A DNA stretch of 63,775 bases, filler included, from Sluysia triapertura (Eukaryota): the NCBI GenBank assembly GCA_046118255.1. It is 4 parts of 4 records of this genome, joined end to end, with 100 filler letters (N's around TTAATTAATTAA, not from the genome) between each part and the next. Parts side by side here need not be neighbours in the genome. Positions count along the whole stretch, not along the records: positions 1 to 26,615 come from JBJNIA010133065.1; positions 26,716 to 37,835 come from JBJNIA010188598.1; positions 37,936 to 51,087 come from JBJNIA010043905.1; 1 more part is not named here. One strand, given 5' to 3'. Positions 1-63,775 of the stretch are shown piece by piece; the first letter of the stretch is position 1; each line of letters opens with the position of its first letter. Under the pieces are notes generated by a model. The model saw nothing but the letters and a program-made list of their open reading frames with translations, was not told the DNA's origin and did no database searches. Position numbers and translations under genes: made by a program.

Positions 1-75
<75 letters not shown>
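1..75. repeat. (GT)n microsatellite, truncated by the window start
   Basis: Perfect GT dinucleotide run seen directly. Confidence 0.99.
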
Positions 76-78
<3 letters not shown>

Positions 79-899
79 AATATTTTAATTCTCAGACAGA
101 TGTACAACAATAATTATTTCTTCCATGTTGGATTCAATAAGCGATTGATTATTAATTTTATATATATTGTTACAATGAGTTCAGTAGATTTGGTCGTAGT
201 GATTTAAACAGTCCGAATAAAATCCAAAGCTAAAAACATGATAATTAACCGAAGAAAAAATTTCGCCAAGTTATTATATGTAGCTTTTGATATACAAAAC
301 GAGAACATATGCTGCGGTCGCCGTTCAAAAATGAATTTATTAAATTTTGTCACTTATTATATATGTATAAAATTAAACCAAAATGTCAATAAAATTCTAC
401 AACGTATTATAAAAGTGTTGTGATCATCAATAAAATTCTACAAAGTATAAGTACTACATAAAATGTGTGTATTTTTAGAATCGCATTACCTATTTATAAT
501 GTTTTTATGTATCAATATCGTGATAGATTTTTTAATTTAAAATTAATAATGACAAATAATTACTACTTTCTGTCTGGAATATTTACAATTAATAATAATA
601 ATAGTAATGGTAATAATAATAATAATAATAAATAAATAATAATAATAATAATAAGTAATAAGTAATTTACAACTAATAGTAAGTCAAAAATTAATAATAG
701 TAATATTCGAGAGTCAAGATTAATAATGATTTATAGTTGATAATAATGATAATAATAGTAAAAAATCTTGATTTTATTTTATTATGTCGAGAAACTAAAT
801 GATTATAACAAAATCATTCAAGTTGTTAAGATCATTAATAACTTTGATTAAATTATTTGATTCATTTAGCTTATCTTTAAAATGATTTAACATTTATTG

Positions 900-1900
900 G
901 CTTAATTTTTGGTAGTAATTGGCGGTCACTATCTCTTACATTTTCTAGTGTTTACAAATTAATGTTTTGTAATAATTGTGTCTGTGATTGGACGTCTAAT
1001 GAGCATTACAAAATAAAATTTGGTGAAATTTAGTTATTTTGCTGTTTGTTACTATAATTATACAGATTTATTTAACTACAACTGACAATTACTGACAGTT
1101 GCTGATATAATTTGTACATAGATACCGAATAATAGTAGTGGTAATAATACAGTAATAATAATGATAATAATGAAAATGTATATAAAACTTTCGCATAAAC
1201 TTTAATCTTTATAACATAAATTTCTTAACATAAATGAAATTCTTTTAGCAATTTTCTTTTCTTGTGTTTCTTTATATGATGTTAAATAAAAAATGCTAAA
1301 GCGTGTTTGTTGAGAGATTGTGAATTTGAAATGTTTTGGATTAATTTTAGCATGTGCATATTTGGTAGTTTAAGATGAAAATTATGATTCTAATGTTGTA
1401 AAGTTATAAGTTAAAAATGTTTTAAATGATATTTGAAATGTACATTGACAGTTTGAATGAAAATATGGTTTGGATGTTGTAGGGTTTTGAATTTGAAAAA
1501 TTTTGAAATGTGAAAAGTTTTAAATAAATCTGAGGAAGTAGAATGTAAAATGTAAAAAAAATTGTGATATTTTGCGTGAATTAGTAGTTTGAATTTCCAA
1601 TGAAAGGTTGGAAAGTATAAATTTTTAATTTTATACTGATTCAATTTTATTCGATAAAAATGTTCTTAAAATTTAATTCTTAATTTAAAATGATTTATTA
1701 ACTATTTAATGTTTAAAAATAACAAATTATTGTTTAAGACTACTGAAAAATTAAAATGATAAATTACTATTTTAAAATTATTTAAAATGAAAATGAATAT
1801 CTATTTAAAATTGTTTACGATGAAAAATGATTATATGTTTACATTTAGTTTTTAACATTTCATGATCAACTATTTCATTTTGTGTAAGTATGGGATTAAT
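900..1900 (-). repeat. Cassette family copy A (boundaries approximate)
   Basis: On the minus strand: C/A-rich block (about 1270-1700), TATGTTAAGAA...TTTATGCG (1192-1240), AAT tract, small CAACTGACA/TGACAGTTG hairpin near 1079-1101, then CCAATCACAGACACAATTATTACAAAAC (about 964-991). The last matches copy E CCAATCAGAGCACAACTAACCAAATTACAAAAG. Confidence 0.65.
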
Positions 1901-2532
1901 TTTTTTTATATTTTTCCAAACTAGTGACAAAAATGTGTGGTTGTTTTGTAGTGAAATTAAGTGAATAAAACTGCAAGGAAATTACTTTGCAATTCATTTT
2001 TAATACTTTTGATATATGATGCATTGATGAATGAAGCGTTAAAAATGATACTGTTGCTTTTGCTGCATATGAATTATATCAGTATGTGCTGTTTTTCGTA
2101 TTTACCAGATATAAGTTATTAGAAGTTATTACTCGAATGTACTATCTTGATAATTAACGCTCTTAATATTAATGTTAAATTAAAAATGTATTTTGTGTTT
2201 TAATAATATATTAATTAATATGAACTCTTGTCCTTTTGGAGATTAATTTTAATCTCTAAATTATGAAAAAAAGAAACAGTTCAACAAAAAACAAAAACGT
2301 AAGTATTCTACCTTTAACCATACTTAAATTTTATTTCGAATGTAGGCAAATTTATTTTTCTCATGTATAATATATTTTAATTATATTAATTATGTAATTA
2401 TATAATTAATATTTTAAAGCAATATAAAAAGCTTGTTATGTTATTCATATTTATAATATCTGAGTTTTGTTACTTTTTATTTTTTTATAATGTGTTTATA
2501 AGTTATTCAAAGACGTTATTTTATATTTTTAG

Positions 2533-2851
2533 GTTTTACCTGAGTAAACACAATGGTAGAGTAATAAATCTTCAACCTAACGCTGGTAATGCAGAAATAC
2601 TGGCATATTTTTACGGATCATCAAGTTCTAACTGCGTTACACCGTCACCGTCAGGTGGTGGTTCTGCTGCTTCTGGAGGTTCCAACGGTGTTCAAGCAGA
2701 AGCTGTATCACCGTCAAGGGAAAGTAGCGGTAGTGTCAATAGTCAGTTATCACATACATGTGGTGATGCAATACAATGTAATCAAACGGTAGCCACATCT
2801 CATTCACAAGGTCTACCCACATCAATTAATGCCAAAAAATATATATTACAA
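2533..2851 (+). CDS. CUL3: Cullin-3 exon (cullin homology region), apparently isolated
   Basis: The translation FYLSKHNGRVINLQPNAGNAEILAYFYG...NAKKYILQ resembles CUL3 [28 protein letters not shown]...TRKHILQV. It is bounded by a TTTTAG acceptor (2527-2532) and a GTAATT donor (2852) and has a long Ser/Gly-rich insert in the variable loop. Confidence 0.85.
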
Positions 2852-5136
2852 GTAATTTAATTTTACTATAAATATATATTTTAACCTCTAAATTATGAAA
2901 AAAGAAGAAACAATTCGAGAAATCGGCTGACCTTATCTTAAACATGTCTAAATAATTCTTTAAATCAGTTGCTCCAATAAACCTAGATCTAAAACGCTAA
3001 TTTTACTTGCACGATATGTCAAATTGGATTCTTTTATTTTGCTTCGATTATATTTTACAAAATTATTTGCGCCACGGAAAAGTTATTAAGTACTGTATAC
3101 CCAATTTTGCATTTATCAAGTGCATATTTAATTCGACCAATCATCGTAATGAAGTCTTATTAATTATATTATTTTAAATTAATAAAACTATCTTAAATAA
3201 CGCCTTAAATATAAGGCGTTTGAAAACTTCAATTTAAATCTTTATCTAATATAAATTCTATGAAAAAAGAAGTGCGCAGAAAATTAGAAATTACATTCGC
3301 TAGACAGATTTGTTACGAATATGGAATAACATTGAATTTGCCGAAACCCATGCAAAATGAATTACTTAACGTAACACATGAACTTTTGGAGTTTGAAGTC
3401 ATCCTAATAAAATTTAAAAGCAACCGTTACTGCTACTGTGATATAATTATTTTTTCTTAGATCTTTGTAAAATTGTTATAATAATTATAATATCTATTAT
3501 GAACATTAAAAAGTAAAATAGATATGTGATTGTAAGACCTTCATCTTCACGGAAGTTGAATTATCAGTCTATTATCAGCTTTGTTATTGTCAGTAAACAT
3601 TTCATTAATAATTTCATGCAGAGATTGATTTTGAATGATATTGTTTATTGAATTAAATGATGAAGATAATGACGCTTGAATTGATTAATTGATTTACTTT
3701 TAGATTTTCTTTTGATACTGTTTTTCTAAATTTGTTTTCCATTTTAATAAATTTTCATTTTGGGATACTGACAAATCATAAATAATATGTACAAATAAAT
3801 TAAATCAAGTCATATAAAATGATTTTCATTTTTATAGTGCTATATTCCATTTAATTATACTGAAATATAATTAGTTTTGGTTGTTTTATGATTAATAGAG
3901 AAGTTACTGAAAGGAATTTTGAGTTGAATAATATGTTGAGATTTTAAAGATAAGGATACATTTAAAAAAGTCTGACATCATTATTATATATATTTATGAC
4001 AATGTACATTTGAAGATTATATTCTTTTTTTTCAATTTTTGTTTTCTCTTAATTTAATTATGCAAAATTTTGATCATGATTGGATAACCAGTTATTTAAA
4101 TTTATGAAAAATGTGAGTAGTAAATTGAAGTAATAAATACTTTTTATTATTTCATTCGTCTTTAATTAATGTAAATTGCTTTTATAAACAAATCACTTTT
4201 TGTTACAATATTTTATTAATCAATGAAAATGCATAATTAAAAGAAATTAAAAAATTAACATTGAATTTGAAACGAAGCAATTAATTTTAAGATTAAAGTT
4301 AACCTTGTGATAAACATTTCAAATATAATATAAGTAATATTTATTTTTATTAATTCGACAGAGTAAAAAATTCATTTTCTATGTAAGAATTTGGTTTCAA
4401 ATAAAGAAAAAAATTGCGGTATTGTTTATGTAATAATATTGTTAATGCTTATAATTTAAGTGAAACTTTGAATAATGCATATGAAATTTTTGAACACATT
4501 CGAATTGGTTTAGTCAGTATTGAAATATAATCAAGATGTTTGAAATTGAATTTAATAAAAGCTTGAGCAATTGTTTGGAGCTCTATAATTAATGTATTCA
4601 ACCAGATAATAACTGTTATTTATATGTTATGATCTTAAATTTTAAATAGTCAACATTTCTTCCTTATATTAGGTGCATATTTATAAAAAATTAATCAATA
4701 AAAATGCACATTTCTTTTACTACTGGACTTTGACAATTAATCAATAAGTAAAAATATCGCAAAAATGTTTTTGTAATTTAAAAGCAAAAATTTTAGAAAT
4801 AAAAGTTCGGCTGTCAAAATCAAAACCAGTTCTTATTTTATGACCAAAGAACAAAAAATAATTGTTATGGCGATGATACTATAACAAAAATAACTTAATC
4901 ATAATATTTTCACTTTAAATACAATCAAAATTCTTAATTCTAATTTATTAAATCACAAATAAATATTATTGTGTAAATCAGTGACATAAATCGTCAGTTT
5001 ATATACTTGATTATAATTCAATATGCATAAAAATTATAGTTGCAAATAAAGGGACACGATAATCACAATATTTTATAATTTTAAATTTATTGCATTAACA
5101 ATAATGACGTGGAAGGTTTTTCTTAAAAGAACTTAA

Positions 5137-5225
5137 CCTACTTGCAAAATATCTGAAGAGTCGATCTGCCTAATATATACGATTTATACCACTATTAGAG
5201 ACGTATTATTAGAATTTTTATAACT
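5137..5225 (+). repeat. Dispersed hairpin-containing repeat, copy 1 (copy 2 at 52416-52506)
   Basis: TATCTGAAGAGTC...GCCTAATATATACG...GAGACGTATTATTAG is shared with 52432-52494. Confidence 0.7.
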
Positions 5226-5326
5226 TATACGTAATTTAAGGAAACTTTTGTTTATATCTTACTGTATATGTAACAATAGGTTAATCTAAACAATTAAATA
5301 TTACGTTTAAATTATAGATTTTACAT

Positions 5327-5663
5327 TTACAAAACCCTCTTTAAGGTGCTGCTTTCAAAATAAATTTGATTTGAGTTTATAAATTACACAACCCTTGTAT
5401 TAAGGTGTTGTTCAGAAATCAATATTTTATAATTTACACAACCTTTTTATCAAGGTGTTGTTTGAAAGCAATGATTTATTTTAAGTAAAATAAAATAATA
5501 ATCCTACAAAAAATCTATTAATGTACAAAACGTGTAACTTACACGAAAAAATTCGTATACAGAGATTTATTATTATAATAATGATACGTAAGTTAATAAC
5601 TCAACCGTAGTTGATTATAGATCAATTTAATTGGAAAATTACCCAACCCTCTTTAAGGTGTTG
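5327..5663. repeat. Array of four palindromic ~26-bp units (TTACACAACCCT..TTAAGGTGTTG)
   Basis: Copies at 5327-5351, 5384-5410, 5434-5460 and 5639-5663, separated by AT-rich spacers. Confidence 0.8.
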
Positions 5664-6939
5664 GTACAAAAAATGTTAAAATAATTTAAGTATATTTTGG
5701 TATTCCTGATATACAGTGAATACATAGACTTACCAAGGAAAAAATTACTCAGATTGCATGGATCTTAAAATTTGCTGCTAATTTTTTGGATATATTATAT
5801 TGTCGTTGCTATCGTGGTTAACGTTATTGTGAATTCTACAAAATTCTAAAGAGTTTATATAGTATATTACGCCATTTTAATTTACCTAATATTAAATATT
5901 TGCCTAAAAATAAATATTAAAATATCTAAAAATAAATATTAAAATTATTCAAAAACAATTACCCAAATTAATTATTTGAACAAAATATTTTCTTTTGATA
6001 TTTAATAATGACTTTAATTTATTTTAAATACTAATTTCTTTTTAATTTTCTTATTTTAAAATTTTTGTTAATTATATTTATTTATTAATTTTCTTATTTT
6101 TTAAAATTTTTGATTATATTTATTTAATAATATTTGTATAATAACAATAATATTTACAAGATATAAAACAAACAAAATGGAACAATCTTTACAATCCAGC
6201 TTTACAACCTAACAACCGCAAATAACAATTATGATTATAACAATAACGACAACAAGTGTGATTATTATTGTCTCCATTAATGTCATGAATATAATGAAAA
6301 TAATATTTCCAATATATTATACCTTAATACCCATAATAAAGTCGATAACAATGACGATATATGTTAACCTTTAGTGGACGAATGTTAAATCATTCTTACT
6401 CCTTGAAACTTTTATCCTGCTGTCAAGTTATGTGGAACCCAAACACCGTATTTTAGTATCTTCCTAAATAGTTTCATATGATTTAAAACGGTTTTATTGC
6501 GGTTTCCTAATATCAATAATAATTTTAATGCAATTCCTAATATTCTAAATTTACAATAAACATTCTATTGATATTTAATGTAGATATTTAAAAGCGATTA
6601 AGTGTTTAATAAATATTAAAATTCAAAATAGTTTAAAATTTGTTTTATAATTTTATAATGGAGAAGAAAATTTTAGTAAAGTTTAAAACATCATTGTATT
6701 TTTAATTTTGAAGTGGGCTTGTAAGGACATTTAATAAATACAAGAGTTATTAAATGAAGGTATATTATTGTGATTGAAATTCAATTAGTGAAGACTTCAT
6801 TTAAATTGCTTAGAGAAAATTTTATGGACTTAAAGATCTTATTAAAGTAAATATTAAATTGAAGTGTTTTCTTAAAAAATATTGATTACTTATTATAAGC
6901 TTAAAATATATTCGAGTCTTTAGAAATTCCTTAGAATTC

Positions 6940-8260
6940 TTTAATACCTAATACCTTAACAATTTTATTAAAAATTTATATTACACATTTTCAGAAATTC
7001 ATTAAAAACATTTTTGTTACATAAGTCTTCGTCAATATAACATTCACCCCCAAAATCTACAACTCACATTTCTAAATTCACAACTAATACAAAAATAATC
7101 AAAATCATATCCGTTTCAACACCACACAACAATTTTGTTAAAGTCTTCATAACCATTTTTATATCTTGTTTCTTTTTACATCCACAGAAATCAACTTCCA
7201 TTTTTCAAAACATTTCAAAATCTACAATTTACACTCTAAAATCAACATAAAACATATTAAACTAAATCAACACATTGTACATAAAACAATACTCTCTAAC
7301 ATTTTAACATTATCATATTTATCTCCTGTACATCCACTAAAACAATTCATCCCCTAAAGTCAATTTAAATCCATACCACTAATAGCTCAAAGACAAGATT
7401 ACCTAAAAACATCAAGAAAATAAATCACATTTTCAACATTGTACAATCACCTTTTGAACACACTAAAAAATAGACTATAATTTATCTTCTTTACATTCGC
7501 TAAACACTCTTCTAAATGTATCTTTAGATCACATTCTTCTAATATTTAAACATTATCTTCACTCAAAAGCATCATTTTAAACGTACAGCATTAGAACTAC
7601 AATCGCATCTTGAAATATCAACTATATGTTTAAAACCAATTCAAACTCATTTTCATTTAAAGATCTGTAGTTAAATAAATTTAACTATGTTAAGAAACAT
7701 TAAAGTGTAAAAAGAAAGATCTTGTTTCAAGTAATATCAAGAATTTATGTATTTTAGGATAGTAATAATAATAATAACATTCTTGTTGTTATCATGATTA
7801 TTATTATCACCATTTTAATTTTTATAATTATCATTGTATTTCTTGTTATTTTCAAGTTTTTAATAAGTCGAAACGTTTAAGATTCAAAAGAAAGTTTATG
7901 TGATTTTTAATTCGAAAAAGTTTATGCGATTTTAATAATAATAACACTGTGTTATTATTATTATCATCTTTATTATTATTATTATTATTATTTCATTTTT
8001 GGACATAAATAAATAATTAACTGAATATCTGCCATCATCAGCAGTGACATTTTGATTTACATTTATAATTTAACGTCATTGTTGATGATGGTTGTCATCA
8101 CAGTGTATTTGGTCATACGTCACTTTTAATTTGTGTTTTTATCATTTCAATACTTCTGGTGGACGACCAATCAAGAATTACTCAGTAATCACATAAATTT
8201 TTGTCACAATTTAAAAAATAATTTTTTATTTTCGTTTAGATAGCGGAACGGGATAAATAC
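6940..8260 (+). repeat. Cassette family copy B
   Basis: C/A-rich block 6950-7650, TATGTTAAGAA...AAAAGAAAGATC...TTTATGT (7686-7750), AAT tracts, a 20-bp-arm hairpin 8032-8051/8072-8091 (17/20 complementary), and CCAATC at 8167. Confidence 0.75.
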
Positions 8261-9779
8261 ATGGCACATCATTCGGGACAGCAATTTTAATTTATATATG
8301 TGTAATAAATAAAATTTTATGTAATTTTTATTTATTAATTCTCGTGTTAAAGTTAAGAAATAAATTTCAATTATATGTAGTAATTTTTAATCTACCATGG
8401 ATAAGATATAAATCCTCACAACATTCGAAATATTCACAACAGAGATATTTTTACAAATAATTAATGTATCATGTCTTATATTTTGTTTATACATTCAAAA
8501 AGAAATTATTCTGTGAAGGGTTTGAGATATAAAATATTGATATTAGTGGCACAAAATCATTAATGTGATAGTGCTTTTGTAATATAATAACTGGAATGAA
8601 TCAATAAAGTGTAACTTATGTATGATGATAAAAATTAGGTACAATATAGAGAATTAAATTAATAAATTATAAACTTAATTAATAAATTTAAGTTAAATAA
8701 TTTAAATGAAAACAACTCTACAAATAGTTACATGTCCAAAGTATGAACACAACAAAAATTTAGAATAACACCAATATTAATTATGGCATAAATGTAGGAC
8801 CATACAAATATTTACACCATGTAAAGAAAACCAATATCACAAGTAAACAATTTACACAAAAGTATACGACATAATTGGTCAAAACATCATTAATAATACC
8901 GAGTCTAAGATCAACGCAAAATTAGAATTCAACAGTGTTTTGACACTACATCATCAGTCGAACTTACTCAACAACACCTATCATGACAATAATGTTTATT
9001 TATTAAAAATTCTGAACGAATGCGTCGATTTTCTACAATTAATGGAAGACATTAATAACTTAAAGAATGCAACTGCCAATGTCACTCGGAAATTAAAAAT
9101 AATTAACTTTCCTGATATTTCTAAAGTAATCACCATTGTTAATTTTCATTCTTATTCTTTTCTTCTTTTTAGTATCGTAAGAAACTGGAATTCGTAAAGT
9201 TAAACCAAATGACTAGGTTATATGTCCTATTAGATATTCAAAAAATACTGAAATAGTAAATACTCATAAGGAAAGTGCATTTGGTGAATTTTATATAGCA
9301 AATAGGATTCATTTTCTGCAATATATAAGGATCCAAAAAAATTAAAAATTCCCCAAATGTATCTTTTCAATACATAATGAACCTATCATTTCATTTAAAT
9401 ATATATCGCATGAATAACAAAAGCTTTTTGATTAATGTATGTTTTTTGTTTTGAATACAGAACAATCAAATTATATGAATAAATAGATACAAGTTTAGAG
9501 ACATAATAAAATTTATATTTTCATTTTCTTTTCTGTGTTACCATAGTTTGTTACCAAGAATTAAAATATTTAAGTATAAACCAATAAAAATTTAACTGTA
9601 ATACTTTATTATAATTTGTTTGGCCTTTAAATAATTATAATATTTTATATTTTATTGTTATGCGATTGAAAAGGTGACTTGATATCTTACTTTTGATTCT
9701 ATTCTATATTTTATATTTGTATATAAAGAAATTTATTCGTTAACATCGATCAGTCGGTTGATTTCTTGATGTAAACTCA

Positions 9780-10036
9780 CTAAGAAGGTCATGTCAACAC
9801 ATCTTACAAATAGTCCATTTAAGTGATCTGAATGCATGTAAATACTCCTCCTGATTTATTTCTTTGGGGTGCGTACGTCAAAAATCCGAGAATGAAAGAT
9901 CAACTCGTGGCAATGATAATCAATTATTGCACACAAATTAATGAAGACTTGTGACGAAGTGTTTGCTATTCTGTCGTTAGGAGTGTAAAATTCATTTAAG
10001 AAGGCGGCCAACATTTTGAGCATATACTCCGTTAGA
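9780..10036 (+). mobile_element. Tc1/mariner-superfamily transposase C-terminal remnant
   Basis: The degenerate translation TPPDLFLWG...AYVKNP...QINEDL*RSVC...EGGQHFEHILR* matches the typical SPDLTPxDFFLWG...GGHFEHLL ending. Confidence 0.75.
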
Positions 10037-11409
10037 TTATGTACATAATTTTAATATGTAATAATAGATTGGACTTTTATAATTTGTGTCGAAAAGGAAC
10101 ATATCACAAATGATGACGTAATCATTGCAGATTCCCGTACTAATCTTGTTAATCTCGAAATAATTATTTTAAATTTCAATATTTGTTTTTTATTCTATTT
10201 AATTTTTAATGTGAATTCGTTTCATGCATTCATTCGATTAGATCATTTGAATTAGAACCGGATAATTCATTGTAACAATATTAGCATGTCAACTAATTGA
10301 TTTTTACGATAATCGTCGTTTTAAATTCAACTTTATTCTTATTTAATGACTTGAATAAAAAATAAGAAGTAGAAAAGAATTTATGACATTATTGACACAA
10401 CAATTAGCAACAATCAATATAATAAATAGTTGGTGTATGACATTCATGAGGGATGGTCGAAAAACTTAATAAAACCATAAACGTACTTAGAAATATTCAT
10501 AATTATAAACGATTTTGATGTTCCTCGGTTTTATTTGCTGCATTTATACATAAAATTTCTTAAAGGATTGGGCAGTTAAATCTTGTTATATAATATCAGA
10601 CGTAATATTTTGTATAATTTTTAACATGACTAAAAATCCAACAGTTGTTATTCATAATAATTATAATAATATAAATATTAATAAATATAACATAAATATT
10701 AAATATTATCTAATTGATCTAAATTGGATAAATATGGAACCAATGAGCCACAGCTAAACTTCAAATCTGGTGGAGTAACATACGTAAGGCATTCATAACC
10801 TTATCATGAAATATATTACTCATTCTTACATCTAAATAAAACTGAATGATCTTAATACTTTAGCCCACATAGAGTTTTTGGGACAACTGAAATCTCAACC
10901 TATTCTAATTCTAATTAGATAAAGCAATAACTTACCAAAACTACAATAGAAGTTACACTATTCATGTATTTGATTAAATCTTATAACATTTAATATTTAT
11001 TTTATTTCATTATATTATTATTTATTATTCCATTTATTTTATAATATTATTTCTAAATTGATTTTATAAAAATATTTATTTTTATTATATTAAAGAAATA
11101 ATAATATTAATAATTTAATAATAATTTAATAAATTTAATAATTAAGATTAAATTGAAACTAAACATTTAAAAATTAAAAACTACTTGAAATTAAATTAAA
11201 ATTAAATATTTAAAATTTTCAAATCATTTAAATTGTTTAAATAAACTATTTTTGTAAATAGCAATATGGCTGCTGAAAATTCTACATAAAAATCAGTGGG
11301 TTTAACGGAATTTTCACAAGTGTTCAAAATCCATGTATTAATATTAAGTTTCGCCTTCTCACCGTAACTGGGAGAAGTAAAATCCACTTAAAATATTAAT
11401 TTACTTCGT

Positions 11410-11750
11410 ACTTATACCGTAAAAAGGATAAGTCAACATTTAATTAAAATTTCTATACTAAATCTAATAATTTAGATTTAAGTATTAACATATATATCGT
11501 TTTTATAACTGTTTTGTCTATAAAGATTTGTTTCTTGTATATAAAGAATTGTCTTTGATAATACACCTTATAGGTAGTTTCTTGAATTGTACATTAAAAA
11601 AAACTAAAATCAACTTTCAACGCTAGACCATAATAAGTCTAGCTTAAAATCGTATAATACTACATAAAGTTTTCCTAAATTAGACCGTAAAAGGCTAATT
11701 TAAAATATTATTCTTTAAAGTTAGACCGTAAAAAGGCTAACTCAAAATCA
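11410..11750. repeat. Array of four small hairpin units (TTAGACCGTAAAAGGCTAA-like)
   Basis: TTATACCGTAAAAAGGATAA (about 11412), GCTAGACCATAATAAGTCTAGC (11622), AATTAGACCGTAAAAGGCTAATT (11678) and AGTTAGACCGTAAAAAGGCTAACT (11719). Confidence 0.8.
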
Positions 11751-11899
11751 TCTAAAGTATAATTAATAGTTTTTTTATTATTTAAATACCGTCATTCTCC
11801 TGACTAAACATTTTTGTAAGTGACTCTTCTAAAATCAGATTTTATTGCTTCTTAAAAACCTAATAGACCGCCGTCGACCAGACAAGCCATTTCTGTTAG

Positions 11900-13100
11900 G
11901 TGGACTTGTAGTGGTCAATCCTAATAACCACTAAAAATTTATTAAAATTCCGCAACATCCAAATCACAATCGTATTTAACACTATCAATTTACATTAACT
12001 AATTCACAAAAAAGCATAACTCGACATTCACAATAATCCAACAACAAATTCATTCGAAATAATCCATCTAATACTTCCAAACCCTTCATTTTACGCTACA
12101 TTTTGGCAATTAATATCTAACAATCGATAACATTCATTTAATAGTTTATTCGCTTAAATCAAATCACAATCATAAACTTACAACATATAAATCACAATTA
12201 CATTTAATACCATTCCACAACACTAGTAAACCTATTTGAAAAGTATAAGATACCTAATTCATACCTTGAATCAATTACATTTCAAACTTACTATTCATCT
12301 ACACATAATCGTCATCAACATTGTGCAACAGCATTGCATTTTTTTTCTTTTAAATTCAATAAATCACAATCCATTATATTTCAATACATAAAACTTGTTT
12401 TCATACATAAAAACTTCAATTAACATTGAAGAACGTATTCTAACACACTCTAATTCACTGCAAGACTCATATCAATTATTAAACCTTCAAAGGTCAAACA
12501 TATCTATCAATTCTTTTAAAACAATTATCACTCAGCAATTTAGTCTCAAATACATTTTAATCTATTTCAACACGATAAAACTTTTCAAAAATTCAAAGTA
12601 AATCTAATACAGCTTTAAAGAATTCACTGTTATGAAACGAAGCAATAACGATAACTAGATCACAGTACGTCCTGTTATCGTTGCTCTTTCATATAATATC
12701 AGCAATTTTTATTTCATTTTATTTACATATGTCAGAATAAGAAAAGAATTTGTTAATGTTTAAAGAATTTCATGCGAATTTCATTATTCTTGTTAATAAT
12801 AATAATAACATTATTATTGTTATTATTAATATCACATATCAGAAAATAATTTCATTAAAATTTTTATGTCAAAATTTGGTCGCTACCATCACCATTGTTA
12901 ACACTATGTATCACAGTTCCCATTAATGTGTCAGTCATCAGTACTAATAATTTTTGCATGCTACCCAATCAGAGCTGATATTGTTCAATGTTCTGTCTTG
13001 AGGCTCTGATTGAATGACCAACCAAAATCGAAATTGCCGGATCTAAAAATAAAATGATAATAAAAAATTAAGCAACGAATTAAAAAGGAAAAAAAATACA
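11900..13100 (+). repeat. Cassette family copy C
   Basis: C/A-rich block 11930-12620, hairpin 12634-12655/12674-12690, TATGTCAGAATAAGAAAAGAA...TTTCATGCG, AAT tract, CCATCACCATTG at about 12886, and a perfect CAATCAGAGC (12966-12975)/GCTCTGATTG (13003-13012) inverted pair. Confidence 0.8.
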
Positions 13101-13205
13101 AATTAAAAATTTAGTGCGGATATCAAAAATTTATCATTAGATTTTAAGTAATAAGCTCTTGATATTGTTTTTTTTCAATTTCAAATACCACATTCAAGTT
13201 CTAGA

Positions 13206-14191
13206 ATGACATTACCATTATATATACAACTTAAGCAGAGTGGAAGTTCAAATATTAACCTTTCTACGTATTATTGGTAGATTATGCTTCGAAAGACTAT
13301 CATCTAAATTTGTATCAAATGCATCAGTCAGTAAATCAAGTAGTGAAGAATTCAATATACTAGGTTTTAAACCTATGATTTCGACTAATAGTGATGGTTC
13401 CAATTTCGTTGCCATATGCTCCGAACTTAAATAATTTCTCATCATCAACAAGACATACTAAAAGATGTCAAAGTGTATATAAAAATAATTTAGACCTAAA
13501 TGAAATGATGCAAGATTTATTAAAAGATTTATGTTATGATTTGAATGTCACAACACTTGGTTTTATAATTCTTCAAAATGTGAGACTACTACTAAAAGCA
13601 TATAGCTGTTCATTAATTTTGATAGAAGAAGATCTGGTAACTCTTCAACCGATGCTTGTTAGTAAATTGCTTGATTTAACCAGAGATGATGTTTCGAACG
13701 AAGTTGTAAAGCATTGTCATGACAATATTATTCGAATTCCATTTAGTCACGTGGCACAAACAGTGGAATATGAAAGTGTTGAAGATGTATATAGAGTTAA
13801 ACGATCAAATGTAGAAATAGATAAATCGACTAGTAATGTTGCAAAGTGTGATTTGTGCATGATTCTAAAAGACAATACTGTTATCGTAAGCAAAATAACA
13901 CAAACAGTTAATAAAGTCAATCAATATCAGTATTCATATAGTCAAAGAGATGTCAAAGATTTTCAAAGTTGTCTAAGCTTTAGTGTGATGATTATAAAAA
14001 AGGCACAAGTTCATCGTCAATTTCAGTTACATACTCGGCAAAATCAAAACAGAACAATAAACAAACAAAACGGAATTACCGATTTAGTCACAGTCGAAGA
14101 TGGAGATGGAGATGAAGATATTCACTTCAAGAAAATATCCTTAGTAAAATTTTATTTTTTATTTTTAATTCCTTGCCATTATTTAATTTAG
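13206..14191 (+). pseudogene. Truncated, frameshifted cGMP phosphodiesterase (PDE5/6/11 type) N-terminus plus GAF-A domain, fused to unrelated sequence
   Basis: SVSKSSSEEFNILGFKPMISTNSDG, then DLLKDLCYDLNV...ILQNVRLLLKAYSCSL...LVSKLLD...HVAQT...NVEIDKST...DLCMILKD...QTVNK...KAQVHRQFQLHTRQNQ, follow the PDE GAF-A consensus. Similarity stops after RQNQ (about 14047); there is no GAF-B or catalytic domain. Confidence 0.85.
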
Positions 14192-14815
14192 ATAATCTCC
14201 AGAGAAGGTTTCATTACAAGACGCAAAACAAACTCGACACGTCCTAAAATTATAATCAATGAAGGATCAAAATTTAAATGTTTAATATTTAAACTAAATT
14301 TTAATTCAACAAAATTTTCTTTTACATGATTTGTAGTTGTTCGTTTAACTGTTTATACAAAAATAGAAGTAGATTTAAAGTAAATGTTTCTAAATTAATA
14401 ATAGCAACTATAGATTGTAAAGAATTAGATAAACTATATATGAGCAATGATTTTATTGACTGTCATCCTATTAGTACGCCCTACTATTATACTTTATTAC
14501 GTTCTAAATGTGTATTAAATAAATCGATAAATGCTACTGTAACTCAATTGCTTTATCATAAAGTAACATTCGTAAGGTTCAATACGTTCAAGAAATTCAT
14601 AAGGTTTGATCTTAGTATACTTCCAAACGGGTGTCAATCTATCAGCACCACAAATTATGCAAATAAATATTTACCACAAACATATTCTAACCAATCAAAT
14701 TGGTACCAAGAACTTAATCTACTAAACAGGTCGCCTGAGACAAAAACGAATGCCCCAAATTTAAGAAGAGTGTTTATCATTTAGTTGAAAGAAACTGATT
14801 TGTTTGGAGGGACTT

Positions 14816-17400
14816 GGTCTTTTTGTTGGTCTACCAATACGGTAGCTGGTTTTAGTTTGCACGAATTAATTGTCTTTTCCTGTCCGTTGATGTCAATGAG
14901 GGCGGTATGACTATCAAGATTTGGTGTGGTCCGGCGTATCTTGGCTGTAATGACGTGGGATTCTCGATTGATACCTACACGAATTGACTCTCGATGATGT
15001 TTCTAGGAATGTGGATGTACGAAATATTGTTTTGGCGGGGGTTTTGTCCAGTTCGTTGAAGTATTCGCGTAATAAAGGTGAATATAATTTCTCTGTTCGA
15101 TTGTTGGACTCAAATAGTTCGAAATGTATTTGTGTTTGTTCCTAGAACTATTTGACCTGGCGAATATCTAGTTGAAGTATGTGGTATATTGCGCCAACCT
15201 AAAAGCATCAACCCAGTTATGATGTATGGATAGTGCACACAAGGAATTTTTGAGAGTGCGGTGAAACCTCTCGATCACGCCATTTGGTTGTGGGTGGTAT
15301 GTTGTAGTTCGATGTCTAGTACTGTCCAATTGTTTAATTAAGTCGTTGAATAATCTAGACTCGAATTGTGCTCCTTGGTCTGTGATTATTCTTCTCGGGA
15401 CTCCGAAGCGGGAAATCCAGTTTGAAACTAGAATTCTTGATAGTCTCTGAAGTTATGGTCCTGATGGGAAACACTTCCGGCTAGCGACTATGTTAAGAGA
15501 TATGTGTAGCTTCGAGATTGTGGTAATAGACCGACAATGTCCATGTGGATGGTTTCAAATAAGTGGCCAGTTGGGAAATGAAGTGGTCCCGGTTTGATAT
15601 GTTTGATATGGCATGTCAAACAGTCTTTGCACCAGAGTTTGATATCTTTGTGCATTGAAGACCAGATCACTTTGGAGCGTAAAACTTCGTACGTGGCTTT
15701 AGTTCCACAATGAGTGATTCTGAAAAGCTTTGAATCTTAGCTGTTGGCCTAAAACTGGGCTAGAGATGCCTGATAACTGGTAGTCAAAATAAATTCCCTC
15801 ACGCAATACAGGTGTGATACTGAACTGGGAAATATCTTGACTTGTAGGTGGATTTTGTTGTAAATCCTCAACAAAAAACATAGGTAGGAAGTCTATGCTA
15901 TTGATTCCTACACTGGATAGGGCGTCGGCGACCACATTTTCTTGTCCCAGAAAGTATTCAATATTGAAATTGAAGTGGGATAGATAACTGATGTGCCGCT
16001 GTTGCCTGGGTGTTGGATTCTTCATGTCGAAGATGTGAAAGAGAGGTAAATATTCAAAGTGCTTTACTGCTAAGTAGATAGCCAGAAGTTCACGATCGAA
16101 AAAGGAATATCGTGTTTGTGTGGCAGACAATTTGCATGAGAAGAATTCTACAGGTTTTGGAATTCCTTGTTGCATCTGCGCAAGTACTGCGCCTATTGCA
16201 ATGTTAGAGGCGTCTGTAGTGAGAATAAAAGTGGCAGAGGGAAAGACAAACTTTTCATATCCATAATTGCTTCTTTGGTGCGGTGGAAGGAGGGCAATTT
16301 TGATCCCATTGGTTTGGCTGCGATTTATTGCCCGAGGAAAGAGCTGTTATTGGTGGTATTATATATGATAGCCTCGGTATGAATCTTCGACAATAGTTTA
16401 CGAGACATAAAAAAAACTCCGCATTTGTGTAACCGCTTGTGGTTGCGGAAAGTTTCGTATCGCTGATGTACGGCTTTCTAGAGGATCAATGCCGTCAGCG
16501 GAGATATGGTGGCCTAGAAATGTAATTCTCGACTTGAAGAAGTGACATTTCGCTGGCATAATAATTAAACTATTGTCGGCCAATTTCTTTAGCACGGTAT
16601 TCAATTGAATTTGATGTTGTTGGATATCTTAGGATGATAATATGATATCGTCAATATACGCCGTTGAGAATGGCAATCCTTGAAGGGCTTGGTCAATATG
16701 ACGTTGAAAAGTTTGTGCAGCGTTGCGTAGACCGAAATTCATTCTGATATATTCAAAGAGACCAAAAGGGGTAGTCACAGACGTTTTGGGTATATCAGAA
16801 TCATGCACTGGTATTTGGTGGTAAGCCTTGGCTAGGTCACTTGAAGAAAAGACGCTGCATCCGAAAAACCTATGTAGTATATCCGTTAAAAGAGGCATCG
16901 GATATGCGTCGGGTATAGTTACCTTATTCAACATTTTATAGTTGCCGCATATTCGAATATTGCCATCTTTTTTCTTAACGATTTGCAGAGGTGAGGCCCA
17001 AGGTGATGAAGATCGCCGCACTATTCCATATCAAGGAATTCTAGCTCTGTTTGTGCATGGATTTTTTTGAGATAGTTCTCTTCTGCGTTGTCTGCAGGGT
17101 GAAGTTGAAAGGGTATTGATATAATGCTCTGATCTAGGTGTATAGTTTGAATTGAATTGTTGAATAAGCAATTCGGGTTAAACCTGCTCCACATAAGGAA
17201 TTACATTTGTTTCATTAAGATGTAATTCGATTCTTATGTGGGAAACTTGTCCAGAGCTTTTACATAATGTGTTTGTTCTGCAGTCCACGAGCTGAAGAAA
17301 TCTGCTCCTAAAATTGGCTGTTGAAGAGCGGCTATTAAAAAATTCCACTGGAATACTCTAGCGAACTGGGGTATTTTGAATTGGAGTTTTAGGGTCTTAT
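14816..17400 (-). mobile_element. Degenerate Ty3/Gypsy LTR-retrotransposon pol (protease tail, RT, RNase H, integrase); no gag or LTR seen
   Basis: ILGADFF; SSSPWASP...KKKDG...DLAKAYHQIP...TPFGLFEYIRMNFGLRNAAQTFQR...YIDDI; TDAS...DRELLAIYLAVKHF...ENVVADALS; HMDIVG...ITDQGAQFE...YHPQPNGVIERFHRTL. Order RT-RH-IN, with multiple frameshifts and stops. Confidence 0.95.
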
Positions 17401-18879
17401 TTATTATACTATTGGGAATAACTTATTTTAGTGTGAGGTTTGGAGTTTGGAGAGCATGATTTATAGTTTATGTTAATGTGAGAAAATAACAGCGAAGTGA
17501 ACGGGTTAAATATGGGATTTTATAAATTTTGAGGGTAACGAAAGTATTAAGATTGGAGTGGCACCACAAGTCCCTTTCCAACTAATATAATTAAAATAAG
17601 TAAAATAAAGAATATGTATTAATTAAATTAACTATTTAACAGAAAGTGTTGGGATTGGTGAAGGATGAGGGTGGATATAAGGATCAAGACTAAGGATAAC
17701 AGAATAAATTCAACATTATTAAAGAATTAAGATGAAGCATTACTATAGGGAGATCAAACAAAATTCATCACACTTCATCATATAAAAACATTTCACATGT
17801 ACACAGATTACTAAACAAATTACTAAACTCATTCAAAAAACAAACATAACCATCGCACATAATTATCATGAACTACAGCTACTATTATTATAATTCAAAT
17901 CGTACTAAACAATATATATAATAATTATTGTCATTATTGTTATATAATATGATTATTAAATAATAACTTTTATATATTTAAATATTTATATATATTCGTG
18001 TATATGTGTACATATATTTATTTACTTTTTAATTTACGATCAGTGTTAAGAACTACCGATTCTATTCAATCATATATTAATCCAATTGGTGTACTAAATC
18101 TGGTCAATCTATGTAGTATAAGTCTTGCCGCCACCATTGACGATGAAGATTGACCTATAAAACACAACTCATTGAAATACTTCGATAACAATTTTATTTC
18201 ATCGTATTTACTACTTAATTACTTAATTTCGAAACAACTGTCAGAACTTTCTCCGAACCCGTCAAACACTTTTACCACAAACAGTACTCCATTAAATCGT
18301 ATTATAATATCGCCATATTTCGGTATTGCCGGAACTTGTTCTTTGTCCATACAATTAAGAAAAGTGAAAATAAAGAAAATGGCTTCCTTTATAACACAAT
18401 TTACTACAAATGAAATATGTACAAACTATTATATCAGTACTTTATCTGCTCTCCTTTGTTATCTCATAATTTCTTGTCGAAATTGTGTAATAAAATAATA
18501 AAAAATTATCATTATCGATTAAAAAATTTTGTAATTATTAAAAAATCAATGCTAAATGATACTTTTATGATTTTGTTTATTATTTATTTATTAGTGATAA
18601 TAAATATAAAAATGTTTGTATTATGTAAAAAAACAATTGTGCTTAAGTGGATAGTTGACCCAAATCGTAAGGAAAATACAACATGGAAAACAAAATTTAT
18701 AATACTAATATATTATATAGTTGGTGAACTTTTTATTATTAGACCCAGTAGAGCACTGGAATGCTTTAATATTTTTAAATCAATGTAGAATTCAACGTAT
18801 TGTGATAATTTCACTAATTCTAAGCATTTAAATGTAAAAAATTTTTATTTATACATCCGTTACATTAGATGATATACAT

Positions 18880-19190
18880 TTTAATGATAGTGGAGATTAT
18901 AATTGGACATTTCATGTACAAAATAAACCAATAATTATTCAACATTATTTATTGGTAATGGTGAATGTAAAGCCAATAATTTATTCATTATCGTTCTAAC
19001 CAAATATTTTTACAGGAAATGTAGCGTTAGTATTAAAAGAAATTGAGCACTTGTTAACAAAAGAGTTTCCATTTAAGTTTGAAACTTCACAATCTAAACG
19101 ACAAAATTTTACTTTGTCAGCAAAGTTACCAACCAATATTGAAGCTACGCGAACTGTTGGTCAAAATGTTATGTATGGATCACATGGACC
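18880..19190 (+). pseudogene. Possible ribophorin I (RPN1) fragment fused to the CDS pseudogene
   Basis: EIEHLLTKEFPFKFETSQSKRQ...AKLPTNIEATRTVGQNVMYG resembles RPN1 [21 protein letters not shown]...VKLASRNVESYTK...LLDYGP with an internal deletion. Recognised by eye only. Confidence 0.4.
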
Positions 19191-19930
19191 GATAGTTTCA
19201 ATTATAATAGTAATGTTAATTCAAATAAAGGTTTTCTACGAAGTCATCAAAATCTGTTTTAATATTTACCGTTACCAAGGCTTGAAATTGTTTCGTTCTT
19301 TATCTTGTTTTTTTGTTCACATCAAATTATTTCTTGTTCGGAGAAAATCTCATTAGTCATTTTCGAATTTTATTGACTAAAGAAGATTTACTGCCTTTTT
19401 GTTTAATTGGTTTCGTGATCTTAGTCTTGATATTCACTAAAAAAACAATATTTTAAGCAATTTGTATTGTTTGGATGGACTCATTTGTTGCTATTGATAA
19501 TTGTTACGAGCAGTCACTTAATAAACAATATTTTCCTGGGCATTATTTGGTTTATACTACCGATTTTCTTAATATTTTTCAATGATATCATGGGTTACAT
19601 TTTTGGAAATGTCTCTGGTCGGACTCCACTAATAAAGTTATCTCAAAAAAGACAGAAATATGTTTCATTGATACTGCTACATCAACAGTGATATTTTCCA
19701 TCATTTTGCCGCTGACTTTTATTCGTTCCACTTATTTTGTGTGTCCCTTGGAATACAACGATATCCAGGGTACTCTCTTTATGGAATGTGTGCGAAATTC
19801 TGTGTTTAGAGAGCATACATTAAAATTACCAAGCATTTTGAAAAGAGTATTGCCCAATACTCATATCCTCTATTATTCGTTTTTGAAGCAAAGTATTGTA
19901 CTGTCAATATTCTTATCACTAGTGGCTCGA
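19180..19930 (+). pseudogene. Phosphatidate cytidylyltransferase (CDP-diacylglycerol synthase, CDS1/2 family) internal fragment, frameshifted
   Basis: GPIVSIIIVMLIQIKVFYEVIKI...FRSLS; [31 protein letters not shown]...NDIMGYIFG...GRTPLIKLS; YFVCPLEYND...SIVLSIFLSL. Spread over separate ORFs and ending before the GPFGGFFASGFKR motif. Confidence 0.9.
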
Positions 19931-20399
19931 TGCTCTAGATCCTTTAATTATAGTGATATGAGTACTGTTATATATTTTTTGTTATATTTTATTGTTTAAA
20001 TAAAGTATCAAATTTTATCATTGTATTAAACTCTTTACTTTTTAAAGGCATTAGGCCTAATTCATTGATAAAAAATTTTGCATTTCACTAATTGTTGTTA
20101 AATTAAAGTTCGATGGTTTTTTAACTAAATTGTTAAATTTCTATAATACCTATTCGAAAATAAATTAAATTAAACATAATTTATTAAAATCAAATAGTAC
20201 TAATTATAATTTATTAGAATTAAATCTCACAACGCCCTTCACATTCATTATCACCAAAATACTAACATAACCAAAATCATATCTTTTTAACATCACATAA
20301 TTACTTTTTAGAATTTATTATTATTTATTATTAATTTAAACAAAAGTTATTTTTAAGTTTGTTATTTTAGCCACGTATACTCCGATTATTGAAGCTCAC

Positions 20400-21620
20400 G
20401 TTTCATTATCTAAAATAAAATGAAAAATTAAGTTATCATTTATATCATGATAAAAAATATTTACTGTATGATTAACCATAGATCTAACATTGCCGAATAT
20501 TTCTGAAGCTGATATTCCTATGCATTCGAGTAAATTTGTAATTCTAGACAAATGATCTGTGTTAGATATATTTTCGGATTATGATTCGATAATTGGTTAA
20601 CTGCGTGTATATATACACACTTAACTCCAAATTTTGTGCATCTACCATTTATATCACTACTGTATGGGCGCACTGCTGTTCTAATATATTGATTTGATCT
20701 TAATGAATTATTGAAATAGTTGTGAGACAGTGAACTGATGGAAGATACATTAAATTCTTGGGTATATAGCAAAAATCACGACATTTATAAGGAACAGCAT
20801 AATGATATACAGAAAATATTTTCAAATTTTCTTTATATTTATCTTTATACTCAATGCTTAACTGGGATGCATTTATTCGTAAAACTTTATTTGAAATTAA
20901 ATTTAGGCTTGCATTCATTGATCTTATTATAAACGTTTTGATGATATTTGCGTTTAGTAGATTATCTTCTTTAACTCGTATGTCAACCATAAGCATTCTT
21001 TTACCTGTGACGGAATAATCATTAACTATATCAACAATTATTGGTGCGAAATTTACACTTTGATTCAGATCAATGACATCAACATGACTAATTATATCTG
21101 CTCTTATTCGAAAACTCAGACTTCTTTGAATCATCTCAAATTTGTCTTTATTATTTTCAAGTAATTCGGTACGAATTATCATCACAAATTCATAGAAAGC
21201 ATAATCTTTTAAATTTTTATTTGATCTTTTCATTTTTAAAAACGAATAGCATTGAGAAAATATACAAGTTTAGTTGCAAATGCTTAATCTCGTTTTGTTG
21301 TCGAAACTAGTGATGAGAGTTCTTAAATTAATTACATTCACGTTTAATTACATTTAATATATTTTCATGGTAATCTATATGAGTAATGATCTGCTCTAGA
21401 TATTGATTAGTAAATTGTCTTGAAACACCAATATCGACTCTAGGATAGAAGACATATAAATAGATATAATAAATAGGGATTTCATCAATTTTTTTCGAAT
21501 TGCTGATGCATATGCGTTTCTGTCGTACCTCATGAAATGTTATTACTCGTATTTGAAATAAAAATATCTTTCTATTATTAACACGTATTAACACAGATCA
21601 ATTATTAACCATATCATCAA
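20400..21620 (-). pseudogene. Disrupted coding-like cargo downstream of cassette D, weakly cadherin-like
   Basis: Consecutive minus-strand ORFs (21328-21594, 20700-21233, 20518-20772). HVDVIDLNQSVNFAP...IRVKED is reminiscent of a cadherin linker, but the similarity is weak. Confidence 0.3.
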
Positions 21621-21699
21621 TATTTACATTTGGTTCCGTAACAATAACATATTTATTAAGACCACTAAATATATTACATAACAATTTATATTTAATATA

Positions 21700-22738
21700 T
21701 GTATAAGTATTTTGATACATAATAATAATAATAGGTTCTGTTGTCATAATAACATATAAAAAGCAAAGTTTTTTTATTCTTTAAACACCAATGTTATTCT
21801 CAAAATTAGCTATGCCGATTTAGCAACTTATAATTGCAATTGTGATAATTATAGTATCACTATCTTTTAGCACGAATCAAATTGTAACAACATAAGAGCA
21901 AAAGGGAGATTGTCTTGATTGGTTGTTCAACCAGAGTGATAAAAATAATGATAAGAAACTCTATGGTTGGACACCAATAATAGCATTAAAAACAAAACAT
22001 GATTGACAGGCAAGCCACTATCAATTGTGACAGGAATTTATACATAGAAACCAATAGTGTCACCATTGATAGAGGTAATTACTGGTTATATGATAAAACA
22101 AAAATAAAAAATAATGAAAAATAAAGATGATAAAAATAACAATAACAACAATTTTTTCATTGTTATAAATGCATAAAGTCTTTAGATTACTTTCTTTTAA
22201 TTCGTTATTATTTCTTGACATATTTATATCTATTTAAAGTAGTTTAATGTTATGATGTCACCAATCAAAGTTACGTGTTTGGAATGAATTTTACGGTTTA
22301 GTTGCGATTCTAGTGTCATATGATAATGAGTAAAACGTTTTTGAATGAATTTTTAAATATTAATTAATGTTTTTGACTGAAGATGAGCTTGAGTGTTGAA
22401 AGCTTATGATTTAAGTATTTGAAATAATATAAATGCTTTACGTGGATTTTAAATGTTTATTAATGTTTCGAATGAAAGTATTGTTCGGATGTTAAAATAT
22501 GTTGAAAGAGAGTAATTTCGTGGATGTGAATAAGATACATTATAGGCTATGTTTTGGTAAATTCTAAAAAGTAATGATATTTGATTTTTGATATGATTTT
22601 TGGTATGTTAGTATTAAATATGTATGAAATGTTTATGATTAATTTTTTTGAATGTGAACTGTAGACTTTAAGAGTGAATGTGATTTTGTTGTATTAAAAG
22701 GAAAGATTTTAATAAAATTTGTTAAAAGTAATAGATTG
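21700..22738 (-). repeat. Cassette family copy D
   Basis: On the minus strand, TATTACTTTTAACAAATTTTATTAAAAT and CATTCACTCTTAAAGTCTACAGTTCACATT...AAAATCATATC match copy B 6951-7110. Also AATATGTCAAGAA...TTTATGC (22171-22224), a hairpin 22015-22032/22058-22075 (16/18), an inverted pair CAACCAGAGT/ACTCTATGGTTG (21928-21969) and CCAATCAAG at about 21914-21922. Confidence 0.8.
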
Positions 22739-22739
22739 G

Positions 22740-23830
22740 TCACCACACAGAAGGAATTAATCCATCCTGATGCTTGTCTCGAACATATTCACATTCTCCA
22801 GACTCTTTTACATGCCAGCACAACTCACTGTCCAAAACCTCCACTCTTTGTCTAATGGTTTAATATCTCTAATGCTTTTGGTTCCGTGCCACACGATTAT
22901 CTGTTTGACTCCTTGAGATATCTGGTTTCCAAAAACCAACACTCCTGCTACTACAGGAACTGTACAAAGACAACTCCTGCACATACTCCCTTGGCCGTCA
23001 TACTTCGACTTCTGTTCCTGCAAAAGTTGGTGCTAAACAAGGATGTTCTTTGTCAATGAAACTCTTTTGTCGTGCCATCGAACAACTGCTTCGCTTTGTT
23101 ATCCGTAGTGTTTCTGCCTTCACTTACTTTAGCTCCTCGTTTACTCGACTTGTTTACGCTGATGATATCATGGTTGTATCCAACTACCACCAATCTCTTC
23201 AACAGACTTTAAATGATCTTGCCGTACTATATTCATACATCAACCTAAAATTTCGCCCTGATAAATGTTGGCTTTCTTAACCCTGACAATTCTGAAGCGC
23301 ACCTTACTAATTATAATTCCTCTCTTCATATCATTAATTCAGAGGTAAAATACACTTATCTTAAATCAAAAATTGGAAGTGCAAAACACTTAGCAATTGA
23401 ATCTTTACTGCATACTGCTCTCTCTGATTGATTTAGATTATTAGAATCCGAACTTCATCATGTTCAAAAAATCCGAGCTATGAAAATCTTTATTTTGTCT
23501 CGCTTCCTTTATCGATTTAGAGCTTGTAAAATGCTACGAACGCCGCTTGGGAATGCACGAATGCACTACAAGGATAGGATGATGATAAGGACTCACCCTC
23601 TTTTGATAAAAGCTTTAGAAATATCCTGATGTCAGCTCTTCAAATCCACTTTCAGTCAATATCTACTTCCTTTAGACTACTATCGATCCTGGAGGACTTG
23701 GCTATACTTCTCTTCACAACGAATACTTAATTCAAACTATAGTTCACTGTTTCCGTATCTTTACCTCTACCGAAAATACTCTTCGATCTTTTCCATAGAA
23801 TTCCTTAAAGAGGACCCTAAACTCTACTAT
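22740..23830 (+). mobile_element. Degenerate non-LTR retrotransposon reverse-transcriptase fragment (R2/NeSL/Utopia-like)
   Basis: WFNISNAFGSVPH (about 22856), GAKQGCSLSMKLF, LVYADDI, NLKFRPDKC, YTYL and PGGLG motifs in the expected order, with stops and frameshifts. Confidence 0.88.
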
Positions 23831-24736
23831 AAATCCAGACTTATTCAGATATTCATAAGGAAAACTCTCTTTATTCTCCGAACATCTTAGCAAAATCGTC
23901 AGGCGTAAGGTCAAAATCTTCACCTTAATTTTTCCGGTTATTGGCACAATGAAACCTGATAATATTAGTATTCTTAGGACTTTTGAGTTCGGTAAATCGG
24001 CAATAAACAAATTGCTGGGACTCAGTGAAGCGTGGCCTCCACAGGTAACACTAGTGTTGATAAAAATAAAACAATTATATTAATATTTACTGTTCTTTGC
24101 AAATTCATCTTTTTATTTTAATTGTTATGTATTACTTTTGGTTTAAACATATTATACTGAAATTATTGTATTTTATTTTTAAATAAGTTTAAATATATCC
24201 TTAATTTAATGCGGTATAATTTTTAAAAATGTGTACTACTTTAAATATAAATTTAGATTTAGTAATTTAATTTTTAAGTACCTATTATTTTACATTTGTT
24301 TTTGATTATCACGTGAGAAATTGGTTTTTTTAATAGAAACTCAGCAAATCAAGATCCATTAATTAATTTCTATTCATTAGAATAAGATTTAATTGATTCA
24401 ACGGTGTTATTCTGATTAAGTTATTAAAAACTGACTTCAATTCGATATGTATGTTCACTGGTTTAAAAAATCTACACTTAAGCAAAATATTGTGAAAGCA
24501 CAAAATCTGTAACCACTTATTTCGTTACACCAGACTGCTTAGAAGAGTTTAATCCTTTTCTTGAAATGTTTTTACAAATTATTTTATAGGTGTATTAATA
24601 GTAATAATATTGTAAAATATGCATGTGGTATTTAATCTTCAAAGTGAAAGCCAGGAACTTAAAGCAAATACCATTATTTAATTGTATTCTTAAATTTAAA
24701 CGGAAAGCAATGTATACTTTTTATGCTTAATTTATC

Positions 24737-24777
24737 AGCCAATGAAAATCAAGCAACCTGAGTATAATATATATAAC
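24737..24777 (+). promoter_or_regulatory. Putative CCAAT and TATA core promoter of the Snail gene
   Basis: AGCCAATGA at 24737 and TATATATAA at about 24768-24776, about 45 nt upstream of the ATG. Motif-only evidence in AT-rich DNA. Confidence 0.4.
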
Positions 24778-24820
24778 TGCGCTTCAATGATATCGCATTC
24801 TAATTTTAATTACTATCATA

Positions 24821-25549
24821 ATGCCTCTTTTAGATTCTAATATATATACAAATAATTCGTATCCATGGTTACCAATTTCTGCAAATCCAATTGTTGCAAA
24901 ATTCAGTATCATACGTCAACTTGTGGGGGCTCTCAATGCTCAGTTTCCTAACTATAATCCAAATCCGATAGAAAAATTTGAAATTATTAAAACTGCTACA
25001 AATATTTTCATGAAAATGTCACAATTTCACAATATACTTTCGTCTATCGATCTTTTAAAAATATATAGCTCTTCTTTAGTGTCGTATTCATCACAAATGT
25101 CTTCATCTATATCATCATCACCACTGTCGTCATCAACATCATCTTTGTCTTTATCAATTACAACATCTCCAATCAAGAATTCTACTGATTTTTGTACACC
25201 AATGCCAGTTTTATCAACCAAATATGCATGTGCATTGTGTTCAAAAACACATAATTCTGCCAGTGCACTTAAAATGCATCAGCGTACTCACAATCCACCT
25301 TGTGTTTGTCCACAATGTGGCAAAGCGTTCAGTAGAATGTGGTTATTATCCGGTCATCTGCGTACACATACTGGAGAACGACCGTACGTGTGCATTAGAT
25401 GTCAGCGAGCATTTGCAGATAGATCTAATTTGCGAGCACATATGCAAACGCATACGAGTAAGAAAAGATATCAGTGTTCCAAATGTCCTAGAAGTTTCAG
25501 TAGACAATCTTTATTAAGGAAACACACTATTCAGTGTACTACCAGTTAA
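24821..25549 (+). CDS. snail: Snail-family C2H2 zinc-finger transcription factor (4 fingers, single exon)
   Basis: Intact 242-aa [76 protein letters not shown]...C is the Snail signature. Confidence 0.95.
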
Positions 25550-26615
25550 ATGGAGCCTTGTCAAAAGTCTTTGTGTACTTATAATTATTATTTAGAATTA
25601 TAATATTAAATATTCTTGTTATTCATGCAGATAAATTTATATTTTGTATAATTTTTTCAGCTAAAACGAGCATCTTTAATAACATAAATGAAAGTACTAC
25701 AGAATTATCCATATTAACAAAAGTAGTAATTTAATTAATTATTTCTTTATAAGTAATTGATATTCAGAACATTTTGCTAACTTACTAAATTTTTATACGA
25801 ATGAAAATATTAAATTATTTTAAATGCAAGTTAATAAGAAAATGGATCTTATATTTATTTTTTAAAATTATTCATAGTAATCAATATAAAAATATTTAAA
25901 AATTAAAGTGAGAAATTATTTGAAAGGAAATCAATAAAAAAATAATATCAATGCATGAAATACAACATATTGTATAAGTAAAACTTTGTTCAAAGTATAT
26001 ATGGATTTAAGTGCATTGCGTATAACTCGATCAATACATTCGGAAAAAATCGAGTCTAAAATTTATAATCCCAAAAATTCTTCTAACTCATCAGAATATT
26101 TGTTATTCTAAAAAAATGAAATTTACATTTTAATATGGTCTTATACTATTACTTTATTACTGATGCGAAAGAATTAATGGAATTAAACAACATTATTAAC
26201 ATTGATTAACAATGACTAATTATCGATAAAAATTAGTTTCTGATTCGTTAACTTTCATAAGTAAATAAATTTGTTATTACGTTTCGAATGTCTACCCAAA
26301 ACCTCAATCGAAAAAGAGAAAAAGAATAAGAAAGGCCTGGGTTAGCGTTGCCATTCATACGGTTTTACATAGAATGCAAAAAAGAAGATTCATTGACGTT
26401 AAATAAATAAAGACGTCATTATCATAATACGGCTTTCGCAATGTTGTTAAATTATCTTATCTGAATTGAGCAGCAAAATGAAAATTCGGGCCAATATAAA
26501 TTTCTAATGTTAAGGCGGATGACCGATATTTTCTGATGTTACGCATAGTTATTTTTACAGACACTTTTGACGCAGTGCGAAAGTGAACACAACACCTAAA
26601 CTGTCACTCTGCTTT

Positions 26616-26715
26616 NNNNNNNNNNNNNNNNNNNNNNNNNNNNNNNNNNNNNNNNNNNNTTAATTAATTAANNNNNNNNNNNNNNNNNNNNNNNNNNNNN
26701 NNNNNNNNNNNNNNN
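26616..26715. other. Assembly spacer (N44-TTAATTAATTAA-N44)
   Basis: The same artificial spacer occurs three times in the window. Confidence 0.98.
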
Positions 26716-27540
26716 CATTAAAGATTAAAATAACTTCAACCTTTTAACAAGCATTTTAAACTCAAATCTAATGCATAAATCTTGTTTTCAAACTATAAAC
26801 CTTTTAACAAGCTTCAACAAATTATCCTAACATTATTCATTCATTTACAACTTTAATCATTACACGTTTCAAAACAAATTTCAAATAACTTTAAAGATTG
26901 TATTGTTTTACTGTGAAGAATCAACCACAAACGATACATCTTACCCTTAATTGTTGTTGCTCCTTCACAGTACATTTGTCTTTATCATTCTTATTTCATT
27001 TTTATATGTAAGAAGAGAAAAAGATACAAAAGAACAGATCATGTGTTTCACAGATTGAAGATTTATGCGTTGATTTCTTTTAAAAGTTTTGTAGTAATAA
27101 TAATAACAATAATTCCATCGTTTTTACTACTACTAATATTATTGTTATTATTATTATTAAATTTATTAGCATTTAAATCCAGGCATATAAATATAAAATT
27201 AAAAATTAAATTAAAAATATAAATTACAATAAGTCGATTAGACTGCTTGATGCCATCACCAATGCTGACAGCCTATGTCACATTAACATTGAGCTGTCAG
27301 CCTTGATGATGGTCGGCCATCAGTCACATTCATCACGCCAATCAGAGCACAACTAACCAAATTACAAAAGACAAATACCAACGCTCTGATTGAGCAAACA
27401 AAAATAGGGCAGGTAAAGCTGAAAATAGTAATAACAATTAAAATTTTTATTAACAATTAAGTTTCAATACGATTACAATTTTATACCTCTAAGTGTCCTC
27501 AAAATATTCATTTTTTGTTGTTTCAAATTTTCTACATTTT
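26716..27540 (+). repeat. Cassette family copy E (best conserved; 5' part cut by the gap)
   Basis: C/A block, hairpin 26909-26930/26951-26972 (19/22), TATGTAAGAAGAGAAAAGATAC...TTTATGCG, AAT tract, hairpin 27253-27272/27293-27312 (18/20), and CAATCAGAGC (27339-27348)/GCTCTGATTG (27383-27392). Confidence 0.85.
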
Positions 27541-27542
27541 AA

Positions 27543-29059
27543 ATGGATTCAAATAATTTAAAGCTATCGTTGAATGTGAACAATATCGTTGATCTAAGAA
27601 CAACAAAGTTTAATGCAGATAGTTCGTCTTCAAAAATTATTTCATCGATGACCAAATCCATTAAAAACAAAGATCAACTTGTAATACATTCAAAGAGTAG
27701 ACTAAAACATGCAACTCAATTGGGAAATGAATTGGATGTTTTTTCTAAAAATATGACAAAAAGAAATTCCATGAGTGAACAAAATTTAGAAATTTATGAT
27801 CTACCTACGGTTTATTCGATGATACTATTGACTGTGTCTACACATAAACAGAAACACTCGAATGAAATCAAAGTTAAATTTTGCCGTCACAAAACTTACG
27901 AAAGTATGTCAGATCACAGAGAAATCATTATGATTCTGAAAAGTAGTATTAGAGATTTTATAGCATTTACCATCAAGATGAACCCATTCAAAGTAACGGC
28001 TAGTCTAGCAAACCAAGCAAGTTTGGAATTCACAATGAATAAAATATCTTCAACCAAGTCAACTGTTAGAGAAATCTTTAAGCATTATATATGTACAAAT
28101 CCATTTTATTATCAACCAACATCAGAATTATGCAAACTCGAATTATATTTGTGTATAGGTGATGAATATTATGTTTCCATACAAAATGTGACAAGAAATG
28201 TGATATCACAAAAGTTGGAAGATCCTCAAATGAATGAACAATATTTCAGGTTGATGATTCTGGTCAATATACCGTTAAAGATATCTACAATTGAATTTAA
28301 AGTGAACAACAAGTTTTTACAATCATCTAACAATCTAATGCACCAACTCTTGATTTATGTTGTACACAAGATTTTAAAGTGTATATCCAACCTATGGCCT
28401 TTCCATGTAATCAAAAGAAGTACTGATGGAGACGAAGATTATGCTGATTTTAACATGTTACGTACGTTTTATCAAAAATGCATGCCATTTTGCTTTTTTT
28501 CGTCTAATTATAATGTTAGTAGTGAATTTAAATATTTAAATATTAATTCTTTTATTAGGTCAAATGCAATTTGGATTCTTAGAAGGTGGATGCCAGATAC
28601 AGAATTGTCGACGATTTTTTTAATTCAACTAAAATTTTATTAGATTTAATAAATGTATATCTTTTCTGGTTAATTCAAAGTTATTCTAATATTGTAATTT
28701 TAATGAATAAAAGTAATTCAGAACTTCAGTTCAAAACTTTAAGTAAGAAATGGGCAAAACTAAGTAAATTAAATGAGCAAATAGACATGAATTATTGTAA
28801 TGATAAAGATATTCATCACAATGAATTAAATGAAGTTTTAACATTAGCTTTGAATAATATTTTAGTTAGGAAAACTAATAAATTACCTTTAAATAATAGA
28901 CTAGTTTATAAAACGTTGACGCTCTTCAATTTTTGTCAGTACTTATACAACCAAAGATGTTGTCTAGAGGCCCTCTTAAAGAAACCATTTTCACAAACAC
29001 ACCCAAAATGTGAATTAAAAAATATTACTAAATTAATTTGGCACAAGCACATTAATTAA
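27543..29059 (+). CDS. Orphan intronless ORF (366 aa) with an overlapping 157-aa continuation (frameshift or short intron); product unknown
   Basis: A long ATG-initiated ORF in very AT-rich DNA, directly downstream of cassette E. No family recognised. Confidence 0.6.
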
Positions 29060-31300
29060 TTATTATTATTATATATAAAATAACAGAAACAAATAAAATA
29101 GATTAGTTTAAATAGAATCAAAAAGGAGTGTTGATAAAAAGAAAGTAAACGGAAATATAAATTTTTTATTAGTGCTAGTGCTCTTGTGAAAATTTCGCGA
29201 GGAAAATCAATTGTAATATTGGATTATTTGAAAAAATATTGAAAATCATATCGATTCTGCACCTCTTTATATTAATTTCGTAAGTTTTTAATGTTAAGTC
29301 CACTCTTCTTACTTATTTTACTCAATCTTCATAATTATTTGAAACTAGCTTAAGCTAGCTATAAAATCATTATAAAATCCAAATACACTGACAAAAAGAT
29401 TGAGTCTTATTGTTATAATTGTCGAAACAAAATTAAATATCTTTATTAATAAATCTTATTAGTCCTAGAAAATTTGTTTTCTTTTTATTGATAAAGGGAA
29501 ATCGGTAATTAATAAATTAAATTAATAATAAATAATAAATTAACTCCGCGTAAGATTATTAGTAAAGTTAAAAAAATTTAATTAATTTGAGAAAACACAA
29601 ACTTGTATCACTAATAATAAAAAAACAAACCTCAGCTTAAATAGAAGCAAAAAAGGCCTCATGCAATTTTTTGAAGCACATAATTCCTATAAATACGTCT
29701 CTTGAACGAGAATAAATCGTATATTATAGACGAACTCAGTTGATTACTAAACTAATTTTGCAAGAATGTAAGTGTAGTAAATCTAAAGTTGTAACAAAAA
29801 AGGCTCTTTGAAAATTCCAGGATTTGAATGTTTTGAATAAAGTTTTATTTTTATTCTTTTTTTTCAACTACTCGAATATAAGCCGCATCATAATTTTCTT
29901 TGATTTTTCTATTTTTTTATTTCTATAAGACGCAGCTTATATACAAGATTTTAGGGTATTTTGATTGTATGCATTATTTTCATTTAGCTGAAACAAACAT
30001 TTGGTCATTACTTCGTGGTTTTTTTCTATTAGCTAGTCAAGAAAGCTTTGCTATCATTTTTTGTTTCTTTACAAATATGTCTGAACACATGTAAATTTAT
30101 AATCCTAAAGCTTATCAGTGAAGAACAACTTGACAAGCCACTAAACAATTACTAAAAATAAGTAAAGTTTGTTATTGCTTTTTTAAAAAATTTTATATAA
30201 TATTTTACCTAAAAAATATTATTTTTATGACAAACAAATAATAAAATATTTTTATGGTGTAGTTACTTTGAAACCAAACAGTATAAATAGTTACACTTCA
30301 CAGTTTTTGACACAAGAGACTGACCAAAAAACAGATAAGAAACAAAGCTATCTACGAAATAAAATATATCTAAAATTAAAGGAAATTTACGAAAAAGAAT
30401 TTGTTATTTATCGTTATCAGGACTTTGCAGACCGACAAAAAGTGTTAATTATTCACAAATCAATTCGAAAGAAATTCAGAACATGTTATATTTTCATCTA
30501 GTTGTAATTGACAATTTGATCTGGAAACAATATTCTTTATATGAAACCGTAAGTTATTTTGATAAGTTTAGACTTTGATAATCTTAGTCTTAAAATATTA
30601 CTCAAAATCTCATAATATTAAGCAAGAATAACTCCTGGTTTAATTTATTGTCATTAAAATCATTCGAAACAACTAAAGTTGTATTTATTACTACAACTTA
30701 TTAATCTATCTTCAATTTGGTTATAACAAAAATAGATAACATAAAATTTCAACGTATTTGTTTGTTAAATTAGTAACTTGAATCTTCTGTTATTTTCTCT
30801 AAGCTAAACTTCGGTATGAAACTCTTGTGAATATTGAATTCCTTTTATATTACAATTTTCGATAATAAATTATTTCCAATTATAGAATTATTTCCAGTTA
30901 AAATATTGTAATAAGACAATATGTAACTATAGTCAATTACAATATTACGCTGATAATAAACGAAACTAATAAATGAATTACGCTAATAATAAATGATATT
31001 TTTTCTAATACTATAAATGTTAAATCAGTTCTAATATTATAAATGTTAAATCAATATAAATAATTTAACACATATATAGTAGTAATTCAATAACACATAA
31101 CAATCATAATGTACATAATATTCATTACTTTCTATATAATAGTGACAATAATAATAACAACAATAATAATAAATGATATTCATTGCCTTCTATGTTTTAT
31201 AAAATACTATTCAATTTTAATTTAATTTTTTATTACTTTATTAAATTTCGAAAATGATTTTACTTTAAAACATTTTTTATTTTAAATGGAACATTATGTT

Positions 31301-31483
31301 ACACATACATAAAAATTTATATTGGACAAAATTATATAAAATAGACTATTATAAATTGTTATATATAATAAGAAATTTTTGTACATACAAATTTATATTG
31401 GACAAAAATTATAGACTATTATAAATTGTTATATAAGAAATTTTTATACATAAATTGTATCACATATAATAGACTATTATAAT
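31301..31483. repeat. Degenerate tandem repeat, about 65-80-bp unit, about 2.5 copies
   Basis: ACATACA..AAATTTATATTGGACAAAA..ATAGACTATTATAAATTGTTATATA..AGAAATTTTT is repeated. Confidence 0.85.
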
Positions 31484-32133
31484 TTTAACATTGGATATTT
31501 AATATAATAAGAATTTTATAAGGAATCTACATAAAAGGAAGATAAAATACAGACATTTGTATTTTCAAATTATTCTACAACGACACAAGGAAGGTTCAAC
31601 ATAAACATTCGTAATTTCAAATTATTAACCGTTTTTGGCTAACTGAATTAACAAGATATTAACCTTATCGTGATCAGTAATTATTCAATATTTTAGTCAA
31701 GTAAACGATTTTGTACTTTTATTTAGGATCAAAATATTATCTAAAATAATAATAAAATAAATCATTTGTTAACTTTGTTTCTCTTTTAAATTCCTAAAAA
31801 ATCAACTGTGAGTAGTGCTACCAAAAAGAAAGTTTTTTGAGTAAATTGTTCATTAGCGTTTTCATTCCCGAACATCGGAACGAGTATTAGAATTCATCTC
31901 GATACTGATAAAACTTTGAGTAATTAAAAGATATAGAATAGCGACAAGTAATACGTAGGAACATTGATAAATACTAGTAGGCGTTGAATACTCATAAGAG
32001 TATAAGAAAAAGAATAAATTCCTATAAAAAATAGAAACCTGTCAACTAAAATTTATAAAGAATTTGTAAAGTGAATTCAGTATTCAGAATAGGTTTTCGT
32101 GAGTTACGATTTTAATAAAAATTATAAATCTAA

Positions 32134-32134
<1 letters not shown>

Positions 32135-32189
<55 letters not shown>

Positions 32190-32207
32190 GTATTAGTATT
32201 AGTATTA
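32135..32207. repeat. (ATT)n microsatellite with a (TAGTAT)n tail
   Basis: Seen directly. Confidence 0.97.
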
Positions 32208-35200
32208 CATTGAAAATATAAAATATAAATATATGATACACAAATTTAAACATAAATACATATCTCTGTTCTTTTAAACTTCTTATCCTTAAAATGTATA
32301 AATCTTTGTGCTTACAAGAACTTACATAAATATGACATATTTATAATTAAAAGTGGTGACAACTGTATGACGAATTGTTTGATGATATTGAAACGCAAGT
32401 GTTTTCCATGTTAAAAGTATTTATATTTATTCTAACTCTTAAAATTTATTTTGTTTTCTTTTGAATCTTGAAATTCAAAATAAACATAACATAATAATTT
32501 AACTAATACTGTAGTGGAGAATGTATGAATGCTATAAAATGGTTTAGGAAAATATTGTGTAAATTGAAAATTTCAAATATAATCTTTATGTTTAATATTA
32601 AATTCGTTTTACACTATCTTTGCAGAGATTCACATATTATTTGGTATTTGCGTATCATATCTGAATATTTGGTGTATGAATGTTTAAAGGAATGTTATAA
32701 TTATAATATTAAAGTGTAAGATGTGCGAAGCATAAGGATTTATTTAGTGATTTCGTGTTTTAGTGACACGGAATTATGTTGTGGTGGTATTTTATTAGTG
32801 TTTAAATATAATTCATATGCGTTCTAGATGATCTACATGATGAGTTCATTAAGTGAATTATTTATTGTAAAGTATTGTTATTCTTTATTTTAGAAATGTG
32901 CAGATCTGAAGTGTATGTTGTACTCATGCTTTATATTGTATAGATATAAACTGTTTGAGCTTGTAGCTGATTTGTAGAATGGATTTGTTAATTGTAATGT
33001 TACTGTTAGGTAGTTTAAGGTTTAAAATATTTGATTGAGTTGCTTGGTTTTGATATAAAATGTAAGAGACTGTGAAATGCTTAAGGATTATGTGATTTAG
33101 ACTGGAAATTTTGTTTTGAGTTAAAATTTTGTTAGTTGATTTTGTAAAAAATTCAAATGAGTTTGGCTTCCACAAAAGACTATCTAAGTTATTTGATATA
33201 TGTTATAGAGTCTAATCTAAGTTGCAAGAGTATTCGATGTTTTGATTGCAAATTAAATTGACAAAATGATACCCAATGTAACGAACTCCACATCTACACA
33301 TCACAATCATAAACACAATCTGTACATCACAATCAAAAATCAAGACTTCATACATAAATAAAACGCTAAATAAGTTACTTGATACATTCAAAACATAATC
33401 TCAGTCACAATTTATAACTACCATAATCTTTCAATCATTGTTATCATAATTGTTATTACAGTAATAACTACTATTGTTCTTGTAACTTTTTGATTGGTAC
33501 TATAATAATAATTATTATTACTATAAATGCTATATTTGTTTGTAACTATTGCTATTACCATTGTATTTTTATGTATGCATGTTTAATTATTTTTTCTTGC
33601 ATATTTATTATTATTTTTTATTTCTGTTCGATATATTTAGATCCACGATGAACTTAAGGAAAATTATATCATGTTATAAATTTAATAATTATTTACGAAA
33701 AGTCAAAACATTAGTTAAAATAAAAATTTGTTAAATTTTCAAAATAATTTTTAAATTATTATTTTTATTATTATTAATTAACACTTAATGAAAGATATAA
33801 AAAAATAATCGATTACTGTTATATTATTAAATTATGCGATTAAATTATGTTATTAACGTCTTGGCCGCTTTGATATTTAATGGATTATCTTTACATTGTA
33901 CTAAATTTGATGTCATATATACTCGGCCAAATATATTACAAATTTGAGTGATAATACATTTTCAAATTCAATACATGAGATTTCGTCAATGAAACTAACA
34001 TATCATGTTACAATACTTTACAGCACAGACGATACAGTCAAACCTAACATTGATTGTTTAAGCTCAATAAAGGTACTCATGCATGAAGTGTTTGTTTTAT
34101 CCATATTTATTATCTTGTTTATTTCGTTAAATAAAATTTGTTTAAGTAATTTTGTTAATTTGTTATTAAAATTATTCATTGATTTAAAAGGTCTTAAGCC
34201 TAATTTGTTTTATAATTTGTTGATATTTAAATTGTTTATCGTAATTAAAGGCATTAAGCCTAAAGTGTTCATTAAATTTACTGAATTAAAAGTTTATATT
34301 TTAATTAAAATCTTTTTAAGATTTCTTGATAAAACAATTATAAGTCATCCAACACCCATGTTAGCTTTTTATGGCACTTATAAATTCATATTTTAGGCAA
34401 CTGTTATCTATGAACACTTACTAATCAAATCTTACTTAAGAAGAATTATTATGTCTACGATGAAACATAATCCCCTCAATGAACTATGTTATATTTGGGT
34501 ATTGGTTGTAAACTAATAAGACGAAAATCTACAATTCTTTTTTATATTTTCTTTTACTATATGTTAACATTTTCAATAATCAAACATAAACTATATTTTA
34601 AATAAATATACATATGCAGCAATGATAAATAATGTGCAAAACAATTATTACATGGTACAGGTAGTAATAATATAAAATAATGTATGTAGAATGTTAAAAT
34701 AAAATATTTCAAAATACATTGTAAATATAAATGTACCGAAGTTATTTCACTAAGGTTTTTTCCTTCATAAATGTAATAGGTTTTTATTAAAAAAGAGCCT
34801 ACAAAAATAAACTAACAAATTCTTCAATTAATATATAAGATTAATTAATTAAGATTCGATCTAATATGACTGATAGTGTCAGGTGATCCGAGGTCCGAAA
34901 TATGTCTGAAGAGTTACGATAATCAGAAACAAAAAACTTTTAACAAATTATTTAAAACATTCATAAATCATTTCAGTCCTTTAAGATAAGATTCTGTAAT
35001 ACCTTTTTCTAAAATACGATTAATATTTTGTATGAAACCGGCAAACATGTGAATTCCATAAAATAATTTTAATAATTTTTTGACACGCAAAACATTTTAA
35101 TGATTTTTAATCTGCATAATTTTATATTTATAAAATGTTTTGTTTTACCAAAAATTAATAAAAATGCCCAATTCTCATAATTTCTTTACAATTTCATATA

Positions 35201-36409
35201 ATTGTGATAGAACTAGAACTAGAACAACAACAACAATAATAATAATGTAATAAATATTAATGAATGAATGAAAATATAATAAATATTAAAATGTTAATAA
35301 TACAATTAAACATATTAATGAACGATAATAATGTTACCTAATGGTAAAACAGATTAAAAATGCTAATAAATTGAGTAATAAATTAATGTGATTAAATAAA
35401 AATAATTAATAAATGTTGAAAATGATGTTAATAAATTATACTGATTAAAAATAGTATTTTCAATTGTAATAGAATGACTGCATGTATTTGAATGTGTATG
35501 ACAAATGATTGTAATAAATCATATTGGTAAAATTCGAAAGTATGTTAATAAATTATAATAATAATTTTTATGCAAAGAATTAAAGTTTTAATTTTTCTTT
35601 AATTTTAGATATTGTTCAGGAATGTAATAATAATTAATATTGATACAGATTGTAGATAAAATTTATATATGATTTTGAATACATAGTAAATTATATATGC
35701 GAGAAAAAGTATAAGTAAAATGTTGCAAGTATAAATTTGTCACAAGTAATAGTTAATCGATTATATCCTATTTTGGCGCAATTCAATTCAATATTGTCCA
35801 GTTGATAATCAAATCATGTTCGATTATGATTCAGTTCAATCCCGTAACACTTAATTGTTAACTAAATTATATTTGACCTTAGTTCAAATCAATTGATAAT
35901 TAATCTATATTTGGTCTCGGTTCAATAAACTTTCATTGACAATTAAATTTGACTCTAATTCGAGTTGTATTTGACTAACAATCATATCACACTTGATCAA
36001 ATTACTAAGGTGATTCATTTTGAAGTTAGTATTATTTTCCAGTACAATATACAAATTTTTTTTGTCCTTTTGTAAAATCAATAGAAATAAAAAGATTAAT
36101 AACGTTATATAGTCTTAATTAATGTTTTACAAAACTTTTAATATACATTGCATGATCTTATCTTATTATAACTAAAATTGTATTTCTTGTGTATTATTTA
36201 ACACATTACGTGTTATGTCATTCATATATTCAGGACAGTAAAAAAATTAAAAAATACATCTAAAGTTAATAAAAACATGAGAAATTAATTAAATTAATTT
36301 TATTTTGTGCGATAAAATATTGAATAAATTTCAGTTGCCTTAAGACACAAATTAGTTTAATTGATGAATGCACAAAAATTACGTTTTAGCTGCCCTAAGC
36401 AAGCTATTA

Positions 36410-36960
36410 TTATTGACTTTGCTCTTTCTCAAATAAAGATCTTACATTATCTGTTTTATAAAATATCATTTGAGGCATTGCGATATAAACCATTTTAATA
36501 GTCGATATATGAACATTGCTATATGCCAAATGAAATGTAGTCCAACCATTCTTATTTACAATCAAAAAAACCTTCTTTTTCGCGTAATAAAATATAAACC
36601 ATTTCATTCATGATAATTCCTTTGGTAATTCACTAATAATGTAAGGGGCATCCACGGGAACTTTTTTAATGAATTAACAATTTTTGAGTAACATTTGACA
36701 CCAACCAATTTAAGCAATTTATACTTTCATACTGACAAGAATGATGGAATGCATTTTTATAAGAAATATTTCCAAACAATAACGCAAAACATTTACATAA
36801 TCAATGCAAGCTAAATGTATAATATTTTGATTTAATTTGTTCATTATTCTTGATACTATTTTATTTTTTGAAAAATTTTTATAATTCTCTACTTCTTGTC
36901 TGTTCTACCATTTTAATTTACAGTATTTTCAACCATGATCTTATTTTTGTGCCTCATTTC
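36410..36960 (-). pseudogene. Degraded ankyrin-repeat gene fragment
   Basis: NKNGWTTFHLAYSNVHISTIK fits the ankyrin GxTPLHxA consensus. An upstream HLACIDYVNVLRY segment is similar. Multiple stops. Confidence 0.6.
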
Positions 36961-37835
36961 GATAGCCAATTTTTATTGATTAATTTCCTATAATTTTCGC
37001 TTGTGATTTGGTCAATTAGTGTGAAAAATTATTCCTCAAATTCTAGTGTAAGAATTAACAGTGACGTAACTGTTGATTATCACATAATTTGCATAATGTC
37101 GATTATTCAAAAGACTACATGAAATTAATTTATTATTAATAATTATTATTATATTTTTAATGTTATAGTTATATTAAAATAACATATAAATCATATGAGA
37201 TTCTCATAAAATTACTCATTTAATACTTAAAGTAATATTTAATACTAATAATCGCAAATAATATCGAATAATAGAATGCCTGAGAATACTTTGTGGTGCT
37301 CTAATTATGCTCGAATGTTAATCGAATGTCTGAAAAAGGGAAATAAAACCACTTTAAATTGAGATTATAAAGAAATCTAAATCAATATTATGATTGATTA
37401 TGTGAATAAAATTATTTTAAATTAAGATTATGTAGAGAGAAAATGAAATCTAAATTATATAAACACTAAACTCTAATGATTGTGTGAATAAAATCATTTT
37501 ACACGCAGTAATAGTAGGAAAATAATGATACAGAATATAATAATATTTGTACGAATGACTGAATATAACTAATAATAATAAATAATAATAGTAGTAATGA
37601 AATAAATGTATTTACATTTAAAATTTTCATCTACAGTAATAACAATAAATAATAATTTGGTATGTAAATGCTTGCTTGATAAAATTAAAGTAATATTAAA
37701 TATCTTAATAAAGGAAAAGAACTTTATTATAGATTTATTTTTTATCATTTTATATTCTATTTGTGGAATATATGCGCAATTCATTTAGTATTCTAAACAA
37801 TATTTTACGTTGTATTCTTAAACAATTTTATTTAT

Positions 37836-37935
37836 NNNNNNNNNNNNNNNNNNNNNNNNNNNNNNNNNNNNNNNNNNNNTTAATTAATTAANNNNNNNNN
37901 NNNNNNNNNNNNNNNNNNNNNNNNNNNNNNNNNNN
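37836..37935. other. Assembly spacer
   Basis: N44-TTAATTAATTAA-N44. Confidence 0.98.
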
Positions 37936-38520
37936 AAAAATCAAATAAACTCCAATCTCTGTAACAAACATTCTAAACTTAAACCTTTCAACAACATTTA
38001 ACGACTCTACATCCTCATCCATCTTATAGTACTAAATATGTCAGAAGAAAGGATTTAATTAAAGAAAAGATCTTGTGGTAAAATAGACAGAGATATTTAT
38101 GTATTGTATCTTTAATTATTATTATTACTATTATTATTTGTTGCAGTATCCCTATCAATTTAATATTATTATTAATCCTTATTATTAATATTATTATTGT
38201 TATTATTATTATTACAGTTATTATTATTATTGTTCTTTATTAAATTATTATTGTCAACTTTCATTATTATTGCTACTTATCATCATGTACTATTATTTTC
38301 GCCATCATTCATAAGTACTGCATGATGATTAATAGTACAAGTAATAGTGTGAATAATCGTCAGTACTATTTTACTAAAAACGTCACTGCTACTATTATTA
38401 CATAATACAAGCGCATTACGGCGTAATTCTATACACCCACTTGCTGCTGCAATAAAAACCAAAACATTATCTATGGTTTCAGCCAATAAGAAAGCAGCCA
38501 AAAAATTATTAAGAAGTGTA
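37936..38520 (+). repeat. Cassette family copy F (5' part cut by the gap)
   Basis: C/A block, AAATATGTCAGAAGAAAGG...AAAGAAAAGATCTTG...TTTATGT (38034-38102), ATT tract, GCCATCA (38301) followed by an AGTACTG...CAGTACT inverted pair, and CAGCCAATAAG at 38480. Confidence 0.72.
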
Positions 38521-38985
38521 GAACAAAAATCATCAGACTGACGAATAAAAAATTAAAAAATTATTAGATGACCAATAAAAAAGTTAATCAATAATTATTT
38601 TGGCAGCCATTAGAGAGAAAGAAAAAAAATTTGTTGGTGTAAAAAATTAATCACAATCATTACCTACAAAAATAAGCATTTGGCATCCATATTGGCAATA
38701 AAAAATAAAAGTTAATCAGACGGCAGAATTTTAAAAAAAAGTATTAGCCAGACATTACTAAAAAATTAATTTGGACAGTTCTTCCCAGAATTTAATAATA
38801 ATCATAAGTAACGGCAATATTGTAAAGAGTTAAATTAATCAAAAAAACGTTTTAAAAAATTAAGCATCAGACAATATCAAAGAAAAATAACAAGACAGTA
38901 AACTAAAAAAAGGAAAAGATATTATCTTGTTAAAATAATCAACAATAACAGCTAATAATATACTTGTCCACCTCAATTCGACGTC

Positions 38986-40884
38986 ATGCAATCGAGAATT
39001 GCAGGAGTTCGGACTGTCTCTGATTACCAATATCGCGATTATGATAACTCCTATAACAATGAACAGTCGAAACCACGATATTATCGAGACTCACTTAAGC
39101 ATTCAGACAATAATATTCTATGCTTCACAAGAAATTACTATCAATATTTGCCTCAACTCGGTGATTCATTAGATCTGTTACAAGAACGTTTCGAAAATGT
39201 GAAAGAGCATGTAGAAATCTTACACTTGATAGATAATCAGGAATCGTATAATTTAACAAGGCCAGAGTTTAAAAATTCATTTTCTGCTGATGGCTTAAAG
39301 AAAGTCAAATCGACTAATAAAGCGAATCTGATTTTCCTCAACTGTTATCAACGCAATGTATTAAATAAATGTTCAGTTTTGTCCCAACTTGAAGATCAAG
39401 TTTGTAGGAAGACACTCGAATTGATGCGATCAGAAAATTTTAATTCTGGCTTAAATGATCCAACTGGTCCCAGAAAACGTAGATTTGTTACTCTTAATGG
39501 TGAAATTGATCATATTCAAGTGAAGTGGATTTATAAAGAACCGGAAAATACAACCTCAGAAACGAATGATCGTGTATTCAAGTTCGTCCACGATAATATA
39601 TTCAATGTAAATCATGTACATAATTTTGAGCAATGTAAACACGATGTTCTTAAGTCGGTGTATGCGATGTATGATGATTTTCTTAAGTCGATGTATATTA
39701 GTGCATTGAAGTTAACATATAACAATCTATCCAAAGTGACGTATGATGATGTTTTTAAGCCGGCGTATATTAGTACTTCCAAATTAGCGTATAACAATCT
39801 ACCCAAGGTGATGTATGATGATATTTTCAAGTCGGTATATTACAACGCTTCCTATGTAAAATGTTTAGTGTACGGTGATGCTTTCGAGTTAACATGCGAT
39901 GACGTGTTCCACGTAAAACTCATATGCAACGATAAGCAAGGCAAAAATGGCGTATCTGGTTTTGAGCACGAAGATGCATTGGATATGAGATATGTAAACG
40001 TACTGACATGTGACAAACAGTGGACAACCGATATCAAGTATTTGGCAATGGCAACCACATCAATCCGAAACTATTGTAATGTAGCCGATAGAATCAATAC
40101 AAGTACTATCAAACAAGGTAACATAATTAATTTTTATTCTAAGATCTTCGAATTTGATATTATTAACTATCCTGAACATGTTACACAATATATTCCTTAT
40201 TATTTTATTTACAGACCTATACGCGACGTGATCGGGTCCACGAAGAACCAGACACAGCTGAGCCGGAGCCCTACCGACATTTTATGTGTGATTAATACTA
40301 ATAATGTACCAATAAATGTTTTTATTCAATATTTTTATTATAAGAATACACCTGCAAATAGGGATAAAGCTTCGATAAACGTCTCTGGTAGACAGTTTCG
40401 TTATGACAATTTAATTTTAGATCATATAATAAATGCAACATTAATAAACTCCTTTTATCCTGATAATAACTATATCGGAAACAACATTAAGTTTTATAGT
40501 AAAATCAGATCAAATAAGATTCATTATAGAATCCACTGTATAATACAGATAGTTAATTCATCTAAGTACTACACGGAGGCTAAAATTGCCAATTACTTAA
40601 AAGTCATTAAAAGCCCAACTAAGAATTCTCTAATCGAAGTAACATTCTCCAGTACTTCGGCCTCTAGTAAGTATATGCAATGTTACGTTTTAACGCAAGG
40701 ACAACCCTTCATAAGTCATCTAACAAATAATCGTTACATTCTAAGACTCACGCAACATCGACATCACCTCTCTCCAGAGCCAGCTAAACACTTAATGTAC
40801 ATCGAAGCTCATAACCTTTTTGATTTAACTAAACAACCAAAACAAAATATTACTATAAATATTACAGTCAGACTAATTAATTAA
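38986..40884 (+). CDS. Orphan intronless 632-aa protein with internal 24-aa repeats; product unknown
   Basis: 1.9-kb uninterrupted ATG-initiated ORF. MYDDFLKSMYISALKLTYNNLSKV / TYDDVFKPAYISTSKLAYNNLPKV / MYDDIFKSVY repeats lie at about 39668-39843. Confidence 0.75.
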   Translation: MQSRIAGVRTVSDYQYRDYDNSYNNEQSKPRYYRDSLKHSDNNILCFTRNYYQYLPQLGDSLDLLQERFENVKEHVEILHLIDNQESYNLTRPEFKNSFSADGLKKVKSTNKANLIFLNCYQRNVLNKCSVLSQLEDQVCRKTLELMRSENFNSGLNDPTGPRKRRFVTLNGEIDHIQVKWIYKEPENTTSETNDRVFKFVHDNIFNVNHVHNFEQCKHDVLKSVYAMYDDFLKSMYISALKLTYNNLSKVTYDDVFKPAYISTSKLAYNNLPKVMYDDIFKSVYYNASYVKCLVYGDAFELTCDDVFHVKLICNDKQGKNGVSGFEHEDALDMRYVNVLTCDKQWTTDIKYLAMATTSIRNYCNVADRINTSTIKQGNIINFYSKIFEFDIINYPEHVTQYIPYYFIYRPIRDVIGSTKNQTQLSRSPTDILCVINTNNVPINVFIQYFYYKNTPANRDKASINVSGRQFRYDNLILDHIINATLINSFYPDNNYIGNNIKFYSKIRSNKIHYRIHCIIQIVNSSKYYTEAKIANYLKVIKSPTKNSLIEVTFSSTSASSKYMQCYVLTQGQPFISHLTNNRYILRLTQHRHHLSPEPAKHLMYIEAHNLFDLTKQPKQNITINITVRLIN

Positions 40885-41292
40885 GTTAATTATAAATATT
40901 AGTAGATAAAAATATCCAAAATTTCAGAAAAACTAAAAAGTTTATGAACTGCATTGTACACTTTGATTTATATGTTTAATACTATAAGCTCATTTAACTA
41001 TTTTTAATGGCTAGAGATACTGCCTAAAATCAATTTATCAACAACTGAAAAATCAAAATAATAATACTACTTAAATATTTTAGGATAACTTAATAACAAT
41101 AACTTGGGCAGGGATCCTCCCAAAAATTTATTTATCAATATTCCAACAAAATATAGTAATTAAAAAAAATCAACTGAAAATTCTTAAAAATTAATGAAAC
41201 TAGACATGTAAATCATTTTAGACATAATTTAGAACAAATCAATGTCCTAAAACATAAATTATATAAGATCACTCATTATTCTTTGTTCATAT

Positions 41293-41450
41293 TGTTAGAC
41301 TTCGTAAAATGGACTGACCAGGGATCGAACCCGTGACCATCACTGCGCATTTCAATTGCTCTACCACTGAGCTATAAGCCTAGTCTAACAATTTTATTTT
41401 TATTATATTCAATTATACCAAGTGGCACCTTAGGCCTTATTACTCCAACA
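41293..41450. mobile_element. 158-bp TG...CA element with an internal tRNA-like cassette (minus strand); TSD ATAT
   Basis: ATAT|TGTTAGAC...CTCCAACA|ATAT. The minus strand contains TAGCTCAGTGGTAGAGC (A box) and GGTTCGATCC (B box). Confidence 0.88.
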
Positions 41451-42378
41451 ATATTTAAAAAATGAAAGGAAATTTATTCATAAGTATACCATCCTTTTGA
41501 TATATTTAATCCAATAATTTGTGAGTATGGAACTTCCTTTAAAAGATCCAAAAAGAGAATAACTCATTTACTATAGGTCAACCCTAAAGTTAATTATTTT
41601 TTTAAGTAGTTTATTTAAATTTCTTAATTAGATTGTCAGGTCAAAAAAAGTTGAATTATTATTCAAGTTTATTAAAATAATTTGTTTCACTTTTCTAATT
41701 TTTTAAATTTAATTATGTTGAGGACAAAGTAATTATATTAATAAATCATTTTAATAAAATATTTAAATTATTTCATTTGAAATTTTTAAAATGTGTGTTT
41801 TTCACTATCAAAGTTGTTTTGAACCTTGAAAATACGATTTAAGTAGAAATTTATAAATTATATATGAAGTTATTATTCAATCTTTATTTTTGAGTCTATA
41901 TTTAACAAGCATACTTATAAATTATGTTAATTATTATAGTGACATTAACAATGTATAACAAAATATAAGTCTTATAACATATTTTTCTAACTACAGATAA
42001 ATATCCAACTTCTAGCAGAAATTTAAGTTAAACAAAAACAATCTTTTATATTATAAACGGATTCCATAGTGATATTAAACGTACTGTCACTGTACAAATT
42101 TAATAACTGTTATTACTGTTCAAACATTGTTTAAAATCACTGTATATTAAAATTATTGATAATACAATCTCAATTATAAATAAAATAAAATTGTACATAT
42201 ATAAGCATTACTTTAAGCTTAATTATTTTTAATTTAACTTTAGTTAATTAATTATTATGTGTTCATCTTTTTTATAAACTATTTATTGAAATTAATTGAG
42301 AGTCTACACTATTGTCATAATTATTTTTTAATTTTAAAGTTTGTATATCACATTTGAAAGTGTATAACGTATTATTTA

Positions 42379-44943
42379 ATGACATATATAGCTGCAAATC
42401 GTAAACAACCGATTTTTACGACACTAGAATTTTATCGTACGAAACAAACAATTGATAGTTTTGAATTTAAATATCCAAAATCATTACTGGGAGTACGTGA
42501 AGCGGTTCATGAGGCATTAAATGATATTGATAATTTAGTAAATCAATTAATATGGAAATATTTAAATGGTTATGATGATATTGAAACTTTTATTCGATCT
42601 AAAATTATTAATATTTCACATTTACTTACAGAAACGCATGTATCAGGTTAATTTTTTAATTTGTTGCAATTTTCATTTTGTTAATTTTAACATAAGTTAA
42701 ATTATATCAAAATAATCGATTGTAATGAATCACATATTACGAGCATAAACCATGTTCGATTTCCATTTCTTGAAATTTCAAATCGATTGACAGCAAATTA
42801 GATAAAATGGTTCCTTCTAAGTAATAGAATAAATCGTATTTCTACAATAAATATGGTTTAATTTGGAATTAATATGTTATTGAAGCATACTGACTAAGGC
42901 TTTACTAAATTGTAACTGTGGCAAGTGATAACCTTGTAAAATAATAAATATTGAATATATTAACTGCTTTTATTAGTACTTGGTTATGATCCTAACACAT
43001 TAATTGATCTTATTTTAATTGGACTATGATATTAGCATAAGTTTTAATTACATATATCTGACAAATGTTAATGTTTTAAAGTAATTTTAACTGTGATTCA
43101 TTTCATGTGGTTAAATGTCTACGCAATTGTATGCTCTCATTCTATTTTATAGCTAAATTATCTCAGATAACTTCATCTATTATTAATGGTTTCGTAAAGG
43201 TGCTAATAATTTATTAATCTAAGAACATCTTATTTAATTGGAATTAGAAATAATTTGACATTTTCAGTTTTCTTTGGATCGGGAAATACCACATTTATTC
43301 TTTTTCCTATTTGTTTTGATTTGTCTTATTTCTAGTTTTGTATTTTAAAAACTAATAAAAATTCCAAATGATTTTTTAATGTATCGTCTATGTAAACCGT
43401 GTATGTTGCCAGTAGATAAAAATGTCTGTATTAAATTAGCCCATACCATGGGCAGATGGTGTGGGAAGTATTGGTTATATTGTATTGAATTGATTAGATT
43501 GTCTAATTGTCTAATGACGATTTTGGTATGCTATTCGAATTTAGTACTCCAACCAATTTTGGTACGCCAGACGATTAAAGTAAAGAAAATGATACAAGGT
43601 CACATTGTAGGTGATATTAGTCATTTATTATTTAATCAATTGAAGCCAAAACATTTTGTGAAAATTAGTTATTTTTTTGTAAATGGTAAATGCAGAATTA
43701 TGAGGTATAAGAAACCAATAGAATATATTTCATATCCAATCAGAATCCAAACAGTTACATTGAAAATGGACGAATCAATTAATTAATTTATAAAAGCTAT
43801 AAACTAAGTTTGGTAACCGATATGTGTTTGAATCTAGTTTGGCGCGTCAATGTTTTTGTTCGTGGTAAAGTTGTGCTTAGTATTAAAAACTTGGTAGAAA
43901 AATGATTTGGTGTCTCATTTATAATTGGGTGATTTCAAGTGAAAATATTAAGATATAAATTAGTATGTTTAGAAAATCATTTTATTACTTTTAATAAATT
44001 ATTATGAATCAAAATTCGACTGAAATGAAGAGATCACAGAATACCGATGATGGCCGACAAATTATCCGGAAAATGCCGTTTAAGATTTGATTCTTAAAAT
44101 GCAATCATAGGTTTTGCGATTAGATTAGTATTATTTAGAGATGGTGATTTCTTAAACAGTGTAGTCATCGCCACAAGATTTGGTATATATTTTTGTGCTG
44201 CGCCCACTTCACAAGTCCAAATTTTTTCGCGAACCCTAGAGATTAAAATAAAAATTGTAAAGTAAATTTTTTTAATAAATAATAACTTAAATACATTATA
44301 TAAGTATGGTTGGTTGATAGCAGATCATAACAGTGATGCACAGATTCATTTTTCTGATTAACTGACTTGTAATTGTTTAGGTGTTTATCGAAAACATGAC
44401 TTCGAAAACATTTGTGATTTGGCTAGTACTTCGAATATGGAACATGTGAAACAAGTCAAGTCATTGGCTGCCGAGATCGGTTTTTATTGTCCCAATGAAT
44501 TTATTCCAATAGTCGATCGATTTGAAAAATTATTAAAGTGTATGGAAAAATATTTGCTAAGTTTTTATACCCATTCATTGTTAGAGTCCATCAATAAGCA
44601 TTTAGAGTCAGCATTGATTTATGAGGTACAACGTAAAGAAACGGTGAATACAATTAAAGTAATAATTTTTAATAAAAGAAAATATTTTCTAGAACAAATT
44701 AAAATATATATTTCAACTGGGTAATATGTACAATAATCAAGAAATTAAAATGGAACACTTATCTGATGCTAGTCATCGATTGGCCAATCGTGTAAAGTGT
44801 TTCAATATAACACCTTTATTGTTGTTTCCAGAAAATTGTTCCATTATTACCGAATGTAAAAATTTGCTTGAAAAATGGATGAAACTAGATCGAGAATATC
44901 CAGAGAATATTCGAACTGATATCGAAGAAGTATTCAAAGAACG
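42379..44943 (+). CDS. Multi-exon coding or pseudo-coding region of unknown product (exons about 42379-42647, 44381-44658, 44693-44943)
   Basis: Protein-like ORFs separated by short GT...AG introns (for example 44659-44692). Some intervening segments contain stops, so the gene model is uncertain. Confidence 0.45.
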
Positions 44944-47221
44944 GGTTATATATGTTATATAAAATAATTTGAAATCCCATTAATTAATAATATTAAATGT
45001 ATTTATACTATCCAATAACATTTGGGGTTTCTGAACCCTAATATAATTGAGTAAAAATGACACTAAATCATATTCGTCGAAATGTTACAAGTCAAATCAA
45101 TATAATATTCACAATAATGATGGATATTTTGAGTAAAATAATTACGCAGTATTTTTTTTCTTTTATATAAATAATAATTTACAATCAATAAAATTATAAT
45201 TTTACCTATTGATAATTTATCAGTAGTTAATTGTTTGCAAAATATTGTTGATAATTAAATAAGAATAATAAAAGATAATTTACACGAATATGGAAATAGA
45301 TTCGTAAAAGATATTTATATATTCAATTATAAGAACTTCGTAAGTATGAGAAGAATAAGAAATAAGCATAAATAAACTAGTATTTATAAAATATTTATAA
45401 AAGTTATGATTACTATGAAAAAATAGTAAAATAGAATTTATACTGTACCTGATGTAAATTGATTATTACAGAAGAGATTGGCCAAATACGTAGAATAAAA
45501 CTGAAAAATGTATTTTATTATAGAGTAAAATATGAATTAAATAATGAAATAAATTGATTATGAAGAAATTATAATTTTGAGTCAAGATATAGCACTCAAA
45601 AAAGAGATGGATCCAAGTAAATTAGTGATTTGACAGTATACTTGGACAACAAGTATGTTATCATAAATTTGAAATAAAATCATTTTAAAATTAAATAATT
45701 TAAAAATTAATTCAAGCATCTGAAATATTTGGTATCATACTATTATACTAATTTTCTGATGCTGTAAATTTTGGTAATGATTTAGAGTAGTATATTGATG
45801 TTGATGTCATGATGTAAAGGAAGTTAAGTCGAGTGGATTTTATTAAATTTGAAACAGTCTCATTTATGTTACATAAAATTTTCGTAAGAATGATAATGTT
45901 ATTGTGCATTATGAAATTAATGGTAATGTTCTTTATTCTTATAATATACTCGTTAAAATATTCTTGATATGAATTAAAATAAAATTATATAGTTTCATAA
46001 CATTGAATTTTGTTCATCAATCATTTCTTTATCAACTGAATTTAATTTAAGTTTTATAACTTTCATAATAGTTGTTAGTTTTAAAAATAAGAAGAACTCT
46101 ATATTACCTATTAGATCATTATACAAGTTATCACTTAATAATTTTAGTTAATAAATCAGTTTCGAATATCAGTTAAGATTTATTTCAATCTCAAAACCGA
46201 ATAATGAAAATTGGAGACAGCTTATTTCAACTCCTATTCCAAAAAACTTAAATAATGTGGAGCTTAAAATTATTTTCCATTTTTAATTCTTAGTAAAATT
46301 ATCTTTGATTAATCCTGGGTGCACAATCAGAAATTTGACATTAATGCGATCTTGACCTACTTTAGAAAAACAAAAAAAATAAAGAACTTGATCAATTATA
46401 ATACAATAATAATGTTTTTAATAAAAAATAACACACAATTTTAATTGCATTATGAGAATTATTCGTAACGCTACATAATTTTCCACAGAATAATGATGAA
46501 TTGTAAGATGACTCATTATATTAAATAGAAATCACATATTGTTTGTTGTAAATATCAAATTCCAAAGGAGTTTTTTTCTTCATCTTCATCGGTATTTTCT
46601 TTTTTATAAACCTCAGGTAACTTTTATTGTTCTTTCATTATTTTACTCACTTTTATACACTTTTAATTCTTCAGTGAACACTAAACCGTCACTTAATGAA
46701 TCAATATGCTTAAACAACTGATTTAAATCATTGTTAATTGCAAGAAAAGGCACACTTGGAGTATTGTGATATCAATTTGTTCACTGTCAAACAAGTAACA
46801 AAGTGATTTCCATTTTTGTAGACATTTTGATTTAGAATTCGTTTTTGACTAAGAAGAAAAGGTGGTTGTAGTATTTAACTAAATAATCATCAATTGTTAT
46901 TTAAATTTTGTATAAATTTTGATATTTAAATGACTTATTTCAATTAATTCTTCAAGTTGTCTTGTTATTCTTACAACAATAGATCTTTTCTGACTCGTAT
47001 TCTTCGTCCAGCGAAATGATAATAATGAATCAATAATAAGTTTTCTGAATAACTTCGTATCATTAAGACATTATCATCAACAGAGCATTTAGTGTAACAA
47101 AATTTCTCTAAATTGTCACTTTCTGTCATTATTTTTATCTACAGATTTTACAATTAGGAAATATAAAATTTTTAAAACTGTTCTTTTTTGTGACATAAGA
47201 AATCAGGTAATTTTGAACTAA

Positions 47222-47381
47222 TGCTAGACTTCGTAAAATGGACTGACCGGGGATCGAACCCGGGACCTCTAGCTGCGTAGTTCGATTGCTCTACCACTGA
47301 GCTATCAGCCCCGTCTAACAATTTCATTTTTATTAGATTCAATTTTACCAAATGGCACTTTTAGGCCTTTTACCCCAAACA
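47222..47381. mobile_element. 160-bp TG...CA element with a tRNA-Ala-derived cassette; TSD CTAA
   Basis: CTAA|TGCTAGAC...CCCAAACA|CTAA. The minus strand reads GGGCTGA-TA-GCTCAGTGGTAGAGC-...-AGGTC-CCGGGTTCGATCCCCGG-TCAGTCC-A-TTTT. Confidence 0.9.
47238..47311 (-). ncRNA. tRNA-Ala-like pseudo-tRNA or Pol III unit with an unpaired anticodon arm
   Basis: Acceptor stem 7/7 including G3:U70, D stem 4/4, T stem 5/5, A73 and a T4 terminator. The anticodon-arm strands (ATCGA/AGCTA) do not pair and the segment is 1 nt too long. Confidence 0.65.
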
Positions 47382-50000
47382 CTAATATTAATAAAGTTTG
47401 CTCCAATGAAATATGAATTCATTGAAATTACGAGACCTAGATTTGGCCATTTAATGCATTATTATTATTGTGTTTAGTGGAAATGTTCTTTCTAATAATT
47501 ATTTTATATCTAGTGTTTCTGAGTACTTAACTAAGTTAGAAGTTATACAGTTATGATAGTTTAAGATGCGTCAAGCCAAAAACTGCATGAAATATGAAAT
47601 GCCTATTGAACTCTAACTTGTGATTATCTAATACAAACATTGTACTTGAATGGTTTGAAACAAAATATTTTAATGAATAACGTTGTAAATTAAAATATAC
47701 AAAGGACTGTTTGATGATCTAAGAATGTGTGATTACAATTCAAGGTTTTGTTAAATATTTTATGAGTTGTTCGGTGATGATATAATAAAATGATGCATTA
47801 TGAATTTTAATTCACAATTACACGAACTGTGTTACAATGACCTCCTTATCCAATTGAACTTAATGGATTATGCCGTTTTAAATACAAGCAATGTCTATGT
47901 TATATCAACAATGACATAAATAAATAAATCTGCTGAATTATCCGGATTAGCGCGGTCGTGTAGAAGTTGCATTTTCGAGTGCTAATCAAACGTATTTATT
48001 GTCAGTGTTTCGTTTATGGATTCATATAAAGTTGGAGAAATACTCTCGAAGATGCGGTTAAAAGTAACTTTTTTTTGGGATGAGGTCATCGAATAATTAG
48101 TGCGGCATTCATGTGTCGGTTCATAGAACTATTTGGGCTGGAAAGTATCTTGACTTTTTTCCATTCGAGTAGTATTAGGACTAAGGTGCTCAAACATCCA
48201 TTTGATTTGTTAGTGATATGTGCTAGCTTGATATCTGGAACTTCTATGTTTTATTAAATCATTAAATAGCCCGCACTCTTGGTCCGTTATTATTCATTTT
48301 GGTGCTTTACTAGGATATGTATGTTTGGATTAGCTAAAGATAAGAAGAAATATAAAGATTATGACTCATGATAATAGAAGAAAATAAACATCATTGAAGA
48401 ATTTAATTAATTTAATTAAAATTTGTTTAATTTGTTTAATGAAAAATGATCAAATAATATTAGACGAGTTTTTTAATGATGAAGTTTTGCGAAGCACATC
48501 GACGCAGATAACGTCAAAATTAGTTATTTTAATTAGTTTTTATAATTTACAATTAAAGTTAAATTATGTTTACGCATAAGTAATATATCTATATTAAATT
48601 GATGCGCATGAAGATACCAATTCAAATATGTTACTGAAGTCGACTTATGACGTACGGCTGACTCACACGCATTATATAAAAGATTTCTATGGAAAATAAA
48701 TTTAGTGTTTCACTGATTTTATCCTTAATTTAAGTTAATAAATTGTGTTAATGACAGAATATCCATGTAATAACGATGTTACATTTTGATTTAATTATGT
48801 TGAAAAAATAAAGGGATTTCATTATCTTTGGTAATTATAAAAGATAATGAAATTGGATTTAGGGGAAATTACTGTTAAAATGTAATCATTAAAATTGGTC
48901 GTCTTATAACCGACCAAAAAGAATAGATGATTAAATGAATAATTATTTCCAATTTCCAATCTCCTAAATGATTGTCAAACTGCTAAATAAACAGTCATAT
49001 TAAGAGGCAAAAGCGAAACTAGAGAGAGAACATAAAATTAAAAGATTTTCTTTTAAGCTACAAGATCGCTACTTCAGTTCATTTGTGGAAAACAGTGAAA
49101 TTGAGGCTTATTCTTTAGCAATTGATTACAAATACATAGTATTGGGAATTCATCAAGATAAGTAACTTGTGTTATTTTTAATTATTATTAATACAGGCGT
49201 CAACATTTATTAATTTAAGTTATGTCGCTAAGCTCTCAAATTCTCACTGATTTTTAAATGATCATATTAAATTAATTAACAAATGTACTTTTAAAATTTT
49301 TCAAGTTCTTCTTCCATCTTATTTTATTATTATTTAAACAGGCCAGGAAGAATAAATTATTCAAATGTCGAATTAATATAACCAACTCTGCTTTGTTATC
49401 AGATAATTTTATTAAAATGGAAATTAAAAAATAAATACCAACAAGTACAAATTAAAACAAACCAACAAATAATTAGAAAGTAAATGAATACGCTTGTAAG
49501 ATCACGCATTGGATAGATGGTTCTTTATTTTGTTAGTCTTTTTTAGTCTTAGATTCGATTTATTTTATGTTAATCGAGGAAATTATATTAGAAGTGTCAG
49601 TAGTAATTTTAATTACAAATTAAGCAATCGATTTTTTCAAAAATTATGAAAAAGTGGCTTTGCTTTTTGAAAAACATTTGATCAGTGTTGTTGAAAATTC
49701 TTTCTGAATTGAATTTGTATGCTTTGAATAAGGTTTTTCTTTTAAATGGAAGTAACAACTATCATTTGAAAAAAAGATCATTTACAAAGATTTGGTAAGC
49801 TTCTAATTTCTATAAACTTTGATTTTGGGCTTTATAAATGTGTACAAGACATCATCAATTCAGACTAAAATGATTACTAGTTAAGTTTCAATAAAGAATA
49901 TATAATTTTATATATTTTGGATTTGGTGTATTTTGATAATTTTTCAAAAATATTAATTTTTAAAGAAATCTGACACTTATTTCTGGACAAAGAGAGTAGA

Positions 50001-50126
50001 TGTTAGACTTCAATAAACGGATTGACCGAAATTCGAAACCAGTCGTGCAGTTCGATGCTCTAATTTTTATTATAGTCAATTTTATTATAGTCAATTATAC
50101 TATTATTATTCTAAATGGCACTTTAG
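50001..50126. mobile_element. Degraded fourth copy of the tRNA-bearing element
   Basis: TGTTAGACTTCAATAAACGGATTGACCGAAATTCGAAACC...GTGCAGTTCGATGCTCTA...AAATGGCACTTTAG. The right end is not resolved. Confidence 0.7.
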
Positions 50127-50318
50127 TTTTATTAACTTTGCGGTCTACTGATTTTATTAGAACGCTAGTTAAATAAGTCAATTTGAATAAATCGAAAATA
50201 AACACAATTGTAATGAATGAAATATGTTCAGTAGTACTGAATAGTGGACCACAAAAGGTTATTTTATCAAAAATAAAGTTGAATATCAAAATATTTGTTT
50301 TTTTTCTATTCATTTCAG

Positions 50319-50648
50319 AACGAATTACAAACGCTAAAACTTATAGAATTCGAAAATTACATCCATAATAAACATCAGTGTGAGCTGTTGGAACAAAAAT
50401 ATCGTTGCAAGAAAGCTAAAGAAGAAATGATGAATAAGCGATGCTCTGATACCCAAGATGAACATACTAGAGTAACTGTAGATATAAGTCAACTAAATTC
50501 ATCCATTCAAGTGATCGATATTCAAATACAAGTGGTGCAAGAACACATAGACAAGTTTGGAAATGAAACAGAGTTCACCAATCAGATGCGCAATTATCTT
50601 TCGCGAAAAAAAGCTATCCAAGAACGTATCAAAACGTTGCAAATTAAG
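50319..50648 (+). CDS. Coiled-coil exon of an unknown gene, possibly the same gene as 42379-44943
   Basis: TTTCAG acceptor at 50313-50318, a 110-codon heptad-like frame (NELQTLKL...IQERIKTLQIK), and a GT at 50649. Confidence 0.55.
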
Positions 50649-51087
50649 GTTAAAATAGTATCTATAAAATTAATGGGTTGGTGCATAAGTTCGTGTGGTT
50701 TTTCAGAATTATGAAAAAATGCATACCTGATTAAGAATAAAAAACCATGCAAAAAATTTCAGATAACAAAATGAATTTATTAAATCATTAGAAAAAAACA
50801 GATATCTCAGTTTCTCAATTGATGAGATATTCTCCACCACCGTTCTGGCAGGTTTGTCAATCCCACATTTTATTGCTTCTTCTTTTTAAAATGTGAGACC
50901 AGAAAGATGGTTCGACATGGAGCGGAAAAGATGACAATCTGTTGGGGCTAAGTCGGGCGAATATGGGGGATGGGGAAGAACTTCCTAGCCAAGCTATTCA
51001 ATTTTGTCATTGTGGCCGAGCATTGTCACGCTGTAAAATTTTGCGCTTCTTATTAAAACTCAGTTTTCTCTACTACAAATATAACCG

Positions 51088-51187
51088 NNNNNNNNNNNNN
51101 NNNNNNNNNNNNNNNNNNNNNNNNNNNNNNNTTAATTAATTAANNNNNNNNNNNNNNNNNNNNNNNNNNNNNNNNNNNNNNNNNNNN
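51088..51187. other. Assembly spacer
   Basis: N44-TTAATTAATTAA-N44. Confidence 0.98.
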
Positions 51188-52415
51188 TTCGTATTGTCAT
51201 AATTTATATACTCTGATTGTAGTTTTGATAATATAACAAATATATTGAGGTTTTGAGTTTGTTTAATTATTGAGTTTTGATTTAATAATTTGGGAAAATA
51301 AAAGTATTAAAAGACACAACAATATTATTGATAATTTTAGAGATTTTTTTTGAGTATTAGTAGACACGTGAGTAACATAACAATTCATGAATTTTATAAT
51401 ATTGTCACTGAGTTTATGTTATAATTACCCATGTTCGATATTATAGATCTTCTCGCCATGTTTGAAAGATGTTTATTTCAAAATAATAACAAACTTAGGT
51501 CTGGAGAAGTCAGTTGCCCATGCTGCTTGACAGATACAAATGCGTGGAATTCGGAAATTTCGTAGTGTAATAACAGTGTAAATTTTTCTTTTGTAAACTC
51601 ATTATACAATTTTTATTTTTATTTAGACGATAAATTAAAGGCAGGGCCAATTGCATTACACAAGGATGCAGCAATAAATTTTAAATTAATTGTTTCGTTT
51701 AAAAATATAGAAATTTTTACAGTTTTATTTGTTTATTTCATAAACTTTATTGAATCCTTGATTTTAAACTTGCATAAAGATACTAAATTTAACAGTCATA
51801 AAAAATTAGATCAAATGATATGAATAGAGATTATAATTATTTTTATTCCAAAGTTAAAGAACTTATCAATAAAAGAAATTGTCGTCATAATAGTCTAGCG
51901 TCTCAAGACTTAATCATATTATCTCGCTCCAAATTAAAATCTATAATTCATGAAATGAATCTTTAGATTGTTCTCAGTTAAACCTATTATATCAAAACAT
52001 TCCGTTAACATCCCTAAATTAATGGGGTTCGAAATAGAACCTATGACGTTTGCTAAAATATTAAAAACGGTAAAATTAAGATATTTTATTAAAATGAATA
52101 TAAATAACAACTTTAAACAAAATAAAATTAAATAATGCTTTAAAGGGGATTACAGTTTTAAATAAGTGATTTTAATAAACTAATCTGAAATAGTAGCATA
52201 ACTGAGAGTTGACTTTAAGTCTTAATTTAAATACGCAATTTTATATATTTCGAAAAAACTTAATATGAATAACTAACTATAATTAAATTCGATTTTGGAT
52301 CAGTAAACAGTATCGATGTAGACTGTGCTGACGAAAAGAAATTGGAAATGAATCTTGATTCTAAGGAATGATTGCAAATTTCGCCTCGGAGCTTATTATA
52401 AATTGCTAGTATTTC

Positions 52416-52506
52416 CTACACTTAAGCAAATTATCTGATGAGTCAGTCCGCCTAATATATACGCTTTACACCAAAAGTGGAGACGTATTATTAGGATTTG
52501 CTATAA
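52416..52506 (+). repeat. Dispersed hairpin-containing repeat, copy 2
   Basis: CCTAATATATACG-CTTTACAC-CAAAA-GTGGAGA-CGTATTATTAGG stem-loop, homologous to 5137-5225. Confidence 0.7.
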
Positions 52507-54146
52507 TTTTTATACTTATATAATTTATACTTATAATTTTTATATATATAATTTTAAAAATAATAAATGTTATATTATATTCCCTTAGAAAATAAAAATT
52601 AATTAAATGAAAGATTAAAAAATTAATATTATTAAAAAATATTCAAAAGTCTTACTTTTACTTAAAAATTTTCCAAAATTTAAAATACAAATTAATCCAA
52701 ATAAATGAACTTTAAAATAAATAAAATAAACTTTGAAATTTGACATATCGATTTATTATTCTTAATTTAAACATGAATTATAAATCATTAACTTTAACAC
52801 AACTTTAAATAATCTGTACAGAATTCACAGTAATAACAAGCATGCAGTATACAGTTTATGTAAAAAAATATATTTCCAGTTACCCGAGAATGTCAAATTA
52901 CTGGAAGATTATGAAATATTTAAGAAAAAGGCAAAGTTCTTTCTGCTTCGGAAATATTATGGTGAATGATTTAATTTAAACGCTTTTGAGTACTTACTTT
53001 GCAGTAGACTTGAGCGCAATATAAATTAATATATTATTATTTTAATTTGTTTTGTAATATGTACACAAAGTAGGAATGTTTATTTGGGAATTGATATTAC
53101 AAAATAAAGAGTAAAGATTATAAATTTAATTAAATAAAAGACGCAAGAGTTTCAGGAGTTAATCAAAAATACCAAATTAAACTTCATCTTTCAAATTTAT
53201 CTCTTAAACCTTATGTAATAACCTGCTTTTTACTGATGTGATTTCCGCAATAATTGTAAAACTTTATGAGAAAGATAGACGCCGGATTCTAGATTCTTAT
53301 GTTTATAATTTGTACTGTCAAGGCTCAAAAATCAAATCACCTGATAAGTAACCTTGTAAAAAATCTTATGAATTATCTGAAAATAGATAATTAAGTACAC
53401 CAACTACATATCGAAAAATATATCCTTCACTTATATTGAATATAAATTTATTCTAAACTATAAATATTAATATAGATACTCTCGGTTTTACATTAAAGTC
53501 TAATCAATGAGATTTTAAAGTTGATTTTGTTAATAGTTTTAAACAATCAAAAATGATTGTGAATCTAAATTAAATTTTAATATTTAGTTAACTTGCAAGA
53601 AGTAACTTACGAATCGAAAAATTGGATAAAATCAATTTTGATAGCGAATTTGACAATAATCTCATGATTTCGAATACAACTGAAGCAAATAATTGAACCA
53701 ATATAATTTCCAGATACCACATTATTCGTAGTAAAATATTTTTATTATCTTTTCTGAAATTTTATTACTAAAATTTATTACCTTTTTAAAAAATTTCATT
53801 AATTTATTATTATTATTATTATTCAGTATTTAATTTAAAGCGTGATTCGGTGCTACATTAAGAAAGATTTATGATATACTTGTTTTCATAAATTTTATTA
53901 TTACATAATATTATTCTAGAAGTACGAATAATAAGACAACACTAGTCTTATTCATTTAAATACATTAAAAATATACAACAATATGATTATATTATGTTAT
54001 TTCTTGTACTTGTGATTTATTACTCTAGTAATAAATAGATTAATAAAATGTAAAGATATTTTTCTCCTTATAACTTTAATATTACAAATTTAGATTTTTC
54101 ACATTTATAATTGACTCACATTTAACTTCAAATAACGCATAAAATA

Positions 54147-54339
54147 CAGTCGGACCCCGTATAACGCGAGAGTTACGTACCGCGTTATAGGAATTAGCGT
54201 AATACGGGGTCTCCCGTATAGCACGCTAAAAATCGCGTTATAGGAATTTTCATAATAAAATAAAGAAAAAAGAATTAACAAACATATATTATTATACGAA
54301 ATCGCGTAATTGGGGGTCGCGTTATACGGGGTCCGACTG
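54147..54339. mobile_element. 193-bp MITE, pogo/Tigger (Tc1/mariner) type
   Basis: Perfect 23-bp TIR CAGTCGGACCCCGTATAACGCGA, TA on both sides (54145-54146, 54340-54341), and internal CGCGTTATA repeats. Confidence 0.93.
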
Positions 54340-54899
54340 TATATGGTGATTGAACTTTCGAATTTTGAACATTTATTATAAACTTGTTAATCAAATTTCT
54401 CATTAGCAGATATATTAGCTGTTAAGATAATATTGCCTTTAATAATATTGCAGTAATAACTCGATTGGTTTTGGAATCATGTCTTGAGAAATTATATGTT
54501 GTGTTATTTTTTTCGTGAGCTAGTTTATAAGAAACTTGGAAAATGTTTAATTCATAAATTTCTATTTAGAGCTGAACAGAATATTAAATTTGAATTTAAG
54601 TGTACATTTAAATAATTTTTTGATTGATTTTGAAATGTTTTTATGTAATATTTGTTTTTAATTTAAATTAAAATTTCAATTTTGACTACTTTAAATTAAC
54701 TATTAAACAAAGTATATACTTCTTTAAAGTAATATAGATTGTAAAAATTGCAGGCTTATATTAATATTTAATTAATATAAATTATTTAAAGTATTGTATA
54801 ATTTGTTAAATTATTTTATAGCACGACATTTTAACGTTTATTTTTATGGTTTTTATTTAAGTTTTTTCACTTTTTGTTTATCAAGTTTCTTAATAATTC

Positions 54900-55401
54900 A
54901 TGGAAGAATTATCCAAAAATGAAATGGTAAATTTGTGTTTTCGTGGAATTGAAATGAGAGGCCTTAATGATCAATTTAGTTCAAATGAATTTATGAATTT
55001 AGAAGTATAATTATTATTTTTGTATAATAAATTATAGCGCCTTGAATTATCAACATCAAAAAACATTCCACTTACTGTTTTTATGCGTAAAGGAAAGAAT
55101 ACTAAAGGCACATCAATAGTAACGTTTCATGATATTGGAACTAACTGTAAACACTATAATCCTTTTTTATTTTATTTATAGATAAAAGTTTGTTCAGTTT
55201 TTTTAATTATCCAGAAATGAAAGTAATATCAGAAAATTTTACAATTTATCACGTGTGTGCTCCAGGGCATTTAATTGAATCACCTGTTAATAGTGATGAA
55301 ACTAAGCATCATTTACTATATTCTAATTCAGAAAACAATATTTTTTCTAATATATTTACTGTTGCATACAGCTGTCGCCGTTATAGTACCACAGATCCCA
55401 A
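54900..55401 (+). CDS. NDRG: NDRG (N-myc downstream-regulated) family protein, exons 1-3 (54900-55004, 55038-55146, 55182-55401); remainder not found in the window
   Basis: The spliced translation ...SIVTFHDIGTN|YKSLFSFFNYPEMKVISENFTIYHVCAPGH matches NDRG ILTYHDIGMNHK...LFNYEDMQEITQHFAVCHVDAPGQ. Introns of 33 and 35 nt keep the frame, and there is a GTAAGT donor at 55402. Confidence 0.88.
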
Positions 55402-57341
55402 GTAAGTTTTTTTCATGTGCCAAGAGTAATTTGAAAAAATAAAGAATTTTCTTTATAAACAAAGTTTTGCAAATTATTTCAAAAAATTTATGCAACATTG
55501 ACAAATGTGTATTTTGTGAATAAATTTCATTTGTCACGCGTCGATATCAAATTTCGCAATTTTTCAATTTATTTTTCAATCTATAATTCATAATTTGAAA
55601 TTTTTCAGTATAATTAATGTGATTTATTTCCTTTTTTAAAAGCTAAGCACAACATTGATAATTTGGAAGTTTATAAAATGTTCCTAATTATGTATACATA
55701 TACACCTGAGAATGCTTGTTCTAATCTCAAAATAATAAAGATATAACTTGACATAATCAATAAGAATACAACTTGATGTATCCAAGTCACGTAAAATACT
55801 ATTCTAGCTAATTTGAATGACTTTGTTAGCATTTGAATTCTTACTATATCATTTGTAAAAAAAATTAACTTAGAAAAAATTGAGAGGAAGAACACTAGTA
55901 AAACATTACAAAATTATTAAATCAAGAAATAACAACAATAGCTTTAGTCGTAAAATTTAAACAAGTAGGGTAAATTTTGATTGTAAGACTACCTGATTGT
56001 TAAAATGTACAGTATTATGAAAATTATGTTTGTTTCATGCACATTTGTTAATTTGATGTTTTTAGGATTTTTATAAGAAATGCGTTGACTTGTGTTGATC
56101 TTGGCCTCTAATTAGAGTTTCGATTTTCAGCTCACGATACAGAAGTTTAATTAAATTTCACCAGATTCTTTATTCAAATTAAATTTTGTCGTTTCTTTCA
56201 TTGTGCCCATAAACTGCCAGTTTACACTACTTAGAAAATAACTGGTTAAATTTATTATTTAAATTTCAATCAATAATTTTAGTTAAGGGAATTATTTCGA
56301 GTTTCTCTTTAGATATTGCATTTATCAATGCAATTATTATAATCAGAATGTGGTGACTAACCCAATATTTTAAAGTTTTATTTCAATAACACACAATAAA
56401 ATCATTAGTCACAATATTTCATAATTCTTAATACTTCTAAACATAAAATTTTATAACATCAAATTCACATTCAATACCGAAAATCATGAAACATTTACTT
56501 AAAAAGTTAATCCAAAATACTGTAAACTTAATATAATACATTTCATATAAAATCATATTAACTATTCTTAAACCTAAACGTTTCCATATTTTATTTTTTC
56601 TCGATTCACTAAAACTAGTCTTATTTCAAAACCATTTATTGTAGTTTTATTATTATTAACTTGAAGATTATATTGTTTTTATTTGGTAATTATTGAATTG
56701 ACATTATTAATTACTCTACATTAATTTTATCTTTAGATCTATTACAAAAAGTTCTTACAAGTTTTCAAATATTTATAATTAAAAAATTGGTGCTTAATGC
56801 ACGTATCGGTTTCATTATTAAACGAAAATTTTGCAATATAAAAATACATAATTGTTCTTTTTATTAACCACGACAGAAAAATTTTAATCATTCTTGACAT
56901 ATAATAGGTCATACAAAAACTACAATTCTTACGTCTCACACTATTGACGGACCCTGCTGACACATGATAGCTTGGCCACCGAGTGGAATTTGAATTTGAC
57001 AATGCAGTTCCTTCGTGTATATAGATAACCACGTATTTGTCACTTTGATGCAATTTATACGCCGCGCTACAGTCTTTTACCATACTTTCCAGGAAAACAT
57101 ACATAACTTTGCAAGATTTAAAACTTAACATGATTACTTAAGTTATGACTATCTTTTAAATTGAAATTTATATAAAATCTTTTATAAAGTTCAATTTTAA
57201 TTATTTGTACTAAACGAAAATTTTTACCATACAAAATAAAATAAAGGCAATCAAATATTAATTTTGCTAAAACATTAGTGATTAGTTTTATTGTAGATAT
57301 ATTATGATTGAAGATGATGTTACAAAAGAAATACCATATAA

Positions 57342-57841
57342 CTAATGTATCATCTTTATCACCAACACTTCTTTAACATTAAGATTACAGAAACATTTCA
57401 AATAATGGTCCATATAATCATAAATAGAATATCTAAAAGGATATTCCAATTTCTTTAAAATGTCAGATTCATTATAATTGAAGTTACAGTAATAAGACAA
57501 ATAACATATAACTAATGTAGTGTTAGTGATCATCTTTATCACAAACGCTTCTTTAACTTTAAGTGATTTTAAATAATCAAATTCAGGATCTTGGATAGTA
57601 AACGTGCAATGTACCACATAATCAACTACTCGACCAATTATATTTGACTTCTTGCGAAAACTACTATTCGACCACTGTTGTCACCAGTAGCCACAGATTT
57701 TCCGGATTCATCAAATTCAAAACGGATTATGATATCAGCATCATTAAGATCTTCATTTGTTTTACCTTTCATCTGAGAGAAGTACCACTCCATATTTAGT
57801 TTTAATTCTTCATCTGTATCATCATTTGAACAAGCTTCCAT
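57342..57841 (-). pseudogene. PPP2R2: Truncated PP2A regulatory subunit B55 (PPP2R2) 5' fragment
   Basis: EWYFSQMKG...DADIIIRFEFDESGKSVATGDNSGRIVVF, a stop, then TFTIQDPEFDYLKSLKVKE match B55 QWCFSQVKG...EADIISTVEF...LATGDKGGRVVIF...TFQSHEPEFDYLKSLEIEE. Similarity ends at about 57545. There is an internal duplication KEAFVIKMI/KEVLVIKMI. Confidence 0.9.
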
Positions 57842-59616
57842 TTTAAACACAATAAAATTATTCAGCCATCATGATAATATTTCAAAAAATTTCAAATTTC
57901 TATTTTGTGCTTTTTAGGTGGTTGGCTGCCTATTTATATGATGCATACATGTTGTTAAGGCACTATGAATTTGATTGGCCGTTGTGTATATTATTACGAT
58001 AATTATCATCATAATCATCGTCATTATTGCCATAATCATCATATTCATTGTGATCATATGGTCATCACTAAAATTACCATTGTTTCTATTACTATCAATT
58101 TTAATAGTAGTAGTAATTAGATTTAAAGATACGTCTATATACACAACAAAAAATACCTTTACCGTTATTACCATCATTGAAAATATCAAAATTATTAATT
58201 ACGTCAATAAAAAATCACCTGGAATAAATTCTGAAAAATATTTATAGTTCCAAATTAAATATTTTGACCTGTCAATAAAATGAAATTAATTTTAGGAATA
58301 AATCAAAAATAAGTTATCAAAACAAAAAGAACCTGACTAGAAATCTTATAGAAGAAATTTCATTTTCATACATCAAAAAAACGTTTTCACATCAATTTTT
58401 AAGAATGCTTGAATCAACATGCAAGTGAATATATCGTTTTCGTTCTTCAAATGATTTATCTTTCTGTTGAATCACGACTAAAATTATCTGATGCAATTTA
58501 TAACAAGATGGCGCAAGCACTTTTGTTGGTGATTGCTTAGTTTGTGTTAAGATCTTGGAAGATCATTGATCCTCTAACAAAATTGAAGTAACGGTTTCTA
58601 CATTTTGATCATATTTATCAAATAACTGTTTATTTCTAGAAACATCGGGTTGTATAACCAATACTTATTCAACAGCAGGACAATTAGTTTCACGTATTTC
58701 GTCATTGCAACTAAGATTTAAATCATTGTTGATAGTATACGTTGATATCTTGCGTTCTATTTTCTTTTATTATATAATTATTTTTGTTGGCTATTGTTTG
58801 TATTTTTCCGTAACTATGTTCCAAGTGGAATATCTTTGTAATGTTGGATAAATCCGAAATTGTGTCAAAAACTTCCGTCTCGTCACTTACGTTTGTAATC
58901 ATAAAAAATAAAAGGAAAACTTGAACTTAGAGAAAATAAGCATATGACAAGTACATTTCAGATATAAAAATACAAAATAAAAATTGAGAAATATAGGCAA
59001 GAAGAGAGACGTCATAATGGTAATAAAAATGACAATGAACACTGAGTTTAATATTTTGGTTAAAATGTTGAAAAAAAGAATTTTAATGGGCATCTGTAAT
59101 TTTATAATGATAAGTGGTGCAATGCCGTAAATGATGTAATTTTTTGTGATGAGGTTTGTGTGATATGTAGGCAGGTGTGGGCTGGGGCACCACACAACAT
59201 TCACAGGTGATCGCGAAAAGAAGACCCATGCTTTTGGTAATGTTTTTTAATTTTTTTATGAATATTAATTTTATTTAAGAATAATTTACTGACACACTTA
59301 AAATGAATATTTTAAACATCAATTTAATTTCACAAATATTTTATAATTACTGACCAAAGAAAATTTTTATAAACATTGATAAGGAATATTTTGTCATAGT
59401 GTCTTAAATTTTATTATTAATCTACTTAAAATGAATTTTTATTTTAAATAAATATTAATTTTAAGGTATATTTTGTCATTACATTTTAAATTTTATTTAG
59501 TTAAAAATAAAGTATACATCTCTCATCTTTTGTAACCGATTTTGTTATTTTAGGGGGTTCCTGTTGATTTTAATTTAGATAAATGATACTCCTTTTGAAG
59601 TAACTTTCTATCATTT

Positions 59617-59762
59617 TTTTAGACTTAATAAAATGGACTGACCGGGGATCGAACCCGGTGCGCAGTTCGATGCTCTACCACTGAGCTATCAACCCCGTCT
59701 AATAATTTTTAGATTACTATATTCAAACATACCAAATAGCACCTTAGGCATATATCCCAACA
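59617..59762. mobile_element. 146-bp copy of the tRNA-bearing element; TSD ATTT
   Basis: ATTT|TTTTAGAC...ATCCCAACA|ATTT (left TG mutated to TT). A and B boxes are intact, with a deletion in the anticodon/variable region. Confidence 0.85.
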
Positions 59763-60824
59763 ATTTTAAATTGACATTTTTAGAAAGTTTGGTTGTGTTA
59801 TAACTAGATTAGGATTAAGTTACACAAATTGGTATTTATGGTCATTATAGACTAAATTTGTTTTATTTTTCAGATAATTATTATTTTGTTGATTACTTAA
59901 AATATATTAAATTGTTGTTTTCGGTTTTATCCTTAATCTATAATTTCAGAAAAAGATTTATCATTATAATAAATATTTTTGGGCATTTCTATCATTATTG
60001 TTATTAAGAATATTTTTTGACATTTTAGTATAACTCCCAACAATATAACATCGAAATGTTTCGATTTAAAATACTATTCGGATTCCAGAAAAGATGAAGG
60101 CCCTTATTGAACTACTCCGACAAAACATTCAGCCTTAGACGGCCAAATAAACATTTTTATTTTTATTCAATCAATTCTTTATATGATACTGACGATCAAA
60201 CAATGGCACTTACCGATGTTACGCAAACTGGAAAGCATATATTCGTTTATCTCGTGCAGCCTCCCACGATGTTGGTATGCGATTGTAAATCGGTTTCGGT
60301 TGTTCAACTAATTTAAAATGACAAAATTTAGTACATTTTATCCCTTTAATGTAAAAAATTTTAATGTTAGACGCTTTAGATGTTTCTTGTTCACAATTAT
60401 TGATAAAAATTCTAATTCGTATTTTTTACTTCGGGTAGGCTTGATTCCTGATAAAATAATTTTAAAAACAAAAAGGTAATTTTAACTAAGTTTTGATATT
60501 TGATTTTTATAGTTTGATTATAAATTTTAAATTTAACTTACTAATGAAATTTGCGCTATAAATTATCACAAACTGTATAATGAATAGAAACCTCTAACCA
60601 TTTATGATACTACACTTACATCATTTAACTTTCTCGCTGTCATATTGCGTCTTGTACAATGAGCCTGATCGTTATATTCTCCATTTGTTAAAGCGTGGTC
60701 CCAACATGTTCGTTCAAAATCTCAAACACATTATTAACATTTAATTACAACACCTTCAAGTTATTAAACTTACAAAAACAAAACTTTTACTTCAATAGCG
60801 AGACAATTTTATTGAAAATGTAAT

Positions 60825-60825
<1 letters not shown>

Positions 60826-60888
<63 letters not shown>
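60826..60888. repeat. (AAT)n microsatellite
   Basis: Seen directly. Confidence 0.97.
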
Positions 60889-60890
<2 letters not shown>

Positions 60891-61384
60891 GGTTTAATAA
60901 ATCTATTAATTAAAACAATTGACAAGTTTGTATAAAATCATTAAAAATGTTTAATTTATGAACAGTGTTTTAATAATCATCATGATTTGGAACTATAAAA
61001 GCAAAATTTAAATTCAGAAAATGCAATAAAATTTGGTAAAACACTGGTTTACATTCATCATATTTGGTTCCGAATGTTATCGTCTATTTAATCGGGAAGA
61101 AAATGTGCATCTTTGAGAAGATGAGGTTGATGGTATTTGACTAATTGGCATACTTAGTAAAGAATCTGAAATATATTTAGGGTTAACATTTCATTTAAAT
61201 TCTTTTTTGTACCTATGCGTTCATTAAATAGTGAGTCTAATATAGAATTCACCTATATTTAGCAAAACATTTATAAACATCATTATCCAATAAAAAACAA
61301 GTTCCACCAGATTACAAGATATTTATAGAATATAAGTCTTTCGGTTATTATTCGAAATACTTCTTGACAATAAGCATTAATTAA

Positions 61385-61584
61385 CTACTTGACAGTTTTG
61401 ACCGAACTGCACTCGTGCAGGACATTTTCCTGTCCACTGACGATTGCATACAGGACTGTTTATTGAATGTTTCAAAATATATCATACTAAAACTACTTAT
61501 TAAGTAAATTTATTGAATTTAATTGATTGTATTAATAAAAATAAAAAAGTGACCTTTTCTCAAAAAAATCCGACTGTTAAGTGG
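61385..61584. mobile_element. 200-bp TTAA-flanked MITE (piggyBac-like)
   Basis: TTAA|CTACTTGACAGT...ACTGTTAAGTGG|TTAA; TIR 10/12. Confidence 0.55.
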
Positions 61585-62745
61585 TTAAGAGGAAGCTTAA
61601 GTATGAACCAGAAATCCCTTGGAACCACGTTCAGATAAATATAATTCTTTGTTCAGTTCTTTCATAATGAGGTATTAATTTCTTAACATATTAACGAGTG
61701 CAATTAAATAATTAATTCTGTCGATAAATTTCTTAGACATTAAACAATTACCTCGATTGGATAATTTTTGAATCGGTCTATGTTAAACCATCGCTTATTA
61801 ATTTCACAAAATGATAATATATTCTTATACGCATTGCTTAATTCTTTAATTAATTTTTTCCTAGAAGAACAAAATTTTAACTTCAATCACGTGATTGCAT
61901 ATTTACCTAAATAAATTAAAACAAAACATTTTATTATAACGTTTTACAACAATTTCTTAGTTTTCTTTTCTTAATATGTTCACTAATTAATGAACGCGCC
62001 AAAAATACAATAAATATTTTAATTCTAAAATATTCTTTATCAATATTCTTTAATATTGTAACATTTAAATATTAATTACTTTAAAAAGTCAAACAAAGTA
62101 AATCCAACGTAAACTAAAAGATATATTACTATATTAAAAATTTCAAAAACTATTTATTTTAACGATTAATTATTTTAGCTAACAATTTAATGTAATAAAA
62201 ACGACATTTTTCAAAATTCGAATTTTTTCGCGAGCCGCAATTAAATTCGCATTAAAAAAGTATGAAAAAAATTCCAGATTACAAATTTATCCGTAGAAAG
62301 AGTGATATAAATTGTTTCAACTATCCATTGCAATGAAAGTTTACAAATTCAAAATCTGTCTGGAGTCGGTCAATTATTGACTTTTCGTTCGCGCAGTTTT
62401 CGATGAGTCATATTCTTAACTTGGATGAGAAAAAAATTATTACAACGCTTGCACTTACTCTTTCGTATTTGTTGTTAGTAATTTAAAAGACATTTTGAAA
62501 CACATACATATAATAACACAAAAAATGAAAAGGGAATCGAGAGCCGCAGTTTGGCCACTCCTATCGTTAAATTCATAGCATCAAAAACAAGTCTGATAAA
62601 GAAAGAACGAAATTACTATCCTTACTGGCTTAATTTTTACCATTCTATTATTTTGTTGGAAAGTTACATATCTCGTCTGTTTAAAGAAACCATTATAAGG
62701 TCTAAAAATATTAAGATTTTTTTAAAAAATTAATTTTGTCGAAAA

Positions 62746-62794
62746 TGAAACAGTCGGAAATTCGCTATATTACGATTTATGAGTTCTTAAGTTG
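62746..62794 (+). mobile_element. Possible mariner transposase 5' remnant
   Basis: MKQSEIRYITIYEFLS* resembles mariner N-termini of the form MxKxxIRxIxxYEFxxG. Very short. Confidence 0.3.
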
Positions 62795-62809
62795 ACCTAT
62801 CTAAATTAA

Positions 62810-62951
62810 CTCATTATTGGCCGTTGACGTAGTAATGCGTCATTTTTATTCGAAATTCAGTAGCCGCTGACGTAGTAGTACGTTTTTTGACAGAATAACT
62901 TTGTGTTGCCATCAAACAGTCAATTGAGAATTTTTAGTGGCCAGTTATGAG
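62810..62951. mobile_element. 142-bp TTAA-flanked MITE (piggyBac-like)
   Basis: TTAA|CTCATTATTGGCC...GGCCAGTTATGAG|TTAA; TIR 11/13; internal direct repeat GCCGyTGACGTAGTA. Confidence 0.65.
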
Positions 62952-63775
62952 TTAAACATTTCCTATAGAGCACCTTCAAGAAAGCGAACCCATTTGTTGA
63001 TTATAATCTCATTTTTGCATTAGGTTTCAGTTAAAGTATTTGCACACTTTTGACAAATTTATGATTTTTATTTCTCCTGTTTTCACTTGTAAAAAACATT
63101 CCATACAGCAAATTATCAATGAGAATTTGTAATTTTGTAATAATGAAAAGGAACGAGAATAATAACTCTTTAATTTTATGAGGATAACTAAAATTTTTAT
63201 AATTAATTTATAGCCAATGATTGATGAAAATAAATTGTAAATTATATTCTAATATTTAGATTTAAAGAAATTAATATTTAAATATTTTAATTAGAAATAA
63301 GGAAATTTTATTTTATTCAATAATAGTGTAATTGAAAATATGACCTTTGGTTAAAAATCGAAGTAGATAAATCATATTTATGTGAACAAAGGAAATTATT
63401 AATTTTGAATAAATAGTAATAAACAGTAATTATTAAATTAATTTAAAATAAATAATTGAATGTCTAAGTCCAAAAATAAAACAAGTATAAATAGCAAAGT
63501 TAAAATTTAAAACTAAGTAAGTCATCAAAGTTGTTATTTTGTAAATCTGTAGTACTTTAAATTTTAGTTAATTTAAATTTAGTCGTCGAGACAGTATTCT
63601 ATTTATCAATTACAAGATATCCGTAATGAAAAAAATTATTCAAGTAGTAAGATTTTTTATGTTAGATTTCAGTCTTTGTTAAATAATAATAAAGATAGAC
63701 TCAAATTTTATTAATAAACGATTAGTTTACGCTAAATTTAAAATCAGAATTAAACTGTAAATATTGTATTAAGAA

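What the first reader, a model, noticed from the sequence alone, without database searches (positions are those of the whole stretch)
900..40884. Dispersed modular 'control cassette + interchangeable cargo' system
Seen in the sequence: at least six diverged copies (A ~900-1900 minus, B 6940-8260, C 11900-13100, D 21700-22738 minus, E 26716-27540, F 37936-38520) share one module order. The order is a C/A-rich G-poor block, an optional hairpin 1, TATGT(C/T/A)A(A)GAA...AAAGAA...TTTATGC/T, an AAT tract, a CCATCA-type hairpin 2, then a CCAAT box or a CAATCAGAGC/GCTCTGATTG inverted pair. Copies C, D, E and F each point into a different cargo: a PDE GAF fragment, a disrupted weakly cadherin-like ORF set, a 366-aa orphan and a 632-aa orphan. 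Cargo of A and B is not identifiable. Weaker look-alikes precede the ankyrin (36960-37300 minus), PP2A-B55 (57850-58250 minus) and RPN1/CDS (17750-18170) fragments. I see no transposase, TIR, LTR or poly-A tied to the cassette. Inference: this is a non-autonomous gene-capturing element with its own promoter (comparable to Pack-MULE or Helitron capture), or integrated copies of minicircle-like episomes made of one control region plus one cargo. I recognise no described family with this layout.
Basis: partly seen in the sequence, partly recalled or inferred. Interest (0 to 1): 0.9.

Follow-up and report, generated by a model that had tools for sequence, protein, structure and literature searches.

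The report
Hairpin repeat heading host gene fragments
A diverged, roughly 1.2-kb repeat with hairpins and promoter-like boxes recurs six times in an animal genome, four times just ahead of broken or reshuffled gene copies, and is most likely the front end of a gene-capturing mobile element whose type could not be pinned down.

Summary
The repeat is real. B–D (614 nt aligned, 73%) and C–E (491 nt, 79%) align colinearly far above shuffles. All six copies keep the motif order; 0 of 300 shuffles gave a full set. A and F are partial members. Hairpin 2 keeps its pairing through changes on both arms (6 of 16 pairs, 4 copies). Corrections: the window is four pieces joined by N linkers, and E and F are cut at piece starts. 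F's 'orphan' begins with a degenerate ADPRM-like phosphoesterase fragment. D's cargo ends in a CCCH/Unkempt-like finger; cadherin and RPN1 were not confirmed. The three 'look-alikes' do not align with the family. Four of six copies have a same-strand, intronless ORF or fragment within about 500 nt; none of five ordinary gene starts has the core motif. No second flanking copy, TIR, TSD, Helitron 3' end, subTIR or poly-A was found. Best reading: the promoter-bearing 5' end of an old non-autonomous element that captured partial mRNAs, working like LTR-mediated retrocopies without meeting their definition. Nothing supports circles. No genome, reads or parent genes were available, so mechanism and copy number are untested.

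The parts
940..1760 (-). Copy A (partial member): C/A-rich block about 1226-1700, core motif at 1232, CCAATCA at 991; no hairpin 2; no cargo identified
   Evidence: C/A block aligns to D; not recovered by leave-one-out; nothing downstream in Pfam
6930..8200 (+). Copy B: C/A block to about 7650, core motif 7686 with a second partial core about 7860-7960, AAT tracts, hairpin 2 about 8031-8092, CCAATCA 8167; no cargo identified
   Evidence: Pfam blank for 8200-10200
11908..13040 (+). Copy C: C/A block, hairpin 1 12627-12696, core motif 12728, decayed hairpin 2, inverted CCAAT pair 12965-13013
13210..14188 (+). Cargo of C: frameshifted, intronless N-terminal piece of a PDE5-type phosphodiesterase, ending after GAF-A
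   Evidence: PDB match E 5.5e-17 over aa 40-223 of ORF 13379-14188; the upstream frame's PDE likeness is my recall, not a call
20190..20320 (+). Truncated extra C/A block, inverted relative to D, 82% identical to D over 62 nt and about as similar to B
20521..21597 (-). Cargo of D: disrupted ORF set; unidentified 89- and 189-aa pieces followed by a CCCH/Unkempt-like zinc finger fragment
   Evidence: Pfam zf-CCCH_UNK E 1.4e-4, below the curated cut-off; PDB tristetraprolin 0.0017, Unkempt 0.008; no cadherin hit
21895..22745 (-). Copy D: C/A block, core motif 22222, hairpin 2 22015-22075, CTCTGGTTG..CCAATCA 21936-21922; head-to-head with a LINE RT remnant
26716..27415 (+). Copy E (5'-cut by piece start): hairpin 1 26909-26972, core motif 27005, AAT tract, hairpin 2 27253-27313, inverted CCAAT pair 27338-27393
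27543..28643 (+). Cargo of E: intact 366-aa ORF without detected homologue, overlapped at its end by a 158-aa ORF (28583-29059)
   Evidence: chance of an open frame 1e-14
37936..38520 (+). Copy F (partial member, 5'-cut by piece start): end of C/A block, core motif 38037, long ATT tract, a different hairpin about 38279-38332, then a CCAAT-rich spacer to about 38950
38986..40884 (+). Cargo of F: intact 632-aa chimeric ORF; first ~190-200 aa a degenerate ADPRM-like metallophosphoesterase piece (GNHE reads DNQE, C-terminal half missing), then ~440 aa without homologue, with an in-frame 72-nt tandem repeat at 39666-39842
   Evidence: the name ADPRM for PDB 2nxf is recalled

Best explanation
The cassette is the 5' end of an old, diversified non-autonomous mobile element that carries its own RNA polymerase II promoter (CCAAT boxes at its 3' side) and structural cis signals (hairpins). 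Element transcripts were copied by a reverse transcriptase supplied in trans, which switched template onto host mRNAs and so placed partial, intronless, sometimes multi-gene pieces behind the cassette. Most cargo then decayed (C, D); some kept an open frame and may be new genes driven by the cassette (E, F). Shown: homology and order of the modules, conserved pairing of hairpin 2, same-strand cargo behind 4 of 6 copies, host origin of three cargos. Inferred: promoter activity, mobility, the RNA route, selection on E and F.
For: Two colinear subfamilies, B/D(/A) and C/E. Hairpin 2: 86% of cells paired, 6 of 16 pairs with changes on both arms, 0 of 500 column shuffles as high; only 4 copies and a structure derived from them. 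Core motif upstream of 4 of 4 cassette cargos, 0 of 5 ordinary gene starts. Chance that 4 or more of 6 copies have a same-strand ORF start within 500 nt is 7e-5 to 5e-4 under my rough count of 12-20 starts. Cargo is partial, lacks poly-A (longest A run 3-8) and in D and F is chimeric, the traits listed for LTR-mediated retrocopies (PMC5131818, passages). PDE homology runs 184 aa without an intron while ordinary genes here have 33-35-nt introns about every 100-200 nt (Ndr, read by eye). The gypsy and LINE remnants in the window are also C>G on their sense strand, like the C/A block.
Against: No second copy in direct orientation closes any cargo, and no shared 3' end exists (best of 28 pairs only equalled its null maximum). 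No convincing TG..CA end or primer-binding site (loose CA-TGG sites in B, C, D, F; none in A, E). Two of six copies have no detectable cargo. Three degenerate host fragments (CDS, ankyrin, B55) lack the core motif upstream, so such fragments arise here without it. Intron loss is not proven: no parent gene was found, and four of eight phosphoesterase homologues end at about the column where F's homology ends, which may mark an exon boundary and would fit DNA-level capture of one exon.
Confidence: 0.4

Rival explanations
1. Rolling-circle (Helitron/Helentron-like) non-autonomous element: the cassette is the essential left end, and variable 3' ends arise by bypassing the terminator, capturing flanking DNA or existing retrocopies.
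For: One conserved end with no shared far end, several hairpins and a central microsatellite. C and D can be read as starting A|TC. [quoted passage not shown]
Against: No hairpin+CTRR end near any cargo; no shared subTIR; no RepHel domain in the 16 + 127 ORFs scanned; cargo appears intronless; the TC in D may belong to the adjoining LINE frame.
Confidence: 0.2
2. Promoter donor, not carrier: the cassette is a dispersed repeat (for example solo LTRs or a large SINE-like element) that moves alone; retrocopies are common in this genome and persist or stay open mainly when they land behind it.
For: Two copies without cargo, three fragments without the core motif, variable spacing to cargo (about 150-500 nt), no common 3' end.
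Against: Four of six is high for independent insertion, and decayed cargo (C, D) would gain nothing from a promoter now.
Confidence: 0.2
3. Host promoter of a fast-evolving, stage-specific gene class, spread by segmental duplication and ectopic recombination with no transposon machinery.
For: CCAAT boxes in both orientations; intact 366- and 632-aa frames; hairpin pairing conserved across diverged copies.
Against: Cargos are unrelated to each other, so whole-gene duplication cannot explain them; a 1.2-kb promoter with four hairpin modules is unusual for a compact genome (general knowledge).
Confidence: 0.1
4. Integrated copies of episomal circles made of one control region and one cargo.
For: Strong strand skew confined to one block and stem-loops resemble replication control regions; dicyemids have thousands of small circles with shared motifs (PMC6543705, passages). 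E and F pieces begin within about 4 nt of the same homologous position.
Against: No terminal repeats in any of 4 pieces; no permuted copy; E and F continue for 9-10 kb into ordinary genomic DNA with SINEs and spliced genes; dicyemid circles are non-coding or mitochondrial and 0.6-0.8 kb.
Confidence: 0.07
5. Compositional coincidence of AT-rich, skewed, microsatellite-bearing DNA.
For: Most pairs align weakly; plain blastn and single-sequence nhmmer found only short pieces; A and the look-alikes fail the stricter tests.
Against: B-D and C-E at twice the null maximum; leave-one-out recovery of five copies.
Confidence: 0.03

Closest known systems
LTR-mediated retrocopies (Drosophila and other animals; maize Bs1)
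   Same: Partial, intronless, poly-A-less, sometimes multi-gene cargo next to an element end that can act as promoter (PMC5131818, PMC5470649; passages).
   Different: Those are flanked on both sides by the same LTR element; here one module only, no twin copy, no clear LTR ends or primer-binding site.
Helitrons / HelibatN3, Helentron-derived HINE and DINE-1
   Same: Non-coding element with hairpins and a microsatellite, an essential conserved left end, variable right end, gene capture (PMC4778049, PMC4067079; passages).
   Different: No CTRR end with hairpin, no subTIRs; cargo appears to be spliced.
Pack-MULEs and animal Pack-TIRs
   Same: Non-autonomous elements holding fragments of different host genes (PMC8277862, passages).
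   Different: No matching inverted termini or TSD; only one truncated inverted C/A block faces D; capture there is at DNA level.
Dicyemid extrachromosomal circles
   Same: Shared short motifs across otherwise unlike sequences in a compact animal genome (PMC6543705, passages).
   Different: Those are free 0.6-0.8-kb circles without nuclear gene cargo; these units are embedded in linear pieces.
Terminons (rotifer Penelope-type retroelements)
   Same: Retroelement arrays with host genes caught between elements (PMC6431247, passages).
   Different: No hammerhead ribozyme, no telomeric repeats, no element ORFs.

Membership tests
LTR-mediated retrocopy | Cargo flanked on both sides by the same LTR element in direct orientation | tested here: not met
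   No twin copy or shared 3' end behind C, D, E, F; C's far side is interrupted by a gypsy remnant
LTR-mediated retrocopy | TG...CA ends and a primer-binding site after the 5' LTR | tested here: inconclusive
   Loose CA-TGG sites in 4 of 6 copies, none conserved
LTR-mediated retrocopy | Partial, intronless cargo without poly-A, possibly multi-gene | tested here: inconclusive
   Partial, no poly-A, chimeric in D and F; intron loss not checkable without parent loci
LTR-mediated retrocopy | Microsimilarity at switch points | not testable with these tools
   Parent mRNAs and element consensus unavailable
Helitron | 5' TC after a host A | tested here: inconclusive
   Readable in C and D, not B; edge uncertain by about 10 nt
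Helitron | 3' GC-rich hairpin followed by CTRR then T | tested here: not met
   The only site in the window is at 54197, unrelated to any cassette
Helentron/HINE/DINE-1 | 11-15-bp subterminal inverted repeats shared by family members | tested here: not met
   One 11-mer with a mismatch in C, none in A, B, D; E and F lack their 5' ends; nothing shared
Pack-MULE / Pack-TIR | Matching long TIRs on both sides and a TSD | tested here: not met
   Only 20190-20320 faces D; it is truncated, as close to B as to D, and no flanking 7-11-bp duplication outside the block was found
LINE-mediated retrocopy | 3' poly-A tail with 5' truncation | tested here: not met
   Longest A run 3-8 nt after cargo; cargos keep N-terminal and lose C-terminal parts
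Terminon / Penelope-type | Hammerhead ribozyme in the terminal repeat | tested here: not met
   Rfam: only two tRNA-like hits at gathering score; one chance-level hairpin hit at E 0.45 in 6800-38700
Episomal minicircle | Circular form with head-to-tail junction | not testable with these tools
   No reads could be examined; no terminal repeats in 4 of 4 pieces

The most novel reading that the evidence does not exclude
A genome-wide, one-ended 'gene-birth cassette': a self-propagating promoter and hairpin module with no partner end, maintained under selection for structure, that repeatedly fuses to pieces of host mRNAs (possibly through circular intermediates) and yields expressed chimeric proteins such as the 632-aa phosphoesterase-derived ORF. 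It would occupy about a tenth of the DNA in regions like this one.
Probability: 0.12. Interest if true: 0.85.

Novelty: new variant of a known kind. Interest (0 to 1): 0.5.

Why it matters
Gene capture by mobile elements is known, but six copies in 64 kb, four with different cargo and two of those with long intact frames, would be an unusually dense source of new chimeric genes in a compact animal genome. If the one-ended layout holds genome-wide, it would not fit the LTR, TIR or Helitron definitions and would make the origin of orphan genes in this lineage directly testable. If young copies show ordinary ends, it is one more uncatalogued transposon family.

Tried and rejected
No whole genome is held. 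One public run holds part of the region (share 0.54, contigs only, no RNA holder listed); no reads were laid, so depth, junctions and expression are unexamined. Earlier findings: nothing by place, sequence or words. Parent of the PDE cargo not found by word-seeded search at near or longer lengths. 366-aa ORF: no hit and only a sub-threshold Pfam row; its single-sequence model had pLDDT 31.5 and was not searched. C-terminal 439 aa of F: no real hit; no likeness to the E ORF. Motif scans of viral contigs: one match inside an unrelated phage-like ORF and one blank. Metagenome scan with the Snail-like protein gave 3 distant zinc fingers only. Exact look-ups of window ORFs: 0 of 3, 0 of 5, 0 of 7 in the collection, so the organism is unidentified; an orthonectid-like source was only a guess from intron size and base composition. 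The gypsy remnant has no LTR pair and is unrelated to the cassette. tblastn of cargos against the window found no second copy. G-T versus A-C mismatches favour different strands in B and in D/E, so a strand-specific RNA structure was not adopted. A first profile run timed out and was repeated with filters. Literature: a search for minicircle/extrachromosomal/host gene fragments/control region terms returned 0 papers with 4 of 6 terms; some searches listed only the known systems above. The library lacks most subscription papers and Repbase/Dfam were not available, so 'not described' is not established. No supplements were read.
Full report
Setting. The window is AT-rich (about 25% G+C) animal DNA: it holds a Snail-family zinc finger gene and spliced genes with very short introns (Ndr; GT-AG gaps of 33 and 35 nt at 55005-55037 and 55147-55181, read by eye). 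It consists of four pieces (1-26615, 26716-37835, 37936-51087, 51188-63775) joined by 100-nt N linkers. Whether these are scaffold gaps or artificial joins is unknown. No genome is held and the organism stayed unidentified.

Is the repeat real? Yes for B, C, D and E, partly for A and F. Plain blastn shows only scraps, and single-sequence nhmmer finds only C-E. Composition-aware alignment against local shuffles gives B-D 167 over 614 nt at 73% (null max 78) and C-E 145 over 491 nt at 79% (null max 71); 9 of 15 pairs beat all 60 shuffles (AAT tracts unmasked). With masking and the whole window as target, B and D find each other first in the C/A block, the core and the tail; C and E do so in core and tail. 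So the C/A block is homologous sequence, not just shared composition. The core motif occurs 9 times; the six named copies alone carry the full ordered set, and none of 300 shuffles did (motifs taken from the copies, so partly circular). Leave-one-out profiles recovered B, D, E, F (core) and B, C, D, E (tail) at rank 1 above six shuffled windows, and A not at all. A joins through its C/A block (108 with D).

Anatomy. From 5' to 3': 500-750 nt with about 20% C and 4-6% G; hairpin 1 in C and E (z about -3; 1 of 12 pairs compensated); the TATGT..GAA / AAAGA / TTTATG core; an AAT-then-ATT tract; hairpin 2; and CCAAT boxes, in C and E as a 10-11-bp inverted pair, in B and D as CTCTG(G)T(G)G..ACCAATCA. 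Hairpin 2 keeps 86% of cells paired across B, C, D, E with 6 of 16 pairs changed on both arms; no column shuffle of 500 reached this and slid controls were lower. Four sequences and a structure derived from them make this suggestive, not proof. Wobble mismatches favour the sense strand in B and the antisense strand in D and E, so I read the stems as inverted repeats, not as a defined RNA fold. Rfam finds no family. C and D share a weak 5' edge (46 versus null max 45). No shared 3' end was found among 28 pairs of downstream regions.

Cargo. C leads into a frameshifted PDE5-type fragment, continuous over 184 aa of GAF-A (E 5.5e-17) and stopping there. D leads into broken ORFs that end in a CCCH/Unkempt-like finger (weak hits); the cadherin idea found no support. 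E leads into an intact 366-aa ORF with no homologue. F leads into an intact 632-aa ORF whose first ~190 aa match calcineurin-like phosphoesterases at up to 33% (best E 4.9e-11; 23 hits; 11 of 12 tested hits carry Metallophos; family profile hits PDB 2nxf at 7e-80, which I recall as ADPRM). The GNHE motif reads DNQE and the C-terminal half is absent, so it is unlikely to be an active enzyme; the remaining ~440 aa are unmatched but open (chance 2e-15) and hold an in-frame 72-nt repeat. A and B have no detectable cargo. The core motif lies upstream of 4 of 4 cargos, 0 of 5 ordinary gene starts (starts placed by eye) and 0 of 3 other degenerate fragments. A rough chance estimate for 4 of 6 is 7e-5 to 5e-4. 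The cassette-free CDS, ankyrin and B55 fragments show that this genome makes such fragments without the recognisable module, or that older copies have decayed beyond detection.

How it most likely works. I favour (0.4) a non-autonomous retro-type element whose promoter-bearing 5' end survives and whose transcripts picked up host mRNA pieces by template switching. Partial, chimeric, poly-A-less cargo is what Tan et al. describe for LTR-mediated retrocopies (PMC5131818, passages; review PMC5470649, passages). The defining twin LTR is missing, so this is a 'works like', not a membership. Intron loss is inferred only: no parent was found, and the phosphoesterase piece ends near a column where four of eight homologues also end, which could be an exon boundary. 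A rolling-circle element with 3' bypass (0.2) explains one conserved end and a variable far end (PMC4778049, passages; PMC4067079, passages), but the 3' hairpin-CTRR and subTIR tests failed. A repeat that moves alone and merely lends its promoter (0.2) fits the empty copies and the cassette-free fragments. A host promoter class (0.1) and integrated circles (0.07; compare PMC6543705, passages) remain possible. Pack-MULE/Pack-TIR membership (PMC8277862, passages) fails: the one inverted block facing D is truncated, as close to B as to D, and has no TSD.

An unexplained detail. The pieces holding E and F begin within about 4 nt of the same homologous position in the C/A block (78% over 50 nt), and a third piece begins in a reverse C/A-rich stretch that does not align with the family. 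Three of six inner piece ends in skewed DNA has P about 0.02 on a generous count (F's first 150 nt fall below the skew threshold used for the base rate). The simplest reading is assembly breaks at near-identical copies elsewhere, which would mean younger family members exist; a natural molecule end is not excluded.

Novelty and score. Gene capture by mobile elements is known; this layout matched none of the five systems compared, and searches showed no description of it, but repeat databases and most subscription papers were out of reach. With one window, no reads and no parents, I rate it a new variant of a known kind, interest 0.5. The bolder reading, a one-ended gene-birth cassette active genome-wide, gets probability 0.12.

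Noticed in passing
window 41290-41448, 47219-47378, 50001-50060, 59614-59770: Four copies of a tRNA-derived SINE-like repeat on the minus strand, 77-86% identical.
   Followed up: partly
window 14750-17450 minus: Broken Ty3/gypsy pol remnant (RT, RNase H, integrase) with several stops and frameshifts and no LTR pair; a second integrase scrap at 48189-48305.
   Followed up: partly
window 22735-24050 plus: Degenerate LINE-type RT remnant whose truncated 5' end abuts the head of copy D.
   Followed up: partly
Possible decayed copies.
   Followed up: partly
window 56351-56650 plus; 56901 minus: Another C/A block (2 of 6 weak matches) and an isolated core motif on the opposite strand.
   Followed up: partly
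window 54144-54342: About 200-nt element with perfect 26-nt terminal inverted repeats, TA-flanked, MITE-like.
   Followed up: no
window 50800-51087 minus: Looks like a mariner-type transposase remnant at a piece end; read by eye and recalled, not tested.
   Followed up: no
window 57300-57850 minus: Degenerate N-terminal PP2A-B55 fragment (E 1.2e-10) with an internal duplication 57295-57383 / 57465-57563; no core motif upstream.
   Followed up: partly
window 19431-19688 plus; 36400-36850 minus; 20042-20068 and 34245-34275: Degenerate CDP-diacylglycerol synthase and ankyrin fragments and a short repeat shared by two other loci that reads like an ankyrin motif on the minus strand.
   Followed up: partly
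window 24821-25549 plus: Intronless Snail-family zinc finger gene, apparently without a SNAG motif at its start (the SNAG motif is recalled).
   Followed up: no
window 5144-5229 and 52426-52512; 17647-17728 and 48322-48403: Two further small dispersed repeat pairs, 82% and 73% identical.
   Followed up: no

Follow-up and report, generated by a model that had tools for sequence, protein, structure and literature searches.

Hairpins whose pairing outlasts their sequence within a diverged dispersed repeat of a triclad-like flatworm, and unrelated open frames behind its copies

Results

The hairpin HP2 of the AT-rich, triclad-like flatworm Sluysia triapertura (assembly GCA_046118255.1) is one position within a diverged dispersed repeat of 1-1.3 kb, here called the cassette, and where both of its arms are present its pairing has outlasted its sequence. 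Behind the cassettes we newly found long open frames that are unrelated to each other, with eroded host genes among these. The window, by which we mean the whole stretch of DNA analysed, is 63,775 nucleotides long, and the positions in Table 1 count along it.

The HP2 hairpins are real and exceed chance. The six arms quoted in an earlier, sequence-only reading stand where it had placed them, at 8032 and 8072 in copy B, 22015 and 22058 in D, and 27253 and 27293 in E, with the loop lengths and pair counts that it gave (17 of 20, 16 of 18 and 18 of 20, respectively); the B stem adds two G.T pairs to its 17 Watson-Crick pairs. Using 18-nt arms, loops of up to 60 nt and a score of at least 20, a scan of the window returned six strong hairpins, whereas 12 local triplet shuffles gave none or one apiece (two in total). 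All six have loops of 22-25 nt in this 18-nt-arm scan, a class into which a mirror-repeat control put 0 of 6, and five of them lie in cassette copies. RNA folding z-scores were -5.3 for B and -3.3 for D on the plus strand, and -4.7 and -5.1 for E on the plus and minus strands; the DNA folding energy of the B and D hairpins is approximately -11 kcal/mol, and basal pairing extends beyond the HP2 stem in B, D and E. The earlier claim that pairing is kept as the copies diverge stands for B, D and E and fails for C, in which the best partner of the 5' arm within the next 80 nt pairs at only 9 of 18 positions, so pairing is not retained in every copy. The 3' arm of C was probably lost by deletion. 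Intact HP2 in the window thus numbers three, chosen for being hairpins. The hairpin in probable copy G was equated with HP2 from its position and from visual inspection alone, a homology that is not statistically significant.

The two arms of a copy agree at 47/54 positions (87%), whereas a given arm compared across copies agrees at only 77/108 (71%; binomial p 0.005, Fisher p 0.019), as the earlier reading had it. Five of the 18 HP2 pairs have changed on both sides, a count matched by 4 of 500 shuffles, and slid controls gave 0-1. A neutral-decay simulation yielded P 0.002-0.02 for the pairing and at most 6e-4 for the double changes, and neutral decay of HP2 is rejected. The copies are homologous and their pairing outlives their sequence, so either selection on the fold or copying from arm to arm is required, which bears out the earlier proposal of selection on structure or intra-hairpin conversion. 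The double changes fall in two clusters, pairs 4-5 and 11-13, with a GC/CG swap among them; nine of the 18 pairs, the TGAC/GTCA core included, never vary. The ten stem mismatches (two G.T, three A.C, five other) show no strand bias, the better-folding strand is not the same in B and E, and between B and D the arms (12/18) are no better conserved than the loop (16/24). A scenario in which each hairpin started out perfect when the copy inserted and has since decayed by approximately 5% was set aside as being in tension with the open frames behind the copies, whose chances of staying open under such decay are 0.20, 0.12, 0.31, 0.03 and 0.42, for frames preselected as open.

The cassette has a fixed order of parts, namely a C/A-rich arm of approximately 0.8 kb, a short motif block, an AAT/ATT tract, two or three hairpins of approximately 60 nt each and CCAAT boxes, and it shows a strong strand skew of C over G. 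HP1 follows the same pattern as HP2 (40/43 within copies against 32/43 between), its arms being identical at 16/21 and 16/22 positions between E and C, and E carries three hairpins in series approximately 170 nt apart. B, C, D and E are clear copies, G is probable, and A and H are weak. Cassettes C and E are reciprocal best matches, as are D and B (score 100 against a 99th percentile of 66-69); the same-strand neighbours B and C belong to different subtypes. The motif block of G has E as its best match (66 against a 99th percentile of 48), the part beyond the tract not being significant; the best match of H is G (76 against 54), with similarity in the C-rich arm too. Copy A was negative in both the leave-one-out profile search and the percentile pairwise test within the window. 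Left-out B, C and E score 15-44 bits, against at most 10.8 bits in reversed-window controls. Cassette D lies on the minus strand, as judged by a B-D local score of 268 against 55 in the other orientation and an HP2 loop identity of 16/24 against 12/22. The sequence-only reading had overlooked this orientation, as well as the break in copy C and the frames of captured genes that follow the cassettes.

Neither strand of the C-rich arm holds a conserved reading frame, and a bacterial promoter scan, with a promoter model not of the host's kind, gave nothing useful. BLAST fails to link the hairpin regions of the copies, which have diverged too far, and the family would therefore escape repeat annotation. 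A metagenome pattern scan for HP2 gave 17 loci that we attribute to chance, since in 0 of 17 does the second arm pair (7-12 of 18) and none matches a profile below E 0.24; the single locus from a viral scan for HP3, within a phage coding frame and lacking a profile match, is likewise chance. Neither a description of the cassette nor an occurrence of three arm motifs was found in the literature searched, which was chiefly open-access and excluded Repbase and Dfam, and novelty is not thereby proven; portions of PMC8532177, PMC11410931 and PMC13238120 served as background only.

Long open frames lie behind four of six copies compared to a background of 6.1% (p 1.9e-4, at a distance of 800 nt set post hoc), on the same strand and starting with ATG shortly behind the cassette; B and A have none. 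The downstream regions are mutually unrelated in 28 pairings, with the mild exception of C-D (119 against 85+-8). Judged by their protein matches, several frames are eroded host genes with key residues lost. The GAF-like frame of C matches PDB 3lfv_A at E 5.1e-17, and the finger of D matches PDB 1m9o_A at E 0.0017 and Pfam zf-CCCH_UNK at E 1.4e-4, under that family's cut-off. In the G frame, residues 10-190 form a truncated ADPRM-like metallophosphoesterase in which DNQE replaces GNHE, and residues 300-632 gave no atlas match. The GAF and ADPRM-like matches are continuous over 185-190 residues, captured frames are approximately 30% identical to their relatives, and glycine makes up only 0-2.4% of the frames behind cassettes. 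Protein-database candidates of similar length held no relative of the 366-codon E frame (1244 candidates) or of the C GAF frame (239); for the former, the single-sequence fold was unusable (pLDDT 31.5) and no usable atlas match was obtained. Viral scans found no relatives of the E and G frames, and the frame downstream of B, read through its stops, reached a best E of 2.2.

We also searched for the hallmarks of known mobile elements. Self-BLAST and 24492 window pairings revealed no second, cassette-like terminal repeat behind any frame, and Pfam searches of 30 frames and 21 read-through frames found no gag, pol or other mobilising frame behind the copies and none of the domains of the giant ORF1 of Burro (gag, pol, env-like, apoptosis/ubiquitin). 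Rep/helicase was likewise absent from the frames searched, though non-autonomous copies lack it anyway. Direct repeats abut 0 of 9 hairpins as target-site duplications, for elements whose ends are undefined; this, with flanks that are homologous between copies, led us to reject HP2 alone as a MITE. A CA+TGG junction, as at an LTR end and primer site, occurs behind B, D and G, at unlike distances, and not behind C, E or A; the background is approximately 1 per kb, so these junctions count neither for nor against an LTR end. The CTRR of a Helitron end occurs within 30 nt downstream of only one of nine hairpins, at 26 nt, and on the other strand at four of nine (6-23 nt), about the chance level. 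Rfam returned no microRNA family at gathering score, the sole microRNA match being plant MIR172 (24 of 70 bits, E 0.9).

Table 1. Cassette copies, their hairpins and the open frames behind them
Feature	Copy	Positions	Strand	Description
Cassette	A (weak)	850..1700	-	no HP2; z 5.6 with D
Cassette	B	6900..8260	+	C-rich arm, motif block, AAT/ATT tract, HP2, degenerate HP3; leave-one-out nhmmer E 7.8e-9, core-only profile E 1.7e-8; ends approximate
HP2	B	8032..8091	+	20-bp stem, 20-nt loop
Cassette	C	11900..13060	+	leave-one-out E 5.7e-6, core-only 9.3e-5; ends approximate
HP1	C	12630..12696	+	21/21 aligned pairs, bulges on 5' side
HP2 5' arm only	C	12886..12903	+	15/18 identical to E arm
HP3	C	12965..13013	+	arms hold CCAAT box and complement
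Frame 1	C	13391..14191	+	266 codons; eroded PDE5-like GAF-A domain, no catalytic domain
Frame 2	C	14326..14784	+	152 codons; no match better than E 0.42
Frame 2, overlapping	D	20521..20775	-	eroded tristetraprolin/TIS11-like CCCH finger, first cysteine lost
Frame 1	D	20700..21233	-	177 codons; weak histone deacetylase likeness, E 0.028, too weak to name
Cassette	D	21830..22740	-	far end adjoins LINE-type relic; leave-one-out E 3.4e-6 on C-rich arm; missed by core-only profile
HP3	D	21922..21975	-	both arms altered compared with C/E (by eye)
HP2	D	22015..22075	-	18-bp stem, 25-nt loop
Cassette	E	26717..27450	+	leave-one-out E 2.2e-13, core-only 2.9e-13; left end cut by assembly gap
HP1	E	26909..26972	+	19/22 pairs, 20-nt loop
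AAT/ATT tract hairpin	E	27092..27159	+	22 bp, 24-nt loop
HP2	E	27253..27312	+	20-bp stem, 20-nt loop
HP3	E	27338..27392	+	CCAAT-containing arms as in C
Frame 1	E	27543..28643	+	366 codons; no relative found
Frame 2, overlapping	E	28586..29059	+	157 codons; unassigned
Cassette	H (weak)	32100..33260	-	C-rich arm and motif block only
Cassette	G (probable)	37937..38600	+	left end cut by assembly gap
Hairpin at HP2 position	G	38263..38345	+	far diverged; folding z -3.3
Frame	G	38986..40884	+	632 codons, chimeric: ADPRM-like part, 24-residue repeats, unassigned part

Discussion

We tentatively favor, at somewhat less than even confidence, a reading of these sequences in which the cassette is a putative structured promoter or leader of an old, non-autonomous, gene-capturing retroelement family, possibly an LTR. 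As the 5' module of such an element, the cassette would contribute both a promoter, with its CCAAT region driving the transcript, and a folded leader, whose hairpins would form in that RNA or in its single-stranded DNA copy and may serve as a cis signal that the proteins of a partner element recognize for packaging or reverse transcription. If those proteins recognize the fold, pairing rather than the letters would be under selection in active lineages, and template switching may copy one arm onto the other to give clustered double changes. Template switching would likewise attach host mRNAs behind the module, and the need for a translatable transcript, rather than for the protein itself, would keep the frame open. 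After insertion copies would decay, as the lost arm of C and the broken frame of B may illustrate. In its favor are the homology of the copies, the covariation of HP2 and the like pattern of HP1, the excess of long frames behind the copies, the mutually unrelated downstream regions, and the host origin and erosion of several frames. Set against this reading are the lack of paired terminal repeats, of a mobilising frame and of a strand signal in the mismatches, as well as the E frames having no detectable source and the A and B copies no long frame.

Selection on the fold may be unnecessary, a possibility that we consider unlikely though one to be taken seriously: a repeat-derived promoter may have been reused by fast-evolving host paralogues or retrocopies, with template switching alone maintaining the stems. 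The lack of G.U bias on either strand, arms no better conserved than loops and the clustering of double changes with the GC/CG swap all fit this proposal. Passages in PMC8794818 describe how template switching can yield multiple compensatory changes in one step, and PMC10558129 reports that in Schmidtea A/T trinucleotide repeats are enriched in promoters with tissue-specific activity, and that CCAAT boxes are enriched in intestinal and epidermal ones. However, the events in those passages of PMC8794818 are enriched at 4-nt loops and the evidence for stem maintenance is there called circumstantial. Moreover, a stem of approximately 20 and a loop of 20-25 nt are held across different cassette hairpins, which copying alone would not require. 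A repeat-borne microRNA cluster, in which a primary transcript holds two to four precursors with seeds diversifying between copies, is quite improbable. Hairpins of about 60 nt with 18-22 bp stems and 20-25 nt loops have the geometry of animal microRNA precursors, for which a hairpin of about 60 nt, at least 16 pairs and a loop of 8-40 nt are expected; the cassette hairpins match this geometry, and the basal pairing in B, D and E and the tandem arrangement in E add to the resemblance. No arm is conserved in a seed-like manner, though, one hairpin is nothing but AAT/ATT repeat, no strand is consistently preferred, C lost an arm, and the Rfam result was negative.

The end of a rolling-circle (Helitron- or Helentron-like) or other single-stranded-DNA element, from which read-through captures downstream host DNA, is also an improbable source of the cassette. 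Strand-neutral pairing together with the strong skew fits a DNA intermediate, in which the hairpins would fold in the displaced strand. Helitron terminator hairpins, however, are much shorter than those of the cassette, CTRR is largely missing from its expected place, and no Rep/helicase was found in the frames searched. Helitrons are described in part of PMC6431247 as capturing gene fragments by bypassing the terminator hairpin, but the ATG-started frames that stay open near the cassette suggest a promoter rather than a terminator. The cruciform origin, nick site or dimeric protein-binding site in duplex DNA that the earlier reading envisaged is very unlikely, although the nine invariant pairs with their TGAC/GTCA core and the absence of strand bias would suit it. 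Loops of 24-25 nt, two to three mismatches and, for B and D, a DNA folding energy near -11 kcal/mol are poorly suited to extrusion from duplex DNA; half of the 18 pairs vary where a protein site would conserve letters, and neither a Rep, helicase or transposase frame nor an initiator gene was found beside the copies. Least probable of all, and very remote, is that unrelated low-complexity hairpins of an AT-rich genome merely look alike. The arms do have a CAT/CAC/CAA triplet rhythm, a single pair of copies reaches 12/18 in 9% of triplet-null trials, and the profile scores carry large composition-bias terms; nevertheless, all three pairs do so in only 0.4% of trials under the triplet null and in none of 200000 under a letter null, the flanks are homologous and collinear, and the reversed-window controls stay well below the left-out copies.

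If the favored retroelement reading is true, the cassettes represent one way in which planarian genomes generate new genes that erode fast, and they would explain a class of orphan frames. They would also offer a natural set of many paralogous hairpins in which selection on the fold could be distinguished from the copying of one arm onto the other, a matter of debate in RNA evolution. With four to seven copies in about 40 kb of this one window, the cassette family may be abundant. If the cassette instead turns out to be an LTR from an already described giant Gypsy family, the gain is useful annotation only. By analogy with defective interfering viral RNAs, one may go further and propose, as an unlikely possibility, that mobile promoter-hairpin cassettes repeatedly join unrelated host mRNAs and spread them as cargo, with selection acting only on the leader fold and the open frame. 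The recognition code would then be hairpin shape instead of sequence, and the cassettes would keep supplying pseudo-enzyme orphan genes and perhaps also the AAT-repeat/CCAAT promoters that have been described in planarians.

Among known systems, LTR-mediated retrocopies in animals, portrayed in portions of PMC5131818 as chimeric, sense-oriented and often in frame, share with the cassettes the placing of host-gene pieces in sense behind a repeat-derived promoter. In the same portions of PMC5131818 they are young and have recognizable LTR-element sequence on both sides, whereas the cassettes supply a 5' module alone. Also unlike them, the cassettes precede frames that share approximately 30% identity with their relatives, and the feature conserved among cassettes is the covarying 60-nt hairpins. 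Giant planarian Gypsy elements (Burro, GYPSM1) carry host-like domains and upstream accessory ORFs according to sections of PMC6431247, and Burro shares with the cassettes the same kind of host, such host-like domains and, in one Dugesia species, decayed fragments (PMC6431247, in part). Behind the cassettes, in contrast, Pfam scans found no gag-pol polyprotein, MATH, BIR, ankyrin, BCL2 or env, a comparison made by description only. The original genome paper reportedly may list a metallophosphatase-like domain for Burro. LARD and TRIM elements, which occur in plants, have paired LTRs and contain no captured open frames, resemble the cassettes in being non-autonomous with a non-coding terminal module whose structure is said to be conserved; the cassettes lack their paired termini. 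Helitrons and Pack-MULEs likewise capture unrelated host-gene fragments, in Helitrons with a hairpin signal (sections of PMC6431247), but the cassettes have no CTRR at the usual place and no long terminal inverted repeats, and their frames stay open. Template-switch maintenance of hairpins, as treated in parts of PMC8794818, similarly produces several adjacent compensatory changes in one stem, as in HP2, although it is described there for rRNA stems with short loops and the cassettes have loops of 20-25 nt in a dispersed repeat.

In further support of the retroelement reading, the 5' non-coding part of a neighboring Gypsy relic (17401-17700) shows the same C-over-G skew on its sense strand as the cassette does.

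Results

The hairpin position HP2, first described from copies B, D and E, is one position within a diverged repeat of 1-1.3 kb, here called the cassette, in which a C/A-rich arm of ~0.8 kb (GC skew -0.4 to -0.8) is followed by a first hairpin (HP1), a short motif block, an AAT/ATT tract, HP2 and a third hairpin (HP3) whose arms contain CCAAT boxes. BLAST did not join the hairpin regions of the copies to each other, whereas sensitive alignment did connect them: B-D and C-E are reciprocal best matches among 626 windows (scores 100 and 117, the 99th percentiles being 66-80), and the motif block of B has its best match in E among 840 windows. Leave-one-out profiles recovered B, C, D and E and missed A; a core-only profile recovered B, C and E and missed D, its reversed-window controls reaching 10.8 bits or less. 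Copy D lies on the minus strand (alignment score 268 versus 55 the other way), G is tied to the cassette by the motif block only, and the membership of A and H is weak. Two of the three N-filled gaps, all with a stop-codon linker (26616-26715, 37836-37935 and 51088-51187), fall at the C-rich arm of E and G, as a repetitive arm would predict. GC skew changes sign at the onset of C-rich arms, at 33260-33290 and near 6900, and a C-rich stretch, F, opens at 33277 with the LTR-start-like TGTAAC, back to back with H.

The arms, pair counts and loops originally quoted for HP2 agree with the window sequence. Strong hairpins (score 20 or more, loops up to 60 nt) number six in the window versus 0-1 per shuffle in 12 local shuffles, and all six have loops of 22-25 nt, a class in which the mirror-repeat control gave zero. 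Five lie in cassette copies and the sixth belongs to a small element (54.1-54.3 kb) that has inverted ends of its own; that the HP2 likenesses are accidental is scarcely credible. With D in its correct (minus) orientation, the HP2 arms are more alike within a copy than between copies (47/54 paired versus 77/108 matched; binomial p 0.005), as the sequence-only reading had held. When a perfectly paired ancestral stem was simulated to decay neutrally, the observed pairing had P 0.002-0.02 and five columns with two pair types P at most 6e-4. Nine pairs are invariant and five are altered on both sides; 4 of 500 shuffles were as high in both-side changes, a figure that by the tool's own warning is not a probability, and slid controls gave 0-1. 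This covariation rests on a thin base of three sequences selected as hairpins, and the RNAalifold covariation term is near zero (+0.11). Beyond the original claim, HP1 repeats the pattern in C and E (40/43 within versus 32/43 between, the count for C omitting bulges). Copy C keeps the 5' arm of HP2 with no pairing partner and A is without HP2, which argues against all copies being under strict constraint. Across four stems, the ten mismatches (2 G.T, 3 A.C, 5 other) favor neither strand, and hairpin arms are not better conserved than loops. Pairing must nonetheless have been maintained in the lineages that yielded the copies.

Ten frames of 150 codons or more occur in the window, six of them behind C, D, E or G; a seventh (33911) lies behind F, whose alignment with the copies is not significant. 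A same-strand long frame starts within 800 nt, a distance set after the data were seen, of four of six copies versus 6.1% of random positions (p 1.9e-4), with no such frame behind B and A. The downstream regions are mutually unrelated. Behind C is a PDE5-like GAF-A domain (E 5e-17) with the rest of the enzyme absent. Behind G is a truncated ADPRM-like metallophosphoesterase: its first 190 residues, in which DNQE replaces GNHE and the final metal motif is missing, are joined to repeats and sequence without assignment. Behind D are a frame that weakly resembles a deacetylase (E 0.028) and a TIS11-like finger missing one cysteine (E 0.0017); a search for relatives of the frames behind E detected none. 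Glycine makes up 0-2.4% of the frames behind cassettes, and chance open runs are ruled out (expected 1e-3 to 1e-21). To judge from their sequence, these look like genes with eroded protein function whose reading frame was kept open; 5% substitution would close the frame of G with 97% probability, an estimate made on frames selected for being open. A CDP-diacylglycerol synthase fragment faces the frames behind D and may be an exon or another captured piece. About 60 nt past the second frame of E, a purine run followed by TGTTG resembles a polypurine tract and LTR start; the sequence after it has no match to the cassette.

Discussion

Our findings describe a real feature, larger than the hairpin alone, which is best rated, from one window and three intact HP2 copies, as a variant of gene-capturing mobile elements. 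The copies are homologous, keep their order of parts, show covariation in their stems and are associated with unrelated host-derived frames. The simplest account, which we favor tentatively, is that the cassette is the 5' module of a non-autonomous gene-capturing retroelement, with promoter and folded cis signals. Its promoter part would drive a transcript, the hairpin fold could serve as a cis signal, host gene pieces would be captured via RNA, and selection may act to keep the frame open. The cassette would thus work much like the LTR-mediated capture system of PMC5131818, yet is not filed as one, since the defining marks, a second repeat behind the frames and a convincing primer site behind the copies, were looked for and not found. 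In planarians, Burro elements bear host-like domains together with accessory ORFs placed upstream (PMC6431247), whereas a search of the frames behind the cassettes for Burro polyprotein domains found none. The literature, searched without the repeat databases, gave no account of such a cassette, and metagenome and viral collections, where flatworm repeats are unlikely anyway, held no outside copies.

Selection or conversion had been proposed to explain HP2; maintenance of pairing is indeed required by the data, which do not tell apart RNA selection, single-stranded-DNA selection and arm-to-arm copying (PMC8794818). A reused promoter (PMC10558129) with stems recopied arm to arm without function is weighed here, and we consider it unlikely. 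The hairpin geometry would fit a microRNA cluster, but neither a family match in Rfam nor a seed match was found, leaving this quite doubtful; the end of a rolling-circle element, for which CTRR is missing from its usual place, is if anything slightly more so. The cruciform or dimer site initially suggested for HP2 appears very improbable beside a gene-capturing retroelement.

Additional features of the window

Gypsy, LINE and tRNA-SINE relics share the window (G+C 26%) with the cassette copies. To judge by the Snail-type gene listed below, the DNA probably comes from a triclad flatworm or near kin.

Positions of other elements, genes and minor features
Feature	Position	Strand	Remarks
tRNA-derived SINE-like family	41290-41448, 47219-47378, 59611-59770, 50001-50062 (minus)		77-86% alike; tRNA head; anticodon arm altered
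Broken Gypsy-type element	14800-18140	minus	RT, RNase H, integrase pieces; C-rich leader
Broken LINE-type reverse transcriptase relic	22740-24050	+	Adjoins copy D
snail-1-like gene, Snail-type zinc-finger	24821-25549		Intact, single exon; between copies D and E
Ndr-family gene piece	55160-55402		Exon-like; Pfam E 2e-5
CDP-diacylglycerol synthase gene fragment	19330-19690	+	Pfam E 2.5e-11; stops nearby
Purine run, then TGTTG	29120-29135		
Hydrophobic frame behind F	33911-34396		161 codons; short repeats; no Pfam match
MITE-like small element	54144-54342		Perfect 26-bp inverted ends; internal 15-bp repeats
Short frame with WVPH motif	6300-6540	minus	Resembles a mariner transposase relic
87-nt repeat, two copies	5144-5229, 52426-52512		82% alike; no Rfam match found

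One copy of the 87-nt repeat carries CTGATGAG, presumably hammerhead-core-like. The Gypsy-type element shows, by eye, a primer-site-like CA-A-TGG junction near 18136, and a second, related relic lies near 47800-48420. The Snail-type gene identifies the window as animal DNA; its best full-length relative (55% identical over 90%) groups with Schmidtea mediterranea snail-1.
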